DNA from: Fonticula alba ATCC 38817
Lineage: Eukaryota; Protista; Nucleariida
Assembly: GCA_000388065.2 (NCBI GenBank)
Contig: KB932201.1
DNA: 64,000 nucleotides
Strand: one strand, 5' to 3'
Part shown: positions 1 through 64,000 of the stretch, one piece after another
Position numbering within the stretch: position 1 is the stretch's first letter
How the letters are laid out: every line of letters begins with the position of its first letter
Translations under genes and position numbers: made by a program
Notes under the pieces: model-generated
Database searches by the model: none
Seen by the model: the letters and a program-made list of their open reading frames with translations, nothing else
Told to the model about the DNA's origin: nothing

Positions 1-2
1 TT

Positions 3-98
3 GACCACTACCTGCAGGAGCAGCTCGCTGGCCAGGCGTCGGAGGACCAGGACGACGGCCTGGATGTGGAGGTTGACCTGCTGTCCCGGCATCTGTAG
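3..98 (+). CDS. 3' end of an upstream gene (partial, product unknown)
   Basis: Frame 3 reads DHYLQEQLAGQASEDQDDGLDVEVDLLSRHL-stop (TAG 96-98) with GC3-rich codons, followed by low-complexity G/C sequence. Confidence 0.55.
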   Translation, partial: DHYLQEQLAGQASEDQDDGLDVEVDLLSRHL

Positions 99-384
99 CC
101 CGCCTCCAGGAAGGGGAAGAAAAAGAGGCAGGCCCCGATGTTGGCCCTGCTCTTCCTGGGTGGTTTTTGTGTGTGGGGGGGGGGGGGGGGGGGGGTTCGT
201 TCCCCCCCCCTTCCCCCTGGAGATCTTGCATGGTGTCCACCAAATACATGTGGCCACCCGTGCCTGTTCATTCCTTATCTGGAGTTTGGGGCTTGAATTG
301 CAGAACCAGTGCCTCCGATCGGGGCGGGGGCCGGGAGTCGGGAGAGGGACAGCAACCAGAAGACAGATAGTCCGCGGCCTCTGC

Positions 385-426
385 CCCCCCCCCCCCCGCC
401 ACCCCCCCCCCCCCCCCCCCCCCCCC

Positions 427-465
<39 letters not shown>
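385..465. repeat. Long interrupted poly-C tract (poly-G on the minus strand)
   Basis: About 80 nt of almost pure C; similar tracts at 4875-4914, 28482-28543 and 36938-37007. Confidence 0.95.
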
Positions 466-467
<2 letters not shown>

Positions 468-880
468 CCCCCAGTGGGGGGCAGGCCCCGGGCGGGGGGG
501 CGCTTGGGGCAAGGCCGGGTTTCGGGGGGCGTGGGGGGGGGGGGGGGGGGGGACTGGGATGCCAAGACCCGGTAGCCCCAACGATCAAGACCTTTCTGCG
601 GGTCCATCAGCATGAGCGCCGGCTGCCTGTTGGTCCCACGTTCGGAAATCGTCACCCCGAGCGGGATCTCCTCCCTTGGCTTCCTTTTTGCCCCTGCCCT
701 TGTTGGCCTTCCCAGCCCTTCTGTCTTTCTTCTTTCTCTCTCCCTCTCTTTCGTCCCCTTCCCCCTCCCCCTTCGCCCCTCCCCCTTCGCCCCTCCCCCT
801 TCGCCCCTCCCCCCTCCCCCTCTTCTTTTCATTCTCCAGCCGCTGCCACGCCCCCCTTCGCCCCGACCCCCTGAAGTCTC

Positions 881-1497
881 ATGCGTCCACTACTCATGTC
901 ACTGAGGCGGACCCACCCAGCGGGACGCCTTGCCTCCCTGGCTCCCCTTGCCGGCTTCTCCTCGCTGGCCTCCTCGGCGGAGAGCGCCTCGCCGCCGCCC
1001 TCCCCGCCCAGGCCACAGATGGACATCCGCTTTTCCCTGCCTGACGGCTCGGATCTGCTGGACGATCAGGCCAAGGCGGCGTATCGAGCCCGGGCCACCG
1101 CGCGATCGCGCATGCACCGTGAGTTGCTGCATGCCCGGCGGGCTGTGATTGCTCGCTTTGGCCCCGGGGATGGGGATGGGCACTTCCTTGACCGGCTACG
1201 CTGCGCGCTGGATCACCTGCCCCCGGTGCACTTTGACCTGCCGCCGAGCCGGGCGTCGCGCGCCTGCGGCGACCCCTCGGCCCCGGGCTGCCAGCCTCCC
1301 AGTGTGCGGGAGTGGATCGCGGCCAATCGCGAGCGCGATGTCCATGTGGACCTGTCCGACCCGGGCTCCGAGCTGGAGGGGATCGCTCCGTCCGGCATCG
1401 AAGACTCGACCCTGGCATCGGCCATGGCCGCGGCCCGGGGCGATGCCCTTGTTTGTGTGTGGTCCGGGCCGGAGCTGCTGGCCGTCCGGTCGCCGGG
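881..1497 (+). CDS. Probable coding exon of a hypothetical protein; the gene runs into gap 1602-1781
   Basis: Open frame with coding-like composition (MDIRFSLPDGSDLLDDQAK...ELLAVRSPG) ending at a GTGCGT donor at 1498. No family recognised and the start is unresolved. Confidence 0.4.
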
Positions 1498-2051
1498 GTG
1501 CGTGCCGTGCAGGTGGACTTCCTCTCGTGCCTCCCCATTCCACGTGCCTGGCATTGACATGAGGCGCACCCGGCGGGCGTTCCGGTACGTTGCCACACGC
1601 CNNNNNNNNNNNNNNNNNNNNNNNNNNNNNNNNNNNNNNNNNNNNNNNNNNNNNNNNNNNNNNNNNNNNNNNNNNNNNNNNNNNNNNNNNNNNNNNNNNN
1701 NNNNNNNNNNNNNNNNNNNNNNNNNNNNNNNNNNNNNNNNNNNNNNNNNNNNNNNNNNNNNNNNNNNNNNNNNNNNNNNNNACTGGGTGGGCATTTCGGG
1801 CCTCCCTTTTCTTGTTCCTCCTGTGACGCGACAAACGCCCGCGGGGCAGCCGGCCCTAGAGAGAAGGCATCCCGCGAATGTGAGCGCGAGCCCGTGCGAG
1901 ATCGCGCACCCCAGTGGCGTGCGTCCAGCATCCCCTGAACTGGGAGTCCGCCGCTTGCGAGGTGGATTCCCTCGCGGCATGCACTCGCTGCCTCCCCGTC
2001 GACTCCTTTCGCTTTCTCGTGTCTTTGCCCCCCCCCCCCCCTCTCCCAGCC

Positions 2052-3031
2052 ATGCCCTCCTCCTCGCGGCCCCTCTCCTCGGGACAGATCCGCAGCCTGG
2101 CGCTGCTGTCCTTCGACCACCTACTCAACCACCTGGGCGTGGCGGCACGCTCGCAAGCCCGGCGCGTGCTGCCCGAGCTGGAGGATGTCTCTTGGTGCGT
2201 CGCCGAGACACGGAAAGATGTCCATCATGCCCAGGCACATGTAGCGAGCCATGTCGCGACTAACGGGCCCCCTCCTGTGGCCTCTTTCCCTGCATTCGCC
2301 CTCCCCCCTCCCCCTTCCCTCCTCCTTCTCCTCCTCTCGGTATTCCTTCGACCCGGCGACACCGCTCCACCCTCAGCGCTGCCTTCCTGACTTGGGAGAA
2401 GTGCACGCCCGAGGGCGCCGTCGCTTCGCCGGCTCCGGGGGAGCTGCCTAAGCCCGTCGCTCGCCATGGAGGCTGGGCGCGGGCCGCTTTGCGCGGTTGC
2501 ACCGGGACCTTCCAGCCGAACCCCGTGGGTCCGCTCATCCGCCAGCTGGCCATTGGCTCGTGCGTTTTTCTGCCAGCGCCGATGTCTCGGACGATTGCCA
2601 GCGCCCCTACCCCTCTGACCCCTCGGCTGCCTCGCTCTTCTCTTTCTCCCTCTTTCTCCTTTGGCCCCCGCCCGACACCTCCTCAGCGCCGTGCGTGACA
2701 CGCGCTTCCCGCCGGTCACCTTGGCTGAGGTGCCGCTCCTCCGGGCCACGGTGTCCATCCTGCACAGCTTCGAGCCTATCACCGACAAAAACGACTGGCA
2801 AATCGGCACCCACGGTATTGAGATTGAGTTCCTCCGGCATGGGCGCCGCGTGGCCGGGGCAACCTTCTTGCCGAGTGTGATGGTGGACCATGGTGCGCCC
2901 GGCCAAACAGGGCAGGCGGGAGACTCCACCACCGGCCTCTGCTTCCTCTCGCCCTTGCACCATCTTCGCTGCCGCACACGGCCACACACGACCACACACG
3001 GCCATACACTGCCACACACTGCCACACACTG

Positions 3032-3072
<41 letters not shown>

Positions 3073-3273
3073 GCTTTCTTCAGGCTGACCTCCGTACGAT
3101 CAGGCTTCTCCCATGATGACACCTTCGACTATCTGGTGGATAAGGCCGGGCTTCGGCTGGCCGACTTCCTCGAAGCATATGAGCACCCATCGGCCGCCCT
3201 GTCGGTGGTGATCACCCGCTACCAAACGGCCACTTCGTCAGCCGACTACGCCGAATGGCTGGAGCAGTGCTGA
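2052..3273 (+). CDS. AMMECR1: AMMECR1-domain protein; exons 2052-2194, 2377-2559, 2687-2892, 3104-3273
   Basis: Spliced frame gives AAFLTW...LRGCTGTF...SAVRDTRFPPV...VSILHSFE...DWQIGTHGIEIEF...ATFLPSV...TRYQT, matching the AMMECR1 motifs LRGCIGTF, DxRFxP, WxxGxHGI and ATxLPxV. All introns are GT-AG and phase-consistent. Confidence 0.92.
3033..3070. repeat. (CA)n microsatellite in AMMECR1 intron 3
   Basis: Directly visible. (CA/TG)n tracts recur at about 3630-3655, 29670-29695, 30650-30685, 37678-37724 and 49063-49092. Confidence 0.95.
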
Positions 3274-3374
3274 GCTGCCCGTCATCTGAGCGGCCGTACG
3301 TGCGGCGGGGAGAAGGGCCATCAAACAAGCAAGCAAACAAATATCACTACCATTGCGTGCTATATTGGTGCCAT

Positions 3375-3408
<34 letters not shown>

Positions 3409-3709
3409 ACGATAACGATGACGATGACGACGGCGCTGCTCGAGGTGCCGCGTCGAGGGCTCAGAGAAGGAGACACAGGGGAGGCACCATACAGAGAGAT
3501 TGCCCGCAGGTTGGGACTGGTGCGGAGCATGGCGAAGGGATGGGCGCACACTCCCCTGCCTGTGGCCGCGCCTCGAGCGCCGGCAAATCACGCGAAGCAC
3601 GCCATCAAGCATCGCTCCCCGGGGCGAGCGTGTGTGTGTGTGTGTGTGTGTGTGTAGACATGTGTTTATGAATACCCGTACACGCGCACGCGCACGCGCA
3701 CTTGCACCT

Positions 3710-4378
3710 TTAGAAAGTGTGGTTGGCCAGGGCCTGCAGGCAGGCACGGCCGGCCTCCAGCTCAAGCTGGCGGCGAAGGTCGGCGCTGACGCCCTGGCCG
3801 GTGAGGCGGTTGAAGAGGATGATGGCCGCCGCAGAAGTGTCAATGCGGTTGGCCTCCCCCTCGGCGGGCAGGCAGATGTTGGCCAGGCGGAAGAGCTGGT
3901 AAGTCTCCATCTGCAGGGACCCGACATTCGGGAAGGCGGCGGCCATCTTGTCCAGCAGCCCGGCGTTGGCATCGGCGAAGTTGGCCGACGGCCGGCCCTG
4001 CGAGGAGTAGAACGAATCGGCGGTCAGGTCACAGGCCGGCTTCACGGAGCCGGTGGACAGGCAGCTGGTCATCTCCTTGACGAGCTGGTAAGGCGGGGGG
4101 GGGGGGGGGGGGGGAGGGAAAAGGGAAGCAAGGTCAGCACGGATCGCAGGGAGGAAAAAGGGCCCAGGGAGCGTGCACCGACGAACCAGATCCGAGAGGC
4201 CCTTGTGCGGCATCTCAAGCGGGGAGAAGGAGTAGGTAAACTGGCCGTCAGCATCGACGCCCTGGCAAACCAGAGAGCTGCCCTCGGAGTTGACAACCAC
4301 GGTGCCGGGGTCGACATCGGTGACAATCGACCCAGCCGAACCCAGACTGTGTGAAGCGTAAGAGGATGGAGCGAGAGG

Positions 4379-4416
<38 letters not shown>

Positions 4417-4873
4417 AAAGTGGTCAGCGTGCTGGTGCGAAGAAAACAGGGGGACCAGGGGAGCCCCAAAGGGTGGAATGGGAGCCAAACGAACCGGATG
4501 ATGACCATCGGGCCGTTGACAACAGCGCGGGCCTCGCGAATCATGAAGTCCATCATGGGCCGACCCTAGGGGGCGAAGGGAAGGAGTGAGTGACGGCCGC
4601 ACAGCAGGGCAGGATGGATGGCGCGGCATGACGGGCGTAAAGGGCATCGATGAAGCACGCGAGGCAGGCGCACCATGCCAATCGAGATGATGCTCAGCTC
4701 AACACCATTGTACATCCCGGTGTAGGTGTGGAAGCCGCGGTTGGAGAAGACCGTCCGGACGGTGGCCGGGTCGAGGTAGGCCTCGGCGATGAGCTTGGCG
4801 CGAGCCGGGTCACCGACGGACAGGATGCGGTGGGAAACTGGACCAGGCAGGGACGGCGGGTGAGAAACGCGCG

Positions 4874-4915
<42 letters not shown>

Positions 4916-5058
4916 GGGGAGGAGGGGGCATGAGATCGAAACAATGGGCGAAAGTGACGCGCGCACGCACCATCGCCAGGCTTGCAGCCGAGGTGGTAGA
5001 TACGCCCCTCGCCGTCCTGGGGCATGTCAGAGTTGTGCAGGGTGTTGAGGCTGGCCAT
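3710..5058 (-). CDS. Uridine/purine nucleoside phosphorylase (PNP_UDP superfamily); exons 5058-4971, 4837-4674, 4565-4495, 4346-4187, 4084-3710
   Basis: GRIYHLG, RILSVGDPARA, RGFHTYTG, SIISIGMGRPMMDF, IIRLGSAG, TADSFYSSQGR and MET motifs typical of uridine-phosphorylase-like enzymes; four phase-consistent GT-AG introns. Confidence 0.9.
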
Positions 5059-6277
5059 GGTGTCGAGAGGCTAGGCAAGTGAAAAGCAGGGGGGTGGGGG
5101 GGGGGAGGAGCGTATGTGGGTGTGGGTGTGGATGTGGGTGGGTAAGATAGACGTGTGAGCGCGCATGTATGCGCAAACACAGGGAACTGAGCGAGGGCAT
5201 GCATAGCGTGCGAAGGGCAGAACAATGACCGAGACGGGCAGAAGCAGAGCTGTACGAACAGAAAGCAAAGAAAGTTCTATCAGTCGGGAGAAGGACAGAA
5301 ATGATGCCAAGATCCCTGCCGGGAGGGGGGGAGCCAGCCCTGGTGCCCTTAAAAAAGCGGCCATGACCGAATCAAAACACAGGACACACTTCCCCCGGGG
5401 CCCGAGCGCCAGGGAGCCAGCTGCGCTTGGGGGCCCCCGGACTTCTCGGCCAGAAGCAGGAGGAGCCCTGGAAGGGGGGTAGGCAGGCGGGCGGGCGGGC
5501 GGGAAGGGCGGCCAACGGGCAAGACGCCAAAGACAGTCTCTCACACCCGACACTAGTTTGCCCGCCCCCGGGCTACTGGGCTCCTTTACGCCAGCAGCGG
5601 ATGTGCTCGCCCTCCGGCCCGGGGGCGCGCACCGGCCCAACCCCCCGGACACGCATCCCGGCAAGCGGTTGGGCGGGAAAAATGCCCTCCCGGACGCGCG
5701 CTAACCCGTGCTGGCTGGAAACCGGGATCTCGCCCCGGGATCCCAGGGTGTGTGAAGGCTGGGCGGCCTCCGCTCGCCGCCCGCAACCGCCCGCCCCCCC
5801 TTCATCCAGGAACCACCGGCTCCGGGGGTTCCGGCTGTTTTCAAATGCCCTGTCCGTTGGTACCTCGGGTGCCGCGGCCGGCCCGCCGTTGGGCCCCCCC
5901 CCCTTTGTTCGGAGGCCGCCAGTGTCCATTCCGTGCCTGGTCCGGGGGTTGTGTTGCGACCTCCCTCCCCCGCCCCGAGGCGTGGTGGCCCCTGCCCCGC
6001 TGCTTGCCCGTGGCAGGGATCTCCCTCTGCCGGGGGTGGTTCCCCTCGGGCATCGGGGAGGAAGCTCTCCGCGGGAGAAAAAGGTATATTTCCACTGGAG
6101 AAGCCGAAGGACACCACCGTGCGCGAGCCAAATACACAAACAGCGGGGCCTGGTGGCAATCCCACGGGGAGTCTAGGGATGTGATCGATATATGTATAAT
6201 ATATGAGAATATAAATGGGGGACAAGGTCAGGGAAGAGAGGGGCGGGGGAGGGAGAAAGACCGGGGCAGTGTCCCGA

Positions 6278-9200
6278 TCAGACACGCGAGAGGACGAGAC
6301 CAGCGAGGGAGGCAATCTTCCCGGCATCCGGAACCATGTTCGGGGACACCGTAGAGAGCCCCTGCAACAGCTGGCGATACTGAGGGTTCTTTTGGCAGGC
6401 GTCGGTCAGCTCGCCCACCAGGAGGCTCTGCACGTCTTGGACCTTGGGCAGGGGGTCCTCCTTGGTGGGGGTCACGGTGGACAGCTGGGTACGCATCAAG
6501 GCCGACAGACCCCCGCAGGGGGGGGGGCGGGGAGGGGGACGAGGTGCATGGGTAGGAGCGAGGGAAGGCCGGGGGGGTCAGCGGGGAAAAAAAAGTCCAC
6601 GCAGATGCGCCTTCACAAAAGGGGCATGTGTGACACGCACCGCGCTGAAGGAGCCGGTCGTCCCCTCGCCGCTGGCGACCGTGGAGTTGAGGAAGGCAGA
6701 CTCGAAGTCCTGCGAGGCGGAATAGTCGTCGGTCGTGGTGGCAGGCCGGTCGCCCAGCGTGAAGATGGCCTGCACCGTGTGGGGCAGGCGCTCGGCGTAG
6801 GTGGGCTCGAAAAAGAGCGGGCTCCGGGCGATCAGGTAGGCAAGGGCCACGGCAGCCACCTTCCGATCGATGGGCAGCCCGGCGCTGGCCTCCTCAGCAA
6901 GGAGGACCGAGTTGAGGACCATGTAGAAGAGGCTGATTGACGCGTGTTCGCATGGGCGTCAGAGCGCGGCGAGGCGGCAGCAAGGCACCCGGAGCAGGGG
7001 ATGGGAAGCCAAAGCATGGGGCAGGGCCGGGCGGGAGAGGCAGCGAGGAGGGGGGGCAGGCGGGAAGAACGCACTTGGGCTGGATCGTATTGAAGGCCGA
7101 CACAATGACCTGGAAGGAGTCGGGCTTGGCCACGATGAAACGCGAAACCACCCCGCCAAAGAGGCGCACGAAAACCGGGGTCTTGTTGGACTGGATGCGC
7201 TCCAGCAGGATGAGGAGCACGGTCGGCGCGAATTGCGTGAATGCCGGACTGAAAGAGACGACCAAAAGAAGGCCCGAGGATGGAGAGCGAGGGGGAGACA
7301 AACAAAGAGAAGGCGAGGGGGATGCCCAGCAGCGCGAGAGGCCGGGCCGAGAGACAGTCGCATGGGTCACACGATGGTAGAACAGCGAAGGCGGCAAGGA
7401 TGTGTGAGGTGAGGAAAGAGGTGTAAGCCAAATACACAAAGAGACAGAGAGATAGAGAGAGAGGGGCCGAAGGAGAAGGAGAAGGAACGAGACAAAAGCG
7501 GGACACGCACGCAGGCAGGTACACCAACAGCGACTCGGCCAGCTGGCAGGCGTCACGCTCAAAGGCCCGGGTGCCGATCATGCGCTTGAGAATGTCCATC
7601 AGGGGAGGAAGGAGATTGCGCGAAACGAACTCCTCCGGCACGCAGCGCAGGTATGCGCAGAAAAGCCGCGCGATGGCCGAAATGTTGGCCGACACCTCCC
7701 AGAGAACCGGCACAAAGAGCGACGGCAGGATGTCCAGGTAGAACTGATTGAGCGATGGCGCGGCCCCCGGGGCAGCCCCGGCGGCTTGGAGCACCGACGG
7801 ATTGGACTCCAGCATCAGGGCAATGATCTGGAAGGAGTACGGGATGAACTCGGCCACACCGGCCTTGAGAATCTCCCCCATGACCGGCAGGAGGGCCCGC
7901 TCAAAGCCGGCATGCAGCTCCAGCACCCGGGCCGGCAGCTCGGCCGGCGTCTGCCCGGTGGAGGCCAGGAACCCCGGCAGGGCGGGCGAGTGGGTCGGAA
8001 GCGGCCGGCTCAGGGCACCGATGGCCTCGAAGAGGCAATGCGACAGGCGCGGATTGCTGGGATTGGTGCAGATGATGGACAGCACCCCGAGGAGCTCCAC
8101 ATAGGCCGAGACGAAGATACGCGGCGCGGCCACCAGCACCGGCCGGTAGAAGAGCAGCGTCCGAACGACGGCCAGCATGGCATAATTGTTCTCCGACACC
8201 CGGAGCGGGGCCGTGCCATTGCGCATGAAAATGCTGAACATCCCGGCGAACAGGGGCTCCAGCAGCTCCAGCGCCACCGAGTGGGCCAGGGTCACCCGAT
8301 GCCGAGCGAAGTACTGGCCGACGGCCACCGCGGCGAAGGTGTGGAGAACCTGGTTCGGCGAGGCCAGCAGCCCCACCAGGTAGGGCATGGTCTTGAGCAC
8401 GATCTCGGTGCTGAGGTGATTGCGGAACATCACCAGGAAGTACAGCGACCGAGCAACCAGGAAGGGGAAGTGCGCGAAGTCCGGACTGGTGAGCGGGGTC
8501 TCGAAGATGGCAAACGCATCGTCCGGACTGAGGAACTCATTGGTGGCCACCACGCCATCACGCAGGGTGACACCGCCGGCCGAGGCGACGCTGTGCACCA
8601 GGGTCAGGGCGGCCTCCATGGCGCGCCAACTGTCGGGGCCCAGGGGCTGGCTGGTGAGCTGGTCCCGGGCGAGGCCGATGCAAATTTGCGTGAAGGACTC
8701 CCGGTACCGGGTGGCCAGGGCGTTGATGAGCCGGCCGGCCGTACTCCGGGGGGTGGCCGCGTCGTGGCCCTCCAGCTCGTGGCGCACATAATCCATCGGG
8801 GTATCTTCGAAGACCTCCTCGTCACTGTCGCGCAGCTGCAAGCTGGGGAGGATGATCTTGCTGGCCAGGAGGGTCAACCCCGGGGGGGTGCACACGGTGG
8901 TGGCGTAGGCGGGCTTGGAAACCACGGTACAAGTGTACCGGATGGCGGCGGCGACAAACTACAAACGAATGGGTGAGTATGGGCTTTGGGTGGAGGATGG
9001 GCCGGGGGTGGGCCGGAGCGGCGCGCGGGATCTGACTGCCCACATACCCGATCATAGGTGGAGCTCTCGGCAAAGCCCACCAGCAGGTGGAAGATGCTGT
9101 CGAAGAAGGAGGGCAGCTCCTTCTCGAAGTACTCGTGGTAGGAATTGGTGAAAAGGTCGATCAGAGCACACAGCGACAGCCGGAAGTAAGCCGGCGGGTT

Positions 9201-9533
9201 GGCGTAAGGGTCCTCCTCATCCTCGGGGTAGGTCCTCCCCTGGGGATGGAAGTGCAAGACGGCCCGCAGGACGGCGAACACCCGCGGCATGTTGACCTCG
9301 ATGTCATCCGGCAGGTCCAGGTAGCAGAGGGAAGTGATGATCTCGCACAGGAGCGACAAGCTATGGAAGGAGATGGCCAGGGTCTGGTCATCGGCGCCTG
9401 TGGTGATATGCGACCCGATCACCTCGGCGAATTGGGGAAGGACGTCCTTCAGCTCGGCCGAGGCCTGGAGCAGGTCCGCCACGAGTCGCTCAGTGCGATT
9501 GTGGCTCTTGAAGCTAGATCGACATGGGGGGGG

Positions 9534-9577
<44 letters not shown>

Positions 9578-10372
9578 CGCGGGGCGAGAGTGAGATACGA
9601 AAGGAGGAAGAGAAAGGAGAGGAGTCGAAAACGGGCGCGTGCAGATGTGGAGAGCCTGCGCACCGCTTGAGCACAGTGTTCAGGGCCTGGAGCACGGTGT
9701 TGATTTTGGCCGGGTTGGAGGTGTCCACCTCGGACAGCAGGAGTCCCAGCAGCTCGGGCCACTTGGAGGGGTACTGGGAATTGGAGATGGTCGCAAGGCA
9801 AGTGAGCAGCAGGTTGCGCTGGGGAGTCGACGAGCAGGAGAACAGCGCGGGGACAATGCGCTCGCGGATGGCAATGCGGTCGCCGGCCGGGAATGGCAGC
9901 CTGTCGGGGTTCTGGGATGCGAAAGGGACCGCAAGTGGGTGAGTGAGTGAGTGGCCGGGTGTGGTGGTGGGCGAAAGGAGGGAGAGAGAAGCAGGGGGGA
10001 GGCCGGGAAATGGGCGTACAGTGGCCGAGGTCCAGGCGATGGCCAAGAAGTTCTTGAGCATCAGGGCCGCCGAGAGGGAGACAGCCGGCTCGATGGAGGA
10101 GATGGACGCATCCATCGTGTCGCCGATGGCCAACGACAGGAGGATCGGCGCGTAGCCGGGAATCGAGGCGGCCGTCCTGAAGAATAGCTCGGCTGAATGG
10201 GGGTGCAGACGACCAAGGCAGGTGTGTGAGCTCGCCGGCAGGGGGGGGGGGGGGGAGACCGCGGAAAGGGAACATCAAAGGGCGGCGGCGGCCCAGGAAA
10301 CGAACCATCATTGACGGAGCCAACATCGGTCATGGCGCTCAGGGCGCTGATAATACGCTGAATCGAGGACAT
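6278..10372 (-). CDS. CSE1: Exportin-2 / CSE1 (CAS), ~1034 aa; exons 10372-10306, 10192-10020, 9911-9664, 9513-9048, 8958-7511, 7248-7075, 6932-6611, 6484-6278
   Basis: Importin-beta N-terminal-like start (AELFF...AALMLKNF...W), YPSKWPELL, EEVFEDTPMDYVRHELEGHD, LRVSENNYAMLAVVR, NPSNPRLSHCLFEAIG, EFIPYSFQI, ERIQSNKT and EDPLP, all matching Cse1/CAS. Exon lengths sum to 3105 nt in frame. Confidence 0.93.
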
Positions 10373-13300
10373 GGTCTATCTTTGTGTGTGTGTGTGAGGG
10401 AGAGAGTGGGAGGAACGGTGCCAGGGTGGTGAAAGGGGCTTGGCAGTCGGGGAGCGCCGGCTGGCGAAGAAGGACGCACACGATTCGGAGGAGGAGCTGC
10501 TTCTCTCGGCTCTCCCTTCGAGGTGGCACACTGCGTGACCGGGTGTGGGGACCGGAGGGGCGGGGGGGGGCAAATGTGTAGGTGGGAGGGGGGGGGGGCG
10601 GGGCAACAATCGCAAAGTGCGAGGGGCAGACAGAGGGGGCAGGACGGGCAGGGGAGGGTGAAGAGAGGGGTCGATGAGAAGGTGTCGGAGCGCTGGACGG
10701 GCTTCAGCGGGTCCCACGAGCGGGTATTTTTTAGTTAATCCTGAACAAAAGGGTTTGTTACAGGGGGGGGGGGCAGAGGGAAGAGGGACGGGGAGACACG
10801 CGCACACACACGCGCGCGCGCGCGTGCGCGCTCTCATGCGCAGGAAGACACCGGCACACGCGCAAGGACACACGGTATGCCTGCGAGGAATGAGCGAGGA
10901 CGCGAGTATGCGCGTGTGCAAACGGGGCGCGTGGGCCCGGTCGGAAGCCCAGCCCGCCCCTGACACGGGAAAGCTAAGGTGGCTGCGGGGGGGAGGTATG
11001 TATATCGGGGGCGCGTTCTCGAGGCCCCGCCCCTCTCTCCCCCCCCCCCCCTCGGCCCTCCTCTCTCACTGGGTCTCGTCTGGAGCGTCGGTCCGGCGCT
11101 GCCCGGAGCGACTTGCTAGGGGGGGGGGGGGACAGGGCTCGGACTAAGCCCGGCCCCTTCCATGGGACCAGCCAAGCGCCGGAGGGAGGAGGGAACGAGG
11201 GGCCATGCTCACACTAGCCGAATAGAGCCCGGGGGTGGAACGACTTCAGCGTGCCCGTGCTACATATTGATATCCTGATAGTGGGGCAACCAGACGTGCC
11301 AATGGGGATCGATATGGTTCTGGGAGCTTTGGGGCGCACGCAGCTCGGACCTGAAAGCGAGCGCGGGCCGGGCGCAGGTGTCTGCCTCTGCCAACGCTGT
11401 GGTGGTATGAGTAACATGTGAGCATGTGATCCGCCTGTCTCGGGGGCCAACTGCAGCGCCTGCTGCTTGTCTCGGAGAATGGCTGCCTGGAGTGACAAGA
11501 TGGCTCGTACGCCGGGCCGTCCGCCGGACGGCGACGGTGGCGGGTCGAGGGCGCGTGGGACATCCGGAAGGAAGGGCCAGCGCTGGGGGCGACCGCCGCG
11601 GCGTGGTCCGTGGTAAAGCACCAGCCCAAGTTCGCCCCGGCCTGCGTGGTGGCGGACAAAGGCGTCCCAGCTTCGAGGGAACTCTCCCCCCGGCGCGAGG
11701 CCCGGTCAGAAACATGGTCTCGGCGCGGTATGCCACCATTGTCAAACCCGGGCCCCGGCGGCGGCGGCGGCGGCGGCGGCGCGGCGGCGGCAGCGGGGCC
11801 CAGGACGCGCTGACACGTCGCCGGCGGCGGTGGCATGAACATGCCCCTCGGCGGGTGGATGTGGGTGTCGCTCCTCCGGTTCGGGGGGGGATTTGTGGCG
11901 CCGTGCCCCAGGCCGTGTGGGGCACACAGAGGGAGAGAGAGAGAGAGGGCGGCACACGAAGTCGAAAGGGGCCCGAAGAGAGGGACAGGCCCGGGGGAGG
12001 CAGCTCCAATGTCCAGGGGGATGCGCGGCCCCGGGTCCAGGCACGCATGTGCACGAGAGAGAGCTCGTTAATGTGTATGTGTGCGCGTGCACACTTTTCC
12101 AACGAGGGCCCAGGAAAGATGAGGGGAGGTGGGCGCTTGCTGTGCAGGGGGCGGGGGGCGGAATCCGCTAGGGGGCACCGGGATGATATATGTCATGGCT
12201 GGCAGCATGGCAGACTTAGGGGCTCAATAAGCGGCGATCGGAAAAGAAGACACAGGGGGGTGCAGGGGGAAGCCAGTGAGAAGGACACAACGGCCCATTG
12301 CTTCGGGCGGGGGGAGGGGGGAGGGGGGGGGTTGGGGCGGCAGGACGCCCGCCGCGCTGGCCAGGCGAGTCCCCGCATGTAATGAAGGGGGCGGGGCGGG
12401 GGGCATCTCCAACGGGGGGACGGGCACGCCGGCTGGCCGCATTCTTCCCTCAGGGTACGTGAGGCGTCTCCGGTCGAGACCGGCCGGGGAGGCCGCCGGG
12501 GGGGCGGGGGCCCTTGCCTGCAGCCATCCTTCATGCTTGGGGCTTCTCTCTCTCTCTCGCTCTGTGGCGCGCTCGCTTGCCCCCTTGGGGAAACACGGCA
12601 AGCGCACGGCGGGGAGTGCATGTGGGCATGCGTGTGCACGGCCCGCGGTCGTCAGGGCCGCTCCTGGCGTTGTGGCCCCTTTGCCGGGGCTGGGAGGAGG
12701 CATGGACATCGGCATCGGCTTGGTTCGGGCAAGGCAAGTTGTGTTGTCTTGCGCCGAGGCCTCGGGCCCCGAGACAAGGTGGTGAGCCATCCACGCACCG
12801 GGAACCCGTCCGCGGAAGAATGGCCGCGAGAGCCTCCCCGCAAGGGGGGGAAGCAGACCCCCCGCGCTCCCGTGCGCGGCCCCCCCCCCCCCTCCCGGAC
12901 TCCCGGCCGGCCACAGGGGAATGTCGGATTGACTGGCGGTCAATCGCCCGAGTTGGGAGCCTAGACCGAGCATCCGGCGCGAGGGAGGCTCTGCCGGCAA
13001 GAAAAGGGCGTGCGGTCATGGGCGAGACGGCTCGCCGGGCGCTGGACGACTGCCCCCCCCCCCCCCCCCCCCCCCCGCCAAAGTGGGTCCCCTGGCAACA
13101 GCACCCAAGTGTTCGGGGCGGATTCCTCCAGCACGCTGGGCACTCAGATTAGCCGGCCCAGGACCGTCGGCCGTGTGAGCCCCGGGGCCCGGCGCGCTCG
13201 GGCTCCGGCCGCGGGGGGGTCCCCTTGGCGGCGGTCATTCTCCGCTTCCGACGGCAACCGGTCTGCCCCCCCCCCCCGGCTAAGGAAGTTGCGGCCTGTT

Positions 13301-16300
13301 TGTTTCCCCGGGCGACATGCCGGCCGGCCCCAACCGCAGCACACACCAGGAACGGGGGCGGGGGATTGGAAAACCGGACAAAAGGCCCATATTTAATCCC
13401 GCCTGTTTGTGTGCATTTCTCCCCGGATTTCGGAGGCACGCGCTGGTGCGGGGAGGGGGGGCGGGGGGGCCTTTTCGCCCGGTCTCTCATCCCCCCGCCT
13501 CGCTCGCGCCGATCTGGCCGGATTCTCCGGCTCTGGAGGGCCCATCCGGGCCGGCCGTGCACCGAGCCCGGATCCTCCCTCTGGTCCGAGCCTCTGCGAT
13601 GAATCATAAGGCCTCTGTTCGCCGAAAAAGGTCCGACTCTGGGTAGGGGGGGGGGGAGACCGAGCGGCACCCTCAAGTGTCGTACACCTCCAGTACGGCC
13701 TCAGGGGGGGGGGGGGAGGGGGGGATGCGCCCTCTACCCCTGCGTATGGTGTCTGAGGGCCGACCGCCAACTGCTCCGGCTGGCGAGGGCGAGAAAGGGC
13801 GCGCGCGCGCGAGAATGAGAGAGAGAGAGGGAGAGGCCGGGGGAATGGGGGCCATGGGCTGAGCGAGGGCCGGCGCGCCGCGGGGGCTTTTCTTCCCTTT
13901 CGGCAGCATTGCCGCCGTGGCCTCGCGGCCTGAGCAACCACGCCCCCTGTGTGGTGGCCGTGTGCTGGAAGCCGCGAGAGGAGGCGCGCCGGGCCGGCCG
14001 GCAGGCCGAGGCAGCGAGGTGGATCCGGCTGGGGGCCGCCGGAGGGCCGCACACTTGCGATCAGGGCACGGCCGCGCGCCCCTCGCTCCCCCTCGTTCTC
14101 CCCCCCCCCCCCCCCGGGGCGGGGGGGGGGGCCGGGACAGCGGGGGGCCGGGCCCCCCCCCCCACGTGCTCACACATGTATACGCGCGCGTGCGAGCGCA
14201 TGTGTCGGGCGTGTGGGTCCGGGGCGGCGGGCCCCCGGTCACACCGGGGCAAAGCTCCCGGCATGGTCCGCGAGGCCCCTGCCCCGGTGCCACCGGCGGG
14301 GAGGGGGGGGGGGGGGGGGGAGGGGCTGCAACGGCGCGAGTCATGTCGTCTGGCGAATGCCCCTCCCGGGGGCCTGTTCCGGAGGATGCCGAAAACAACG
14401 CGCGCCCGAGCCGGACCCCACACGGATGGCGAACGTCCACCCGCCGAACCGGTCGGCCTCCCTGCCCACTTCCGGGCGGGGGGGGTGGGCCGGGGGCCGG
14501 GCGTCGTGCACGCAGACACATCAGTCCAGGGCGATCATCCTCTGTGCAGTGTACCTGCCTCCATTTGCTCTCCCCCGCCCCTCCCCCCCCCCGCCGGAAT
14601 ACTCGCCCGCGCCGTTTCAGTGCCTTGCCCTGCGCACCCTCCACTGGCTCGGCTGCGTGGGGGGCCTGCCGGGGGGGGGGGGGGGCGAGGCGGCGGGTGG
14701 GCCCAGCCGGGCCGGAGCTGGCCCATGTTGGGTCGGGTCAATGACGCCCAGGGGCGGCGGGGCTCCCTAGCATGCGGTTGTTCTGTCCGACTGCGCGGCC
14801 GATTGTCAGCCTCGTCTCCCCCCTCGGCGCCCGGTGGAGGCCCTTCGGTGCATGTCGTGCGGTGTGAGGCGCCTTGCAGGTTCCCGGCGGCGCAGGCGGC
14901 GAGCCGCGGGCCCACCTGCGGCATTATTTCCCATGGATCCGGCGCCACCCTCCCCCCTCGATTGGCGCGCGCGAGAGCGAGAGCGAGAGCGAGAGACACC
15001 CAGGGAGGGCGGGGGAGGGCAAGCACCCACCCCGACACTCGGCGTGTCAGCGGAGGCGAGACAGCCCCGGGGCGGTGTCCACAGCTTGATTCCTCTTTGA
15101 CTGGGCGGGCACCCTTCCGCCCGTACCCCACTCGATCGCCCCCTCCCCCCCCCCCCCCCGCCCATCGTCGACCTTAGGCGCCAGGGCGGCGACATTCGAC
15201 CACGGCTCCTGCCCGCGTGTCTTCGTCGCCTTCGGTGACCGAGGGGGCCAGGGGGGGGATGGCGCTTTGGCGAGGGGACTTCGGGGCCGTGGTGCCCAGA
15301 CCTGAGTGCGGGCGATCGGGACGTGCGACTGCGTGGAGGATCCTGCCCGTGTCGCCCGGTTCTGGGACACCCGCGGGCAACAGCATGTATTGCCTCTCGG
15401 CGGGGGGGGGGGGGGCACCCTCTGTTGTTTACCGAATCCCCCCCCCCCCCTTGGCCCTTGCCCTCGGGGCCCAGGTGTCGATCTGGTTCCGGGGGCGTCC
15501 ATCCAGCGATCAAGGCCGGCCTTGGGCGTCTGGCTGGGCGCACATGCGCGCCCGCGCGCGCACGCCCGCGCGCTCGCCCCACGTTTCCTCGGTCCTGAAT
15601 TTGGCAGCGCACCATGTCGCCGGGTATTGTGTCGGGCGGGCTGCTCCCACGGGAGCCCGCCCGCCCGCCCGGAGGGTGCCTCCGCACCCACGCGCGCGCG
15701 CGCGCACACTCAGGCAGCCCATTGTATATTGTTTCGCTGCATGTTTGCCCGATGAGCGCCCCGGCTGCCGTGCGAAGGGGGAAGGTGTGCCCCTTGCGGG
15801 CCCCGTGCATGCCGATTGTGTTCGGTCTGCCGCCCGGCCGCGGCGGCTGACAAACGCACCGAGGGCCCCGGAGCCGACGCCCGGGTCGCAGGGCCCCTGT
15901 GTGACTAGCCGCGCGGGTCTACCTCCTCTTCGCGGGGCCCAGGTGGCAAGGCTCAGGTCCGAATGCGTGCAGGGTTGGCGGGGGGGCGGCGGTGCGGCCG
16001 AGGCGACCACGGACCCGGGGGTGCACCTCCACCCACACATCCACACCCACTGCCTCCGCTGGACATCCGGCACATCAAAGGCACCCCACCTGACCGCCCT
16101 TCGCCCTCGCCTGAGGCCAGGACAACGATCCCTCCCCCCCTCCCCCCCTCNNNNNNNNNNNNNNNNNNNNNNNNNNNNNNNNNNNNNNNNNNNNNNNNNN
16201 NNNNNNNNNNNNNNNNNNNNNNNNNNNNNNNNNNNNNNNNNNNNNNNNNNNNNNNNNNNNNNNNNNNNNNNNNNNNNNNNNNNNNNNNNNNNNNNNNNNN

Positions 16301-16718
16301 NNNNNNNNNNNNNNNNNNNNNNNNNNNNNNNNNNNNNNNNNNNNNNNNNNNNNNNNNNNNNNNNNNNNNNNNNNNNNNNNNNNNNNNNNNNNNNNNNNNN
16401 NNNNNNNNNNNNNNNNNNNNNNNNNNNNNNNNNNNNNNNNNNNNNNNNNNNNNNNNNNNNNNNNNNNNNNNNNNNNNNNNNNNNNNNNNNNNNNNNNNNN
16501 NNNNNNNNNNNNNNNNNNNNNNNNNNNNNNNNNNNNNNNNNNNNNNNNNNNNNNNNNNNNNNNNNNNNNNNNNNNNNNNNNNNNNNNNNNNNNNNNNNNN
16601 NNNNNNNNNNNNNNNNNNNNNNNNNNNNNNNNNNNNNNNNNNNNNNNNNNNNNCCCCCCCCCGCCCTCCTTGCCGCTCCCCCATGCTCTGTCCTCCCACG
16701 GCCGACATCCCAAAGACC

Positions 16719-19700
16719 ATGGCGGCCCCGACCAAGAGCACTCTCGTCACATACAGCCGTCGTGGCCCGCGCACGGTGGCCTACTTTAATCAGTCCGCCC
16801 CGACTGGCAATGCGTCGCTCTGGACCCCACGACGTGCGGGCATCTCGGCCGGCGATGCATCCCGGTCGCCGGCCTCCAGCTTCGGCGCCGGGGCCTTTCG
16901 CGGCGCCGCGGCCCTGACCGGTGTGGACCTGCACCGGAGCGCTTCGGCCGACTCGCTGGACTCCCTGATGACCAGTCGCAGCAACCGCAGCACCGACTCC
17001 CCCAGCAGCAGCAGCTACGAGGACTCGGACTCGGACATCTCCTCGGACAGTGGCCTGTCAGATGGCGAGTCGGACGGCGAGTCGGACAGCGGCTCCGACT
17101 CCGATGAGGTCATGGACCTGGCGGGGCCGTCGACCCCACCGCCGGCGGTGGCCTCACGCGCCCATCAGCAGTCCTTCCTGCCATCGCAGCCGGGCTCCCG
17201 GGCCACGGCGGCCGGGTCTCCGGATGACGCGCATCTGCAGCAGCTCCTGCTGGCCGGCCTGCTGCCGGCATCATTGAGCCCCGGGCAACTGGCCGATCGC
17301 CGGCGCATTGTCCTCGCCTCATCGCCCATGGTCCGGCGCCTGAGCAGCTCGGTGGCCCTGGCCGGTGCGGCGTCCTCCCCGCTGATGGCTCCCCACTCGC
17401 CCGGAGCAGCCATGTCTCCGCGTGGGGTGCGCGTGGACTTGGCCACCGGCGGCGGCTTGGCCCTCACCTCGCCGACACTGAATGCCCCCTCCCTGTCGGC
17501 GCCCCTGTCGCCGGCGGCGGCCCTGCGCAATCCGCATCTGGCCGTGTCGGCCGGGCGCATCGTCGAAATCCATCCTCAACCCACCTCCGGCAGCATGAAG
17601 ACCGCCTTCGGCACGCCGAGTGCTTCGCGCCGGCGGCCGGCTCCCGCCGGACCGGCTGTCGGTGGCCCACGTCGTGCCTCGGCCTTGCCGCTGTCCTCCC
17701 TGCTGGAGGTATCCCACTCGTCTCCGGTGTCGCTGCTTCTGGCCACCGGGCCGGACCATGGCCAGGGCACCCTCCTTTCCGATGGGGGGGAGGACCACCC
17801 GGAGGCCGCCGGCCCCGAGGACCGGATCCCGGCCAGCAGCTTCGGAATCAATCTTGCCAGCCAGCCGGCCAGTGCCAGTGCCTCGAGTGACTCGCTGGGC
17901 CCGGGTCCGGGCCCGGGCCCGGGCCCGGGCTTGTCAGCCCTGCGTCCGCGTGGCAGCGTCGTCTTGCCGAATGCCCCGGTTGGCGGCGGGTCGGAAACCC
18001 TCACCCGGTCATCCTCCTTCTCGGCGTTGAGTCACTTTGCTCGGGCCGTGGCCCCGGCCGGGGTGGCCCAGCCGGCGCCCCTGCGCCCGACCTCCCCCGC
18101 CACCCGGCGTCCTGGTGACCCGGAGTCCGAGGATGAATTCAGCTTCGAGGAGGCCCTCAATGCCATTGTCCTCAAGCAGCAGCAGCAGGAGCGCGAAACG
18201 CGCGAGCGCCGGCAAGCGGCCAAGCCCCAGCGCCGGCCCAGTCGCCTGCGTGGCAGTCGCCGGGGCAAGGGCTCCGCCACGCCGGCGGCCCCCTCGGCCG
18301 AGGGTGCCGCCCTGCGCAGTGACACCGGCCTGGTCTTCGACTTCCGGCCGGAGCCCGTCATGTCCCTGGAGGAGGCCCTCGGCATGGGGCCGGTTGATGA
18401 CTCTTCCGATGACGAGCTTGTCTCGACCGCCAGCTCAAGCCACAGTGCCAGCTCCGCGGGCTACTTTTCGCGGATCTGGCGCATGGCCACCGGCTCCAGC
18501 CACGGCCATGGCAAGCAGCGTGGCAGTGGCGGTGACGCTGGTCGTGGCCCGCATGCGACTGGCTCTCATCGGTCCTCCTCCGGGTCCGGGTCGACTCCGG
18601 GCCTGGCTCCGATTTCGGACCCCACCCTGGCGGCCCCCCCGGCGTTGGCCCCGATCTCGACATTGCCCTTGGCGGCCGGTCCCGTCTTGGAGATCCTCCC
18701 CCAAGCAGGCCACCAAGACCCCTCCTCGGTCCCGGGCTCGACCGACATGCACAGTCTGTCCCACCACACCGACGAGTCGTCCTTCGATCAGACGGACCCG
18801 CTCCTGTCGACGCAGGACTCGATCATGGAAATCCCCCTGAAGCTGGGCGCCGGGGATGGGGACCACATGTCGCCGGAAGCGGCCGCCGAGGCCGAGATCC
18901 AGGCGCGCGAGCTCCTGTCCCTGCGCGAGGCCCTTCGTATTGCGGTGGAAAACCCCTCGCAGGAGCACTCGGATATCCAGCTTCTGACCATCGGCGATGC
19001 GTTGTCGATTGTGGTTGACCAGCAGCAGCGCCAGTATTTGGCACAGAATGAGGATCGGCGGCAGCAGCGCCGCCGCGAGCGCGAGCTACTGGCCGCCCAT
19101 CGGCTGGGCGCCGAGTCGCCTGGCGGGCCGGCGACCGCTTCCGACGACGCTCCCTCGGCCCCGGGGTCGGAGCAGCTTCACCCCATCGACTTGACGGCCA
19201 CCGATGCCTCTGCCACTTCCAGCCAGGAGGAGTTCGACCCCCTGGCCACTGGCGACTCGTTGACCGAGGCCATTGTCACCGGGGCCGGTGTCGACCGGAC
19301 CGTGTGGACTCTGTACTCGGCCCTGCGGCTGTTTGCCTGGCGCCGAGGCCGGCGGCTGCTGGCCGAGGAGTTGGAGGACTCGATCCAGGCGTCGCGCTCG
19401 GCCGACTTTGCCGAAGCCCTGTCCCTCTCGGCGGAGCACCTGCCGCGGGATCACAGCCGCGAGCTCCTGTCCCTGCAGGAGATTCTCTTTGCCGGGCGCC
19501 TGTCGCCGGTTCCCTCGGGGACCGACCTGCCGGCTGCCGGGGAAGGGGCCGGCTTCCATCTCGAGGGGCCCGTGGATGATGTCCGCATTCGTCGGGCATC
19601 ATCCGGTGTGCTGTTGAGCTTCGAGGAGGCATTGAAGCTCAGTGTGGAGGAGCTTCGTCGGTCGGCGGTCCCCTCGCTCACCGGGTCCCCGAGCAATGGG

Positions 19701-20649
19701 GCTCGCGTGGGTGGCGGCTCGGTTGGGAGTGTGGCCGCCGCGCGCAGCCCCTCCGGCGAGTGGGCCCCCATCGCTCCTCGGCCCTTGGAGCTGGCCCCCT
19801 CCGGGTCTGGGACTCTCCGAAGCACCGACAGCAGCCAGTTGATTTCCCTGTCGGAGGCCCTGCTGTTGGCCGCCAGTCCGGGCCCCTCGCGCCGGCAGTC
19901 CATGATTTTGCCCGGCCAGCTGGACATCCTGGCACCTTTGAATTTCGACACGGTCCCGGCCGGCCCCGGTGCCCGCCCCGAGTCGGCTGTCGGCCCGTGG
20001 GCCAATGGCCCGCCGCCGGGCAAGGGCCCGAATCGTGCTGGGCCACACCCGCTGGCGCAGCAGGATGATGCGTCATCCGACCTGCTGGGCAGCACCGGCG
20101 GCAGCTCGCTCATGGACACCGATTCGTCGGACTACCTCATGTCGACGGCCCTCTCCTCGCAGTCGGCCATGGACCGGTATCTGGAAGACAGCATGGCCAC
20201 GTACCACCACTCGGTGGAGCCGGGCTCCTATGCCCACGATCATCACCTTCATCATCAGCCTGGTGGCCACCACCCGGGTGATGATGGCCACCATCCCGAG
20301 GGGTTGATGCTGGCGCCGGCCCCGGGTGCTGGGACTCCGGGCACCAGCCAGTCGCCACTTCTGTCGCTGGCGGATGCCCTGATGCTGGATTGCCCATCGC
20401 CGATGGATGTCGAGCCGCCGATGCTGGCGGCGCCGGTCGACAAGAAGCGCGCCGATGGCGGAGCCGCGGCCAGCAAGCGGTCGCGCTTCCGCTTCCCCTG
20501 GTCCAGCCACAAGCCGGCGACCACCACCGAGGCCAAGGCCTCGGGCGCCTCGGCACCGGCCATGGTTTCACAGTCCTCCTTCCCGCTCTTGGGTCCGGAG
20601 CCAGGGGCCGCTTCCTATTCGGAGGCGCTGCCCAGCATGGCCACCGAGC

Positions 20650-20700
<51 letters not shown>

Positions 20701-21194
20701 TCCTGCCACAGGGCAGCAAGGAGCCCGGCCCCGCGTCCGCGGTCACCGGCAACAGCCGCATGCGCCAGCTGCTGGAGAAGCGCAATGCCGAGGCACAGCT
20801 GGCTGCCGAGCGGGCCTCCGCCGCCTCCGAGGCCGAGTCCCGGCGGAACCTCACCGCCGTGACCCAGGCCCATCGCCAGGGGTTCCTGGTGGACAGCAGT
20901 GTGGACAATCTGCACCAGTTGGTCCAGGCGGCGCCGGCGGCGCCGGCTCCGGATCTGGCGCCGGCGGCGTCGGCGGCCGCACCAGCGGCGGCCGCGGTGC
21001 CGATCATGTCGCCGACCTTCATCCGGTCGGCCTCGGTTCCCACGGATTTGGCCAACCTGGATCTGGGGCACATTGTGAAGAGCGAGTACTCGGCCGAGGT
21101 TCGGCGCCAGCAAAGCCAGTTGGCATCGATGCTGGCCGCCGACGACGAGCATTCCACCTCGGCTCTGGCCCCGGCCCTGGCCCTCGGGAGTGGG

Positions 21195-21240
<46 letters not shown>

Positions 21241-22912
21241 TTTCGCCCGCTTTGCCGCCGATCCTGAATCCGGTGGTCGCGTCCCCGGCTCCGGCGAGCT
21301 TTATGCGCTCTCCGCGCCCGGCATTCTTCCCGGACCCGTCGACCCAGCAGGAGGGCCCGGCAGCGACGGCGGACCTGCGGTCGCTGTCGGAACTGCTGGC
21401 CCTTTGCGCCCAGTCGCGGCCGGTGTCCTTCAGTTCGGTGATTGGTGCAAATGCCCTTGGCCGGTGTACCAAGATCGGCGAGAGCACCTTTGCTGAGGTC
21501 TTCTCGCTGGCGTGCGATGTCCCGTGTGCTGGCCCGAAGGGCAGTGCCTGTACCGGGAGCGGTGTGGCCCCGCGGCCTCCCCCAGCCGGGGTTGTCCTGA
21601 AGATCGTGCCCTTCAACGTCGGCTCCTTGTCCGGCACGGAGGGCGAGGGGCTCTCGGCCAATGAGGTGTACCAGGAAATCCGCATCACCCAGCAGCTTTC
21701 CGGCCTGGGCACCTTGCGCCAGGGTGGCAGTCCCACCGGAGGGGCTGCTGGCCGGGCGGCGCACTTCGCTTGTACCGATTGCCTGCCGGCCGGACATCCG
21801 GATGCCGGGGCCTTTGTGGCGGATGCCGCTCTCCAGGGCCCGGTGTCGCCCGGGTCCGGTCGGGAGCGCCGGATTTACACCTCTTCCTTCGTGCGTCTCC
21901 TCGGGGCCGGCATCTGCCATGGTCCCTTCCCGACGGAGCTCCTGACCGCGTGGAATGCCTTCCGGACGGCTGAGCCGGCGCGCGCCGTCAATCCCTCGCC
22001 CGCCGGTCTGCCCGCATCGCAACTCTTCGCGGTGATTGTGCTCGAACACGGCGGGACCGATCTCGAGCACTGCATTCTCCCCTCGCGCGTGGCTGCTCGG
22101 TCGATCCTCTTCCAAATCTGCCTGTCCCTGGCTTCGGTGGAGGCCTCGCATCAGTTTGAGCATCGTGACCTCCACTGGGGCAATGTCCTGGTGACGGCAT
22201 CGACGCCGGCCGGGCGCCGGCCCTCACTGCCGATCCTCAGCAGTGACGTCGACTCGGCTCCCTTCATGTTGGATGGCAACCTGGTGTCCATCGAGAACCA
22301 TGGCGTCCGGGCGACCATCATCGATTACACCCTGTCGCGCATGTTCCACAAGGATGAGCTCCTCTTCGTGCAGCTCGATGATGAGTCCTACTTCGAGGGT
22401 CGTGGTGCGTGTGCTCTCCTACTCCCCGTCCCTCTCCCGGCGGCCTCTGTGCTACCTCCTCCCCCCCCCATTTTCCTCTTCCCATCTTCACTTCTTCCCA
22501 TCTTCACTTCTGCTCGCTCGCTGGCCACGCTGACCATCAGTGCCCTTCATTTCTCCCCCCCCCCCTCTCTGTCTCTATCTTTCTCCTCTCTTTCCCAGGC
22601 GACTATCAATTCGATGTATACCGCAAAATGCGCCAGCTGACAGACAACGAGTGGGCAGCCCATGTGCCGGCCACCAATGTCTACTGGGTCTACTACCTGG
22701 CCGATAAGCTGCTGAACAGCGTGAAGTACGCTCCTCGGCGTGGGGACCCCGAGCGTCGACGCCAAGATGCGGGTGAGCGCTCGGCCCTGGCCAGCTTCCT
22801 GAAGCGCGTCCGGTCCTACGAGTCAGTCGGCCAGTTGGTCCGGGACCACTACTTCGCGGACCTTGTCACGGATGTGGCCATGCTCAACCGCATGCTTGTT
22901 CGCTTCGACTAG
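16719..22912 (+). CDS. HASPIN: Haspin-family kinase with a very long disordered N-terminus (~1999 aa); exons 16719-22404, 22599-22912
   Basis: C-terminal domain has CTKIGESTFAEVF, VVLKIVP, FEHRDLHWGNVLV, IIDYTLSR, EGRGDYQFDVYRKMR and W..HVPATNVYWVYYL, which are diagnostic of haspin. Spliced CDS is 6000 nt. The start codon is inferred, as the gap at 16151-16653 lies just upstream. Confidence 0.92.
20651..20699 (+). repeat. (CAG)n polyglutamine tract in haspin; second tract at ~21197-21239
   Basis: Pure CAG runs encoding roughly 16 and 14 Gln. Confidence 0.95.
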
Positions 22913-23693
22913 GGGAGAACCTCCTCGGTGAGTGTCCCCCCCCCCCCCATCAATCCCCTCCGGCCGTCCCCGCTGTGTGGGTGACTTGCTTTTTCCATCC
23001 CCATCCCCTGCCCTCCCCCTCTTTCCTTGTCTGGCCTCTTTTTTTGTGTCTGGCAGAATGCGCGGCATCTCCACGGTGCGCCTTCTCTGCCGAGCTGAGA
23101 GCTCTCCAAAAGAGCATTTCCCTTTTCGCCTTCCTACATGTGGGCCCATCCCGCGATCGCAATAGACTCTTCCTCCCTCCATTGGCCTGTCTGCCTGCCT
23201 GGCTTGTGTCTATGCAAGTGTATTTATTATTGATCAAGTGTACCTCCACAAGAGGGAAATGAGGTGGGATGGAGGATTGTACCATTTAGGGGAGGAGAAG
23301 AGATGGAGGAGGGGGACACAGGGGACATCCCCATGGTAGATGTCCAGGTCAAGAGGAGAAGGACGCACGTGTGCATGCTTACACACGCGCAGGCTTGTGC
23401 GCCATTTATCAGGGTGCGCGCCGGGGAGGGCGTGGAGGGAGAGAGAGAGAGAGGGGGGGATCCGGCGGCGGAAAAGAAGGGCAGTGGCCGGAGGGGGGCA
23501 TGGAAGAGATACTAACGCATGGCCGATGGGAGCTCCCCGTCCCCCTGGACGTTCACCATGAAAGGGACAGCATCAGGCGTGAGCCTGCTCCATGTCCTTG
23601 GGAAGAAAGGGGGGGGGGGGATCACAGGAATCGAGTCACGCCTGGAGGTGCGTCATCATCGTCTTCCCTTTCCTCTCGTGTCGGTCCTCCTCC

Positions 23694-26600
23694 TTAGTCA
23701 AGAGCCGGAGCGGCCGGGATCTCCGGCTCCGGCAGGGGCAGGTCGCCGAAAATGTACGGGAAGGCATCCTGGAAGCTGTTGGCGAAGATGGGCGACACCC
23801 CGGCCTTGAGCGAATCATCAAGCTTATCCCAATCCGGACGGTTGGCCTCCGGGAGAACAACACACCGAACATTCAGCCGATGGGCGGCCACAATCTTCTC
23901 CTTGACACCGCCGATGGCCAGGAGCTTGCCACCCAGCGACAGCTCGCCGGTCATGGCCACATCGCAGCGAGCACCCCGGCCGAGGGCCAGGCCCACCAGC
24001 GACGTGGCAAAGGTGATGCCAGCGCTCGGGCCATCCTTGTAGATGGCGGCCTCCGGCATGTGCAGATGGATGTTCGGGGTCCGGCGGAAGAAGTTGTTCT
24101 CCGGGTAGTGGGTGGCCACATAGTGGCGAGCGAAGGTCAGCGCCAGGGCCGTGCTCTCCTTGATGATCTTGCCCAGGTGGCCGGTTTCCTGGAGGGTGGT
24201 GGTCACGCGCTCCGGCAGGGCCGGCCGGCCGGGCGGCGTGGCCGGGGTAACACCCTCATCATTGATGATGGCTCCGGTGGAGGAGACCTTCTCCTCCGGG
24301 ATCTGCTCCAGGGCCAGGGCCTCGACAAAGAGGAAGGATCCACCAATCTGGGTGTAGGCAAGAACCTGGACCACACCCGGCGGCAGGAACCCACTGTCGG
24401 AGGTGTAGATGCGCGCATCGCCATGAGGCGACGGGCCAAGGAGGCGCTCCAGGTCCGGCTTGGTCAGACGGATTTCCTGGTCGACCGGGCGCTCCTCCAG
24501 GACAATGTCATAGGCCAGGGCCTGCATCAGCCGGTCGACGGACTTCTTGAGCGACCGGACACCGGCCTCCTTGGACCACTCATCGGCCAGGGAGCTCAGA
24601 GCGCGCGGATCGAAGGAAATCCGGTAATCCGTCAACCCGGTGGCCTTGATGGACGTGGGGATGAGATAGCGCTCGGCAATGGCACGCTTCTCGCTCGGGG
24701 TGTACCCACTGACATCGATCACCTCCATGCGATCCAGCAAGGGCAGGGGGATCTCGTTCTTGGCATTGGCTGTGCACACGAAAAGGACATCGCTCAGGTC
24801 AATCGGGAAGTCCAGGTAGTTGTCCACGAAGTTGTAATTCTGCTCCGGGTCCAGGATCTCCAGGAAGGTAGACGCCGGATCCGAGGAGTTGCCGCTCTTG
24901 CGGGCCGACAGCTTGTCGACTGAAAGGTGGATGTTGACGGGTAATGGTGAGACATATGCGAGGGAGAGAGAGGGGGGAGGGAAGAGAGAGGGGGAGGGAA
25001 GAGAGAGGGGGAGGGAAGAGAGAGGGGAGGAGAGAAGACGAGGAAAAGAGGGGAAGACANNNNNNNNNNNNNNNNNNNNNNNNNNNNNNNNNNNNNNNNN
25101 NNNNNNNNNNNNNNNNNNNNNNNNNNNNNNNNNNNNNNNNNNNNNNNNNNNNNNNNNNNNNNNNNNNNNNNNNNNNNNNNNNNNNNNNNNNNNNNNNNNN
25201 NNNNNNNNNNNNNNGGGGGAGGGAAGAGAGAGGGGGAGGGAAGAGAGAGGGGGAGGGAAGAGAGAGAGGAGGAGAGAAGACGAGGAAAAGAGGGGAAGAC
25301 AAGAAAAAGAGGAGAAGACAAGAAAAAGAGGAGAAGAGAAGAAAATGAGGAAAAGACACAGGATGCCACCAGTTCATGGACGCACTCTCATCAATCAGAA
25401 TCAGTGGGTTGAAGGTGCCAGACCGGCGAATGGCCGAAACCACCTTACCAGGCAGGGCCCCAACGTAGGTGCGCCGGTGGCCCTTGAGCTCGCTCGAGTC
25501 GCCCATACCACCGACGGCGATGCGAGCATACTTGCGGCCGAGAGAGGCAGCAATCGACCGAGCAATGGATGTCTTGCCGACACCCGGCGGACCCACCAGA
25601 AGGATGATCTTCGGCGAGGGGACCTCACTCAGGCGCTTCTGGTTGTACTCCTCCTCCATGCGGCGGTAGCGCTCGAGTTGCTCATCCGGGCTAATGTCCG
25701 ACGGGGTGGCGGCGGAGCCGCTGCCAGCGGCACCGCCGGTCGGGGCACTGGACGAGGGGTTGTTGTGGCGGAACTCCGAATCGGCCTCGATGATGCGGAA
25801 GAACTCGTCGAAGGTCTTGGCATTGGAGCCAATCGGGGACTTGCGCACGGTCGGGTCATCCAGAGCATCGGGATCGGCCTTGTCGCCGGCCATCGAGGAG
25901 CCGGAGTCGTCCGAGGCCGGGGCCCGGTCGGTCAGAAGCTCCTCGGCCATGGCATCGCCAGGAGAGGCGACATCCGAGGAGGCACCGGCCTCCTTGGGGC
26001 GGTTCTCGGCGATGAAGCGCTCCCGCGCGGCGGCCTTCAGCTTGGACGAGGCAACAAAGTGCATGATGCGCTTCTTGACATCATCCATGCCAAAGTGATC
26101 CTCGTCCAGGATCTCACGCGTCCGACGAACATCAAACTGCTCCTCGCTGGTCACCCCCCAGGGGAGGCTGAAGATGGTGTCGATGTAGTTCCGGGTGATG
26201 GACAATTCGGAGGAGTGGGTCTCCGTCCCGCCCAGGCGATTGATCTCCTCCTCCAGGGCGCGCAGCACCGGGAAGGGCAGCACCGAGCGGATCTTCTCCA
26301 GCTTGGCGCTATACCGCTCGAAGAGCATGTCGGCACTGGAGTTGTCCACGCCGAGCTCCCGGCGCAGGGTGCGCATCTTCTCGCGGATGGACTGCTCCCG
26401 CTGGCGCTTGAGCGTGGCGGACTCGATGTTGCTGGACACCTTGATGTTGATCTGGGCATTGATGATCTCGCGCTGGAGGAGAACCAGGAGCTTCTTCATG
26501 CGCAGGCTGAGCAGCGGCGTCTCCAGCAGGTCCTGCAGAGCCAGCGGCGACGTCTGCGGCAGGAAGGAAGACACGATGTCCACAAACTGCTGGGGCGACC

Positions 26601-27759
26601 CGCTGAAGTGGTACCGAGTAAAGGTGTCCCGATTGCGGAGGAAGGTGTCGAGGAAGTTCTCATTCAGGTGCGACAGACGCTTGATATTCTGCATGATCTG
26701 TGCCGTGTAGGTCTCGATGGTGGAGGCGTCACAATCGATGATGGTCAGGGGGGCGGGCTTCGGCAGGGCGGCAGCGGGCCCGGCGCCGGAGCTGGCCGAG
26801 GAGGAGGAGGAGGAGGAGGAGGAGGTCTCGCCATCGGAGTCAGCCTCGGAGGCGGTGGCCGAGGCGTCGCCGGCGATGGCACCGGCCACGCCGGTGGTGT
26901 GGGGCGGCGCGTCGGGATCGCTGACATTCAGGTACATGAGGTTGTCATGGAGGACGGCCGACTCGGCGCGAATGCGCCGGTGCGGCGACACCGCCACCAG
27001 GGCCGACGAGTCATCCATCAGGCGAATGTGGAGGATGGTGGCCAGCATGCCGACCGAATGGATGTCCTCCAGGCCGGTGATGGCGTCCGAGGGCTTGGTC
27101 GACCGGGAGAGGAAGAGACCAATCGGGGCGTCCTGGTTGTCGCGGGTCAGCTCGACCAGGTGCTTGACCACCAGCAGGTCGCTGACGGTGATGGTCTTGG
27201 GGTTGAAGGGGAACAGCGGGGCATCCTGCACTGGGATGGCGAAGATCGAGCTGACCGGCCCGGGAACCGGAGTGGCCAGCGGGCTGTTCGGGCCGTCGGT
27301 GCTGATACCACCGACGGCCACGCGCCCGGGGGCCGGCGGGGCATTCGACTGCGGGGCCGGGGCGTCGGCATCCGAGGGCACATCGTCATGGTCGTCGTCG
27401 TCGTCACCCTTGCCGCCGGCGGCGCCAGCCGCGGCCGGGGGCGCACCACCGGCCGGGGCCCCGGCCCCCGGAGCCGAAGGGTTGTCATCGGAGAAGAGCA
27501 GCGAGCAGCCGAGCGAAGTGGGCCGGGAGAGATCGAAGAGATCCGCCGCACTGGGCCGATTGCGGTGATGTGGCCCGCTGGCTCCGGGGATGGAGGCAGG
27601 CATGCGATCGGATGGGGGAACGGCCGTGCCGTAGGCCGCGCGCAGGAAAAGCGGCCGGGCAAGCGACGCGTCGCGGGAGGCCAGCAGCCTGACGCCGGGG
27701 GCACGCACGGCAGCCGACATGGACCGCGCGATGCGGCTAGTAAGGCCGATGTAGTGCAT
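23694..27759 (-). CDS. LONP1: Mitochondrial Lon protease (~1199 aa); exons 27759-25386, 24919-23694
   Basis: Arg/Ala/Ser-rich presequence, Lon N-domain, Walker A GPPGVGKTS, GHRRTYVGALPG, Walker B LILIDE-IDK across the intron, DPASTFLEILDPEQN, catalytic KDGPSAG (Ser) and GGVKEK (Lys). CDS sums to 3600 nt. Confidence 0.96.
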
Positions 27760-28482
27760 GGCTTGGGGGAGCTCTTTGGGAAGGGGGTGTGAGGGGAGGG
27801 CAAAAGAGAGAGAGGGATGNNNNNNNNNNNNNNNNNNNNNNNNNNNNNNNNNNNNNNNNNNNNNNNNNNNNNNNNNNNNNNNNNNNNNNNNNNNNNNNNN
27901 NNNNNNNNNNNNNNNNNNNNNNNNNNNNNNNNNNNNNNNNNNNNNNNNNNNNNNNNNNNNNNNNNNNNNNGGGGGGGGGGGAGCAGAGGAGCGAGGGAGG
28001 GCCGGAGGAAAGGGGGGGGGGTTTACGTGCGCGGAGGGAGGGGCGAAGGGGAGGGGGCAGAGAGGGACAAGGGGAACGAGAAGGGGGTGGTGGACGGGCG
28101 AGGCAGGAGGGAAGGGGCGGCCTCATCAAGATGGCCAGGAGCGGGTGTCGGCGTTCCTGGAGGAACGGGCCCGGTCGGCATGGCGAATTTTGGGTTACCT
28201 CCTGCTCGGCAATCCCGGCTCGGCGCCGCGCCACGGGGGGCCACCTGTGTCCCCTCCATCTCCAGCCACGCTCACGGCCGACTCGAGCACGACGGGCGCC
28301 AGCGGGGGGGGGGGGGGGGCAGTTTCTCCGTTCCCTGCCTTTCTTCCGGAGAGCGGGGGACTGTCCATTGGCAATCGTGCGTCGTGCGAGGCATACTCTC
28401 GGGAGACAGGAAGGGGTGGAGAGAAGCCGTTCTACTAGAAACTTCACCCCTGCCGCCCACCGGCCCTCGTCCCCGCATGCCG

Positions 28483-28544
<62 letters not shown>

Positions 28545-29243
28545 CACACACGCACAACGACAAAAGGCTCCTGGCCGCGAGAGAGGGGCCGAAGCGCGGG
28601 ACGATGCGGGCGAAAGAGCGCCCTCGTTGACCGCGGCCGATGGTCACGGAAGGACGTCTGCACGCAGATCCTGGCCACTTCCAACATCGGTCCTGGAAGA
28701 GGGGTATACCTGGCCCGGGGGCCCGGCATGCCCTCATGCTATACCCCCCTATGCAGCTCCTCCCGAGAGTCACACACTTTCCGGCGTGTGTTCGGGCTGC
28801 GCATCAAGCGCTCGTCAGAGGGGCACCGCCGCGAACATCGTGACGCTCACGACCAGGCATGCGTCGGCACTGTGAGGATGGCGCCGATCGGCTCCCCCCC
28901 CGGGGGGGGGGAGGGGGGGGGGACGGGGGACACTGGGATCTGGCTGGAACCAGCCGTCGCCGCACAGTCTCATCTCTCTCCGTCTCTCTGGGCACGGGAA
29001 GGGGATGAGGGCACTCGCCACCGAGCCGCGACCCGCCAACAGGCCGCGGCAACCATGCACGCCCACATTGACCTGGACACCTGCACCAGGATAGCAGGCC
29101 GGACCGAGGGGCCGTCTTCACCCGCCCCCCCCCCCCCTCTCCGGCGCCCTAGTTCCCGGGGGGGGGGGCCGACGAGGAAACCGGCGGCCCCCCGCCCCCC
29201 CCCCCCGCGTTGGGGTACAGTAAAGGCTCGAGACTTTGGCGGG

Positions 29244-29279
<36 letters not shown>

Positions 29280-29664
29280 GCTGCCCGCGGGCTTGCGTAA
29301 GGCACGGGCGCATGGAGGGCCAGCTCGGCGGGCAGATCGGAGTGGACCTTACTGGGCGTGACAGTGAAATACTATTCCATCAATAAGCCCTCGTGACTAC
29401 ACGTGATCGCGCCCACACGCTCCCCGCCCCTTCTGTGCGGCGCGACGCTCTCAGCCGGCGGAAGGGCGGCGCTCTTGAGGCAACTTTCGCCCATCCGATC
29501 GCGACTCGGGGGAGCCCCGGCCGGCAGATGGGTCTGCCCTGTGGCGCGTGCGCCCGTGGCCACCCTCTCGCCTCCTCATGTGCCCTGGCGGCACCTCATG
29601 GCGGGGTCTTGCCAAGCATGTGGGATGGAGTTCTCCTCGGCATCCACACGCAAACGTGGGACAA

Positions 29665-29695
<31 letters not shown>

Positions 29696-29876
29696 GGGCA
29701 CGCGCGCGCGACTGTGCACCACCAAAGAAGGTAATCTATTTTATTGGTCATCTCTGAGCAGGCACAGCGGGCGCATGCGACGCCGTGCCCGACACACGGC
29801 CCGGAAGGAGGAGGAGGAGGGAGGAGGAAAAAAAACATCCAGGGCGAAGGGAGGCACATTACATGGGGAGCCCCTC

Positions 29877-30164
29877 TTAGTCGTCCTCCTCGATGGTGAA
29901 GCGCTTGATGGGGCGCGGCCGGGCCATGACCGGCAGGGTGTGCTCGAAGTTGATGATGGCCGTGTTGGAAGACCGGTTCATGATGAAGTTCTTCTCAACA
30001 TGGTGGGGGCGCACATCGTGAGCCAGGAAGCCACGAGCGCGGTCCGAGAGCTTCAGGTTCTCGGGGATGTGGCGCGTGGCATGGCGCAGGGCATTGGCGA
30101 GGGCGTGGCGGACCTCGGGGCGGGCAGCCGACGGCGAGTAGCGGGTGAGCTGAGGGAGGTACAT
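29877..30164 (-). CDS. Small hypothetical protein, 95 aa, single exon
   Basis: GCCATG start context, strongly GC3-biased codons throughout (CGC, GCC, CCC, ATC, AAC, GAG), TAA stop. No family recognised. Confidence 0.75.
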   Translation of the reverse strand: MYLPQLTRYSPSAARPEVRHALANALRHATRHIPENLKLSDRARGFLAHDVRPHHVEKNFIMNRSSNTAIINFEHTLPVMARPRPIKRFTIEEDD

Positions 30165-30641
30165 GGCGTGTACTTTCGCTCGCGCGTGCGATCTCTCTCT
30201 CTCTCTTGCTGAGACGTGAGGCGGGGTGCGTGTACCAGAATGGGTGAGTCAGCCAGCAGCATGCAAGAAGGCAGGGGAGCAAGGAGGAGATATGCTCGGT
30301 GGTGGGAGACAAAAGGAGGGGGAGAGAAAGAGACAGAGAGAGAGGGAGATTCTGTCTGTGCGTGCATGCGGGTGGAGAAGAGGCAAGGAGGGGGGAGGGC
30401 GGCAAGGGGGAGGCATACAGTGGGGGAGCGGGGGGAGGAGGGGAGGACGAGGATTCGTTGTGGCCACCGCCGGGACGCCGAGTCCCGTCGAGAGGGTGCC
30501 TCACAAGTGGGCAGGGGGGGGGGGTAAGAGTGCTGCTCCCGGGCGAGACGAACCCGGGACAGAGCCACCCGCATAAGCACCCCGTGGGGAGTCCGTGAGT
30601 GCCAACGAATGGCGCATGTCTCACCGTGCTCTCCCGTGTGT

Positions 30642-30688
<47 letters not shown>

Positions 30689-31157
30689 CGCCGGGCGGGG
30701 CGACCCTGCTTCGATCCGTTGAAAAAGGGAATGAAAAAGACACGCACAGTGTGCCACCAGATCCCCTTCCCCCTCTCGGTCGCCCTACCCGGGGTGACGT
30801 TGAGGCCGAGTGGCCTCCGGGCCTTTGTCAGCGTCACTGGCTCCAGGCATGAAGCTGCACCATGACGGACCTCGCTGCGACGCCCCAGCCGCCTGTGTGT
30901 CCCCCCACCAAGGTCGCGGAGTCTCCCCCCCCCGGAGGATGCTGCTTCTGCAGAATCCCCCGGCGATGCGTTGGCTTCTGAGCAGCTCAGGCGGACGCGG
31001 TCGTTATTTTCAAAATACCAGGAGCCCTGGGGGCTCACCCGAAAAGGCAGATCCGCCGAGACATCTGGCTTCCGGGATCCAGACAGATCTCCCCTCCCCC
31101 GTCCTCTCCTTCCCCCCCCCCTCTCGTGCCGCTCTCCCCCCCCCTCCCCCCCTGGCC

Positions 31158-31744
31158 ATGAACCCCCGGTATGTGGCCGACCCTTGGCCGCAGCGGTCAC
31201 GCCGGTATGCCACAGACCCTCGCTCCACATCTGCCGTGGACCCGGCGACGGCCGACGCCACGGCTCTGGCCCAACTGGGGGCTACATCCAGTAGCCGGCA
31301 GCTGGCACACCTCTCCCAAAGGATCGCCTTGACCCAAAATGCCACGAACTCCGGCCGATCAACCGCACCGCCACCAGCCCCGACAGCACCCACACGCGAG
31401 CGCCCCCCGGTGCCGATGTCCTTCTTGGCCGGCGCTCGATCGGCCTTTTTCCCGCCCGGCGGCGGGCTACCAAGCGCCGCGGCCACAACCACCGGGCAGG
31501 CCGCACTCATGGCCGCGGCCCCCACCGCCGCCTCTCGCACGCCCAGCCCCGATGATGTGCTGGTCGACTCGCTCGTGGAGGACCTCCTGCAGGCTCGCGA
31601 CACGCTCCCCTCGCGCGCCCTTGCTTCCGAGCGGCCAGCCTGTGCGTACTCTCTCCCCCTCTCCCCACTCTTCGACTGTGGCCCGTCGGTCGGTGTTCTG
31701 GTGTCGAAACATCCCTTTAACCATCCATACATTGTCGTCGTCGT

Positions 31745-31790
<46 letters not shown>

Positions 31791-32589
31791 ACCACCACCA
31801 CCACCACAGTGGCCTATGTCTTCTCGAAATTGGTGGAGGATCTGCGCGCCGGACGCCTCCAGCCCGGATTGGCTGGCGATGCCGACCTCCTGAAGCATGC
31901 TTCGGATTCGACACTCAGCGGTGACGATGATGATGATGATGATGATGACTATAATGATGGTGATGATGTGGATGGTTTCCTCACGGGCGAGGATGACCCG
32001 GAGGGGCTTGGAGCCCGGCGCCGGCGCCGGCGGCTTCGTCGCCAGCAGCGTGGATCCTCCCGTTCAAATCACCCGGCCGACATGTCGCCAACCACTCGGC
32101 GCAAGCGGTTCCGGCCGAACCCGGCCAACGAGCAGGTCAACACCGCCCTCAGACAGTGCATCCATGCGGTCGAGCGGTGCGTCAACAGGCTTGACGGCCT
32201 TTCTTCTTCCCTGACGCGCTCCCTCTCCCTCCCCCCTCCCCCCGCCCACCCTCTCTCCCTCAGTATGCTTCACTTGGTCTTGGCATGTCCACTGATGTTG
32301 CAATGTCCCCAGCATTCGATCGGAGCACGCGTCATGGATTGCCCTCGAGGCAGATGTCACCCGAGTTGAGAGCATGGTTGATGTGAAGCTTGGCACTGTG
32401 GTGGATCGCTTGCTGGCCGACCTCCCGGAGCCCTTGCAGGAGGTCGTCTCAGCTGCCCTGTCCACTGACACTCGGCAGCTGTCCGAGAGCGATCTTGTGC
32501 GACAGGTTGCCCAGGCCACCGAGGCCTCGGTCCCAGCAAATGACTCCGCCGATGAGGGTGCCGGGGATGATCTCACGGCCAAGGCCTTT

Positions 32590-32620
<31 letters not shown>

Positions 32621-32687
32621 TGGGCGTCGGGCCTGATGGAAATGGCCCGGCTCCGGATGGGGGAGTTATCCCTTGGGTGGAGGAGCC
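31158..32687 (+). CDS. Hypothetical protein, 3' end lost in gap; exons 31158-31641, 31810-32176, 32313->32687
   Basis: GCCATG start, two GTGCGT...CAG introns that join in phase, helical segments (LVDSLVEDLL, FSKLVEDL), an acidic tract and a basic NLS-like stretch (RRRRRRLRR, RRKRFRP). Confidence 0.7.
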
Positions 32688-34272
32688 NNNNNNNNNNNNN
32701 NNNNNNNNNNNNNNNNNNNNNNNNNNNNNNNNNNNNNNNNNNNNNNNNNNNNNNNNNNNNNNNNNNNNNNNNNNNNNNNNNNNNNNNNNNNNNNNNNNNN
32801 NNNNNNNNNNNNNNNNNNNNNNNNNNNNNNNNNNNNNNNNNNNNNNNNNNNNNNNNNNNNNNNNNNNNNNNNNNNNNNNNNNNNNNNNNNNNNNNNNNNN
32901 NNNNNNNNNNNNNNNNNNNNNNNNNNNNNNNNNNNNNNNNNNNNNNNNNNNNNNNNNNNNNNNNNNNNNNNNNNNNNNNNNNNNNNNNNNNNNNNNNNNN
33001 NNNNNNNNNNNNNNNNNNNNNNNNNNNNNNNNNNNNNNNNNNNNNNNNNNNNNNNNNNNNNNNNNNNNNNNNNNNNNNNNNNNNNNNNNNNNNNNNNNNN
33101 NNNNNNNNNNNNNNNNNNNNNNNNNNNNNNNNNNNNNNNNNNNNNNNNNNNNNNNNNNNNNNNNNNNNNNNNNNNNNNNNNNNNNNNNNNNNNNNNNNNN
33201 NNNNNNNNNNNNNNNNNNNNNNNNNNNNNNNNCATGTGTGAGCATATGCCTCGCCCTCCCTCCTGGATGCCCACGCCCCTCCTTGACCTGCTGCGTAAAC
33301 GATTTGCATCGCGTTGTCCCCCCCCCCGGGCTTTGTGCTCGTGCATGCGCATCCGAGAGCCGAGCACAAGAGGAAGTACACACACACACACATTGGATCA
33401 GGGGAGGGGGGGGGGGGGGGGGGGGGGGGACAGGTGGGAATGTGGCTTTATTTTTGGGGATAATATACAGCGGGGATACTTGTGTGAAGGGTGCTGTTCA
33501 GGAAGGAGCAGCCACCTATGGGGCGGCTCCCCCTGCCAACAGCACAGGACACCAAGCCCTCCAGTTAAAGCCAGAGAGATGTGATGAGAGGGGGGGGGGG
33601 GGACAGGGTGGGAAAATGGAAGAGAGCCCGAAGGGGGGCTGGCATCTGGGCATGTGTCTGCGTGCGTGTGCTTACGTGAGTGCGCGCATATGCCCAGACA
33701 CATGCACACGCCCGCGTCAACATGCGGGGTCGATCTTCTTGCCATGGCCAGGAGAGGAGAGGGCAACACACATGCTTTTCGCCTCGGCCATGTGGCGAGC
33801 GCACCATGGGAGACACATCCACCATGAAAGGCCCTGGCGTCTGGTTTCTCACCCCCGAGGCAGCGGTCTGACGATGTGGCAGATGCCTGAGCAGCGGGCG
33901 AAGAAACCATTTGAACCGGGAGAAGTGGATGAGAACCCCATGATGAAGCCAGCATGCGGGGCATTTCCCCGAGAACCCCGGCCGGCCTTGCGTCAGACAC
34001 ATCTTCGACGCACGGACCATGATGCCGGTGGACCCTGTACTTGCCGACACAGACACGGGGGAAAAACACAGCACCGCGCACGCAAACACACGCACGCGCG
34101 CGCTCACATTAAGGTATGCACCAGCGCGCGCGCGCGCGCGTATGCGAGCATGTGCGTGCCTGGCTGTGTTTGCATGTCTCAGAGGCTGGGTGCATATGCG
34201 CGCGTCAGGGAACGGGCGCCACACACACACGCACACACACACACACACACGGCCTCAGGCGCACGGGCACAT

Positions 34273-36150
34273 TTAGTGGCTGGCCATGTCGACGGCAGCC
34301 TCGAACATGGTGCGGCCCTGGCGCTTGGCAGTCCGGGCGGACAGCGCCTCGCCAGACACCTCGGCCGAGTAGGCAGCCGCCGACTTGGTGTCGAAGCGGT
34401 TGTACTCGAAGTCGGTGCCGAAAATGCCATCACGCAGCTCGTAGTCCAGCTCCTTACCAATGAGGGCGAAGTTCTTCGCGGCCTCGGTGGCATCAACGCC
34501 TGTGTCGAAGCGTACGCGCACCAGGCCAGAGGTGCACATGGTGGGAGAGTTCCGAGGGGCGGGGCCAGCGAGCGTTTTGTCAGTCATCCGTCGGAGGCAT
34601 GAGGAGCAAGAGGACGGGCAGCCCCGAATGGACCGGCCCTCCGGGGGCTCTCGATATCTCCTCCTTGGCTTTCTTCCGGCTCGCCTTTTCCGGGGAGAGC
34701 CTCGTGCCGTTGCCGGTTTCTCTTTCTCTCTCTCCCCCCCCCCCTTTTCCTTGCGCATCGCGCGAGCAAGGGAGACCGCATGCGAAACCCTTGGCGCACC
34801 ATCGACGATGAACTGGGCAGTCTGGCCGAGAATACCGTGCGGGGACTCGGGCTTGCCGAGCAGCGACACATGCAGGTTGGTGTACATCTCCTGCATGAGA
34901 CCCTTCTCGACCTTGGTACGGGCGGTCACCTGCCAGACCTCGGTCCGGACGGACAGGCGCCAGCGCCCGTCAATGTGCTCGAGGTCAATCTCGGCCTCGG
35001 GAAGCTCCAGCGAGCCGACCGGCAGCTGCTGGCCATTGAGGAAGGCACCGAAGCCGGGGTCGAAGCCGAGCACATGCGACCCGATCAGGAACCCGAGGCG
35101 GCCCATGTAGGTGCCCTTCAGCGCCTCGAGGCGGATGAAGTGGGCGTTCACCTGGAAGGTCTTGTCGGAGATGATGTTGTAGCTGTGCCCGGAGCGACCC
35201 TCAAAGTAGTACTGGCGGCCGTGGAAGGCCGAGAAGTGGGGATCCTGCTCGCCGGAGCCGTCAGGGATGGAGGAGCAGTCGCTGGTCCGGCGGCAAACCT
35301 TGGGGCTACCGCTGCAGCTGTACACCATCATGCCATTGGACACGCAGACCGCCACATCGGTGCAGGTGATGGAGTTGCTGTTGGTGAAGCAGTCGCGCTC
35401 GTTGCGGAAGCAGGACACCATCTCGCCAGCCGGGCAAGAGCACTCCCGGACGATCGGCTTGCTGGTGGGCTTGGGCTTGGAGGGCTTGCTGGTGGGCTTG
35501 GGCTTGGAGGGCTTGGTGGTGGGCCGAGGCTTGGACGGCTTGGTGGGCCGGGGCTTGGAGGGCTTGGTGGTGGGGGTGGGCTTCGGCACCGCGGTCGGGG
35601 TGGGCTTGGGCTTGGAGGGCTCGCTGGTGGGCTTGGGCACCGAGGTGGGCGTGGGCTTGGGCTTCGAGGGCTCGGAGGTAGGCTCGGGCGGCGGGGTGGG
35701 GTGCTTGCGAGACTTCTTGGCGCGCTTGCGGGCCTTCTTGGCCGCCTTCTTGGCGGCCTTGCGCTTGCGCTTCTCCTCCTTCTTGCCCTCGTCGTCCTCG
35801 TCATCCTCCTCGTCCTCCTCGTCCTCCTCCTCTTCCTCCTCCTCCTCCTCCTCCTCCTCCTCTTCCTCCTCCTCCTCGTCCTCCTCCTCGTCCTCCTCCT
35901 CGTCGTCGTCACGAGGACGGCGCTCCTTGCGCGCCTCGGCGGAAGAAGCGCCCGTCTTGGCGGCGGCGCCCGTCTTGGCGACCTTCTGATCGGCGGACTT
36001 GGCCTCGACAACGGCGCCGGCCTCATCGGAACGGGCCTGGCGCTCGATCTCGGCGGCCTTCTGCTCCTGGGGGATGATGGCGGCGTCGGCGTTGGCGGCG
36101 GCCACCATCATCATGGCGGCCGTGGCGGCCATCATGAGCTTCTGGGACAT
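34273..36150 (-). CDS. Secreted extensin-like protein with Cys-rich and VWD/Root_cap-like C-terminal domain (~525 aa); exons 36150-34800, 34499-34273
   Basis: Signal-peptide-like N-terminus (MSQKLMMAATAAMMMVAAANA), D/E tract, K/A tract, PTSKPSKPKP repeats, 8-Cys segment, then DPHF..F.G..YYFEG...YNIISD...VNAHF, HGILGQT and DYELRDGIFGTDF..NRF. Intron GTGCGC...CAG; CDS 1578 nt. Confidence 0.88.
   Translation of the reverse strand: MSQKLMMAATAAMMMVAAANADAAIIPQEQKAAEIERQARSDEAGAVVEAKSADQKVAKTGAAAKTGASSAEARKERRPRDDDEEEDEEEDEEEEEEEEEEEEEEEEEEDEEDEEDDEDDEGKKEEKRKRKAAKKAAKKARKRAKKSRKHPTPPPEPTSEPSKPKPTPTSVPKPTSEPSKPKPTPTAVPKPTPTTKPSKPRPTKPSKPRPTTKPSKPKPTSKPSKPKPTSKPIVRECSCPAGEMVSCFRNERDCFTNSNSITCTDVAVCVSNGMMVYSCSGSPKVCRRTSDCSSIPDGSGEQDPHFSAFHGRQYYFEGRSGHSYNIISDKTFQVNAHFIRLEALKGTYMGRLGFLIGSHVLGFDPGFGAFLNGQQLPVGSLELPEAEIDLEHIDGRWRLSVRTEVWQVTARTKVEKGLMQEMYTNLHVSLLGKPESPHGILGQTAQFIVDGAPRVSHAVSLARAMRKEKGGGEREKEKPATARGSPRKRRAGRKPRRRYREPPEGRSIRGCPSSCSSCLRRMTDKTLAGPAPRNSPTMCTSGLVRVRFDTGVDATEAAKNFALIGKELDYELRDGIFGTDFEYNRFDTKSAAAYSAEVSGEALSARTAKRQGRTMFEAAVDMASH
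35455..35700 (-). repeat. Coding tandem repeats of (K)PTSKPSKP(K/R) units
   Basis: Repeated gggcttgggcttggagggcttgctggt-type units on the + strand. Confidence 0.9.
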
Positions 36151-36376
36151 CTGTGGCGACAAACGAATGAGTCAGTGGATGGAGGCCGCCAGGCGAGAGG
36201 GAGACGGGGAGGGGAGGAAGGACGAGCCAGCGAGCGACTCTGAGATGGAGAGAGAGAGACAGCAGCGAAGGAGGAAGAGGCCGGTGAAGGAGGCATCGGA
36301 GGAGGGATAGGAGCCACCATTGGGGGGAGGATCCCCCCGAGGGGGGGCATCAAACAATGTGTCGGGGGTCGCGCAC
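36151..36376 (-). other. Probable 5'-UTR intron immediately before the ATG of the secreted protein
   Basis: AAG|GTGCGC donor at 36376; CACAG acceptor abutting the ATG at 36150. Confidence 0.55.
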
Positions 36377-36937
36377 CTTGCTGGCTGTGCTGTGTGAGGG
36401 AGTTCGCTGCGATTGAGCGATCTCGGTGTCTTCCACGAGGGAACCCTTGTCGATTCGGTGCGGCCGAAAAAGGAGAGAGAGAGGGGGGGGAGGGGCGAGA
36501 AAGCAGTCGGAGAGGGAAACAAGCCTGAAGATGAGTTTGCACCTACAGGGGATGAGCAAAGTCCCAAGGGAGGGGACCAAGTGAGCTGCTTAAATAGGGT
36601 CTTTGAGTTTGGAGCAGCCAACTGGCACGTTGGTTGGCTTCACCCGTGGAGAGGCAACCCCTGGAGCCGGGGCTGTGAGGGACAACGGCTGCCGGGGAAA
36701 GGGTGTGGATGGGTAGCCCCACACGGGTCAGAGACACTTGCGGTCCATGGTCGAGGGGGACCGAAGGGGAGTATTGACACACACACACACAGAGAGAGAG
36801 AGAGGGAGAGAGAAGGTGAGAAGGATAACCGCCAAGAAGGGCAGCGATGCATCGGGGTCGCGAGACGCCGCTGTCCCGGGACATCAGCATCCTTGCGATG
36901 CGTTGTTTCTGACGGGAAGAGGGGAGCGAGGGAGGAT

Positions 36938-36985
<48 letters not shown>

Positions 36986-37676
36986 GGGGGGTGGGGGGGG
37001 GGGGGGATGAGCAGGTCGTTGGCCATGCGGGTGTCCCGCCCCGATCGGGGAAGATACACCATGATCCACGTCGCTGGCACACTGGCCATGGATCGGGCGC
37101 GGGGATGCACGAACATGCGGAGAGGCAACCGGGAGGGGAGGCTCTGCAACAACCCGTCGCACACTTTCCACGGGCCGACATCATGAGCATCTGCAAAAAA
37201 AAAAAGCAAGCATCCGCAGACCCGCAAGACGCGCAAACATCTCGGCATCCAAGCATCCGGTCAAACATTCACACCCACATCCAGATACACGGACACCGGT
37301 GCAGACCCCGGCACAGACTCACGCATACGACCGGATGGATAGATCTCGATGCCAAAGCATCATGGAGCCAGCCTCGAGCACTTGAACAGGGGAATCACCC
37401 TGCCCAAGGGCAGGCGCTCAGAGATACCCGGAAAAATGAGGAGGGGCACGGAAACACCCAGGGGTAGCCGATAGCCACCTGGGTTCTGGGGTGCTGGGCC
37501 GGGGGGAAGGAACTATCAACGAGCCCATGTAGGAGGGACGCAGGAACGCACCTTGGACAGGGCACAGGAGCCAGACCGAAGTGGCCAACATCCGCCAAAA
37601 GGCCCGGCTCTCTGCCAGCCTCAAGACACTCGAGGCCAGTTTCTCAAGCGGACCGGATGCCTGCACGCGAGACTGG

Positions 37677-37727
<51 letters not shown>

Positions 37728-39073
37728 CACACATGCACACATGCACGGACACCCGCCAAGTGATATGCTTGGGATAATCTTTAACAGACAGCAGGAGGGC
37801 CGGAGAGCCTTGCAGCGTCGCCGCAATGGGGGAATATCGGAAGACAAAGCGCGGCGATTAGAGCAGATGACCATTTCAGGACTAGCGTCTGCGACGGGGG
37901 AGCGCAGACTATCGGCGTGTGTATCTCACTCTCATCGGTCTGGCCACTTGTCGGCCTTCATCTCATTGACCAAAGAGCGTGCCGAGCACCGGTCGAGCAC
38001 CGGCAAGCCGCGAACCCTCCCCGGTAGTCTCCGCGGGGTCGGCAAGGGGGAGGCGAGAAAGAGAAGCAAGGGTGGTCAGGGATGGAGAGGGGGGGGGGGG
38101 GGGGCAGGGGGGCATGCGCCACGCGAGAGGATCCATCCATAATGGTGGAGGTCATACACGACAGCGACTTGGGCGATGGCATCGGCAAAGCGCTCTGCCG
38201 GTCGGGGCTGCCAGGGTGCTTGGCACAAGGTCCCCAAGCACAATGTGCCCCTTTTGACGGAGCAGGGCCATGCACACATACACACACATACACACCCCCT
38301 GCCGGGGAGCGCCTATGGAGGTTACGCTCCCTGAGAGGCACCTTCGCATGGCTGGGACCTTAACGCATGGGCAAACCCATGGGGTTGTTTGTGTCCTGCG
38401 AGGGGGACTCTGGGCCAAGGAGGGAGCCCCCCTACCTGAGGGACAGGGGGAGGAGGGAGCCCGGGAGACGGCCAGCACCCTGGCACAATCGGATGTTTGT
38501 GCAAAGATCGGCGCCTGTGTCTCCCACACGCACTCGGAGACCGAATGTCACAGGACGGAAGAGACTCTATTTCAATCAACGAGGAGAGGGGGGGGGGGCA
38601 GACAAGACAGGGAAGAACTAGAAATACAGGAGAGACAGTCACCGGGGGCTCACTTGCTTGCCGGGAGCAAAGCAGGAGGGAGGACCGGCTTCGGCGACAG
38701 CCGCGCCAAGGGCAATGGTAAAGGGGGGAGGGGGAAGGGGAGGGGGATGGGGGGCACGCATGGTGTGAGCACTGCACACACGCGCACATATGCAAGGGTG
38801 TGAGATGGTCACAGGGCAGATGAGTGGGGGAGGAGGGGAGGGGGGGGGAAGAGACAAAGGTCTAGAGGGTGCGGAAGGGCCGAAGAGGGATGGACACCCC
38901 CCGGCTCACGTCCCGTCGGTGTTGAATCTGGGACCTCTCTCTCCCTCGCCCCCCCGCCCCCCCCCCTCCCCCTCCCCCCCATGGGGAAAGTGGGGGCGGG
39001 GATAAAAATACAGGAAGATGATTGTGGGGTAGTCGCCAATGCCATTTCTCAAGGCGATATGGTCACGTGGAGA

Positions 39074-39239
39074 TCACTTGCTCTTCTTCTTGTCCGCGAT
39101 GCGCTTCTCCCGGTCGATGGCCTCGCCGCGAGCGGCGGCCTTCTTCCCGACGACGCTCAGGTCGCCCTTGATCAGGCTGCGAAGCTGCTTGCGGTTCATC
39201 TTCTTGATCTTTTGGGTGTTGGTGATCTGCCGGGCGGGG
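39074..39239 (-). CDS. CGR1: C-terminal part of a CGR1/CCDC86-family nucleolar rRNA-processing protein; remainder in gap 39240-40079
   Basis: RQITNTQKIKKMNRKQLRSLIKGD resembles the CCDC86 C-terminal motif [24 protein letters not shown]; GC3-rich codons; TGA at 39074-39076. Confidence 0.7.
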
Positions 39240-41372
39240 NNNNNNNNNNNNNNNNNNNNNNNNNNNNNNNNNNNNNNNNNNNNNNNNNNNNNNNNNNNNN
39301 NNNNNNNNNNNNNNNNNNNNNNNNNNNNNNNNNNNNNNNNNNNNNNNNNNNNNNNNNNNNNNNNNNNNNNNNNNNNNNNNNNNNNNNNNNNNNNNNNNNN
39401 NNNNNNNNNNNNNNNNNNNNNNNNNNNNNNNNNNNNNNNNNNNNNNNNNNNNNNNNNNNNNNNNNNNNNNNNNNNNNNNNNNNNNNNNNNNNNNNNNNNN
39501 NNNNNNNNNNNNNNNNNNNNNNNNNNNNNNNNNNNNNNNNNNNNNNNNNNNNNNNNNNNNNNNNNNNNNNNNNNNNNNNNNNNNNNNNNNNNNNNNNNNN
39601 NNNNNNNNNNNNNNNNNNNNNNNNNNNNNNNNNNNNNNNNNNNNNNNNNNNNNNNNNNNNNNNNNNNNNNNNNNNNNNNNNNNNNNNNNNNNNNNNNNNN
39701 NNNNNNNNNNNNNNNNNNNNNNNNNNNNNNNNNNNNNNNNNNNNNNNNNNNNNNNNNNNNNNNNNNNNNNNNNNNNNNNNNNNNNNNNNNNNNNNNNNNN
39801 NNNNNNNNNNNNNNNNNNNNNNNNNNNNNNNNNNNNNNNNNNNNNNNNNNNNNNNNNNNNNNNNNNNNNNNNNNNNNNNNNNNNNNNNNNNNNNNNNNNN
39901 NNNNNNNNNNNNNNNNNNNNNNNNNNNNNNNNNNNNNNNNNNNNNNNNNNNNNNNNNNNNNNNNNNNNNNNNNNNNNNNNNNNNNNNNNNNNNNNNNNNN
40001 NNNNNNNNNNNNNNNNNNNNNNNNNNNNNNNNNNNNNNNNNNNNNNNNNNNNNNNNNNNNNNNNNNNNNNNNNNNNNNNCCCACCCATCCACACACACAC
40101 ACACACACCAATCTCCAGTATCCTCGGTTCCTTTCTACGCAAAGACGCCAGGCACATTCGCGCTTCCGAAGAAGCGAAGGATGGCACACCCCATGGAAGT
40201 GGTCTTGGGAAGACATTTCCGAAAGGAGCCAGACATTCTGTCCGGTGGCTTTGAGCGATTGGGCCGTCTGGGCAGGCTCTAGCGAAGGCACGAAGGCGCG
40301 CCCTCCCCCGTGCGAAACCGATAGAACTGGCTGACATGATCCAGCTACCCACAACGGCCACATATATGGACGTCCGAAAGATCATCGCCGAGCGGCATGC
40401 TTCCACCCAGGGAAAACAGCATGACCATCCATCTCTTGGCTTGGGCACCTCCCATTGCCCCCGGTCGAGGGGCTTGAGGAAGGGCACCTTGCTTCCCACC
40501 TGGGCCTCGGGATGGTCTCACACCAGGCGAGCAATGTGAAAGCCGACGAATTCGTGGCCGGATCTCGGTGACAGAAAGAGAGGAGGGAAAGGAGGGAGGT
40601 ACCGAACATGGAATCTATGGGTATATATTGTGCAAACAAGTGCGGGATGCTCATCCACACAGAGAGAGAGAGGGGGGGAGGGAGGGAGGGAGGGGGGCAG
40701 AGAGAGAGAGAGAGACACACACACATACACACGCATGGCATGTCAGGCCAGTGAGCGAGGCAGTCTCGGGCTGTACGCACAAGGACGCAGGGCGGCGAGA
40801 GACGGCAGACAACAGGAGGGAGGAGGAGATGGAAAAGCCGAAGCCGGACCAGCCAAGCTTGAAGACAAAAGGAGCGGGGAGAAAATATACAATGTCGAGG
40901 GCACGTGGGGCACGTGGAGCAATCCAATGCAAGGTGGAAGAGACTTGGCGTCGATGGACAGAGGGGGAGGCGAGGAGGAGGAAGCAAGACACGCCTTCTT
41001 GCGGAAGGTACCAGCCGCTGGGTGCGCCCCGAAGGGAGGAAGAGGGAGAGAGAGAGAGAGAGAGAACTCAAGGACAGAGGCCCGCCGGCAGTGCTGGGAT
41101 GCACACCGCGCGGGAAAAGAGAAGAAGGGGAGAGGCAGCGCAGAAAACACGCAGGCCTGCGAAATGATAATGATACAATGTGTGTGTGGTCGTGTGTGAT
41201 GCGTGTGATGCGTGTGGTCGTGTGGGTGGGTGGGCGCGCGGACAAGCGGACAGCCGGGCGGGCGCGCGTGCCGGACAAGACACAAACACGCGGGCGCCCA
41301 GCCCAGGGCAGGGCAGGGCCAATCCCGCGGAACCCAGCAACACATGGAGCCGGCGTTGGCCGTGCCGAGCCG

Positions 41373-44300
41373 CTAGTCCATGATGTCGATGTCGCTGTCA
41401 TAATCGCCAGCAGCCGAAGAGGATGACGACGCCCCGACGACGGCATACATGCTGCCGGCAACAAGCGACGGGGCCGAGGCCGACCGATGAACAGGGCTGC
41501 TGGTGCCCGAGGAGGAAAGGGAATCCGACCCCGGGGCCGAGGCCGACAGGGCCAGAGTCTGCGCCAGCTGAAGGTAGGCCCCAGTGGCCGCGGCATATGG
41601 GCACTCATTGAGCGGCACCGAGGGCGACCGAGCCGGAGGCTCATGATCAGCCGTGCCGTTTCGGCGGCTGATGGAGGCTCGGGGAGCCGGTGCCTCGGCC
41701 ACGGGCGCCGCGACAACCGGTGGATCAACCGCTGGAGCGGGCGCCTCGCCGCGAGCACGGCGGAGTGGCCGGCGGAGAAGACGCACCGGGGCCACAGGCT
41801 CCTCCGGAGGGGCGACCTGCGCTGCCAAGATAGCCACCGCCGGCGGCGAGGGCGAGGGCGACGCGACAGCCTCGGCCCCCAGCCGCGCCTTGGCCGCCGA
41901 GCGCTGTGCGGCGAGCGAACGCCCGGCACTGGAGCGCGGCGCCGTCTCCACCGTGGCCGGGACAGTGCCAGCGGCGCTGGTCGGATCCGGCGTGTGGGCT
42001 CGGCTGCCCTTGCGCGACCGGGAACCGGCTGCCTGCTTGCGAGCAGCCTCCATTTGGGCGGCCTCCTCGCGACTCAGGTCATCGGCCATCTGAGACAGTC
42101 GGGCATTGGCCGCCGTGCTGGCAGCACGCCGAATGGGCGACACCGCTCGCGCAGTCGACCGAGTGGCGGTGGTCGGCCGCGTGGCCGGCCGACCGGCAGG
42201 ACGCCCAGTCGGCCGGGCCGGGGCGCGCGCCACCGAGGAGGCAGCAACATCCATCACGGCCGGCACGACTGGCGGGACCGGCGGGACCGGCGGGACCGGC
42301 GACACCGGTGACACTGGGACCTCCGCTTCGGAGAAGTCATCGGCATCGATGTCAATCTCATCATCGCTGGGCGCGCTGTCCTCCATGTCGAGGTCCTCAT
42401 CGCCGCTGTCAATGTCGCCGACCGACCGGCCGCCGGCCGGAGAGAGGACACCACTGGCGGGCGAGCCGGCACGCCGAGCAAGGCGCCGCTGGGTGTCGAC
42501 AAACTGGTGCAGTGACAGGAGCTGGCTCTGGCTGGCTCGGGCCACAGCCAATAGCAGAGGATCCGGCCCGGGGGGGCTGTTGCTGGGACTCTCCTCCGAC
42601 CAGTGCAGCAGGGCCATATGCCGGTCCACCGCCACGGCCAGCAGCCCGAAAGCCTCGGCCATGTTGTCGATCGAGAGCACTCGCCGGATGGACCGGGTCA
42701 GGCTGGCCTCGAAGGATCCGCCAACCGGGACGCCGGGCGACGCGGGGCGCGAAAATGATCCACCAACCGGCGAGCCGGTCCACGATGGGGAGCCAAGCGA
42801 GGAGGTTTGAATGGGCGGCGGAGGTGAACGGACAGCGGCAGATGTGTCAAGTGGCGTCGATCCGGGTGCCCGGGAGGAGGCGGGCAGATCGACCGGGGCG
42901 GCCGCGGGCCCGGTGGCCCGGCCGGCCTTGGAGGCCGATGGCGGCCGGCCCGGGCGCCGGGAAACCATGCCCAGAGCCGGAGGGGGCGGCGCAAGGGCAT
43001 CCTTCTTCCGCGGACGACCGGGCCCCTTGGGTGCTGTCTCGGCCTTGAGAGCGGCGGCCTCCTTGGAAGTGGGTTTGAGGGTCGCAGGCGTCGGGGCCGA
43101 CACACCGGCAGGTGGAGAAGCCCGAGTGGCCGCACTCGGGCCCATCACCGGCTCAGGAACAATGGTCGAGGCGACGGTCTGGGCCGCCGCCGAAGGGGAA
43201 GCACCCTCCACCGAAGCCGCGGAGGCCTCGGTCTTGGAGGCGGCCTTGCCCTTGGCAGCGGCCGCCTTCGGCTTGGGAGTGGCTTTGGGCTTGGGGACGG
43301 CCTTCGGCTTGGGGGGGGCCTTTGACTTCGGGGCGGCCTTCGGCTTGGGCGTGGCCTTGGCCCCGTCGTTGGGCTTGTCGGCGTTGGCAACCGGCGGCGC
43401 AGGGGCTGGCACCCCGGGCACCGGCGCCTCGGGGACCGGCGCCTCGGAGGCCGGCTCCTTGGAGACTACTGACGCGGACGCCATCGAGGAGGGCTGGGGA
43501 CCGGCCGCCGCCAGGACCTCCGGCTCGGGCACGGGTCCCGGCATGGGTGCCTCATCCGAGGAGGAGGAGTCACTCTCAATATCCGAGGAGGAGAGACCGG
43601 AAGAGGATGTGGAGGAATGTGCGGCTGGCAAGGAAGCCAGCACCGGGCCCTCGGAGGGGTTGATCGGCACAATGTGCGGGCCACCATCCCCCTCGGCGGG
43701 GAGCGCCGCCGGCGCAAGCGACACAATGCCGGCCACCACCGAGGGCCGCCGAGACCGGGACACCGGCGATGGTGGCGTCGACAGCGATTGAGGTGGCGGC
43801 AGGTCCAGCGCCGTGGTAGACAGGCCACGCAGGGCCGCCGCCATGCGCTTGGGCGACACCGGCGCCGAGATGGACTTGCGCCGGCCGGCCAGACCCCCGG
43901 CCGCCGGGGGCAGCGAAGTGGCCTGCATGTGAAGCGGCTCGGTGGCCAGAAGCAGCGACGAGGCGAAGCCCCCGGCCCCGGCTCCGGCCGATGTGGATCG
44001 GACAATGTTGAAGAGATCCGCCGCGGTGGCGTGCGTCACGCCACCCGACGGAGCAACATATGTGAAGCTGGGGGAGCGGGCCAAATCCGCCCCAGCGCCG
44101 ACCCCCCCGCCGACCAAGTCCACCGGGAAGGAGGCAAAGGGATCCGGCGATAGGAGCGGGCTGCCAAGGGACTTGGCCCCGATGGCCGCCGATACCGAAA
44201 GGCCGCGCGGCCCATTCGGCCGGCTTCCGGGCCGAGAGAAACTCCCATAGCTGCCAGCGCCGCCGGCCTCCGGCAGGAAGGACGATCCGGAAGCCAGGGC

Positions 44301-47300
44301 CGGCGTCAAAAGCACAGTGGCTCGGAGCTGCTGGGTGTAGTTGTCGTCATCGTCATCGAAATCCGACCCGCTGGACGAGGCATCCGAATCATAGGAATCA
44401 TAGGAGTCATACTCGCTGCCGGAGCCGGAATCGCTGTCATCCTCATCACCATCACTGGTGCCGCTGCTGCTGCTGCTGCTGCTGCCGCCACTGTCGCTGT
44501 TGTGGGTGCCGCACGATCCGTCAGACGCGGTGCCCAGGCCACCAACCGCCACCGCATACCCGGGGATGGTCTCCATCACCAGGAGGGAGGCGCCATCACC
44601 GGCAACGTCGGCCGCCGGGCCGTCCAATTGCGACAGCGGGATGCCAATGGCAGGGCTGATGAATGACTCCGCCTCAGAGTCACTGGCATCAGAGCTGTCG
44701 ATGAAATCGCCCGACTCATCGGAAGACTGGTCCGACCGCGAGTATGGGTGGTCCACAACCCGGCCGCCTGGAGCCGAGGGGTTATTGTCCGATCCGGCGT
44801 GCGAGCCGTCATCCAGCAGCACCAGCATGGGCTCCGGGGCATCGGCTTCCCCGCCAGACGTCGAAGAGGCCATGAGCGCATGGCCAATCGACCCGACATC
44901 AGGCTCCTCGTCCGGAACCACCCGGCTGACCGACAGCAGCTCTACCTCGTCGGCACTCGACAGGCCGCCATAACTGGAGTCCACGTCGAAGTCGACAATA
45001 ATGTTGGCCGGGGAGTCAGTGCCAGCTGTATCATCGATGCTGATGATTGACGAGCGCCGAAGGAGGCCCACGTGCTCGGCCAGAGAACCGATGACAACAA
45101 GTGTCTGAGGGGTGCGAAGAGGCAAAAGACAGAGCAGGGTAGGACAGAGTGAGTGAACGGTCAAGGTGCTCTTGAGAGGAGGAAGGTTGAGGGAAAGAGC
45201 AGGAGGAAGGTCGAGGGAAAGAGCAGGAGGAAGGTCGAGGGAAAGAGCAGGAGGAAGGTCGAGGGAAAGAGCAGGAGGAAGNNNNNNNNNNGAGGGAAAG
45301 AGCAGGAGGAAGGTCGAGGGAAAGAGCAGGAGGAAGGTCGAGGGAAAGAGCAGGAGGAAGGTCGAGGGAAAGAGCAGGAGGAAGAAAGGGAGAGAGAGAG
45401 AGAGCAAGAGAGGGAAAGGGAGAGCAAGAGAAGGAAAGGGAGAGCAAGAGAAGGAAAGAGAGAGCAAGAGAAGGAAAGAGAGAGAGGGAGAGAGAGAGAG
45501 AGAGAGAGAGAGAAACGGAAGACTGAGCGTCACGCACAACTGGGTGGATGCTATCATCGTCATCACCGTCATCGTCGTTGTCACCATCGTCGCTGCCATC
45601 CGAGTCACTGGAACTGCAATCCAGAGTGCTTGAGGAGGACTCGATGTCGACGTCCGATTCGGAGGCACCGGCCGCCTCCGACTGGCGGCCTGTCAAGGCT
45701 GACGCCATGGCCGAGGTAATGACTCGACTGAGGCTACCATCCTCGTCGAGATCTGAACTGAAGGAGAAAACGCCCACGTCGACGCTGGAATCACTGCCTT
45801 GCAGGGCCACCAGGCCGGTGGCCTCGATGTCCGAGTCACCCCCGCCACCGGACCCCAGCGGCGCAAGTTCGACGTCATGCAGAAGGTGCCCATGGCCCTG
45901 GAGCAGGAGGAACTCCACCTCGGACCCGGGTGACCCGATGTCGGAATCATCGTCGTCCGAGCTAGCCCGGTCCAGGATGGTGGTGGCAGCAGCAGCAGCA
46001 GCAGCCAGGGCAAGCTCATCCCCGGAGACATCCAACTCCGAGGAGGCGGTGAACTCATCGTCCTCCTCCTCGCCACCATCATCAGCATCAGCATCATCAT
46101 CATCACCATCGTCATCCTGCGCAGCCAGCACACCAATCAGGATGTGCTGGTCGTCGCTGACGGGCGAGCCTTCGGCATTGGAAGAAGGAATGAAAGCGCC
46201 ATCCGACTCGGCGTCCGACCCATCGGGGGACATCTGCTCGTGCAGGAGGGCCGCATACTCGGCGGCGGCAATGTCATCCGCTTCATCTTCCTCCTCCTCG
46301 TACTCGCCCTGGATGTCGTCAAAGTCCTCGGTCTCGTCGTCCTCCTCGTTGCCATCCTCCAGGTCGTCGTCATCGTCATCATCATCGTCATCGCCATCGT
46401 CATCGCCATTGGCATGACCATCGCTGCTGTCGATCAGAGACGAGGGGATCTGAGCCTCCCGATGGACTTCCTGGGGGCCGGCCTCGAGCTCGGCAACGAA
46501 CTCGTCGAAATCGAACAGCCGGCTGATGGCCAATGCGGATCCCGGCGACACGGGGGCATCCAATTGGCTGGTGCTCATCTCCCCGAGGCCCGGATCGAGG
46601 TCCGGCCCGCAGCTGGTGTCCGAGCAGGATTCAAAGCCAGCCTCATTGTCGGAACCGAAGGCACCGGCCGACACGGACACCATGGCCGAAGCCACGCCGG
46701 AGCGGATTTTGACCGCCTGCAGGATGGACCCCGTGGACACCAATCGAGAGACCGGCATCGGCGATAGGCCTGACAGGTCGCCATCCTGGAGGAAGAGTCC
46801 ACTCGAGGAGCCAAAGCCCGTAGACTGGCCCCCGCCGGCTGGATCGTCCATGTCCAGCAAGACCCCGGGCGGAAGGAAGGTCTCATCGGTGGCGAAGTCC
46901 GGCAGGGTGGACGACAGGGATGAAGGCGAGGGAGGATAGGAAGAGGGAGCCGAGTGGTGATGGTGCAGGTGCTCGTGGTGATGCAGGGGCTCGTGGTGGT
47001 GATGGAAGAGACGCTCGCCGGACAGCGACCGGGGGTAGGTCGGGTCGCCGGGGAACCCAACCGGGTCGTAGCCGATGGCGATTTCGTCATATAGGTGGTC
47101 AGACACCGGCGATGCCTGCAGGGAGGTCGCGCCCTGTAAGACGGCCCCGGGGTGGTCGGCCACCGGGGCCACCGCCAGAGAGCCAATCATCGGAGAAACC
47201 AAGTCAGCCATGGGGGTGGACCCCTGGCTGAGCGAGTGATGAAAGGAGCTGGAACCGGAGGTGGGCGTGCTGGCGCCGGAGACCACGACGGGTGCCGGGG

Positions 47301-48312
47301 GCGCGGCCTCCAGAAAGTCCGTATTACAGTGGGCCGACGCGGTGGCGGTCAGCTGCTCGGAGGAGAAGACCCGGTCCAGGGTGGTCGACCCGCTGCCGGG
47401 CCCGGAGGGAGGAAGGGCGGCCGTTTGGTCGGGATGAAAGAGCTGCTGGCTGGAGCTGCGCAGGGGGACGGCGGACGATCGCAAGAATTCCCCCCCCGGT
47501 GGCCGAGGCGGGAGGCCGGCATCGGCTGCCCCGAGAGACAGGGCAACCATCTTGGAGGGAGGGCCGGCCAGGGCATCCGGTCCGGCAGCACGGCCGCTGC
47601 CGCCAGGAACCACGGCCGCCGTGTATGAAGTCGCAGTGAAGGAAGCTCGACGTTTGTTGGTCGGGAGGGGCGAATCACTGGTATCCGATGATAGGTAGCT
47701 GGACGATTGCGAGTCGATGAATGAATAATTGTCCAGATCCTCCTCCTCGGCTTCGGCGGCCATGGGAATGGCAGGCCCCGGCAGGGGAGCGCCCCGGGCG
47801 GAGGCGCCCACATCGAAGGAGGTCTTTTCCCCGGGAGCCATCAGGTCTGGGGGGGGGGGGGGGGAGAAAGGATGACAGGATCAGTCAGGATCAGGTAGAG
47901 CCGAGGTCACAGACCGTCAGGAGGGCAGGAGGGCAGGAGGGGAGGGGGGGAGAGAGATGCCATGGGGTAGGTGGTGTACCGGTGGGATTGTCCGAGCTGC
48001 GGAGAGGGAGGAGGGCCGGGGCAATGTGAGTGATCAGCGAGAGGGAGAGAGAGAGAGGGGGGGGGGGGGCTGGGACATACCTGGCTGGCGAGGAGCAGGC
48101 ATCGTCCTCCCCCTCGTCGCTGGCAGACGTGAGCGACTGGTAGTCGATGTAGGAAGCGTGATCCAGAGATGAGGTGTGGAGGACACCGACGCTGTCGATG
48201 GGAAGATCAGGCGCCCCGGAGGAAGGGGGGAGGGGGAAGGAGGTCAGTTGCCACGAAGGCAGCCTAAAGCCGGCGTTAGCTTTGGAGCCAGTGTAAGGAC
48301 GCACCTCCCCAT
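41373..48312 (-). CDS. Giant intrinsically disordered protein (~2082 aa) with AT-hook-like, H1-like and many SIM-like motifs; exons 48312-48305, 48263-48081, 47996-47980, 47846-45538, 45104-41373
   Basis: Two long ORFs joined in phase by a GTGCGT...CAG intron (confident). The three small 5' exons are inferred from splice signals and frame (less certain). Total 6249 nt; no globular domain recognised. Confidence 0.8.
45189..45384. repeat. Intronic 24-bp minisatellite (GAGGGAAAGAGCAGGAGGAAGGTC)n, about 8 visible units around a 10-N gap
   Basis: Directly visible near-perfect tandem units; true copy number unresolved. Confidence 0.92.
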
Positions 48313-49058
48313 CGTGCTGGAAACTCAGCCGCGGGAAAACTTCTCTCGCGGAGAGTGAGAGGGGGNNNNNNNNNNNNNNNNNNNNNNNNNNNNNNNNNNN
48401 NNNNNNNNNNNNNNNNNNNNNNNNNNNNNNNNNNNNNNNNNNNNNNNNNNNNNNNNNNNNNNNNNNNNNNNNNNNNNNNNNNGGGGGGGGGGGGAAGGCG
48501 CGTGCTATATAGAGGGAACCATGCAGGGGGAAGGAGAGAGGGGGAGGAAGAGGGAAAGGGTGAGGGCACAGGGCCAGGAGAAAGGTGAGGTCATAGCGGA
48601 GGCCCCTCGGGCAGAGGGAGGCCCGCCGGGGGCGGTGTCTCTCAGACTTGGTGCCGGCAGGCAAGGCTGGGAAGGATAAAGGACCAATCTCCACGAGGAT
48701 GTGCAGAGGGGGCCGGGGGCAGGGAAAATTACCCATGATCAAGCGGCCGGGACTGGCGAGCAAGCGAGCAGGCGCCCGGGAGCCAATCGGGGGCGCGCGC
48801 GCGCGCGCGCCCCCGCCCCCACACGGAGGCAGGCGGCCGCCAGACTGTGCTCGCATGCTGCCCCGGGCGGGTGTCGGGCTCGGGTTCCGCCGTGTGTAGC
48901 CGGGCCTCGCTTTGCCCGGCTCTTCAACTCCCGAGCGGGCGGTGGACGGGGGTCGGGTTATGGGGTGGCATTGGCGCGCAGCATGGCCAAAAGAAAAAAA
49001 GGCCCATGTGTGCCTGGGGGGTCTTGAGTTGAGCATGGTACACACTCGTTAGTGTGTA

Positions 49059-49096
<38 letters not shown>

Positions 49097-51381
49097 CACG
49101 CGTGCCAGCATGCTTGAGGCGCGCCGGCAAAGGGAGAGATGTACGGCGGGGGCCGGGCCGGGGGGGAACCGGGAGCCGGGCAGGGGCGAGGGGGCCATGT
49201 GTCCCACTTTGGCGCGAGTGCGCGCGCGCGCGCGCACACGCATGCACGCACGCGTTCCGCACTCGGCCTGAGACTAGTTTCTGCCGCGGCCACGACATAA
49301 ATGCCTCACTTCTTGCCTCGCACACATTTTGCCCCGGCGCCCCGGCGCGCCCCCCCCCCCCCCCCCGGCCCGGTCCCCTCGAGCGGGACCGGTGGGAGCG
49401 GTCAAACACATGGGCACACCCAGCAAACGGCGGACATGCCAGGCCCCGTCCCGCTGCTTCGACCGTCCCTCACCGGGCAGGCTGGCCCGGGGCAACAACA
49501 CAAGAGCCCTGATCCCCCACGCGGAGATGGGCAGGGCATTGCGCAGACCCTCCTTTGCGGGGGCTCTCGCCTTGGGGGGCGGGGGGGCACACTGGGCGGG
49601 AAAGTGCGGCGAGCCGGATCTCGCGAGCATGATCGGTGCCCGGTTGAGGTCGCGTCCGCCCGAAAGCAAGGGGCGCGGGAGGAAGCCGAACGGCCGAGCG
49701 CCCGCATGTTCAACCACAGGACTCGGGGACCGGGGCATGCTGGGGCGGGGGGAGGGGGGGGGGGGGTCTGGTCGGAGACAGGACTCCCCCCATACCGGGA
49801 GCCTTCTTCCCCGCCGATTGCAGCTGCCTCCGTGGGGCTTGGAGGGCTGGCCCCAGGCAAAGTCGATCGCAGCCAGCCACCCCTCGCGCACGCGCCTCCG
49901 GCGCCGCTCCAGACCGGCCGCCGCTCCCGGACACGGAGCCCGCCCGGGCCCGGCCAGGCTGCACACGGCCAGCATGACCTCCTTCGCCACAGGGCGCAGA
50001 TTGCCACCCATTGAATGTCTTCCGTGGGCCCGCCACTCGAGATCGCCCCCAGGCAGGTGTCCCTTGGCATCGGATCCGCCCGGGGGGGAGAGGGGGCGGG
50101 GCCATACCTCGCGGGCAAAAAAATATAACAGGCCCAACCGCAACAAGAGGAACAACGAGACCACAAGGGTGAAGCCCCAGCCAAACACGAAGGAGGGGGG
50201 GGCCTGCGGCCGGGGGCGCCATGCGTCGGCCCCGAAGGGCAGGGCCGCGTACGCCGGTCAGCCAGAGAGGGGGGTGGGCGAGGGCGGGGGGGGGGCACGG
50301 CTGTTATTGTTGTTGGCGTGCCCGCCGTCGCCGCCAGGACAAACGGCCGACGAGACTGCAGCAGGACCGGCACCTTTGCCGCTTCTCGCCCTGCCCTGGC
50401 CTTGCGGGCGCTTGGCCACGGGTCCCGGGCATCGACCGTCGTTTCCGAAGGCACCGCATGCGTACCCCCCCCCCCCCCCCCCCCCCCCCCTCCCCCCCTC
50501 AGGCGTGCTTGCCTGGCGCATGAAGGAGGACCATTCCCCGTCCCCCGGAGTGCCCGCATGTACAGGCACAGGTCGTAGGAGAGAGGACACCGTTTACGGC
50601 TGAGAGAACACCACCCCCTGGTGCCGGGGCGCGCGCGCCGGGCTGGGAACGCGTGCTCGCTCGCGCGCCGGGGCCAGCCAACAAATTCTGAAAGTCATGG
50701 CGCGCATATTTCGAGATCGAAATGCCATTCTAGATTCGACGTGATTTCGCTCAATAGGTCACGTACATGCGGTGGATTTCCCAGGCGCACATCAACCGGC
50801 ACATGCGAGCGCGCGCGCGCGCACGCTCGCACGCCTCGAACAACAGGCCGTTGGGCAGCCTCCTCCCGACCATCCTGGTGTACACGACGCAAGAAGCGCG
50901 CGATTGGGCATGGAAAGGAGAGAGGGAGAGGCCCCTGATCTGCTGCCCTTCCCCCGCTCTCCCCCGACACACACGCACACACATGCACACATAGTGACAC
51001 ACAGATGTGCAAGAAAACAGCATCTGCAGGATCTGCAAAAGGTAATAACTATATTACAAAGTGGGCAAGCTGTAAAAAGAAGGAACGTGGCGTGCAGGCG
51101 CACACAACAGAGGCGAGCACTTGGGCGGTGGAGGGAGGGTAGGCAAAAATCGGCAGGGGAGGAGAGAGAGAGAGAGGGGGGGGGGGAGGGGGGAAGGAAG
51201 GAAATACGGGCGCGGGGACCCCTCCTTGGCACTCACACCAGCCCTCCCCCCGTCCCCCGAGACACATCCCCCCCGCGCACACAATACTCCAAAAGAAAAA
51301 CTGGAGTGCACATACAAATACACACAGACAAGCACACGCCCTCAGCTCCTGGACTTCTCCATCCTCTGCACTACCGCCCTT

Positions 51382-54145
51382 TCAGGGGGAGGGAGAGTAG
51401 GAGTACGGGCTGTAGTTCGTGGCGCCGCTGTCGCCGTCGTGCGCAGCGGCAGCAGCCGAGCTGCCGCCACGCGGGGAAACCGGCGACGCATCGCGGTGGT
51501 GGCGTGCGCCACCGGCGGACTTGCCACTGGCGCCGCTGACGCTCGACCGGCGGCCGGAGCCACGCGAGGACGAGGGCGCCGGGTCGGACGGCGAGATCAG
51601 GCTCGCGGGGTCCATGACACCCGAGTCGCCACCGGGGGAGTGATGGTGACGGCCGCCATAGGAGCCACCATCCTCCGCGGAGGGAGAGTGATGGCCGGCA
51701 GCGTGGGAGTCACCGGCGCGGCCGGCTTCGGAGCTGGCGCTGTTGCCGCCGTTGGAAACGTCATCAGACGCCGGGCGCCGGGAGGCGGCCGACCGGCCGC
51801 CACGGTCCTCGCCGCCATCGACGGCCGAGCCGCCATGGTGCTCGCCGACATCGGCAGACCGGGAGGAGGAAGAGGCGTCGTGCTCGGAGGAGGAGCGCGA
51901 GTTGCCGCCCTGGTGGCCGCCACGGCCGCCACCACGGCCACCACGACGGGACATCGAATCGCCGCCATACCCACCGGCACCATTGCCGCCGTTGTAGCCG
52001 CCGCGACGGTCGCGGCTGTTCCAGCCACCGCCGCCATAGCCACCACGGCGATCACCGCCGTAGCGCTCAGTGGCATAACGATCGCCACCGTAACGATCAC
52101 CGCCGTAACGATCGCCACCACCATAGCGGTCGCTGCCGCCATGGCGATCGCCGCCACCGTAGCGGTCAGCGCCACCATGACGATCGCTGCCGCTATGGCG
52201 GCTCCCGCGCTCCGGGCTGCGGCTAGACCCGCGATGACGCTCCGGGCTGCGCTCGGACCGGCGCTCGGGGCTCCGGTCAGACCGGCGCTCATCCGGACGC
52301 GAGGAAGACGAAGAAGCAGAAGTGGAGGAAGACCCGGCAGCAGTGCCGGCGGTGGAGACCTCATCGCGGCGATCGCCACGGCGACCCTCGTCGTGGCGAT
52401 CACGCGGACGCGAGGAATACCGGTCCGGGCTGCCGCCGCGAGTGTGGTCCGGGCTGCGATCGCGCTCGCGGCTGCGGTCGCGCTCGCGGCTGCGGTCGCG
52501 CTCGCGGCTGCGGTCGCGGCTGCGGCTGCGATGACGCCCATAGCGCTCCGGGCTCCAGCCCCGGTCGTCGTAGCGATCACGCTCGCCGCCGTAGTAGCCG
52601 CCACGGCCGCCACGGAAGCCGCCACGACCGCCGCGGAAGCCGGGACCGCCATGATGGCTGCCACGACCACTGGAGGGTGGAAAGTCCGTGTCAGGGGGGA
52701 ATCATCCGGCTGAGGGCAGGGAGAAGGGGGGGGGGCGGGAAAACGGAGGACAAGCAAATCGAGGGCATACCCATCAAGACGGCCGTTGCCACGACCGCGG
52801 TAGTTGTTGTTGGACCGACCGTGGGAGATCTCGACCGAGATGCTCCGGCCCTCGAAGGTGTGGCCGTTCAGCTGCTCCATGGCGCGGCGGGCATCATCCA
52901 TGTTGCCGAAGGTGACGAACGCGAAGCCTGGACATCAACAACGGAGGGGAGAGGGAGGGGGAGAGGAAAGCCACGCGCAGAAGGGGCCGGAAGGGGGTGC
53001 GGGTCCAAATGTCAGGAGGGAGGAGAGGCGGAGGGGGGGGGAGGGGGGGGAGGGGCATGAGAGCCGAGTGAAGAGGCAAGCGCTTTTGACGAACCGGGAG
53101 GATGGCGGGCAACCCAGAAGTCGACGACGTTGGCCTGTGCCTCGAAGAGTCGGCGAAGCTCGCGCTCGTCGGTGTGGTTGCCCAGGTTGCCGACATGGAC
53201 CTTGACACTGAAGAGGGGACGATCGGAGGGGAGATGGGAGAGGGGGCCGCGCGCGCGTGTGTCCCGGGTGCACAAGAGGAGTTAGGAGTCGGGTCTCACG
53301 TCGGGGGAGGCCGTGCACGGGAGGGAGGAGCGGCGGATGACGGCGGAGTCGGAGGGTGGGCGGTGGGCGGTGGACGGTGGCGAGCAGGCGAGCAGGCAGG
53401 CGAGCAAGCAAGCAGGCGGACAGGCGAGCAGGCAGGCAAGCAAGCAGCCTAGTGGCCAAACTGACAAGCAGACAGGCGGACAGGCGGACAGGAAGATATG
53501 CAGGCTTGATATCAAGTAGATAGTGATGCCAGTATCGGTGCCAGTGGCGGTGGCGATGGGAAGCGGCGGTGGCGGTGGAGGCGGTGGAGGCGCTTCTCTC
53601 TTGCCCTGCGAAAGACAGAGCAAGAGCGCCATGTCGAGGGAGTAGGAACCGGAAAGGGGGGGGGAGGGAAGAAACAGGAGAAGGAAATATGCGGATGGCG
53701 GATGGGAATGGACGAGGCAGACGAGAGACCAGACAGCGCGCGGCAAGGTGGGGAGGGCGCATGCGCGGCATGTGGAAGCCCTGACGGTAGAGTGGACCAA
53801 CATTCATACGTGCATGTGTATATGTGTGTGTGTGTGCATGCGCGTGCAGGTGTACACACGCAGACACATACATACATATACACATAACCACCCAAATACA
53901 CATTCGCGTGGGCAAAGGTGTGTGAAGCCATGCCCTCACAGGCAGGAGCTGCACAGCCTCGAAGAAGACAGTATACACACATACACACACACACACACAG
54001 CAGGGGGGCTGCCTCGGAAAACCCGAGGCGAAGACCCCTTCGGACAGTCGAACTCAGAGCATGGAAGGGAGGAAGAGGGGAAGCAAGGGAAGATGCTGGG
54101 AGGGGAGGAAAGTCACGGATGTGAAAGGGCATACGAATCAGGCAT
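51382..54145 (-). CDS. SRSF3/SRSF7-like SR protein (RRM plus RGG/RS/YGGDR tail, ~522 aa); exons 54145-54135, 53207-53095, 52927-52771, 52669-51382
   Basis: RRM KVHVGNLG...WVARHPPGFAFVTF..MDDARRAMEQLNG...ISVEIS matches SRp20/9G8 (WVARNPPGFAFVEF), followed by RSRSRDRSRERD repeats. CDS 1569 nt; the 11-nt first exon (ATG CCT GAT TC|GTATGC) is inferred. Confidence 0.9.
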
Positions 54146-54540
54146 GGTTGGGGGGGGGGAGGTGCTGTAAGCGGGACGCGAGGGGGCGCGTGGAAGCAAA
54201 CAGAAAACCGGGGGGGGGAGGAGAGGGGGTTGGTTGGACACCAATCGGGAGTCAAAGCTGGGGGAGCCACGTTTTCAGAAACAAGAGGAGGCCTCCCTGC
54301 GGAGGGCCCGCGAGAAGGAGGCGCGGAGACGTGCCGGTGTCGACCGTTGGACGGGAGGGGGGGCGTCCGCGCAATTCCGCCCCGCACCCCCCCCTTGGAG
54401 TGCGGGACTCCCGCCCCCATCCCCCCGGAGGACATGGACAACCGATACCCCGTTCGCCAGGGCAGGGCGGGGGGGGGAAACTTGTCTGACAACTGACCGC
54501 GGTGTAGGCTGCCCCCCGAGTGAGAAATACCCCTCGCAAG

Positions 54541-54580
54541 GGACGACCAATAATCGTCCAATAATAGAAGTCGGGTTATA
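54541..54580. promoter_or_regulatory. Tandem CCAATAA(T) boxes, the first flanked by a 6-bp inverted repeat, upstream of the SR gene
   Basis: GGACGA-CCAATAA-TCGTCC-AATAAT, then TTATAT, forming an AT-rich island in GC-rich DNA about 400 bp upstream of the inferred ATG. Confidence 0.35.
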
Positions 54581-57500
54581 TGGGGCGGGTACTGCGAGCC
54601 GGCCGAGCCGGCCCGGCGAAGGCAGGCCCCTTCCCCCCTCTCTCCAACCGGGGGAAAGCTATACCGAGCCGGGTTTAGTGAGATGGAGTCACATGCCCGT
54701 TATCCGGTTATTCAGCATTCTCGTGCTGCTTCGGCGTCGGCACCTGACCCGGTCGCGGTTCTGGGTCTGATGCCCAAAGCCCCAGCGGGGCGCTGCCTTC
54801 TCGGCGCCAGGGCCGGGCGGGCTTCGAAAGGGTGTGTCCGCACCCGGAGCAGCCAAATCCCCCGGTCCTCGCCCCGGTTAACTCCCCCTATTTGTCGGCT
54901 TCGGGATGGCCCTCCGTGCCGGGTGCGGGGGGCGTTCTCTTTCTCGGAGAATACGGCTCCCCCTACCCGAGTTTCTCTCGCTCACTCTCTCTCTCTCTCT
55001 CTCTCTCGCAGTCCGTGTGTCTGGTCGCCTCGCCGACAAGATTCGCGTCGAGCACATGCCGGCCGCGTGCACCTCACTGCCGTCGGGCGCTTGCTGATGT
55101 CATCACCACGCGACGAGGACAGCGAGCCATGACCATCGAAAGGCACCCTCAGGGTTGGGGACTTCAAGGGGGCGGGGGACGACACGGGAGAACAAGTATC
55201 TGTCTGTGCCTCTCTGCTCGACACGGCTGCCACAACCGAGAGTCCCGGCCCGTGAGTCTGAAATAGAAGCATGTACTTCTGGTCTTCACCTGATGACACT
55301 GAGTGCTCCGCGGCGGGAAAAACGCCCCCCCCCGACGTTGGCGCTTGTTTGTGCAGGCGTCTCTCCCCCGGCAGGAGCCCGGCTCCGGTCGATTTATCTC
55401 GCTCGCTCTGTCGCCGGCTCTTGTCCCCTCCCGCCGGCCCCCGACGGAGGGGGCGGGGCTGTAGGACTGGATGGCCGTCCTCAGTGTACCCCCCCCCCCC
55501 CCCCCCCCACCAGCCTGGTGAAGTGTCTCCTGCCGGCCGGGGGCTTCTCAGTGCGTGTGCGCGGAGAGGGGGAGGATACTTCGGAGAAACGGACAGCAAC
55601 CAAACACCAGTATTTAGGTCAGCTGCCCGGGGACTATCTTCCCCGAGCACTTGTGCGTGGTCCCACCACTCTTGCGCATGCAGCATGGTGCGTTCAGAGG
55701 TCCACCAGACAACTCCCCTGTGGCCCGGGCCATTGTGTGTGGCAGTGTGTGTATGTGTGGCAGTGTGTGTGTGTGTATGTGTGTATGTGTGCGTGCGTGC
55801 GTGGGCGGGGGGGGGTTAGAGGAAGGGTGGCGTGTGGATGGGTGTCGGGCGGGCAGGCTGCTTACGGGATGTTTGGTTAATGTGCCGCGCGGGAGGCCAA
55901 ATGCCCTGGGCATTTGCGTCCAGAGTCTTTCCGGTGCTCGGCTGTTGGGCTAGCCTTCCAGCCAGCCACAGTCATCTAGTTTCCACGACCGTGGAAAGTC
56001 CCCCCTGTCCCCGTCCCCGGGCTGGGCGTCCACCATGGTCGACCTCCAGCTCAACCGGCGAGAATATTCCACCGCTGGCCGCCCATCCCTCGGGCGGCAG
56101 GTTCTGTGGCCGGCCCAAAAATGAAGGCAACCCGGGGCGCCCTGGGGCGGCCTGCGCCCGTGCGGGTGCACGCGCCCGCCTTTGTACACGCATTTGCGCA
56201 CTTACACTCGCACCCACAGAAAAGCACGTTGTTGGCCAGCGGCCCCCCCCCCCCTCCCCCCCGGGTCTGGCCGGATTGAGCAGGCGCACGCATGGGCTCG
56301 CCCCCCGCCAAGGTACAAGGTTCCGGGCCGGCACGCCGCGACACACGAGCGCGCCAGGTGCCAACATAGACCCGGCAGCGCATACGCCGCAGTATCGGGC
56401 CCCTCTAGACTGGCAAGTGATTAGGGCTGCTTGCATGCCCTTCGCTCCCTCCCCACGCGCTCGTCCCGCCCCCGTCCCCCCCCCCCCCCCCCGGGGGGCC
56501 GGGGGTACACGCCAGCCCTGTTGTGCAAGCGCTCCTGCTGGAGGCCCGGGGGAATTCGGCTCGGTCTGCGAAGACCGCGGCTTCTCGGTGTTCCTGGATG
56601 GTTCCGATCGTGCGGGTCTCCTTCCGCGACCGAGTGACCGACCAGCCGGGCGGCAGGGGAGGGGGGGAATCCTTTAACGGCGGCCCCAGAAAGGGGATGG
56701 TCGACAGGTCCGCCCCGGAGTGTCCGACGCTCAGGAGACCTCGTGCCTCCGAGAGGCGACTGTCGGTCTCTGCAATTCCCCCAGGCCTCAAGTATCCCAG
56801 GTGCGGGTGAGGCTCACGGGTTGGATCGGCCGGGCGGTCCGCCCCTGGCCGCCGAGACACCCGCGCGCCTCGGGGGAAGTCCCCCTCCCCCTGAGCATCT
56901 GCTCACCGGCCCCTGTGGTTCTGAAGATGTGCTGTGCCATGTTGTGCAATTGCCCCGAAGAGCATGCCCGCCCCCCCCCCCCCCAGCCCTTCGACTCACC
57001 CTCTGCCCCGGGGGTGGGGTCGGGACAGGCGGGGTGCGTGAGTGTGGAAGCACTGAGGCTCTGCCGGCTCGGCTCACGCAAGTATGCTCTTTGCCCGGTG
57101 CGAAGAGAGAGGCGAAGGGGGATGGGGGTGGGGGTGGGGGGAGGGGACGGAATTATCTGCGCTTCCTCGACAGACCCCCCCCCCCCCGNNNNNNNNNNNN
57201 NNNNNNNNNNNNNNNNNNNNNNNNNNNNNNNNNNNNNNNNNNNNNNNNNNNNNNNNNNNNNNNNNNNNNNNNNNNNNNNNNNNNNNNNNNNNNNNNNNNN
57301 NNNNNNNNNNNNNNNNNNNNNNNNNNNNNNNNNNNNNNNNNNNNNNNNNNNNNNNNNNGGGGGGGGAAGGGGGGCAGAGTACATCATAAGCCACCGAAGT
57401 CGGAAGCTCCGGCGCAGGGCGGCGGTTTTCAGCTAGCCGATGGGTGTAAAAATCCTATTTTCCTCTCTTCCCCCTCCTCTTCCCTCGCTGCGTGTTTGTG

Positions 57501-57712
57501 TGTTCCTCCCCCACCCGCGCGTCCCCCTCCCCCCCCCCACCACACAGCAGAATCAGCTCCGTGAGTTTCTGCCTTCCTCTTTTCAGACCTTGCGATAGGT
57601 GCGCGCAGCCCCTTTCTCGGCCCCCCCCCCCCCACACACACGCCCCGCTCCTGGTTGCCCTTCTTTTTTCTCACACATCCCCCCCCCCCTCCCCCCGATC
57701 CGGTCATCGTAG

Positions 57713-58177
<465 letters not shown>

Positions 58178-60431
58178 GGAGGCCGGCGCACACTCCTCCC
58201 CCGAGCACACATGTGCTCGAGAGCAGTCCCGCCCCCCCCCCTCCCTCGCGCATGTGTGTCTGGTGCATACATAGGGTTTGCGCGCTGTGTGGGTGAGTGT
58301 GTCACTTGTGGACGTGCAGCCGCTGTGTGGTGATCCCAGTGTGTGTGCCCCCCCCCCCTTCCCACCCCTCTCTTCTCCCTCTCCTTGTAGTTGTTGGGCG
58401 CATGTGCATCCCCCTCCTTTCCCCTTGTGCATGTGTGTGTGTGTGCATGTGCCCCGTCGTCCTCTTTTCTCCCCCTCTCGCCTCCCTCTCTTCGCGCTCT
58501 CTCCCCCACCCCACCCCCTTGTGCCGATATACAGCGTCAGCCCTTTTCTCTTCCATATTCCCCCCACCCCTGCCTTGTGTTTCTCTCGGCTCCTTTCACC
58601 CCGCCCCACCCCACCCCCCCTGCCATAGCGCCATCTCCATCGCGCTTGCTTCCGTCTTCCCTTTCCTGTGTGGGGCATGGCTGGCCTTTCTCCCTTCATC
58701 TTCTTCATATGGGTCCCGCCACAAAGGGCGAGGAGGCGGGGGGATTCATGAAGATGACGGGGGAGAATGGGGGGGGGGGGGGGGGCCTGCCTTGTGCTCC
58801 CTTTCGTCATGAGAGATCTCCAGTGCTCAGATAGGATGCAGTAATGGTCGGAGGGGGGGGGGGGGACGAGAGGGGGCCACAAAATCGGCCGGCGATGGGC
58901 TGGCCCGCCGGACGCCGCCGGGAGCTTCGCTTCGCGACCCCTGGCCCCCCTCGTTGTTCCTCTCTTTCTTTCCCCCTCCCTCCATCGCTCTTTCTCTCTG
59001 TCTCCGTCTCAGCCGACAATACCGGCGGCTGGCCATTAGTCAAAGCAATCAGGGTGGGCAGAGGCGAGGGGCACAGTTTCCGGCATTTTCGGGCGCCCTG
59101 CCCCCCCCCCCCCCCCCTCGACCCGGGGGTACGTGCTTCCCCCCGATGGCCGGGAGACTTTGCGACGGAGGGCGTCTGTTGTCCCGGCCGACATTCTTTC
59201 AGCGAGGTCCCTTTCTTCACGAGCACCACTTGGACGCTCGGCCGATGTCAGGTCAAACACGCGTCTTCTCTTGTCCCAATTTTCTTTGCCAGGAGGAGAA
59301 ACTCTGGCAGCCTCCCAACCAGAAGTGTGGACACACATACATCGATGCACACCCACATGCGCACTCTCACACACTCAGTCAAACACTGAGACCCACACAA
59401 ATACACCCTCTCGCCAACACATGTAGACGTGCGCGGGGATGGACACACGTATTAAGACATACACACATACATGCAGACAGGACAAACATATTCGGACACA
59501 CGGCCGCCGGTGAGGAGGGTGCACCAAGCATTTTTCGGGCTTGTCCCCGCTGGCGAAAGGGGGCAGGGGGGGGGGGGGCGCGCGCGCGCAGGGGCGGTTC
59601 ATGCCACGCCATTGGTCTTTGCGAGGACCTTGGGCGAGTCGAGCGAGAGCAAATGGGCCCAGAGGCCATGGCGAATGGCGATATCCTCAGGCCTCCAATC
59701 ACATGCACAGATGGCATGATCAGCCCGATAGAAGCACGGGCCCCGCCAAAGGCGTGGCGTCAAAGTGGCATGGGCGCCCCTTTTGGCATTCCTCAGTGTC
59801 GGCTGACCAGTGGATGGGTCTAGCCCACAGTCTCCCAAGCCCGCCCGGCTTGATGTTCCCCGGGGACCCCTCCTCGCTTGTTTCCATCTTGGAAGCATGC
59901 CCCTCCTGGAGGCTGTTGCCCCCCCCCCATCCCATCTGCCAGTCCCGCCTACTGAAGGCGTGCGAGGGTTTTTTTCTCGTGGGGTGGATCATCCTCCACA
60001 GTGGCCCTGCTGAATTTTTTTTTTTGGCGTAGGCATGCCTTTTGGCACATGTGAACCACACACTCGCGACGGGGAATGCCTCAGGCCATGGTCGAGGCCT
60101 GGGGCGCAGGACGGGAAACGGGCGGAGAGGGGTCTTCCACAAAGCGGAGAGATATAAATAAAAGGGCACCCGGCCACAGACCTGTACATGCTCTCTTGCT
60201 GCTGGTCGGGGCGCTACCGGAAGAGGGGTCTCCTCTGGAGCTGGAGATACTGATGGGGGCGCGCGCATGAGAGGATGTGTGTGTGTATTTTGAGATGTCT
60301 GTCTATTTTTCTTTTCCGAAAATACAAGTGTGAGGGCGGCGCGCAGGCGGCTCGCGGGGAGGGGAAAGTACACCTCTCCACCGCCACCATGCGGCACGCA
60401 TGCACGCTCATATCCGCGCCCTCTTGCGCGC

Positions 60432-63400
60432 TCACTGTCCCAGGAGAACAAGACGCAGGAGTGCCATGCGCACGTACAGACCGTAGCGCATCTGGCGGAA
60501 GTAGGCGGCACGCGGGTCGAGATCCACACGCGGGTCAATCTCATCCACGCGCGGGAGCGGATGCATGACGATCATGTTGTCCTTGGCCTGGGCAATGCGA
60601 GCCGGGGTGATGGCACAGCGGGCCAGATACTCGGCATGGGCCTCGCGCAGCTGGGCCGCCCCCTGCTCGGTGTCGGTGGCAGCGAAGCGCTCCCGCTGCA
60701 GACGCGTGGCATACACCACATCCACCAGGGAAATGACCTCATCCACCGAGCCATGGTGCTGCACCGACAGGAAGCCCTGGCCGTTGTGGCGCCGAGCACC
60801 GGCCTCCGCATCGGCAAGGACATACTCCGGCAGCTCCAGCCCCGGAGGGGCCACCAGGTGCACATGGACCCCATACAGGGCCAGCAGGCGGACCAGGCTA
60901 TGCACGGTCCGGCCATTCAGCAAATCGCCCACGAAGGCCACCCGCAGGCCGCTCACCGTGCCAAGCTCCTCGCGGATGGTGAACAGGTCCAGGAAGGCCT
61001 GGGTCGGATGCTCGCCAATGCCATCGCCGGCATTGATGACCGGGGCCCGGGCCACCGTGGCCGCGGCCTCGGCCACCGCACCGGCACCCGGGTGCCGCAG
61101 GACAATGGCATCGGCATAGGAGTCCAGCGTGCGCACCGTGTCGGCCAGGGACTCGCCCTTCTGGACGGAGCTCCGCTCGACCGGGATGCTGACCACCGAG
61201 CCGCCCTGGCGCAGCATGGCCGCCTCGAAGGAGGCCGAAGTCCGAGTGGAGGGCTCATAGAAGACCGTGCAAAGGACCCGCCCGCGGAGGGCCTGCTCAG
61301 CGCCAGCCAGGGCCCCAGTCGGGCCGCGCTCCACGAGCTTGCGCATATCCTGCGCCAGCTCAAACAGCCGGTGCAGGGCAGACCGGTTCCAAGTCCCAAC
61401 TGCCAGGACATGCCGCGAGGCCAGGGCGGTCTTGGCGGCGCTCGGGGCCGCCGGGCAGCTGGCAGGGGGAACAACGCCAGCGCCGGCCAGAACAACCGGG
61501 GCCGAGGCCGGGGCCGGGGCCGGGGCGGGCAGCTCCTCGCCCGGGGCCGCCTCAGTCACGACGGCACTGTGGTGGCCTGGCTGCTGCGACTGCGGCGGCG
61601 GCTGCTGCTGCTGCGACTGCTGCTCGGAGGTGGCGACAGCCGGGAGGAGATCGGCATGCGCGCCGGCGGGCGCATCAGTGCCGTGCTTCTTGCCGAGGCC
61701 CGCCGGGGTGCCAGCCCCAGCCGGGGCATCGACGCCCAGGCCATCAGCGCGCGAGGCCGCCGCCAGGACGGCCGTCCGCAGGGTGCCAACATGGCGCCGG
61801 CCCGACAGAGCGGCCCCATCAAGCACCAGGGTCCCGGCCGAGGAGAGGCCCGACCGGACGCGGCTATGCTCCGGCAACTGGGTGAACACACGAGCCACCT
61901 GCCCGCGGAGAACACCGGACTTGAGGACATTGGCGGGGCTGCGGCCATTCAGAGTGGGCAGAGCCCCGGCCCCGGCGACGCCGGCCCGGTCCAGCTCCAC
62001 CTCCAGCAGCAGGCCAGTCGGAGAAGCGGCCTGCCAGCCGGTCAGCGGGGCCGCCGGGGCACTGCCCACGGCCATGGTGGCGGCGGTTCCCGGAAGGCCC
62101 ACAATCCGGGCCGGGTTGTGGCAGCACTTGGCGATGACCTCCTCCAGGGTGAGAAGGCCCTCATGGACAGCGGTCAGGAGCAGGGGCAGGAAGTGCTCCT
62201 GCGGGTGGTACTCCGTCGTGCTCTGGCCGTGGTCGGCATCGGCCTCCGCCCCAGCCGGCCGGGAGGGGCCGGGAGTGGAGGAGACATCGGCGAAGGGCGA
62301 CGAGCCGGGCTGGATGACATCCACCAGGGCAATGTTCTTCCAAAGGTCACCAGCCTCCGGGCCGAAGAAAAGGTCCTCCGCGCTGACGTCACAGGTGACG
62401 GTCGCCACGCCGGCGGCCCGGGTGGCCGCGATCAGGCGCAGATCGGCCACCGAGGCCACGCCGGTGACATGCACTGGCCGGCGGCACACGCCCGCCGCCA
62501 GGAGCAGCCAGGCACCGAGCTCCGGGCCCGAGGCAGCCAAAACCAAAGCCCGGCCATCGGCGCCCTGCTGCAGGAGCTTCTGCGCCCGGGCCAGGGCGTC
62601 GGCCGTCGTGGGGAAGGGCTGCCGCAGGACCGCAGCCAGCAGGGGAGCCGCCGCCGCCGCGGCCAGGCCAGCACCGAGGGCCCCCACCAAACCGTGGTCC
62701 ACCGGCAGCGGGGTCTCCGTGGCGGCCAGGGCCCCGGCCAAACCGGCGCCCAGCTCCTCCGGCAGGGCTCCCAAATCGATGCCAACAAAGCCCAAGCCCG
62801 ACCGAAGAGACGCCTCGGCATAGGCGCCCACACGGGCGGCCGCTTCGGTGACCGTGGCCGGCATACCGGCCGACGCCGGGGGAGCCAGCGCCAGATCCAC
62901 CAGAGCCGGCATCAGGGCCGTCTCGGCCGAGGAGAGCACATCGCAGGCGCCCACACGCACCGGCCGGGTGGCGGCCAGCGAGTCGCCGCTGCCGTCCAGG
63001 ACCACCGGCAGAGCACGACGATCAGCCTTGGCAAGGGCATCAATGAAGAGCTTGGCGCACTTGACATTGGTGATCAGCGGCACGGAGAAGTCCACGGCCA
63101 GACGCCGGCTCAGGTAGCCAGCCGACACGTAGTTGGCCGGCCGGCGGAAGCTGTTCTTCGAGGGGAGGTTGATGTAGAGGTCGATCTGCTTCGAGGCCAG
63201 GGCATTGGCCAGGCTGTACTCATCACGCCGAGGGGTGGACGTGCCGGCGGTGCCGGAGGCCGCCAGGGCCGCCAGGTTGCTGCTCGAGGAGGATGGGCTG
63301 ATGGGCGGGCTGTTGGCGGAGGAGCCCCCGCCACCGGCCGCCGGGGCCGGGGCCGGGGCACTGTCCTCGGAAATCTGCTCCAGGAAGCCCACCTCCACGC

Positions 63401-64000
63401 CGTTGGACGCCAGGAAGTCCGCCGTGCCCGGAGTGGCAAAGAGCCGGTAGCCCAGGGTGGCCAGCTTGCGGATGGCCGGCAGCAATTCCGACTTCTCGGC
63501 ATACGACCCGATGGAAATGAGGACATTGCGAGCGGGCAGCCGGAAGCCGGTGGCCTCCAGGGCCTTGAGGTAGGCCTCATGGTGGGTGCGCCCGAAGCAG
63601 GCCACCTCACCGGTGGAGGCCATCTCCACGCCCAGCACCGGGTCGGCGCCGGACAGCCGGGAGAAGGAGAACTGCGGGACCTTGACCGCGACCACCGGAC
63701 CGGAGCCCGACCCCGGGGTCGGGGTCGGGGCCGGGTAGGCGGTCACCGGCAGGCCGACCATGGCCCGGGTGGCCATCTCGATGAGGTCCACCCCGGTGAC
63801 CTTCGAATCGAAGGGCATCGACCGAGAGGCACGCAGGTTGCACTCGATCACCTGAATGCGACGGTCCTTGGCGATGAACTGGATGTTGAAGGGGCCGGTG
63901 ATGTGGAGCTCGCGGCAAATGAGCCCGGTGGCCTGGACAATCTTGTCGGTGGTTTCCTGGTCCAGGTCCTGCGGGGGCAGGACGAGGGTCGCATCGCCGG
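60432..64000 (-). CDS. URA2: 3' part of URA2/CAD: CPSase C-terminus plus MGS domain, degenerate DHOase-like domain and aspartate transcarbamylase (5' end outside window)
   Basis: GPFNIQFIA...IECNLRASRS, GVEMASTGEVACFG, LITNVKCAKLF (CPS); FYEPSTRT, HPTQAFLD, GDLLNGRTVHSL, RLQRERF and MHPLPRVDEI (ATCase). The open frame continues to the window edge. Confidence 0.96.
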   Translation of the reverse strand, partial: GDATLVLPPQDLDQETTDKIVQATGLICRELHITGPFNIQFIAKDRRIQVIECNLRASRSMPFDSKVTGVDLIEMATRAMVGLPVTAYPAPTPTPGSGSGPVVAVKVPQFSFSRLSGADPVLGVEMASTGEVACFGRTHHEAYLKALEATGFRLPARNVLISIGSYAEKSELLPAIRKLATLGYRLFATPGTADFLASNGVEVGFLEQISEDSAPAPAPAAGGGGSSANSPPISPSSSSSNLAALAASGTAGTSTPRRDEYSLANALASKQIDLYINLPSKNSFRRPANYVSAGYLSRRLAVDFSVPLITNVKCAKLFIDALAKADRRALPVVLDGSGDSLAATRPVRVGACDVLSSAETALMPALVDLALAPPASAGMPATVTEAAARVGAYAEASLRSGLGFVGIDLGALPEELGAGLAGALAATETPLPVDHGLVGALGAGLAAAAAAPLLAAVLRQPFPTTADALARAQKLLQQGADGRALVLAASGPELGAWLLLAAGVCRRPVHVTGVASVADLRLIAATRAAGVATVTCDVSAEDLFFGPEAGDLWKNIALVDVIQPGSSPFADVSSTPGPSRPAGAEADADHGQSTTEYHPQEHFLPLLLTAVHEGLLTLEEVIAKCCHNPARIVGLPGTAATMAVGSAPAAPLTGWQAASPTGLLLEVELDRAGVAGAGALPTLNGRSPANVLKSGVLRGQVARVFTQLPEHSRVRSGLSSAGTLVLDGAALSGRRHVGTLRTAVLAAASRADGLGVDAPAGAGTPAGLGKKHGTDAPAGAHADLLPAVATSEQQSQQQQPPPQSQQPGHHSAVVTEAAPGEELPAPAPAPASAPVVLAGAGVVPPASCPAAPSAAKTALASRHVLAVGTWNRSALHRLFELAQDMRKLVERGPTGALAGAEQALRGRVLCTVFYEPSTRTSASFEAAMLRQGGSVVSIPVERSSVQKGESLADTVRTLDSYADAIVLRHPGAGAVAEAAATVARAPVINAGDGIGEHPTQAFLDLFTIREELGTVSGLRVAFVGDLLNGRTVHSLVRLLALYGVHVHLVAPPGLELPEYVLADAEAGARRHNGQGFLSVQHHGSVDEVISLVDVVYATRLQRERFAATDTEQGAAQLREAHAEYLARCAITPARIAQAKDNMIVMHPLPRVDEIDPRVDLDPRAAYFRQMRYGLYVRMALLRLVLLGQ

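What the first reader, a model, noticed from the sequence alone, without database searches (positions are those of the whole stretch)
2195..54134. Splice donors follow a GTNCGY code: +4 C dominates and +4 A is absent from constitutive introns
Of about 25 coding introns I reconstructed, about 21 have C at +4: GTGCGT (2195, 2560, 4970, 7510, 7074, 22405, 25385, 31642, 32177, 45537, 48304), GTGCGC (2893, 4673, 9663, 34799), GTTCGT (4494, 4186, 10305, 53094), GTACGC (10019) and GTACAC (47979). The other four have +4 T (GTATGT/GTATGC). Many positions are fixed independently by protein homology (AMMECR1, CSE1, haspin, Lon, RRM). The usual eukaryotic consensus is GURAGU, or GUAUGU in budding yeast, and +4 faces the U6 ACAGAGA box and U1, with U6 m6A (METTL16) favouring +4 A. 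A +4 C consensus suggests a co-evolved U1/U6 sequence change or loss of the METTL16/SNRNP27 axis in this lineage (inference).
Basis: partly seen in the sequence, partly recalled or inferred. Interest (0 to 1): 0.8.

Follow-up and report, generated by a model that had tools for sequence, protein, structure and literature searches.

The report
Unusual intron-start code in Fonticula
In the slime-mould-like amoeba Fonticula alba, introns begin with GT-x-C-G-T or, less often, GT-x-T-G-T and never with the usual A at the fourth letter; this is real, but similar shifts are already described in a few other GC-rich protists.

Summary
The window is Fonticula alba scaffold KB932201.1. All 21 listed hexamers sit at the stated coordinates.

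- **Support for the introns:** RNA contigs give nine exact junctions and imply a tenth, and all ten have C at +4. Exact mapping of three annotated proteins, homologue alignments and Pfam continuity fix most of the others.
- **Counts in the window:** 26 introns, with +4 C in 22, +4 T in 4 and no purine. This is far beyond composition, even against intron interiors that are 49% C.
- **Correction:** the rule is GT-N-Y-G-Y rather than GTNCGY. The four homology-fixed introns of the CAD gene just past the window end all have +4 T.
- **Weak part of the claim:** absence of +4 A alone is only weakly significant in this A-poor DNA.
- **Assembly gaps:** two introns span gaps, but their donors and junctions are unaffected.
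- **Interpretation, partly supported:** an earlier follow-up in this scan reports a U1 whose 5' end is ACGUACCU. A G there would pair with C and wobble with U, which predicts the pyrimidine-only +4 seen here. I could not reach U1, U6 or METTL16 with these tools.
- **Already seen:** +4 C donors are published for Mamiellales, Thecamonas and Mastigamoeba, the last with the same U1 change. More than 15 other notes on this genome in this scan report the pattern.

Verdict: a new member of a known kind.

The parts
2195..2376 (+). AMMECR1 gene intron 1, donor GTGCGT
   Evidence: RNA contig junction in 4 runs. Annotated product length fits the three introns.
2560..2686 (+). AMMECR1 intron 2, donor GTGCGT
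   Evidence: RNA contig junction.
2893..3103 (+). AMMECR1 intron 3, donor GTGCGC
   Evidence: RNA contig junction.
4085..4186 (-). PNP_UDP_1 gene intron, donor GTTCGT at 4186
   Evidence: Contig pieces end at 4084, and the remaining contig length equals the upstream exons. The annotated intron total of 491 nt equals the four introns.
4347..4494 (-). PNP gene intron, donor GTTCGT at 4494
   Evidence: RNA contig junction.
4566..4673 (-). PNP gene intron, donor GTGCGC at 4673
   Evidence: RNA contig junction.
4838..4970 (-). PNP gene intron, donor GTGCGT at 4970
   Evidence: RNA contig junction.
6485..6640 (-).
   Evidence: RNA contig junction. Exact mapping of P0001.
6933..7074 (-). CSE1 intron 6, donor GTGCGT at 7074
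   Evidence: RNA contig junction. Exact mapping of P0001.
7249..7510 (-). CSE1 intron 5, donor GTGCGT at 7510
   Evidence: RNA contig junction. Exact mapping of P0001.
8959..9047 (-). CSE1 intron 4, donor GTATGT at 9047 (+4 T)
   Evidence: Exact mapping of P0001. Homologue alignment is continuous at the junction.
9514..9663 (-). CSE1 intron 3, donor GTGCGC at 9663 (in frame, no stop)
   Evidence: Exact mapping of P0001. Read-through gives about 50 residues more than yeast Cse1. Homologue alignment is continuous.
9912..10019 (-). CSE1 intron 2, donor GTACGC at 10019
   Evidence: Exact mapping of P0001. Homologue alignment.
10193..10305 (-). CSE1 intron 1, donor GTTCGT at 10305
   Evidence: Exact mapping of P0001. 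Homologue alignment.
22405..22598 (+). Haspin kinase intron, donor GTGCGT
   Evidence: The Pfam Haspin_kinase profile runs 154-277 then 277-320 across the junction. The annotated intron total is 194 nt.
24920..25385 (-). Lon protease intron, donor GTGCGT at 25385; contains assembly gap 25060-25214
   Evidence: Exact mapping of P0004. The junction lies inside Walker B and is continuous in five homologues.
31642..31809 (+). Candidate intron, donor GTGCGT (unverified)
Evidence: Reading frame and composition only.
32177..32312 (+). Candidate intron, donor GTGCGT (unverified; acceptor ambiguous between 32263, 32312 and 32372)
   Evidence: Reading frame and composition only.
34500..34799 (-). 300-nt in-frame intron, donor GTGCGC at 34799
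   Evidence: The annotated intron total is 300 nt. It is the best-scoring single-intron solution. A CTGAC branch motif is followed by an AG-free stretch. The first 100 nt after the donor are purine-rich (36% pyrimidine), unlike the other introns, so confidence is lower.
45105..45537 (-). Orphan 2058-aa gene intron 4, donor GTGCGT at 45537; contains a 10-N gap inside a CT-rich tandem repeat
   Evidence: Mapping of P0011. Sequence inspection.
47847..47979 (-). Orphan gene intron 3, donor GTACAC at 47979 (the only donor without +5 G)
   Evidence: Mapping of P0011 and sequence inspection.
47980..47996 (-). 17-nt micro-exon between two introns
   Evidence: P0011 residues 40-45 are encoded only by this segment.
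47997..48080 (-). Orphan gene intron 2, donor GTATGT at 48080 (+4 T)
   Evidence: Mapping of P0011. The four introns sum to the annotated 763 nt.
48192..48304 (-). Orphan gene intron 1, donor GTGCGT at 48304, after an 8-nt first coding exon
   Evidence: Mapping of P0011. The annotated coding sequence starts at 48312.
52670..52770 (-). RRM gene intron, donor GTATGC at 52770 (+4 T)
   Evidence: It is the only pyrimidine-rich single-intron solution for the annotated 101 nt.
52928..53094 (-). RRM gene intron, donor GTTCGT at 53094; absent from the public annotation
   Evidence: It splits the RNP1 motif PPG|FAFVTF. RNP2 (KVHVGNL) lies in the upstream exon.
53208..54134 (-). Probable first intron of the RRM gene, donor GTATGC at 54134 (reading-frame logic only)
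   Evidence: An 11-nt exon beginning with ATG joins in frame to ...VKVHVGNL.

Best explanation
These are ordinary major-spliceosome (U2-type, GT-AG) introns of Fonticula alba. In this lineage the 5' splice-site consensus has moved from GTRAGT to GT-N-Y-G-Y.

**What the donors look like.**
- GTGCGT is the commonest form. GTGCGC, GTTCGT, GTACGC and a minority GT(A/G)TG(T/C) class follow.
- In this sample +4 is C about three times in four, T otherwise, and never a purine.
- +5 G is nearly invariant.
- The exon side prefers G at -1 but not the usual A at -2.

**Most likely mechanism (inferred, not shown here).** Fonticula's U1 snRNA carries G instead of U at position 5 (ACGUACCU).
- +4 C would then form a G-C pair and +4 U a G-U wobble.
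- +3 G would wobble with U6 of U1.
- Purines at +4 would be excluded.

**Likely mutational route (also inferred).** AT-to-GC transitions from a GTATGT-type consensus under this genome's GC pressure: +3 A to G, +4 T to C and +6 T to C. The surviving GTATGT and GTGTGT donors would be intermediates.
For: **The organism and the introns.**
- The organism is Fonticula alba by 100% protein matches.
- Ten introns are supported by RNA contigs, and all have +4 C.
- Ten more follow from exact mapping of annotated proteins, with homologue or Pfam continuity for the CSE1, Lon and haspin junctions.
- Four CAD introns are fixed by alignment to human CPS1 with no assumption about the donor.

**The pattern at +4.**
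- In all, 30 donors give 22 C, 8 T and 0 purines at +4.
- C is enriched even against the 49% C of intron interiors (P about 2e-4).
- +3 and +4 covary. +3 A accompanies 6 of 8 +4 T donors but only 2 of 22 +4 C donors (Fisher P = 0.001). This is expected if total U1 duplex strength is what is selected.

**Pairing with U1.** Modelled duplexes with an ACGUAC U1 average -8.5 kcal/mol, against -3.8 with the canonical U1.

**Not plain GC pressure.** No G at +4 argues against it, because A to G would be the transition that GC pressure favours.

**Other features and sources.**
- Every intron has a CT(G/A/C)AC branch motif, mostly followed by an AG-free tract.
- Earlier scan notes report the same donor pattern in more than 15 other windows, and a U1 with ACGUACCU.
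- A precedent exists: Mastigamoeba balamuthi has U1 ACGUAC with GUGCGC donors (bioRxiv 10.1101/2022.06.08.495308).
Against: - I could not see Fonticula's U1, U6 or METTL16. The U1 change rests on another agent's report.
- Thecamonas and Mamiellales prefer +4 C while keeping a standard U1. A U1 change is therefore not needed for this pattern.
- The +4 T donors cluster: 4 of 4 in CAD against 4 of 26 elsewhere (P = 0.003). A single U1 rule does not explain this.
- The GTNCGY motif alone is not predictive. It has 222 matches in the window, several of them inside exons on the sense strand.
- The sample is 30 introns from about 70 kb.
Confidence: 0.7

Rival explanations
1. The pattern comes from GC pressure alone. 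The +4 C consensus is a mutational by-product of a 65% GC genome acting on a GTATGT-like consensus. Position +4 is only weakly constrained to be a pyrimidine. No change in the splicing machinery is required, and any U1 change is secondary.
For: - Every step from GTATGT to GTGCGC is an AT-to-GC transition, and the intermediates GTATGT, GTGTGT and GTACGC all occur.
- Other GC-rich lineages (Mamiellales, Thecamonas) have +4 C with a standard U1.
- Intron interiors here are 49% C.
Against: - +4 C is still about twice the intron-interior C frequency (P about 2e-4).
- The +3/+4 covariation suggests selection on a duplex.
- GTTCGT, seen four times, needs a transversion at +3.
Confidence: 0.2
2. The shift reflects a change on the U6 side. 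Either the ACAGAGA box is altered, or U6 m6A (METTL16) and SNRNP27K have been lost. Either change would remove the preference for +4 A, as in +4 U budding yeasts.
For: - Loss of METTL16/SNRNP27K correlates with loss of +4 A preference in Saccharomycotina (PMC10581693).
- +4 A is absent here.
Against: - In those yeasts the preference moves to +4 U, not +4 C, and the U6 ACAGA box is invariant in 240 species.
- An unchecked first-reader note says this genome keeps METTL16 (s1-066369).
- Nothing tested here bears on U6.
Confidence: 0.07
3. The pattern is an artefact. The reader chose donors because they fitted the motif, or a trained gene finder in the public annotation did so.
For: The motif is frequent in this DNA (222 matches). 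Length-only gene-model solutions are far from unique.
Against: - The nine RNA junctions are independent of any motif choice, and all are +4 C.
- The Lon, CSE1, haspin, RRM and CAD junctions are fixed by homology.
Confidence: 0.03

Closest known systems
Mastigamoeba balamuthi donors (GUGCGC) with U1 ACGUAC (Roy & Bowser 2022, bioRxiv 10.1101/2022.06.08.495308)
   Same: The donor consensus is the same: +3 G, +4 C, +5 G and +6 C or T. According to the earlier scan note, the U1 position-5 U-to-G change is also the same. In both, +3 G pairs only by wobble.
   Different: The lineage is unrelated (Amoebozoa, against Holomycota here), so the change would be independent. Fonticula's +6 is mostly T. Fonticula keeps a sizeable GT(A/G)TGT class. 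Its U1 was not seen here.
Mamiellales (Ostreococcus GTGCGTG, Micromonas GYGCGY) and Thecamonas trahens +4 C donors
   Same: These are GC-rich genomes with short introns, a strong atypical donor with +4 C, and a CTGAC-type branch motif (PMC2483917).
   Different: Those lineages keep the standard U1 ACUUAC. Ostreococcus adds +7 G, which is not seen here.
GUAUGU donors of Saccharomycotina, Giardia and Trichomonas
   Same: +4 is a pyrimidine with strong +5 G and +6 U. The minority class here is literally GTATGT.
   Different: In those lineages +4 is U, not C. U1 and U6 are unchanged, and the shift tracks loss of METTL16/SNRNP27K (PMC10581693).
Entamoeba GUUUGU donors with U1 ACAAAC
   Same: Donor and U1 have co-evolved.
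   Different: The bases differ (+3 U, +4 U), and the genome is AT-rich and intron-poor.

Membership tests
U2-type (major spliceosome) GT-AG introns | GT at +1/+2 and AG at the 3' end | tested here: met
   All 26 window introns and all 4 CAD introns meet this.
U2-type (major spliceosome) GT-AG introns | Branch-point motif of the CTRAY type upstream of a pyrimidine tract | tested here: met
   CT(G/A/C)AC is present in all 23 introns examined. The branch A lies 15-161 nt from the 3' splice site, and the tract between them is mostly AG-free. Intron interiors are 77% pyrimidine.
U2-type (major spliceosome) GT-AG introns | Removed from mature RNA | tested here: met
   Nine junctions appear in RNA contigs of four runs from two samples. 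The other introns were not tested with RNA.
U12-type (minor) introns | Donor [AG]TATCCTT and a TCCTTAAC branch site | tested here: not met
   No donor has TCC at +4..+6.
Lineages with a +4 C donor consensus (Mamiellales, Thecamonas, Mastigamoeba) | C is the majority base at +4, with +5 G | tested here: met
   +4 C is 22/26 in the window and 22/30 with CAD. +5 G is 25/26 in the window and 29/30 with CAD.
Lineages with a +4 C donor consensus (Mamiellales, Thecamonas, Mastigamoeba) | The pattern holds genome-wide | tested here: inconclusive
   Only about 70 kb was examined here. More than 15 unchecked first-reader notes from other windows agree.
Co-evolved U1/donor systems (Mastigamoeba type) | U1 5' end ACGUAC, complementary to +4 C | not testable with these tools
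There is no U1 in the window or in L001-L003. The Fonticula genome cannot be searched by pattern.
Co-evolved U1/donor systems (Mastigamoeba type) | Donors pair better with the variant U1 than with the canonical one | tested here: met
   Mean duplex energy is -8.5 against -3.8 kcal/mol, and every one of the 23 donors improves. This is a calculation on the assumed U1 sequence.
METTL16/SNRNP27K-loss lineages (+4 A preference lost) | Absence of METTL16 and SNRNP27K genes | not testable with these tools
An unchecked note says METTL16 is kept.

The most novel reading that the evidence does not exclude
Fonticula alba may combine three things: a single expressed U1 with G at position 5, a canonical U6 ACAGAGA box, and an intact METTL16. 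Its introns would then fall into two classes. The +4 C class pairs strongly with U1 but mismatches U6 A43. The +4 U class wobbles with U1 but pairs with U6. The classes appear to be distributed by gene, since CAD is all +4 U. That would be a natural experiment separating the U1 and U6 constraints on position +4, in the sister lineage of fungi. It would also be a second, independent origin of the U1 U5-to-G change.
Probability: 0.35. Interest if true: 0.65.

Novelty: new member of a known kind. Interest (0 to 1): 0.45.

Why it matters
Position +4 of the 5' splice site is read in turn by U1 (position 5) and by U6 (m6A43). Recent work links its evolution to METTL16 and SNRNP27K. Across 240 fungal genomes, neither the U1 5'-splice-site-binding sequence nor the U6 ACAGA box ever changes.

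Fonticula belongs to the sister group of fungi. A +4 C/U-only code there, with a matching U1 change, would be a rare natural case of donor and snRNA co-evolution. It would be only the second case of this particular substitution.

There is also a practical consequence. Gene finders and splice-aware aligners trained on GTRAGT will mis-model Fonticula genes. One example is in this window, where the annotated RRM gene lacks its first two exons.

Tried and rejected
1. **Metagenome scan for a G5 U1.** I searched for the G5 5' end plus the U1-70K loop motif. It returned 27 loci, and none is U1 by Rfam, so they are chance matches. This route to Fonticula's U1 failed.
2. **Rfam on the window and L001-L003.** No snRNA was found.
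3. **Third homologue search, on the 51385-52701 ORF.** It did not return the window's own protein, so that gene had to be solved by domain logic.
4. **Rebuilding gene models from annotated product length alone.** There are tens to tens of thousands of stop-free solutions in this GC-rich DNA. I used this only where a single pyrimidine-rich solution stood out.
5. **Using the GTNCGY motif as a predictor.** It has 222 matches, many of them exonic, so the motif is necessary-like but not sufficient.
6. **The part of L001 beyond the window start.** The locus holds 4078 N and no scoring ORF was found in that stretch, so it gave no extra introns.
7. **'Organism B' RNA runs.** Their label comes from DNA runs listed alongside metagenome runs as partial holders of this stretch, so I did not lay them.
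8. **Literature.** No paper in the library describes Fonticula's donors or snRNAs.
Full report
**What the window is**

The window is 64 kb of 65% GC, gene-dense eukaryotic DNA with nine N gaps.
- Three proteins encoded here are 100% identical to Fonticula alba entries: H696_00168, H696_00171 and a 2058-aa orphan.
- They lie on scaffold KB932201.1 of GCA_000388065.2. Window position 1 corresponds to about record position 785300.
- Genes recognised:
  - AMMECR1, a PNP_UDP_1 protein, CSE1/CAS, haspin kinase and Lon protease;
  - a 525-aa protein and a 382-aa protein;
  - the 2058-aa orphan, an RRM protein, a UBC-type E2, and the C-terminal half of CAD.
- Rfam and ARAGORN find no RNA gene in the window.

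**Checking the observation**

- It returned nine GT..AG junctions.
- A tenth, at 4186, follows from contig pieces that stop at 4084 with exactly the right amount of contig left for the upstream exons.
- All ten have C at +4.

Outside that stretch I used the public proteins as exact templates.
- **CSE1** maps with seven introns. The four not covered by RNA sit at places where two distant homologues align without gaps.
- **Lon** maps with one intron, whose junction lies inside the Walker B motif LILIDE|IDK, conserved in five homologues.
- **The orphan gene** maps with four introns and a 17-nt micro-exon. Their lengths sum to the 763 nt implied by the annotation.
- **Haspin**: the 194-nt intron is fixed by Pfam profile continuity, 277 to 277.
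- **RRM gene**: the intron at 53094 splits the RNP1 motif PPG|FAFVTF, with RNP2 in the upstream exon. The public annotation starts this gene too late and misses that exon.
- **Unverified**: the two donors at 31642 and 32177 look like introns, but they do not add up to the annotated intron total, and the gene abuts a gap. The 927-nt first intron of the RRM gene rests on reading-frame logic only.

**Assembly gaps**
- Gap 25060-25214 lies inside the Lon intron. The continuous Walker B motif shows that no exon is hidden there.
- Gap 45282-45291 lies inside a CT-rich tandem repeat within an intron of the orphan gene.
- Gaps 16151-16653 and 27820-27970 lie outside the annotated coding sequences.
- Gap 32688-33232 is the reason the 31-34 kb gene model stays open.
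- Gap 39240-40079 carries no claim.

**Numbers**

| Set | n | +4 C | +4 T | +4 purine |
|---|---|---|---|---|
| RNA- or homology-supported, window | 16 | 15 | 1 | 0 |
| All window introns | 26 | 22 | 4 | 0 |
| Window plus four CAD introns | 30 | 22 | 8 | 0 |

- Position +5 is G in 25 of 26 window donors. Position +6 is T in 18 and C in 8. Position +3 is G in 16, A in 6 and T in 4.
- On the exon side, -1 is G in 18 of 26. Position -2 is T more often than the usual A.
- C follows 30% of all GT sites in the window. Intron interiors are 49% C, 28% T, 14% G and 9% A.
- The +4 C excess has P between 1e-7 and 9e-9 against all GT sites, and about 2e-4 against intron interiors.
- The complete lack of purines at +4 has P = 6e-8 against all GT sites.
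- The lack of A alone is only weakly significant (P = 0.02-0.1), because A is rare here.

**A correction from just outside the window**

The CAD gene runs off the window end, and locus L003 holds the rest.
- I aligned its reading-frame pieces to human CPS1. I then joined them so that ITAQ|NHG, PD-G-ISV, NLVAE-A-SIK and GFEA|NTV read through. This fixes four introns without any assumption about donors.
- Their donors are GTGTGT, GTGTGT, GTATGT and GTATGT, so all four have +4 T.
- With these the tally is 22 C, 8 T and 0 purines.
- The rule is therefore GT-N-Y-G-Y with C favoured, not GTNCGY.
- The +4 T donors are unevenly spread: 4 of 4 in CAD against 4 of 26 elsewhere (P = 0.003).
- Positions +3 and +4 covary. 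A at +3 goes with T at +4 in 6 of 8 donors, but with C at +4 in only 2 of 22 (P = 0.001).

**How it most likely works**

Shown here:
- These are GT-AG introns removed from RNA.
- They have CT(G/A/C)AC branch motifs 15-161 nt from the 3' end, mostly followed by AG-free pyrimidine tracts.

Inferred:
- Position +4 normally pairs with U1 position 5. After hand-over it faces the central A of the U6 ACAGAGA box. This is established knowledge, summarised in PMC10581693.
- An earlier follow-up in this scan (s1-065344) reports a Fonticula U1 gene with ACGUACCU. I could not reach that locus.
- If the report is right, G5 pairs with +4 C, wobbles with +4 U and rejects purines. That is exactly the distribution seen.
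- Modelled duplexes improve for every donor, with the mean moving from -3.8 to -8.5 kcal/mol.
- The +3/+4 covariation fits selection on total duplex strength.
- Simple GC pressure does not explain the data. It would favour the A-to-G transition at +4, and G never occurs there.
- GC pressure can, however, explain the route. GTATGT, GTGTGT or GTACGC, GTGCGT and GTGCGC form a series of AT-to-GC transitions, and all of them are present.

**Comparison with what is known**
- Roy & Bowser (bioRxiv 10.1101/2022.06.08.495308) describe Mastigamoeba balamuthi with GUGCGC donors and a U1 reading ACGUAC.
- The same preprint reports Thecamonas trahens and Mamiellales with +4 C but a standard U1, and Entamoeba with GUUUGU donors and U1 ACAAAC.
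- Irimia & Roy (PMC2483917) gave GTGCGTG for Ostreococcus.
- Parker et al. (PMC10581693) found the 5'-splice-site-binding sequence of U1 and the ACAGA box of U6 invariant across 240 fungal genomes. They tied +4 A/U switches to METTL16 and SNRNP27K.
- No paper in the library mentions Fonticula's donors or snRNAs.
- The finding is therefore a new member of a known kind. It was also noted many times in this scan on other parts of the same genome.

**What I could not do**
- Fonticula's U1, U6, METTL16 and SNRNP27K were out of reach.
- The genome is not in a pattern-searchable collection.
- A metagenome scan for a G5-type U1 gave only chance matches.
One unchecked note says the gene is kept.

Noticed in passing
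L003:17406-20143 (minus strand; beyond the window end, about window 65136-67873): All four homology-fixed introns in this part of the CAD gene have +4 T donors (GTGTGT twice, GTATGT twice). Elsewhere +4 T is 4 of 26. The +4 T class seems clustered by gene. One of these introns (17406-17529) also contains an assembly gap.
   Followed up: partly
window 51382-54145 (minus strand): The public annotation of the RRM protein (472 aa, starting at 52901) appears to be cut short at the 5' end. The RNP2 half of the RRM lies in an unannotated exon at 53095-53207. A probable 11-nt first coding exon lies at 54135-54145.
   Followed up: partly
window 47980-47996 (minus strand): A 17-nt micro-exon in the 2058-aa orphan gene is flanked by a GTATGT intron and by the only donor lacking +5 G (GTACAC). 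The same gene has an 8-nt first coding exon at 48305-48312.
   Followed up: yes
all introns listed in parts: Intron interiors are extremely C-rich on the sense strand (49% C, 28% T, 9% A). They carry long poly-C runs and CT or CA microsatellites. CT(G/A/C)AC branch motifs lie 15-161 nt from the 3' splice site, and the stretch between is mostly AG-free.
   Followed up: partly
window 9514-9663, 9912-10019 and 34500-34799 (minus strand); 31642-31809 (plus strand, unverified): Several introns are multiples of 3 nt with no stop codon, so read-through leaves long open frames. ORF-based gene calling in this GC-rich genome will swallow such introns.
   Followed up: yes
window 875-1600 (plus strand): A coding-like open frame (codon score 64) lies next to gap 1602-1781. 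It has no annotated gene and no Pfam match.
   Followed up: no
window 12000-16000: A 72% GC stretch has many long ORFs on both strands but no coding signal under the codon model. No gene is annotated between the 140-aa gene and haspin.
   Followed up: no
window 2100-8000: Soil and sediment metagenome DNA runs, and a set of 2025 runs under another organism label, hold 30-59% of the sampled words of this stretch. A sludge metagenome run holds 7%. Fonticula alba or a very close relative therefore seems to occur in those samples.
   Followed up: no
window 11260-11842 (minus strand): An annotated 140-aa gene has poor coding score and 160 nt of intron. The only single-intron solution has donor GTACGA. 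The gene may be spurious.
   Followed up: partly

What the first reader, a model, noticed from the sequence alone, without database searches (positions are those of the whole stretch)
18135..21406. About 10 dispersed copies of an LLS[LF]xEAL-type amphipathic helix motif in the haspin N-terminus
The otherwise low-complexity N-terminus repeatedly shows EFSFEEALNAI (~18135), VMSLEEALGM (~18358), LLSLREALRIA (~18912), LLTIGDALSIV (~18981), ADFAEALSLS (~19401), LLSLQEILFA (~19462), LLSFEEALKLS (~19610), LISLSEALLLA (~19840) and LLSLADALMLD (~20359). The kinase-proximal LRSLSELLALCAQ (~21374) matches the helix preceding the haspin kinase fold. The copies are not DNA tandem repeats, so the peptide motif itself appears to be maintained. 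It may be a multivalent docking or autoinhibitory short linear motif, or a phospho-switched S-x-x-E-A-L array; I know of no such array in described haspins.
Basis: partly seen in the sequence, partly recalled or inferred. Interest (0 to 1): 0.7.

Follow-up and report, generated by a model that had tools for sequence, protein, structure and literature searches.

The report
Repeated helix-start peptide in haspin tail
The gene for the mitotic histone kinase haspin in a GC-rich amoeboid protist carries nine scattered copies of one 8-10-residue helix-starting peptide in its long regulatory tail; the array is real and looks selected, but what it binds is unknown.

Summary
Window 16719-22912 (+) encodes a haspin of about 1,999 aa in two exons. 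It has a canonical Pds5-interacting motif at residues 11-14 and a C-terminal haspin kinase domain. The roughly 1,540-aa N-terminus holds nine dispersed, in-frame copies of hydrophobic-hydrophobic-S/T-hydrophobic-x-D/E-A-L. Seven fit a strict pattern and two a relaxed one.

- **Enrichment:** six strict-regex hits were observed against 0.005 expected. An unbiased pattern search recovered the same motif.
- **Origin:** flanks are unrelated except for traces of old internal duplications, and synonymous codons differ. The peptide is what is conserved, not the DNA.
- **Uniqueness:** no array was found in about 148 other haspins. Among 1.84 billion representative proteins, only giant plectin-repeat proteins matched, and only over the repeat core.
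- **Nature of the core:** all nine copies have a helix capping box (S/T/D-x-x-E/D). AlphaFold2 puts six or seven of the nine copies in helices.
- **Tenth copy:** the kinase-proximal "copy" is the conserved pre-kinase helix of haspins and matches the motif only weakly.

The most likely reading is a lineage-specific, multivalent docking or self-association element. The partner is untested, and UIM, SIM, NES and B56 readings each fit only some copies. No close orthologue and no RNA data could be obtained. The scan had not reported this before.

The parts
16719..22404 (+). haspin exon 1 (1,895 codons plus 1 base): N-terminal regulatory region and most of the kinase domain
   Evidence: Open frame. 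GC3 is the highest codon position in every 300-nt block. Pfam Haspin_kinase E 9.7e-28. The start is supported by the N-terminal PIM position shared with other haspins. An assembly gap lies just upstream at 16151-16653.
22405..22598 (+). intron (194 nt, GTGCGT...CAG, CT-rich)
   Evidence: Inferred from sequence and from the conserved G-x-G-D-Y-Q-F-D junction in haspin alignments.
22599..22912 (+). haspin exon 2 (end of the kinase domain, stop at 22910-22912)
   Evidence: Pfam Haspin_kinase profile 277-320, E 7.9e-14. ORF end.
16749..16760 (+). Pds5-interacting-motif-like T-Y-S-R (residues 11-14)
   Evidence: The same motif class lies near the N-terminus in 62 of 148 haspins. The PIM consensus is quoted in PMC8198109.
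18135..18167 (+). copy m1 (core FSFEEAL), relaxed member
   Evidence: An AF2 helix starts right after the Ser, pLDDT about 86.
18357..18389 (+). copy m2 (core VMSLEEAL)
   Evidence: Not helical in AF2.
18912..18944 (+). copy m3 (core LLSLREAL)
   Evidence: Inside the helix at residues 719-744. Leave-one-out score 18.3 bits.
18981..19013 (+). copy m4 (core LLTIGDAL)
   Evidence: Inside the helix at residues 748-797, pLDDT up to 94.
19398..19430 (+). copy m5 (core DFAEAL), relaxed member with Asp as the cap residue
   Evidence: Helix at residues 896-906.
19464..19496 (+). copy m6 (core LLSLQEIL)
   Evidence: Helix at residues 910-926. The m5-m6 module aligns in register with m3-m4.
19611..19643 (+). 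copy m7 (core LLSFEEAL)
   Evidence: The helix starts right after the Ser and is preceded by short predicted strands. Leave-one-out score 23.4 bits.
19839..19871 (+). copy m8 (core LISLSEAL)
   Evidence: Only a very low-confidence short helix. Its flanks align with those of m9 over about 45 residues.
20358..20390 (+). copy m9 (core LLSLADAL)
   Evidence: Not helical in AF2.
21375..21413 (+). pre-kinase helix (LLxxCxQ element), a weak motif look-alike
   Evidence: Conserved across haspins. pLDDT 76-95. Lies within the range aligned to 2wb8 residues 450 onward. Motif score is only 6-8 bits.
21420..21443 (+). P-h-S-F-x-x-h-h element 18 residues before the glycine-rich loop
   Evidence: Aligned to human haspin PVPFSHCL in PDB chains. 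In many haspins this element reads P-h-[ST]-F-x-E-h-L and is motif-like. The window's own copy is degenerate, at -7.5 bits.

Best explanation
The nine copies are paralogous remnants of old internal duplications in the regulatory N-terminus of a bona fide haspin. Everything has drifted except an 8-10-residue core, which is kept by selection on the peptide.

The core is a helix-start signature. It has two hydrophobic residues, then an N-cap Ser/Thr/Asp paired with an acidic residue three positions later (a capping box), then Ala-Leu and a further hydrophobic residue.

I infer that each copy is a short, foldable 'sticker'. It would bind a hydrophobic groove on a partner protein, or on another copy, so that the array gives multivalent (avidity-based) docking or compaction of the haspin tail. 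The cap Ser sits in an S-x-x-D/E context that CK2-type kinases could phosphorylate to tune binding.

Shown here: existence, enrichment, peptide-level conservation, helix-start character and lineage restriction. Inferred: binding, multivalency and phospho-control.
For: - Enrichment is more than 1,000-fold over shuffles, and the motif was recovered without prior knowledge of it.
- All copies are codon-aligned on one strand, and Ser and Leu codons differ between copies.
- Flank alignments point to duplication followed by divergence. The m3-m4 and m5-m6 modules align in register over 39 residues (z 4.3). The flanks of m8 and m9 align over about 45 residues (z 5.4). m1 and m7 align with z 5.6.
- The capping box is present in 9 of 9 copies.
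- AF2 starts helices immediately after the Ser in m1 and m7. It puts m3-m6 in helices, with m3/m4 and m5/m6 as adjacent helix-turn-helix pairs.
- The motif is essentially absent from other haspin N-termini: 5 hits in 86,698 residues and never two in one protein, against 8 in 1,560 residues here.
- Known haspin regulation works through short elements in this same tail, namely the PIM, SIMs and HBIS (PMC8198109; PMC4915188; PMC5743930).
Against: - There is no binding, expression or phosphorylation data.
- No orthologue was found, so conservation between species is untested.
- m2, m8 and m9 are not confidently helical and are weakly amphipathic.
- Part of the array (residues 719-982) may belong to a folded helical region rather than to a disordered tail.
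- AF2 gave no rise in confidence for m7-m9 when the kinase domain was present, so no docking onto the kinase was suggested. This is weak evidence, because contacts were not available.
Confidence: 0.5

Rival explanations
1. The copies are structural repeat units rather than docking motifs. They would be degenerate strand-cap-helix units related to, or convergent with, the core of plectin/plakin repeats, or simply the signature of a folded helical-repeat region.
For: - The motif profile's only significant hits among 1.84 billion proteins are plectin-repeat giants.
- hhalign of the motif profile against a plectin-repeat profile gives probability 84.5% and score 22.4. Column-permuted controls reach at most 12.0.
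- An independent plectin HMM scores the tail at 14.8 bits, against a shuffle maximum of 3.2.
- AF2 draws short strands before the m7 helix, and a confident helical hairpin through m3-m4.
Against: - Pfam Plectin gives no hit even at E 10.
- Per-copy scores are only 1-3 bits and cover the core only.
- Spacing is 22-185 residues, not 38 in tandem.
- The plakin match was selected post hoc from the whole library, so its P of about 7e-6 is borderline after correction.
- m2, m8 and m9 sit in Pro/Gly/Ser-rich sequence with no predicted fold.
Confidence: 0.17
2. The copies mimic the conserved pre-kinase helix (or the P-h-S-F-x-E-h-L element) of the haspin kinase domain. They would bind the kinase domain in cis as decoys, giving multi-copy autoinhibition that mitotic phosphorylation relieves.
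For: - Across 145 haspins, the 70 residues before the glycine-rich loop are more motif-like than other tail windows (P 5e-17). The peaks lie at -18 and -34.
- In the closest metagenomic relative (L030) and in cnidarian-type haspins, the -34 helix reads h-S-h-x-D/E-h-L.
- Autoinhibition of haspin by its tail is established (PMC5743930).
Against: - The window's own pre-kinase helix scores 6-8 bits and its -18 element scores -7.5 bits, against 22-30 bits for the copies.
- The known inhibitory segment is basic, not acidic-hydrophobic.
- AF2 with the kinase domain present gave no confidence gain for m7-m9.
Confidence: 0.1
3. The copies are SUMO- or ubiquitin-binding elements (SIM- or UIM-like). They would tether haspin to poly-SUMOylated or ubiquitinated chromatin proteins such as topoisomerase II.
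For: - The first four residues fit the SIM core h-h-x-h in 5 of 9 copies, followed by acidic residues.
- Xenopus haspin uses two SIMs 21 residues apart (PMC4915188), similar to the 22-23-residue spacing of m3-m4 and m5-m6.
- m5 and m7 fit the UIM core.
Against: - The best-conserved positions (Ala-Leu and the following hydrophobic residue) lie outside a SIM and favour a helix, whereas SIMs bind as strands.
- The residues are Leu-rich rather than Val/Ile-rich.
- The UIM acidic run is present in 0 of 9 copies and the full UIM core in 2 of 9.
- Pfam gives no UIM hit at E 10.
Confidence: 0.08
4. The copies are CRM1-type nuclear export signals that keep haspin out of the nucleus in interphase.
For: Six of nine copies fit h-x2-h-x3-h-x-h. 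I recall this pattern as NES class 1d.
Against: - The pattern is very permissive and fits many amphipathic helices.
- The conserved Ser, acidic residue and Ala are not NES features.
- Six to nine export signals in one protein would be unusual.
- Three copies fail the pattern.
Confidence: 0.06
5. The array is a by-product of composition, codon bias or chance, with no function.
For: - The tail is rich in L, S, A and E.
- Strong GC3 bias raises DNA identity between identical peptides.
- Several copies are individually unremarkable in leave-one-out scoring.
Against: - 0 of 5,000 shuffles reach the observed counts, including shuffles within 50- or 100-residue blocks.
- The family-wise pattern test gives 7 copies against a maximum of 3.
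- Other haspin tails have about 90-fold fewer hits per residue.
Confidence: 0.03

Closest known systems
Plectin/plakin repeat (Pfam PF00681), core ...G-x-x-h-S-h-x-E-A-h-x-x-G-L-h-D
   Same: Both share the strand end, Ser cap, acidic residue at cap+3, Ala and a following hydrophobic residue. Profile-profile probability is 84.5% over 26 columns.
   Different: There is no Pfam hit and no 38-residue tandem period. The D-P-x-T-G hairpin and the G-L-h-D half are not conserved, and per-copy scores are 1-3 bits. The resemblance is best read as a shared helix-start solution, not membership.
Pre-kinase helix of haspin kinase domains (h-h-x-x-C-x-Q, about 34 residues before the glycine-rich loop) and the P-h-S-F-x-E-h-L element at -18
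   Same: In this lineage and some others these elements read h-S-h-x-D/E-h-L. They are the most motif-like part of other haspins.
   Different: They are single, structurally fixed parts of the kinase fold. The nine copies lie 330-1,080 residues upstream and score far higher against their own profile.
Known short elements of haspin tails: Pds5-interacting motif, SIMs (VICL/VLCL in Xenopus), basic inhibitory segment HBIS
   Same: They sit in the same region of the protein and follow the same logic: short peptides in a divergent tail that control localisation or activity. The PIM itself is present here.
   Different: The sequence class is different, and none of these elements is known as a nine-copy array.
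Ubiquitin-interacting motif (UIM)
   Same: The h-x-x-A-h-x-x-S helix core is seen in m5 and m7.
   Different: The acidic N-terminal run is absent in all copies, Ser is kept in only 2 of 9, and Pfam gives no hit.
PP2A-B56 LxxIxE and CRM1 NES patterns
   Same: The regular expressions match 3 of 9 and 6 of 9 copies respectively.
   Different: The best-conserved positions of the motif are not those of either class. The patterns were recalled from memory, and they are permissive.

Membership tests
Haspin kinase (the gene as a whole) | Match to Pfam Haspin_kinase PF12330 above the curated cut-off | tested here: met
   97.7 bits for exon 1 and 51.9 bits for exon 2, against a cut-off of 25.
Haspin kinase (the gene as a whole) | Haspin-type kinase fold | tested here: met
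   AF2 model against 2wb8: Z 22.2, rmsd 3.0, 245 aligned. The next non-haspin kinase has Z 13. Sequence hits to eight haspin PDB sequences have E about 3e-27.
Haspin kinase (the gene as a whole) | N-terminal Pds5-interacting motif ([K/P]-[S/T]-Y-[S/T/G]-[K/R]) | tested here: met
   T-Y-S-R at residues 11-14. The first position is V rather than K/P. The placement matches 62 of 148 haspins.
Plectin repeat (PF00681) | Match to the family profile | tested here: not met
   No Pfam hit at E 0.01 on the exon or at E 10 on 35-residue segments. My own HMM of 280 repeats gives 1-3 bits per copy.
Plectin repeat (PF00681) | About 38-residue units in tandem | tested here: not met
   Start-to-start spacing is 74, 185, 23, 139, 22, 49, 76 and 173 residues.
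Plectin repeat (PF00681) | Profile-profile similarity beyond chance | tested here: inconclusive
   hhalign 84.5%, score 22.4 against a permuted maximum of 12.0. The target family was chosen post hoc.
Ubiquitin-interacting motif | Acidic run followed by h-x-x-A-h-x-x-S-x-x-acidic | tested here: not met
   The acidic run is present in 0 of 9 copies and the core in 2 of 9. Pfam gives no hit.
SUMO-interacting motif | h-h-x-h core (V/I/L) with an acidic flank, binding SUMO as a strand | tested here: inconclusive
   The core is present in 5 of 9 copies. Binding cannot be tested here, and the conserved Ala-Leu lies outside the SIM.
CRM1 nuclear export signal | h-x2-h-x3-h-x-h spacing and export activity | tested here: inconclusive
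   The spacing is present in 6 of 9 copies. Export activity cannot be tested with these tools.
PP2A-B56 LxxIxE motif | [LMFYWIC]-x-x-[IVLWC]-x-E | tested here: not met
   3 of 9 copies.
Helix capping box | S/T/D at the N-cap and E/D three residues later, at the start of a helix | tested here: met
   The pattern is present in 9 of 9 copies. AF2 helices begin directly after the Ser in m1 and m7. In m3, m4 and m6 the predicted helix runs through the site.

The most novel reading that the evidence does not exclude
The nine copies are decoys of the lineage's own pre-kinase helix, or partners for each other. Together they would fold the 1,500-residue tail back on the kinase domain, or zip tails together. 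This would be a multi-copy, phosphorylation-tunable switch or condensate driver that sets haspin activity and clustering at centromeres. No haspin has been described with such a regulatory design.
Probability: 0.1. Interest if true: 0.6.

Novelty: new variant of a known kind. Interest (0 to 1): 0.36.

Why it matters
Haspin tails are described as divergent and unstructured, and they are regulated through a few short elements: the Pds5-binding motif, SIMs and a basic inhibitory segment. This protein has a clear case of a different element multiplied nine times and kept while the rest of the tail drifted. That gives a concrete peptide to test for the partner or self-interaction that positions or restrains haspin in an early-branching relative of fungi. 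It is also a clean example of how a capping-box helix start can become a reusable module. The practical value is limited, because the organism is not a genetic model and no relatives could be compared.

Tried and rejected
- **Orthologue searches.** Word-based protein searches used the kinase region in two length classes and the motif region. The nearest kinase domains are about 30% identical and belong to early-diverging fungi. Nothing matched the tail, and the protein itself is not in the libraries.
- **Motif profile search.** The profile was run against 1.84 billion representative proteins. It gave five weak hits: four plectin-repeat giants from metagenomes and one unrelated 222-aa protein.
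- **Metagenome scan.** The best locus, L030, is 55% identical, but its contig starts inside the kinase region. No locus carries an array.
- **Pfam on 35-residue segments at E 10.** No UIM, Plectin or other relevant hit.
- **ESM Atlas look-alikes of residues 715-990.** Nothing usable.
- **Repeated patterns in other haspin tails.** Only recent tandem repeats were found.
- **Structure prediction with the 54-row alignment A2.** Those rows were not sent anywhere else. Alignment A3 used only rows that preceded the first flagged one.
- **Papers.** The two original haspin structure papers are not held.

Full report
**Gene and setting.** The window is GC-rich (about 0.62-0.74), contains assembly gaps and has eukaryotic gene structure.

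- A 5.7-kb open frame on the + strand runs from an ATG at 16719 to a GTGCGT donor at 22405. A CT-rich 194-nt intron ends in CAG at 22598, and a second exon runs to the stop at 22910-22912.
- GC3 is the highest codon position in all 300-nt blocks of exon 1, so the whole stretch reads as coding.
- Both exons match Pfam Haspin_kinase, at 97.7 and 51.9 bits. The exon-1 part also matches human haspin chains in the PDB with E about 3e-27.
- An AlphaFold2 model of exon-1 residues 700-1895 superposes on the human haspin crystal structure 2wb8. The fit is Z 22.2, rmsd 3.0 Å and 245 residues. Other kinases score Z 13 or less.
- Residues 11-14 read T-Y-S-R. This is the Pds5-interacting motif that 62 of 148 other haspins carry at the same N-terminal position (consensus from PMC8198109). 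It supports the chosen start codon, although a 503-N gap lies just upstream.
- The exons were analysed separately throughout.
- An earlier agent's note names the genome as Fonticula alba. I did not verify that. My own evidence is only that the nearest kinase domains are from early-diverging fungi at about 30% identity.

- The strict pattern (two hydrophobics, S/T, hydrophobic, x, D/E, A, L) occurs six times in the 1,560-residue tail. The expectation is 0.003-0.005 in 5,000 global, 100-residue-block or 50-residue-block shuffles.
- The shorter [ST]-h-x-[DE]-[AI]-L pattern occurs eight times, against about 0.1 expected.
- To avoid judging a pattern chosen after the fact, I enumerated all 6-of-8 patterns in a reduced alphabet. 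The top pattern was this motif with seven copies. The best pattern in any of 200 local shuffles had at most three copies.
- A motif score matrix separates the nine copies (22-30 bits, self-trained) from everything else in the protein (9 bits or less).
- In harsh leave-one-out scoring only m3 and m7 are individually outstanding, so the significance is collective.

**Peptide, not DNA.**

- The only tandem repeats in the gene are two CAG runs, a GGGCCC run and a short intron repeat.
- The repeat finder did detect the copies, but only as 20-32-nt matches of 75-92% identity confined to the core.
- A 20-nt consensus with three mismatches hits six times in the 64-kb window, against 0.68 expected. All six hits lie in this gene, on this strand and codon-aligned.
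- Ser is encoded by AGC, TCC and TCG, and Leu by four different codons. In-register flanks are about 30% identical, which is the random level.
- The flanks still keep traces of common descent. The two-copy modules m3-m4 and m5-m6 align in register over 39 residues (z 4.3). The surroundings of m8 and m9 align over about 45 residues (z 5.4). m1 and m7 align with z 5.6.
- The simplest history is old internal duplication followed by drift of everything but the core. That history is the signature of selection on the peptide.

**What the core is.**

- Every copy has S, T or D followed three residues later by E or D. This is the classical helix capping box (9 of 9; the concept comes from general knowledge of helix N-caps).
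- Ala-Leu follows in 8 of 9 copies, and a further hydrophobic residue two positions later in most.
- Single-sequence AlphaFold2 of residues 440-1260 predicts helices at m1, m3, m4, m5, m6 and m7. In m1 and m7 the helix begins directly after the Ser.
- The second model, which used a shallow nine-sequence alignment, repeats this result. It adds a very low-confidence helix at m8 and short strands before m7.
- m3/m4 and m5/m6 are neighbouring helices joined by Pro-containing turns. The m3-m4 hairpin reaches pLDDT 70-94 in both runs.
- m2 and m9 are not helical. m2, m8 and m9 have low hydrophobic moments and are followed by Gly/Pro.
- 'Amphipathic helix' therefore fits about two thirds of the copies. 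The common denominator is a helix start of two turns.

**Is it a haspin feature?** No.

- In the tails of about 148 other haspins (86,698 residues) the six-residue pattern occurs five times, and never twice in one protein. That is about 90-fold rarer per residue than here.
- The repeated patterns found in other haspin tails are recent tandem repeats of unrelated sequence.
- The tail has no detectable homologue.
- The closest environmental relative (L030, 55% identity, same K-I-G-E-S-T-F-A-E-V-F loop) is a contig that starts inside the kinase region.

**The kinase-proximal 'copy'.**

- The segment at 21375-21413 is the conserved pre-kinase helix of haspins, with pattern h-h-x-x-C-x-Q.
- It is predicted with pLDDT 76-95. 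It lies within the range that aligns to residues 450 onward of 2wb8.
- It scores only 6-8 bits against the motif matrix, so it is a look-alike rather than a member.
- Across 145 haspins, the 70 residues before the glycine-rich loop are significantly more motif-like than other tail windows (P 5e-17). The peaks are at the -18 element (P-h-S-F-x-E-h-L) and the -34 helix.
- In L030 and in some cnidarian-type haspins the -34 helix reads h-S-h-x-D/E-h-L.
- This keeps a decoy or autoinhibition reading alive. Against it, the AlphaFold2 run that contained both the kinase domain and m3-m9 gave no confidence gain for m7-m9. Contacts could not be inspected.

**Comparison with known motifs.**

- A profile of the nine copies was searched against 1.84 billion representative proteins. 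It found five weak hits (E 1e-5 to 2e-4). Four are 1,729-4,924-residue proteins from metagenomes, packed with Pfam Plectin repeats.
- The core of those repeats has the same strand end, Ser cap, acidic residue and Ala arrangement.
- hhalign of the motif profile against 33 such repeats gives 84.5% probability and score 22.4, while 200 column permutations reach at most 12.0.
- An independent HMM of 280 repeats scores the tail at 14.8 bits, against a shuffle maximum of 3.2.
- Several results argue against homology. Pfam Plectin does not hit. Per-copy scores are 1-3 bits and restricted to the core. The spacing is irregular. The family was picked post hoc from the whole library.
- I therefore read the plectin match as the same helix-start solution, with homology unproven.
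- UIM fits 2 of 9 cores and 0 of 9 acidic runs. The SIM core fits 5 of 9 copies. An NES spacing fits 6 of 9, and B56 fits 3 of 9.
- None of these classes explains the best-conserved positions.

**Verdict.** It is lineage-restricted as far as can be seen, and it looks maintained at the peptide level.

- Its most likely role is a multivalent docking or self-association element in the regulatory tail of haspin, possibly tuned by phosphorylation of the cap Ser. Confidence in that general reading is about 0.5.
- The partner and effect are unknown.
- It is a new variant within a known kind (short functional elements in haspin tails), of moderate interest.

Noticed in passing
window 16749-16760: A T-Y-S-R Pds5-interacting-motif-like peptide lies at residues 11-14 of the haspin, at the same N-terminal position as in many animal and fungal haspins.
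   Followed up: partly
window 18873-19109 (exon-1 residues about 719-797): A long helical hairpin containing m3 and m4 is predicted with pLDDT up to 94 even from a single sequence. Part of the 'disordered' tail may therefore be folded or form a coiled coil.
   Followed up: partly
window 21520-22050: The kinase N-lobe carries long low-confidence insertions (model residues about 903-923 and 967-1021). This explains why Pfam matches only profile positions 154-277 in exon 1.
   Followed up: no
window 20647-20699 and 21196-21240; 17897-17930: Two CAG runs encode poly-Gln tracts of about 15-18 residues in the tail. A GGGCCC run encodes a Gly-Pro repeat.
   Followed up: no
window 20568-22175 (- strand) and other frames: Long antisense and off-frame ORFs (up to 535 aa) overlap the gene. 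They are the expected by-product of 70% GC and are not genes.
   Followed up: no
window 16151-16653: A 503-N assembly gap lies 65 nt upstream of the proposed start codon. The frame stays open across it, so the 5' end rests on homology only.
   Followed up: partly
L030:3-1100: A metagenomic contig (ERZ778028 assembly, 2,240 nt) encodes the closest haspin kinase domain found (55% identity, with introns). Its pre-kinase helix reads D-L-S-L-D-D-L-L-E-L-C-E-Q, and the contig ends before the tail.
   Followed up: partly
P0063-P0066 (metagenome proteins): These giant proteins of 1,729-4,924 residues consist of dozens of Pfam Plectin repeats. They come from ENA, Logan and JGI metagenome assemblies, on contigs of 9-136 kb, and their organism is unknown.
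   Followed up: no

What the first reader, a model, noticed from the sequence alone, without database searches (positions are those of the whole stretch)
34273..36150. Plant root-cap/extensin-like secreted matrix protein in an opisthokont protist
The layout is signal peptide, acidic tract, basic tract, Pro/Thr/Lys extensin-like repeats, Cys-rich segment, then a domain reading DPHFSAFHGRQYYFEG...YNIISD..FQVNAHF...HGILGQT...DYELRDGIFGTDF..NRF. From memory this parallels plant root-cap/LEA-related extensin proteins (DPRFxGxDGxxFYFHG...CLVSD..LHINAHF...VHGVLGQT...Y....LF.TDC...RF), which also carry Pro-rich and Cys-rich N-termini and are related to the von Willebrand D fold. If the host is a sorocarpic amoeba such as Fonticula, this is a candidate stalk, spore-coat or extracellular-matrix component, possibly acquired horizontally or retained from an ancient family (inference).
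Basis: partly seen in the sequence, partly recalled or inferred. Interest (0 to 1): 0.78.

Follow-up and report, generated by a model that had tools for sequence, protein, structure and literature searches.

The report
Secreted root-cap/VWD-domain protein of an amoeba
This is a real, transcribed gene for a secreted, mucin-like protein whose end domain belongs to the same family as plant root-cap proteins and animal mucin/von Willebrand D domains; that family is widespread, so there is no sign of a gene borrowed from plants.

Summary
Window 34273-36150 (minus strand) is a real gene. Transcript contigs from four runs lie on it at 100% identity and splice out two GTGCGC..CACAG introns: 36151-36376 in the 5' UTR and 34500-34799, which is in frame and 300 nt long. 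The product is 525 aa, not the 629-aa read-through ORF.

The layout is as described: signal-like N-terminus, D/E tract, K/R tract, P/T/K/S repeats, a 9-Cys module, then a cysteine-free domain starting with DPHF.

The Pfam Root_cap and VWD models do not hit this protein. Even so:
- A profile of its relatives aligns to plant and red-alga root-cap proteins (hhalign 99.8%, E 5e-29, 194 columns).
- The same kind of profile finds FCGBP VWD domains (E 2e-24).
- The AlphaFold model matches VWF and mucin VWD domains (Z 17, 2.6 Å, 156 residues).
- Its D-P-H sits at the position of the GDPH self-cleavage site.

The family is very large (1881 cluster representatives), with members in bacteria, a ciliate, a red alga and plants. 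The window protein groups with four Fonticula alba paralogues and with proteins of uncultured eukaryotes, far from plants. The proline-rich spacer is not extensin-like.

Verdict: a new member of a known superfamily. It is probably an extracellular matrix or adhesion protein, possibly self-cleaving. A stalk role is untested.

The parts
36377..36539 (-). 5' UTR exon. The upstream limit is approximate. It contains no ATG.
   Evidence: Loose ends of contigs at 36152 in runs X1, X2 and X4 match the sequence ending CAGCAAG at 36377. The longest loose part is 163 nt.
36151..36376 (-). Intron 1 (226 nt, GTGCGC..CACAG), in the 5' UTR. It ends directly before the ATG.
34800..36150 (-). Coding exon: residues 1-450 plus the first base of the Gly codon split by intron 2.
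36082..36150 (-). Signal-peptide-like N-terminus (residues 1-23): Lys at position 4, a 15-residue Ala/Met/Val core, then A-D-A.
   Evidence: Sequence and hydropathy window means of 1.3-1.8. No dedicated predictor was available.
35788..35910 (-). Acidic tract, residues 81-121 (about 93% D/E).
   Evidence: 3-nt repeat.
35704..35787 (-). Basic K/R/A tract, residues 122-149.
35452..35703 (-). P/K/T/S-rich repeats (KPSKPKPT type), residues 150-233. Mucin-like spacer, not extensin.
   Evidence: Composition P 33%, K 21%, T 16%, S 15%; 27- and 51-nt tandem periodicity.
35275..35442 (-). Cys-rich module, residues 237-292. It has nine Cys: eight fit a pattern shared with the paralogues, and one is extra.
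   Evidence: pLDDT 77-90 in the deep-alignment model.
35236..35244 (-). D303-P304-H305, at the position equivalent to the GDPH Asp-Pro self-cleavage site of VWD domains.
   Evidence: The cleaved chains FCGBP D10 (begins at 4081) and RGMB (begins at 169) align from model residue 72, which is this Pro. D, P and H are at least 90% conserved in the family.
34800..35274 (-). VWD-fold / root-cap 'DPH' domain, first part (beta sandwich, no Cys), up to HGILGQTAQFIVD.
34500..34799 (-). Intron 2: 300 nt, GTGCGC..CACAG, in frame and without a stop, so it reads through as about 100 spurious residues.
   Evidence: Skipped by contigs of all four runs. Absent from all homologues. pLDDT below 50.
34393..34499 (-). 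VWD-fold / root-cap domain, last part (EAAKNF..DYELRDGIFGTDFEYNRF). It corresponds to the Pfam Root_cap stretch of plant proteins.
   Evidence: hhalign columns run to NRF. pLDDT is 97. VIA alignments reach model residue 343.
34273..34392 (-). C-terminal tail with an FEAA motif near its end, shared with paralogues, followed by the stop codon (34273-34275).

Best explanation
The gene encodes a 525-aa secreted modular protein. In order it has a signal peptide, back-to-back acidic and basic low-complexity tracts, a Pro/Thr/Ser/Lys-rich (probably O-glycosylated) spacer, a small disulfide-rich module, and a cysteine-free beta-sandwich domain of the von Willebrand D superfamily. That domain is the same one, start to end, as the 'DPH domain' of plant root-cap proteins.

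It is one of at least five paralogues in what is most likely Fonticula alba, all built as signal peptide, variable spacer, one or two Cys modules, then QDPH domain.

Most likely it is an extracellular matrix or adhesion component. The VWD-like sandwich would provide protein-protein or protein-glycan contacts. The charged and glycosylated N-terminal part would provide hydration and bulk.

The conserved Asp-Pro-His lies exactly where VWD domains cut themselves. The chain is therefore probably cleaved between D303 and P304 in the acidic secretory pathway, with the two pieces staying together through the strand just upstream of the cut.

Shown: the gene model, its expression, the homology, the fold and the position of DPH. 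Inferred: secretion, glycosylation, cleavage and the matrix role.
For: Gene model and expression: (300-nt skip in four runs, no depth over the intron).

Homologues: E 8e-67 to 5e-17; 1881 cluster representatives; F. alba H696_05825, H696_05826, H696_05827 and H696_01757, which UniRef names 'VWFD domain-containing protein'.

Root-cap homology: Brassica and Ceratopteris hits carry PF06830; hhalign 99.8%, E 4.7e-29; top Atlas shape match is a PF06830 cluster, TM 0.59 by that row.

VWD: 5 of 6 close relatives hit PF00094; 59 of 117; FCGBP E 2e-24; Foldseek: MUC2, MUC5AC, VWF, RGMB; Z 17.0, 2.6 Å, 156 residues; Z drops from 10.7 to 4.3 after the last VWD entry.

Cleavage-site equivalence: (cleaved chains align from the Pro). 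Yeshaya et al. 2024, PMC10880436, show that Asp and His of GDPH are required.

Shared architecture of the paralogues.
Against: - The Pfam VWD and Root_cap models do not hit the window protein. Its paralogues score below the VWD gathering cut-off (16.9-18.5 against 22.9 bits).
- The residue before Asp is Gln, not Gly. FCGBP has a cis Gly-Asp bond there.
- Position D+14 is Glu. The matching Q4094E mutant of FCGBP D10 cleaved only partly.
- The domain has no cysteines, C8 or TIL, so animal-type disulfide multimerisation cannot apply.
- No signal-peptide or glycosylation predictor was run.
- There are no stage-specific expression, localisation or proteomic data. The four runs are one study and two samples.
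- The host species was not confirmed directly. The window's own product was not found in the protein collection.
Confidence: 0.68

Rival explanations
1. Covalent coupling module, as in inter-alpha-inhibitor heavy chains. The DPH domain would be a C-terminal pro-domain whose Asp-Pro self-cleavage activates the new C-terminal Asp. That Asp would then be ester-linked to a matrix polysaccharide. The N-terminal charged and Pro-rich part would become covalently fixed in the matrix, and the sandwich would be released.
For: The motif is DPHF, as at the heavy-chain processing site (my own knowledge of the ITIH literature). [quoted passage not shown] Yeshaya et al. note a VWD-like sandwich with GDPH in ITIH3, ITIH5 and ITIH6. 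There are weak ITI_HC_C Pfam hits in plant relatives and an ITI_HC_C cluster among the Atlas shape matches. The layout, a variable N-terminal 'payload' before a C-terminal DPH domain, is shared across the family (Raymond 2024).
Against: The window protein has no ITI_HC_C hit. No acceptor glycan is known. In most VWD proteins, cleavage only stabilises the domain (PMC10880436). The strand before DPH is part of the sandwich in the model, which favours the two pieces staying together.
Confidence: 0.12
2. A secreted glycan- or prey-binding protein of the feeding amoeba (lectin-like, for bacterial capture or substrate adhesion), expressed constitutively and unrelated to fruiting bodies.
For: Transcripts are present in all four runs of the only study found, with no sign of a special stage. 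Relatives occur in many unicellular eukaryotes and bacteria. Raymond 2024 points out lectin-like properties of root-cap proteins.
Against: No sugar-binding site or lectin family match was found. The culture stage of the runs is unknown, so constitutive expression is not shown either.
Confidence: 0.2
3. Recent horizontal transfer of a plant root-cap gene into the amoeba.
For: Full-length homology to plant root-cap proteins. Two papers treat the DPH domain as streptophyte-specific or nearly so (PMC10796529).
Against: - Identity to plant members is only 20-29%.
- More than 100 non-plant cluster representatives score better than the first plant hit.
- In both trees the window protein lies in a starred clade with Fonticula paralogues and uncultured eukaryotes, while plants lie on the other side.
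- The gene has host-type introns, both GTGCGC..CACAG.
- The domain lacks the Cys of the plant 'DC' motif.
Confidence: 0.03
4. Not a real gene: a chance ORF in GC-rich DNA.
For: Many long overlapping ORFs exist on both strands here.
Against: Spliced transcripts, strong homologues and a confident fold.
Confidence: 0.01

Closest known systems
Fonticula alba paralogues H696_01757, H696_05825, H696_05826 and H696_05827 ('VWFD domain-containing protein' in UniRef)
   Same: 47-58% identical in the domain. Same build: signal peptide, variable low-complexity spacer, one or two copies of an 8-Cys module, QDPH, a Cys-free sandwich, and an FEAA-type motif near the C-terminus in H696_01757 and H696_05826. 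They form one clade with the window protein.
   Different: The window protein has the long D/E tract, K/R tract and KPSKPKPT repeats, plus a ninth Cys. Intron positions differ. H696_05825 to H696_05827 carry consecutive locus tags on one 542-kb scaffold; the window holds a single copy.
Plant root-cap proteins (Pfam PF06830 Root_cap; the 'DPH domain' of Prochazkova et al. 2024 and Raymond 2024)
   Same: Homologous over the whole domain. Shared motifs: DP[HR]F.G..G..F.F.G.[LI][IV]SD.[IV]NAHF, G[IV]LGQT and a closing F...RF. Variable N-terminal parts that are often Pro-rich or Cys-rich, and a secretion signal.
   Different: Only 20-29% identity. The Pfam Root_cap model does not hit. The plant 'DC' cysteine and other plant Cys are missing. 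Plants lie on a separate, distant branch of the tree. The organism is not a streptophyte.
Animal von Willebrand D domains (VWF, MUC2, MUC5AC, MUC5B, FCGBP, RGM) with the GDPH self-cleavage motif
   Same: Same fold (Z 14-17, rmsd 2.5-2.8 Å, about 155 residues). Sequence profile link to FCGBP (E 2e-24). Asp-Pro-His at the same structural position, between the first two strands.
   Different: No cysteines in the domain. No C8, TIL or E modules. Gln instead of Gly before Asp. The Pfam VWD model is below threshold or silent. There is also a C-terminal stretch, the root-cap motif region, that is conserved in this family.
Inter-alpha-trypsin-inhibitor heavy-chain C-terminal pro-domain (PF06668 ITI_HC_C)
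   Same: A C-terminal sandwich of about 240 residues that begins at an Asp-Pro-His-Phe processing site and follows an N-terminal functional part. There are weak Pfam and shape links in relatives.
   Different: The window protein has no direct match. Ester coupling to a glycan is not known outside ITIH.
Extensins and plant proline-rich proteins
   Same: A Pro-rich, Lys-rich repetitive region in a secreted protein.
   Different: No Ser-Pro(3-5) repeats and no Tyr in the repeat region, so there are no YxY cross-link motifs. The unit is KPSKPKPT, which is closer to a mucin-like or PT linker.

Membership tests
von Willebrand D domain (Pfam PF00094 / VWD superfamily) | Match to the curated Pfam model at or above its gathering score | tested here: not met
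   No hit for the window protein, whole or in pieces, even at E up to 10. Paralogues score 16.9-18.5 bits against a cut-off of 22.9. 59 of 117 relatives hit at E up to 0.01.
von Willebrand D domain (Pfam PF00094 / VWD superfamily) | VWD beta-sandwich fold | tested here: met
   VIA Z 17.0, rmsd 2.6 Å, 156 residues to the VWF D2 VWD domain. 37 VWD entries score Z 10.7-17.0, and the next unrelated entry scores 4.3. Foldseek probability is 1.00.
von Willebrand D domain (Pfam PF00094 / VWD superfamily) | Asp-Pro-His between the first two strands (the GDPH site) | tested here: met
   D303-P304-H305 is present. The cleaved FCGBP D10 and RGMB chains align from this Pro. Gly at -1 is replaced by Gln. 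Whether cleavage occurs could not be tested.
von Willebrand D domain (Pfam PF00094 / VWD superfamily) | Conserved intradomain disulfides and a following C8/TIL assembly, as in animal D assemblies | tested here: not met
   No Cys from residue 293 to the end. No C8 or TIL hit.
Root_cap / DPH domain (Pfam PF06830; Prochazkova 2024) | Match to Pfam PF06830 | tested here: not met
   No hit. Only 3 of 117 relatives hit, and the three identified (Brassica, Ceratopteris, Pyropia) are plant or red-algal.
Root_cap / DPH domain (Pfam PF06830; Prochazkova 2024) | Domain of about 200-280 residues that starts with DPH/DPR and ends with the root-cap stretch, alignable end to end | tested here: met
   hhalign of A1 against the plant/red-alga alignment A4: 99.8%, E 4.7e-29, 194 columns from DPH to NRF.
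Root_cap / DPH domain (Pfam PF06830; Prochazkova 2024) | Placement among streptophyte sequences | tested here: not met
   The window protein is in a starred clade with Fonticula and uncultured-eukaryote sequences. Plants lie elsewhere.
Extensin | Ser-Pro(3-5) repeats and Tyr cross-link motifs | tested here: not met
   Neither is present in residues 150-233. The only Pro run is TPPPEP, and the region has no Tyr.
ITIH C-terminal pro-domain (PF06668) | Pfam match and ester coupling of the new C-terminal Asp to a glycan | tested here: inconclusive
   No Pfam hit in the window protein. Weak hits in two plant relatives (E 2e-4 and 1e-3). The chemistry cannot be tested with these tools.

The most novel reading that the evidence does not exclude
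The DPH domain shared by this amoeba's secreted proteins, plant root-cap proteins and many microbial proteins is a self-cleaving 'delivery' module. Asp-Pro cleavage at its first residues would produce a reactive C-terminal Asp on the variable N-terminal part, which is then covalently tied to wall or matrix polysaccharide, as happens with inter-alpha-inhibitor heavy chains. That would give a first mechanism for the functionally unexplained plant root-cap family and a building principle for the Fonticula stalk matrix.
Probability: 0.12. Interest if true: 0.8.

Novelty: new member of a known kind. Interest (0 to 1): 0.45.

Why it matters
Three modest points.

1. The 'DPH/root-cap' domain has been used as a streptophyte marker, and two recent papers treat it as plant-specific or nearly so. 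Here it proves to be one branch of a very large family found in bacteria, protists, red algae and this relative of fungi, and a sequence- and structure-level relative of animal VWD domains. No paper in the searched library mentions root-cap proteins together with von Willebrand domains.

2. The first three residues of the domain coincide with the GDPH self-cleavage site. This gives a cheap, direct experiment for a plant family of about 2000 proteins whose function is unknown, and for this protein too.

3. Five paralogues with secretion signals, mucin-like spacers and Cys modules form a concrete candidate list for the unknown proteins of the secreted stalk matrix of Fonticula, an independent origin of aggregative multicellularity next to fungi.

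Tried and rejected
- Pfam on the whole ORF, the C-terminal 342 aa and the two exon pieces found only low-complexity noise or nothing.
- Rfam on the window found nothing.
- The word-index search with a 76-sequence alignment added nothing beyond the first search.
- The word-index search with the exon-2 product returned only low-complexity hits. It did not find the window's own product, so I could not learn whether the gene is annotated in the public record.
- Four exact look-ups of other window ORFs meant to name the source record failed. At least two of these ORFs span assembly gaps.
- Most cluster representatives carry no name, so the taxonomic range rests on a few labelled members and on gene neighbours.
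- I searched for stage-specific Fonticula expression data in papers and found none.
- Earlier notes of this scan had nothing on this gene.
- Conservation of the intron-2 position: one uncultured relative has a short intron in the same linker, while two other relatives have none there. I did not count this as evidence.
- The first, shallow-alignment AlphaFold model was poor outside the core. It was replaced by the deep-alignment model.
- Exons were used by reference, either separately or as the stop-free read-through stretch.
Full report
**1. What is at the coordinates**

The minus strand carries an ORF from 36162 to 34273, which is 629 aa as a mechanical read-through. Its surroundings are 62-70% GC and lie between assembly gaps.

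Contigs of four small public runs lie on the gene at 100% identity. The runs are from 2012 and belong to one study and two samples. No contig covers 34555-34767. In every run a contig joins 34499 to 34800 and so skips 300 nt. Read on the minus strand, the skipped stretch begins GTGCGC and ends CACAG.

Contigs that reach 36152 continue with letters that do not fit there. Those letters match the sequence ending at 36377. This defines a second intron, 36151-36376, again GTGCGC..CACAG.

The upstream exon, about 36377-36539, has no ATG. Translation therefore starts at the ATG at 36150, the first codon after the acceptor.

The coding sequence is 36150-34800 plus 34499-34276, with the stop at 34275-34273. 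That makes 525 codons, and one Gly codon is split by the intron. About 100 residues in the middle of the read-through ORF are intron. All homologues lack them, and both structure models give them pLDDT below 50.

**2. Layout** (exon-2 numbering)

- 1-23: a signal-like start. It has Lys at position 4, a 15-residue Ala/Met/Val core with hydropathy means up to 1.8, then A-D-A.
- 24-80: an Ala/Lys/Glu-rich stretch.
- 81-121: almost pure Asp/Glu.
- 122-149: Lys/Arg/Ala.
- 150-233: repeats of the KPSKPKPT type (P 33%, K 21%, T 16%, S 15%), with 27- and 51-nt periodicity in the DNA.
- 237-292: nine cysteines.
- 303 onward: a domain that starts DPHF and contains no cysteine.

'Extensin-like' is not: there is no Ser-Pro(3-5) and no tyrosine in the repeats.

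**3. Relatives**

Pfam gives nothing for this protein, whole or in pieces. The word-index search with the C-terminal 342 aa found five proteins. The best is Fonticula alba H696_01757 (56% identity, E 8e-67), which UniRef names 'VWFD domain-containing protein'. Next come three metagenome proteins at 52-53%. The last, at 36%, carries a precomputed VWD hit.

A profile of these six, searched against 1.84 billion cluster representatives, found 1881 proteins at E up to 1e-3, 673 at up to 1e-10, and 36 at up to 1e-30. Among the best are three more F. alba proteins, H696_05825, H696_05826 and H696_05827, which carry consecutive locus tags on one 542-kb scaffold. With the window gene that makes at least five paralogues. 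The window holds no second copy.

All the paralogues share one build: signal peptide, variable low-complexity spacer, one or two copies of an 8-Cys module directly before QDPH, then a Cys-free domain.

Two close metagenome relatives lie on contigs with plainly eukaryotic neighbours, including KRR1, a proteasome ATPase, MIS13, Ras, adaptin and Pus10.

Other labelled members are:
- a ciliate (Muranothrix gubernata);
- the red alga Pyropia yezoensis (E 6.6e-30);
- the fern Ceratopteris richardii and Brassica cretica (about 1e-20);
- a protein beside an ETF operon and a TetR gene, which indicates a bacterium.

**4. Is it the plant root-cap domain?**

Yes, at the level of homology. The Brassica hit carries two Root_cap domains (PF06830, E 5.7e-62) and the fern hit passes the Pfam cut-off.

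Profile-profile comparison of the Fonticula-type alignment with that alignment gives 99.8% probability and E 4.7e-29 over 194 columns. The aligned columns run from DPH through HG.LGQT to the final NRF, so they include the stretch that Pfam calls Root_cap. The best shape match in the ESM Atlas is a cluster in which 94% of members carry PF06830. The feature search also put a Root_cap cluster first.

**5. Is it a VWD domain?**

It belongs to the superfamily but is not an animal-type D assembly.

- Five of six close relatives, and 59 of 117 wider relatives, hit Pfam VWD. Most of these hits are weak.
- A 79-sequence family profile finds the FCGBP VWD domains in the PDB at E 2e-24. The plant/red-alga profile alone finds them at 1.7e-7.
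- With the deep alignment, AlphaFold gives pLDDT 88-97 for the Cys module, the sandwich and the exon-3 strand.
- This model aligns to VWF, MUC2, MUC5AC, MUC5B, FCGBP, Cypridina luciferase and RGMB at Z 10.7-17.0 (best 2.6 Å over 156 residues). The next, unrelated entry scores 4.3.
- The domain has no cysteines and no C8 or TIL partner. The disulfide-based assembly of mucins and VWF therefore does not carry over.

**6. The DPH motif**

In the solved structures of FCGBP D10 and RGMB, the chain begins at the Pro that follows the self-cleaved Asp (residues 4081 and 169). Both align from model residue 72, which is the Pro of D303-P304-H305. A short strand lies just before the motif in the model, as in VWD domains, where GDPH sits between the first two strands.

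Yeshaya et al. (PMC10880436) showed that the Asp and the His are needed for cleavage, and that Gln at position D+14 contributes. The window protein keeps Asp, Pro and His. It has Glu at D+14, and the Q-to-E mutant of FCGBP cleaved partly. It has Gln instead of Gly before the Asp.

D, P and H are at least 90% conserved across the family. Self-cleavage is therefore a reasonable but untested inference.

The same paper notes a VWD-like sandwich with this motif in inter-alpha-inhibitor heavy chains. [quoted passage not shown] That is the basis of the more novel reading offered here as a rival.

**7. Descent**

In a FastTree of 151 domains and in an IQ-TREE mixture-model tree of 54, the window protein groups with the four F. 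alba paralogues (support 96 and 94). It then groups with the uncultured-eukaryote proteins (99 and 98). Plant and red-alga sequences lie on the other side of the tree.

More than 100 non-plant representatives outrank the first plant hit. Both introns have the same host-type ends. Nothing points to recent transfer from plants.

Whether the family reached the Fonticula lineage vertically cannot be settled. Most relatives are unlabelled, and no fungal or other holomycotan member was identified or excluded.

**8. Host**

Several things point to Fonticula alba:
- the closest labelled relatives;
- the scan's own note that the genome belongs to an amoeba;
- the 2012 transcript runs.

I could not confirm this directly. 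The window's own product was not found in the protein collection.

**9. Literature**

Prochazkova et al. 2024 (PMC10796529) define the DPH domain and report only streptophyte hits. [quoted passage not shown] The extension beyond plants is therefore partly in print.

Neither paper mentions von Willebrand domains or cleavage. No paper in the library pairs 'root cap protein' with 'Willebrand'. The library is incomplete, so this is not proof of novelty.

**10. Verdict**

It is wrong or unsupported on 'extensin-like', on 'plant-like' and on horizontal origin. The matrix or stalk role remains a sensible but untested guess.

This is a new member of a known superfamily. It is of moderate interest, mainly because it links the unexplained plant root-cap family to the self-cleaving VWD domains, and because it supplies candidates for the Fonticula matrix.

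Noticed in passing
window 34500-34799 and 36151-36376: Both introns of the gene begin GTGCGC and end CACAG. Intron 2 is exactly 300 nt, in frame and free of stops. Intron retention would therefore insert 100 residues into the domain rather than truncate it. Only the spliced form appears in the contigs, and contigs cannot show rare forms.
   Followed up: partly
window 34200-34260; N runs at 32688-33232 and 39240-40079: A (GT)n/(CA)n microsatellite starts a few bases after the stop codon, and transcript contigs end there. The gene lies between two assembly gaps.
   Followed up: no
F. alba proteins P0006, P0007, P0008 (H696_05826, H696_05825, H696_05827): Three paralogues carry consecutive locus tags on one 542-kb scaffold, presumably a tandem cluster. 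H696_05826 and the metagenome protein P0004 carry two copies of the 8-Cys module.
   Followed up: partly
L002 10001-11422 and L003 10001-10735 (metagenome assembly ERZ27263088): Two family members lie on contigs with eukaryotic neighbours from one metagenome, probably from an uncultured relative of Fonticula. The called protein P0010 reads through a short intron of roughly 50 nt (GTACGC..GCTAG) lying between the GQT motif and the DY..DG motif. Its listed C-terminus is therefore an artefact.
   Followed up: partly
L005 211-1734 (JGI 3300062689): A family member (P0067) lies beside an ETF-alpha/beta and ETF-QO operon and a TetR gene, which indicates a bacterium. Bacterial members often begin GDPH.[VE]GFDGEKYDV.G.
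   Followed up: no
P0107 (Brassica cretica KAF2556455.1): This plant protein has two complete root-cap domains in tandem. The second is preceded by a Cys-rich segment much like the Cys module before the Fonticula domains; the first has only a shorter Cys-containing stretch at the start of the protein.
   Followed up: no
window 34273-36150, product: Neither the exon-2 product nor the C-terminal part retrieved an identical protein from the 15-billion-protein collection. The four paralogues were found easily. The gene may be missing or modelled differently in the public annotation.
   Followed up: partly
window 34780-36243 (+) and other ORFs: Several ORFs of 200-490 aa overlap the gene on both strands. 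They are composition artefacts of GC-rich, repeat-rich DNA and have no support.
   Followed up: no
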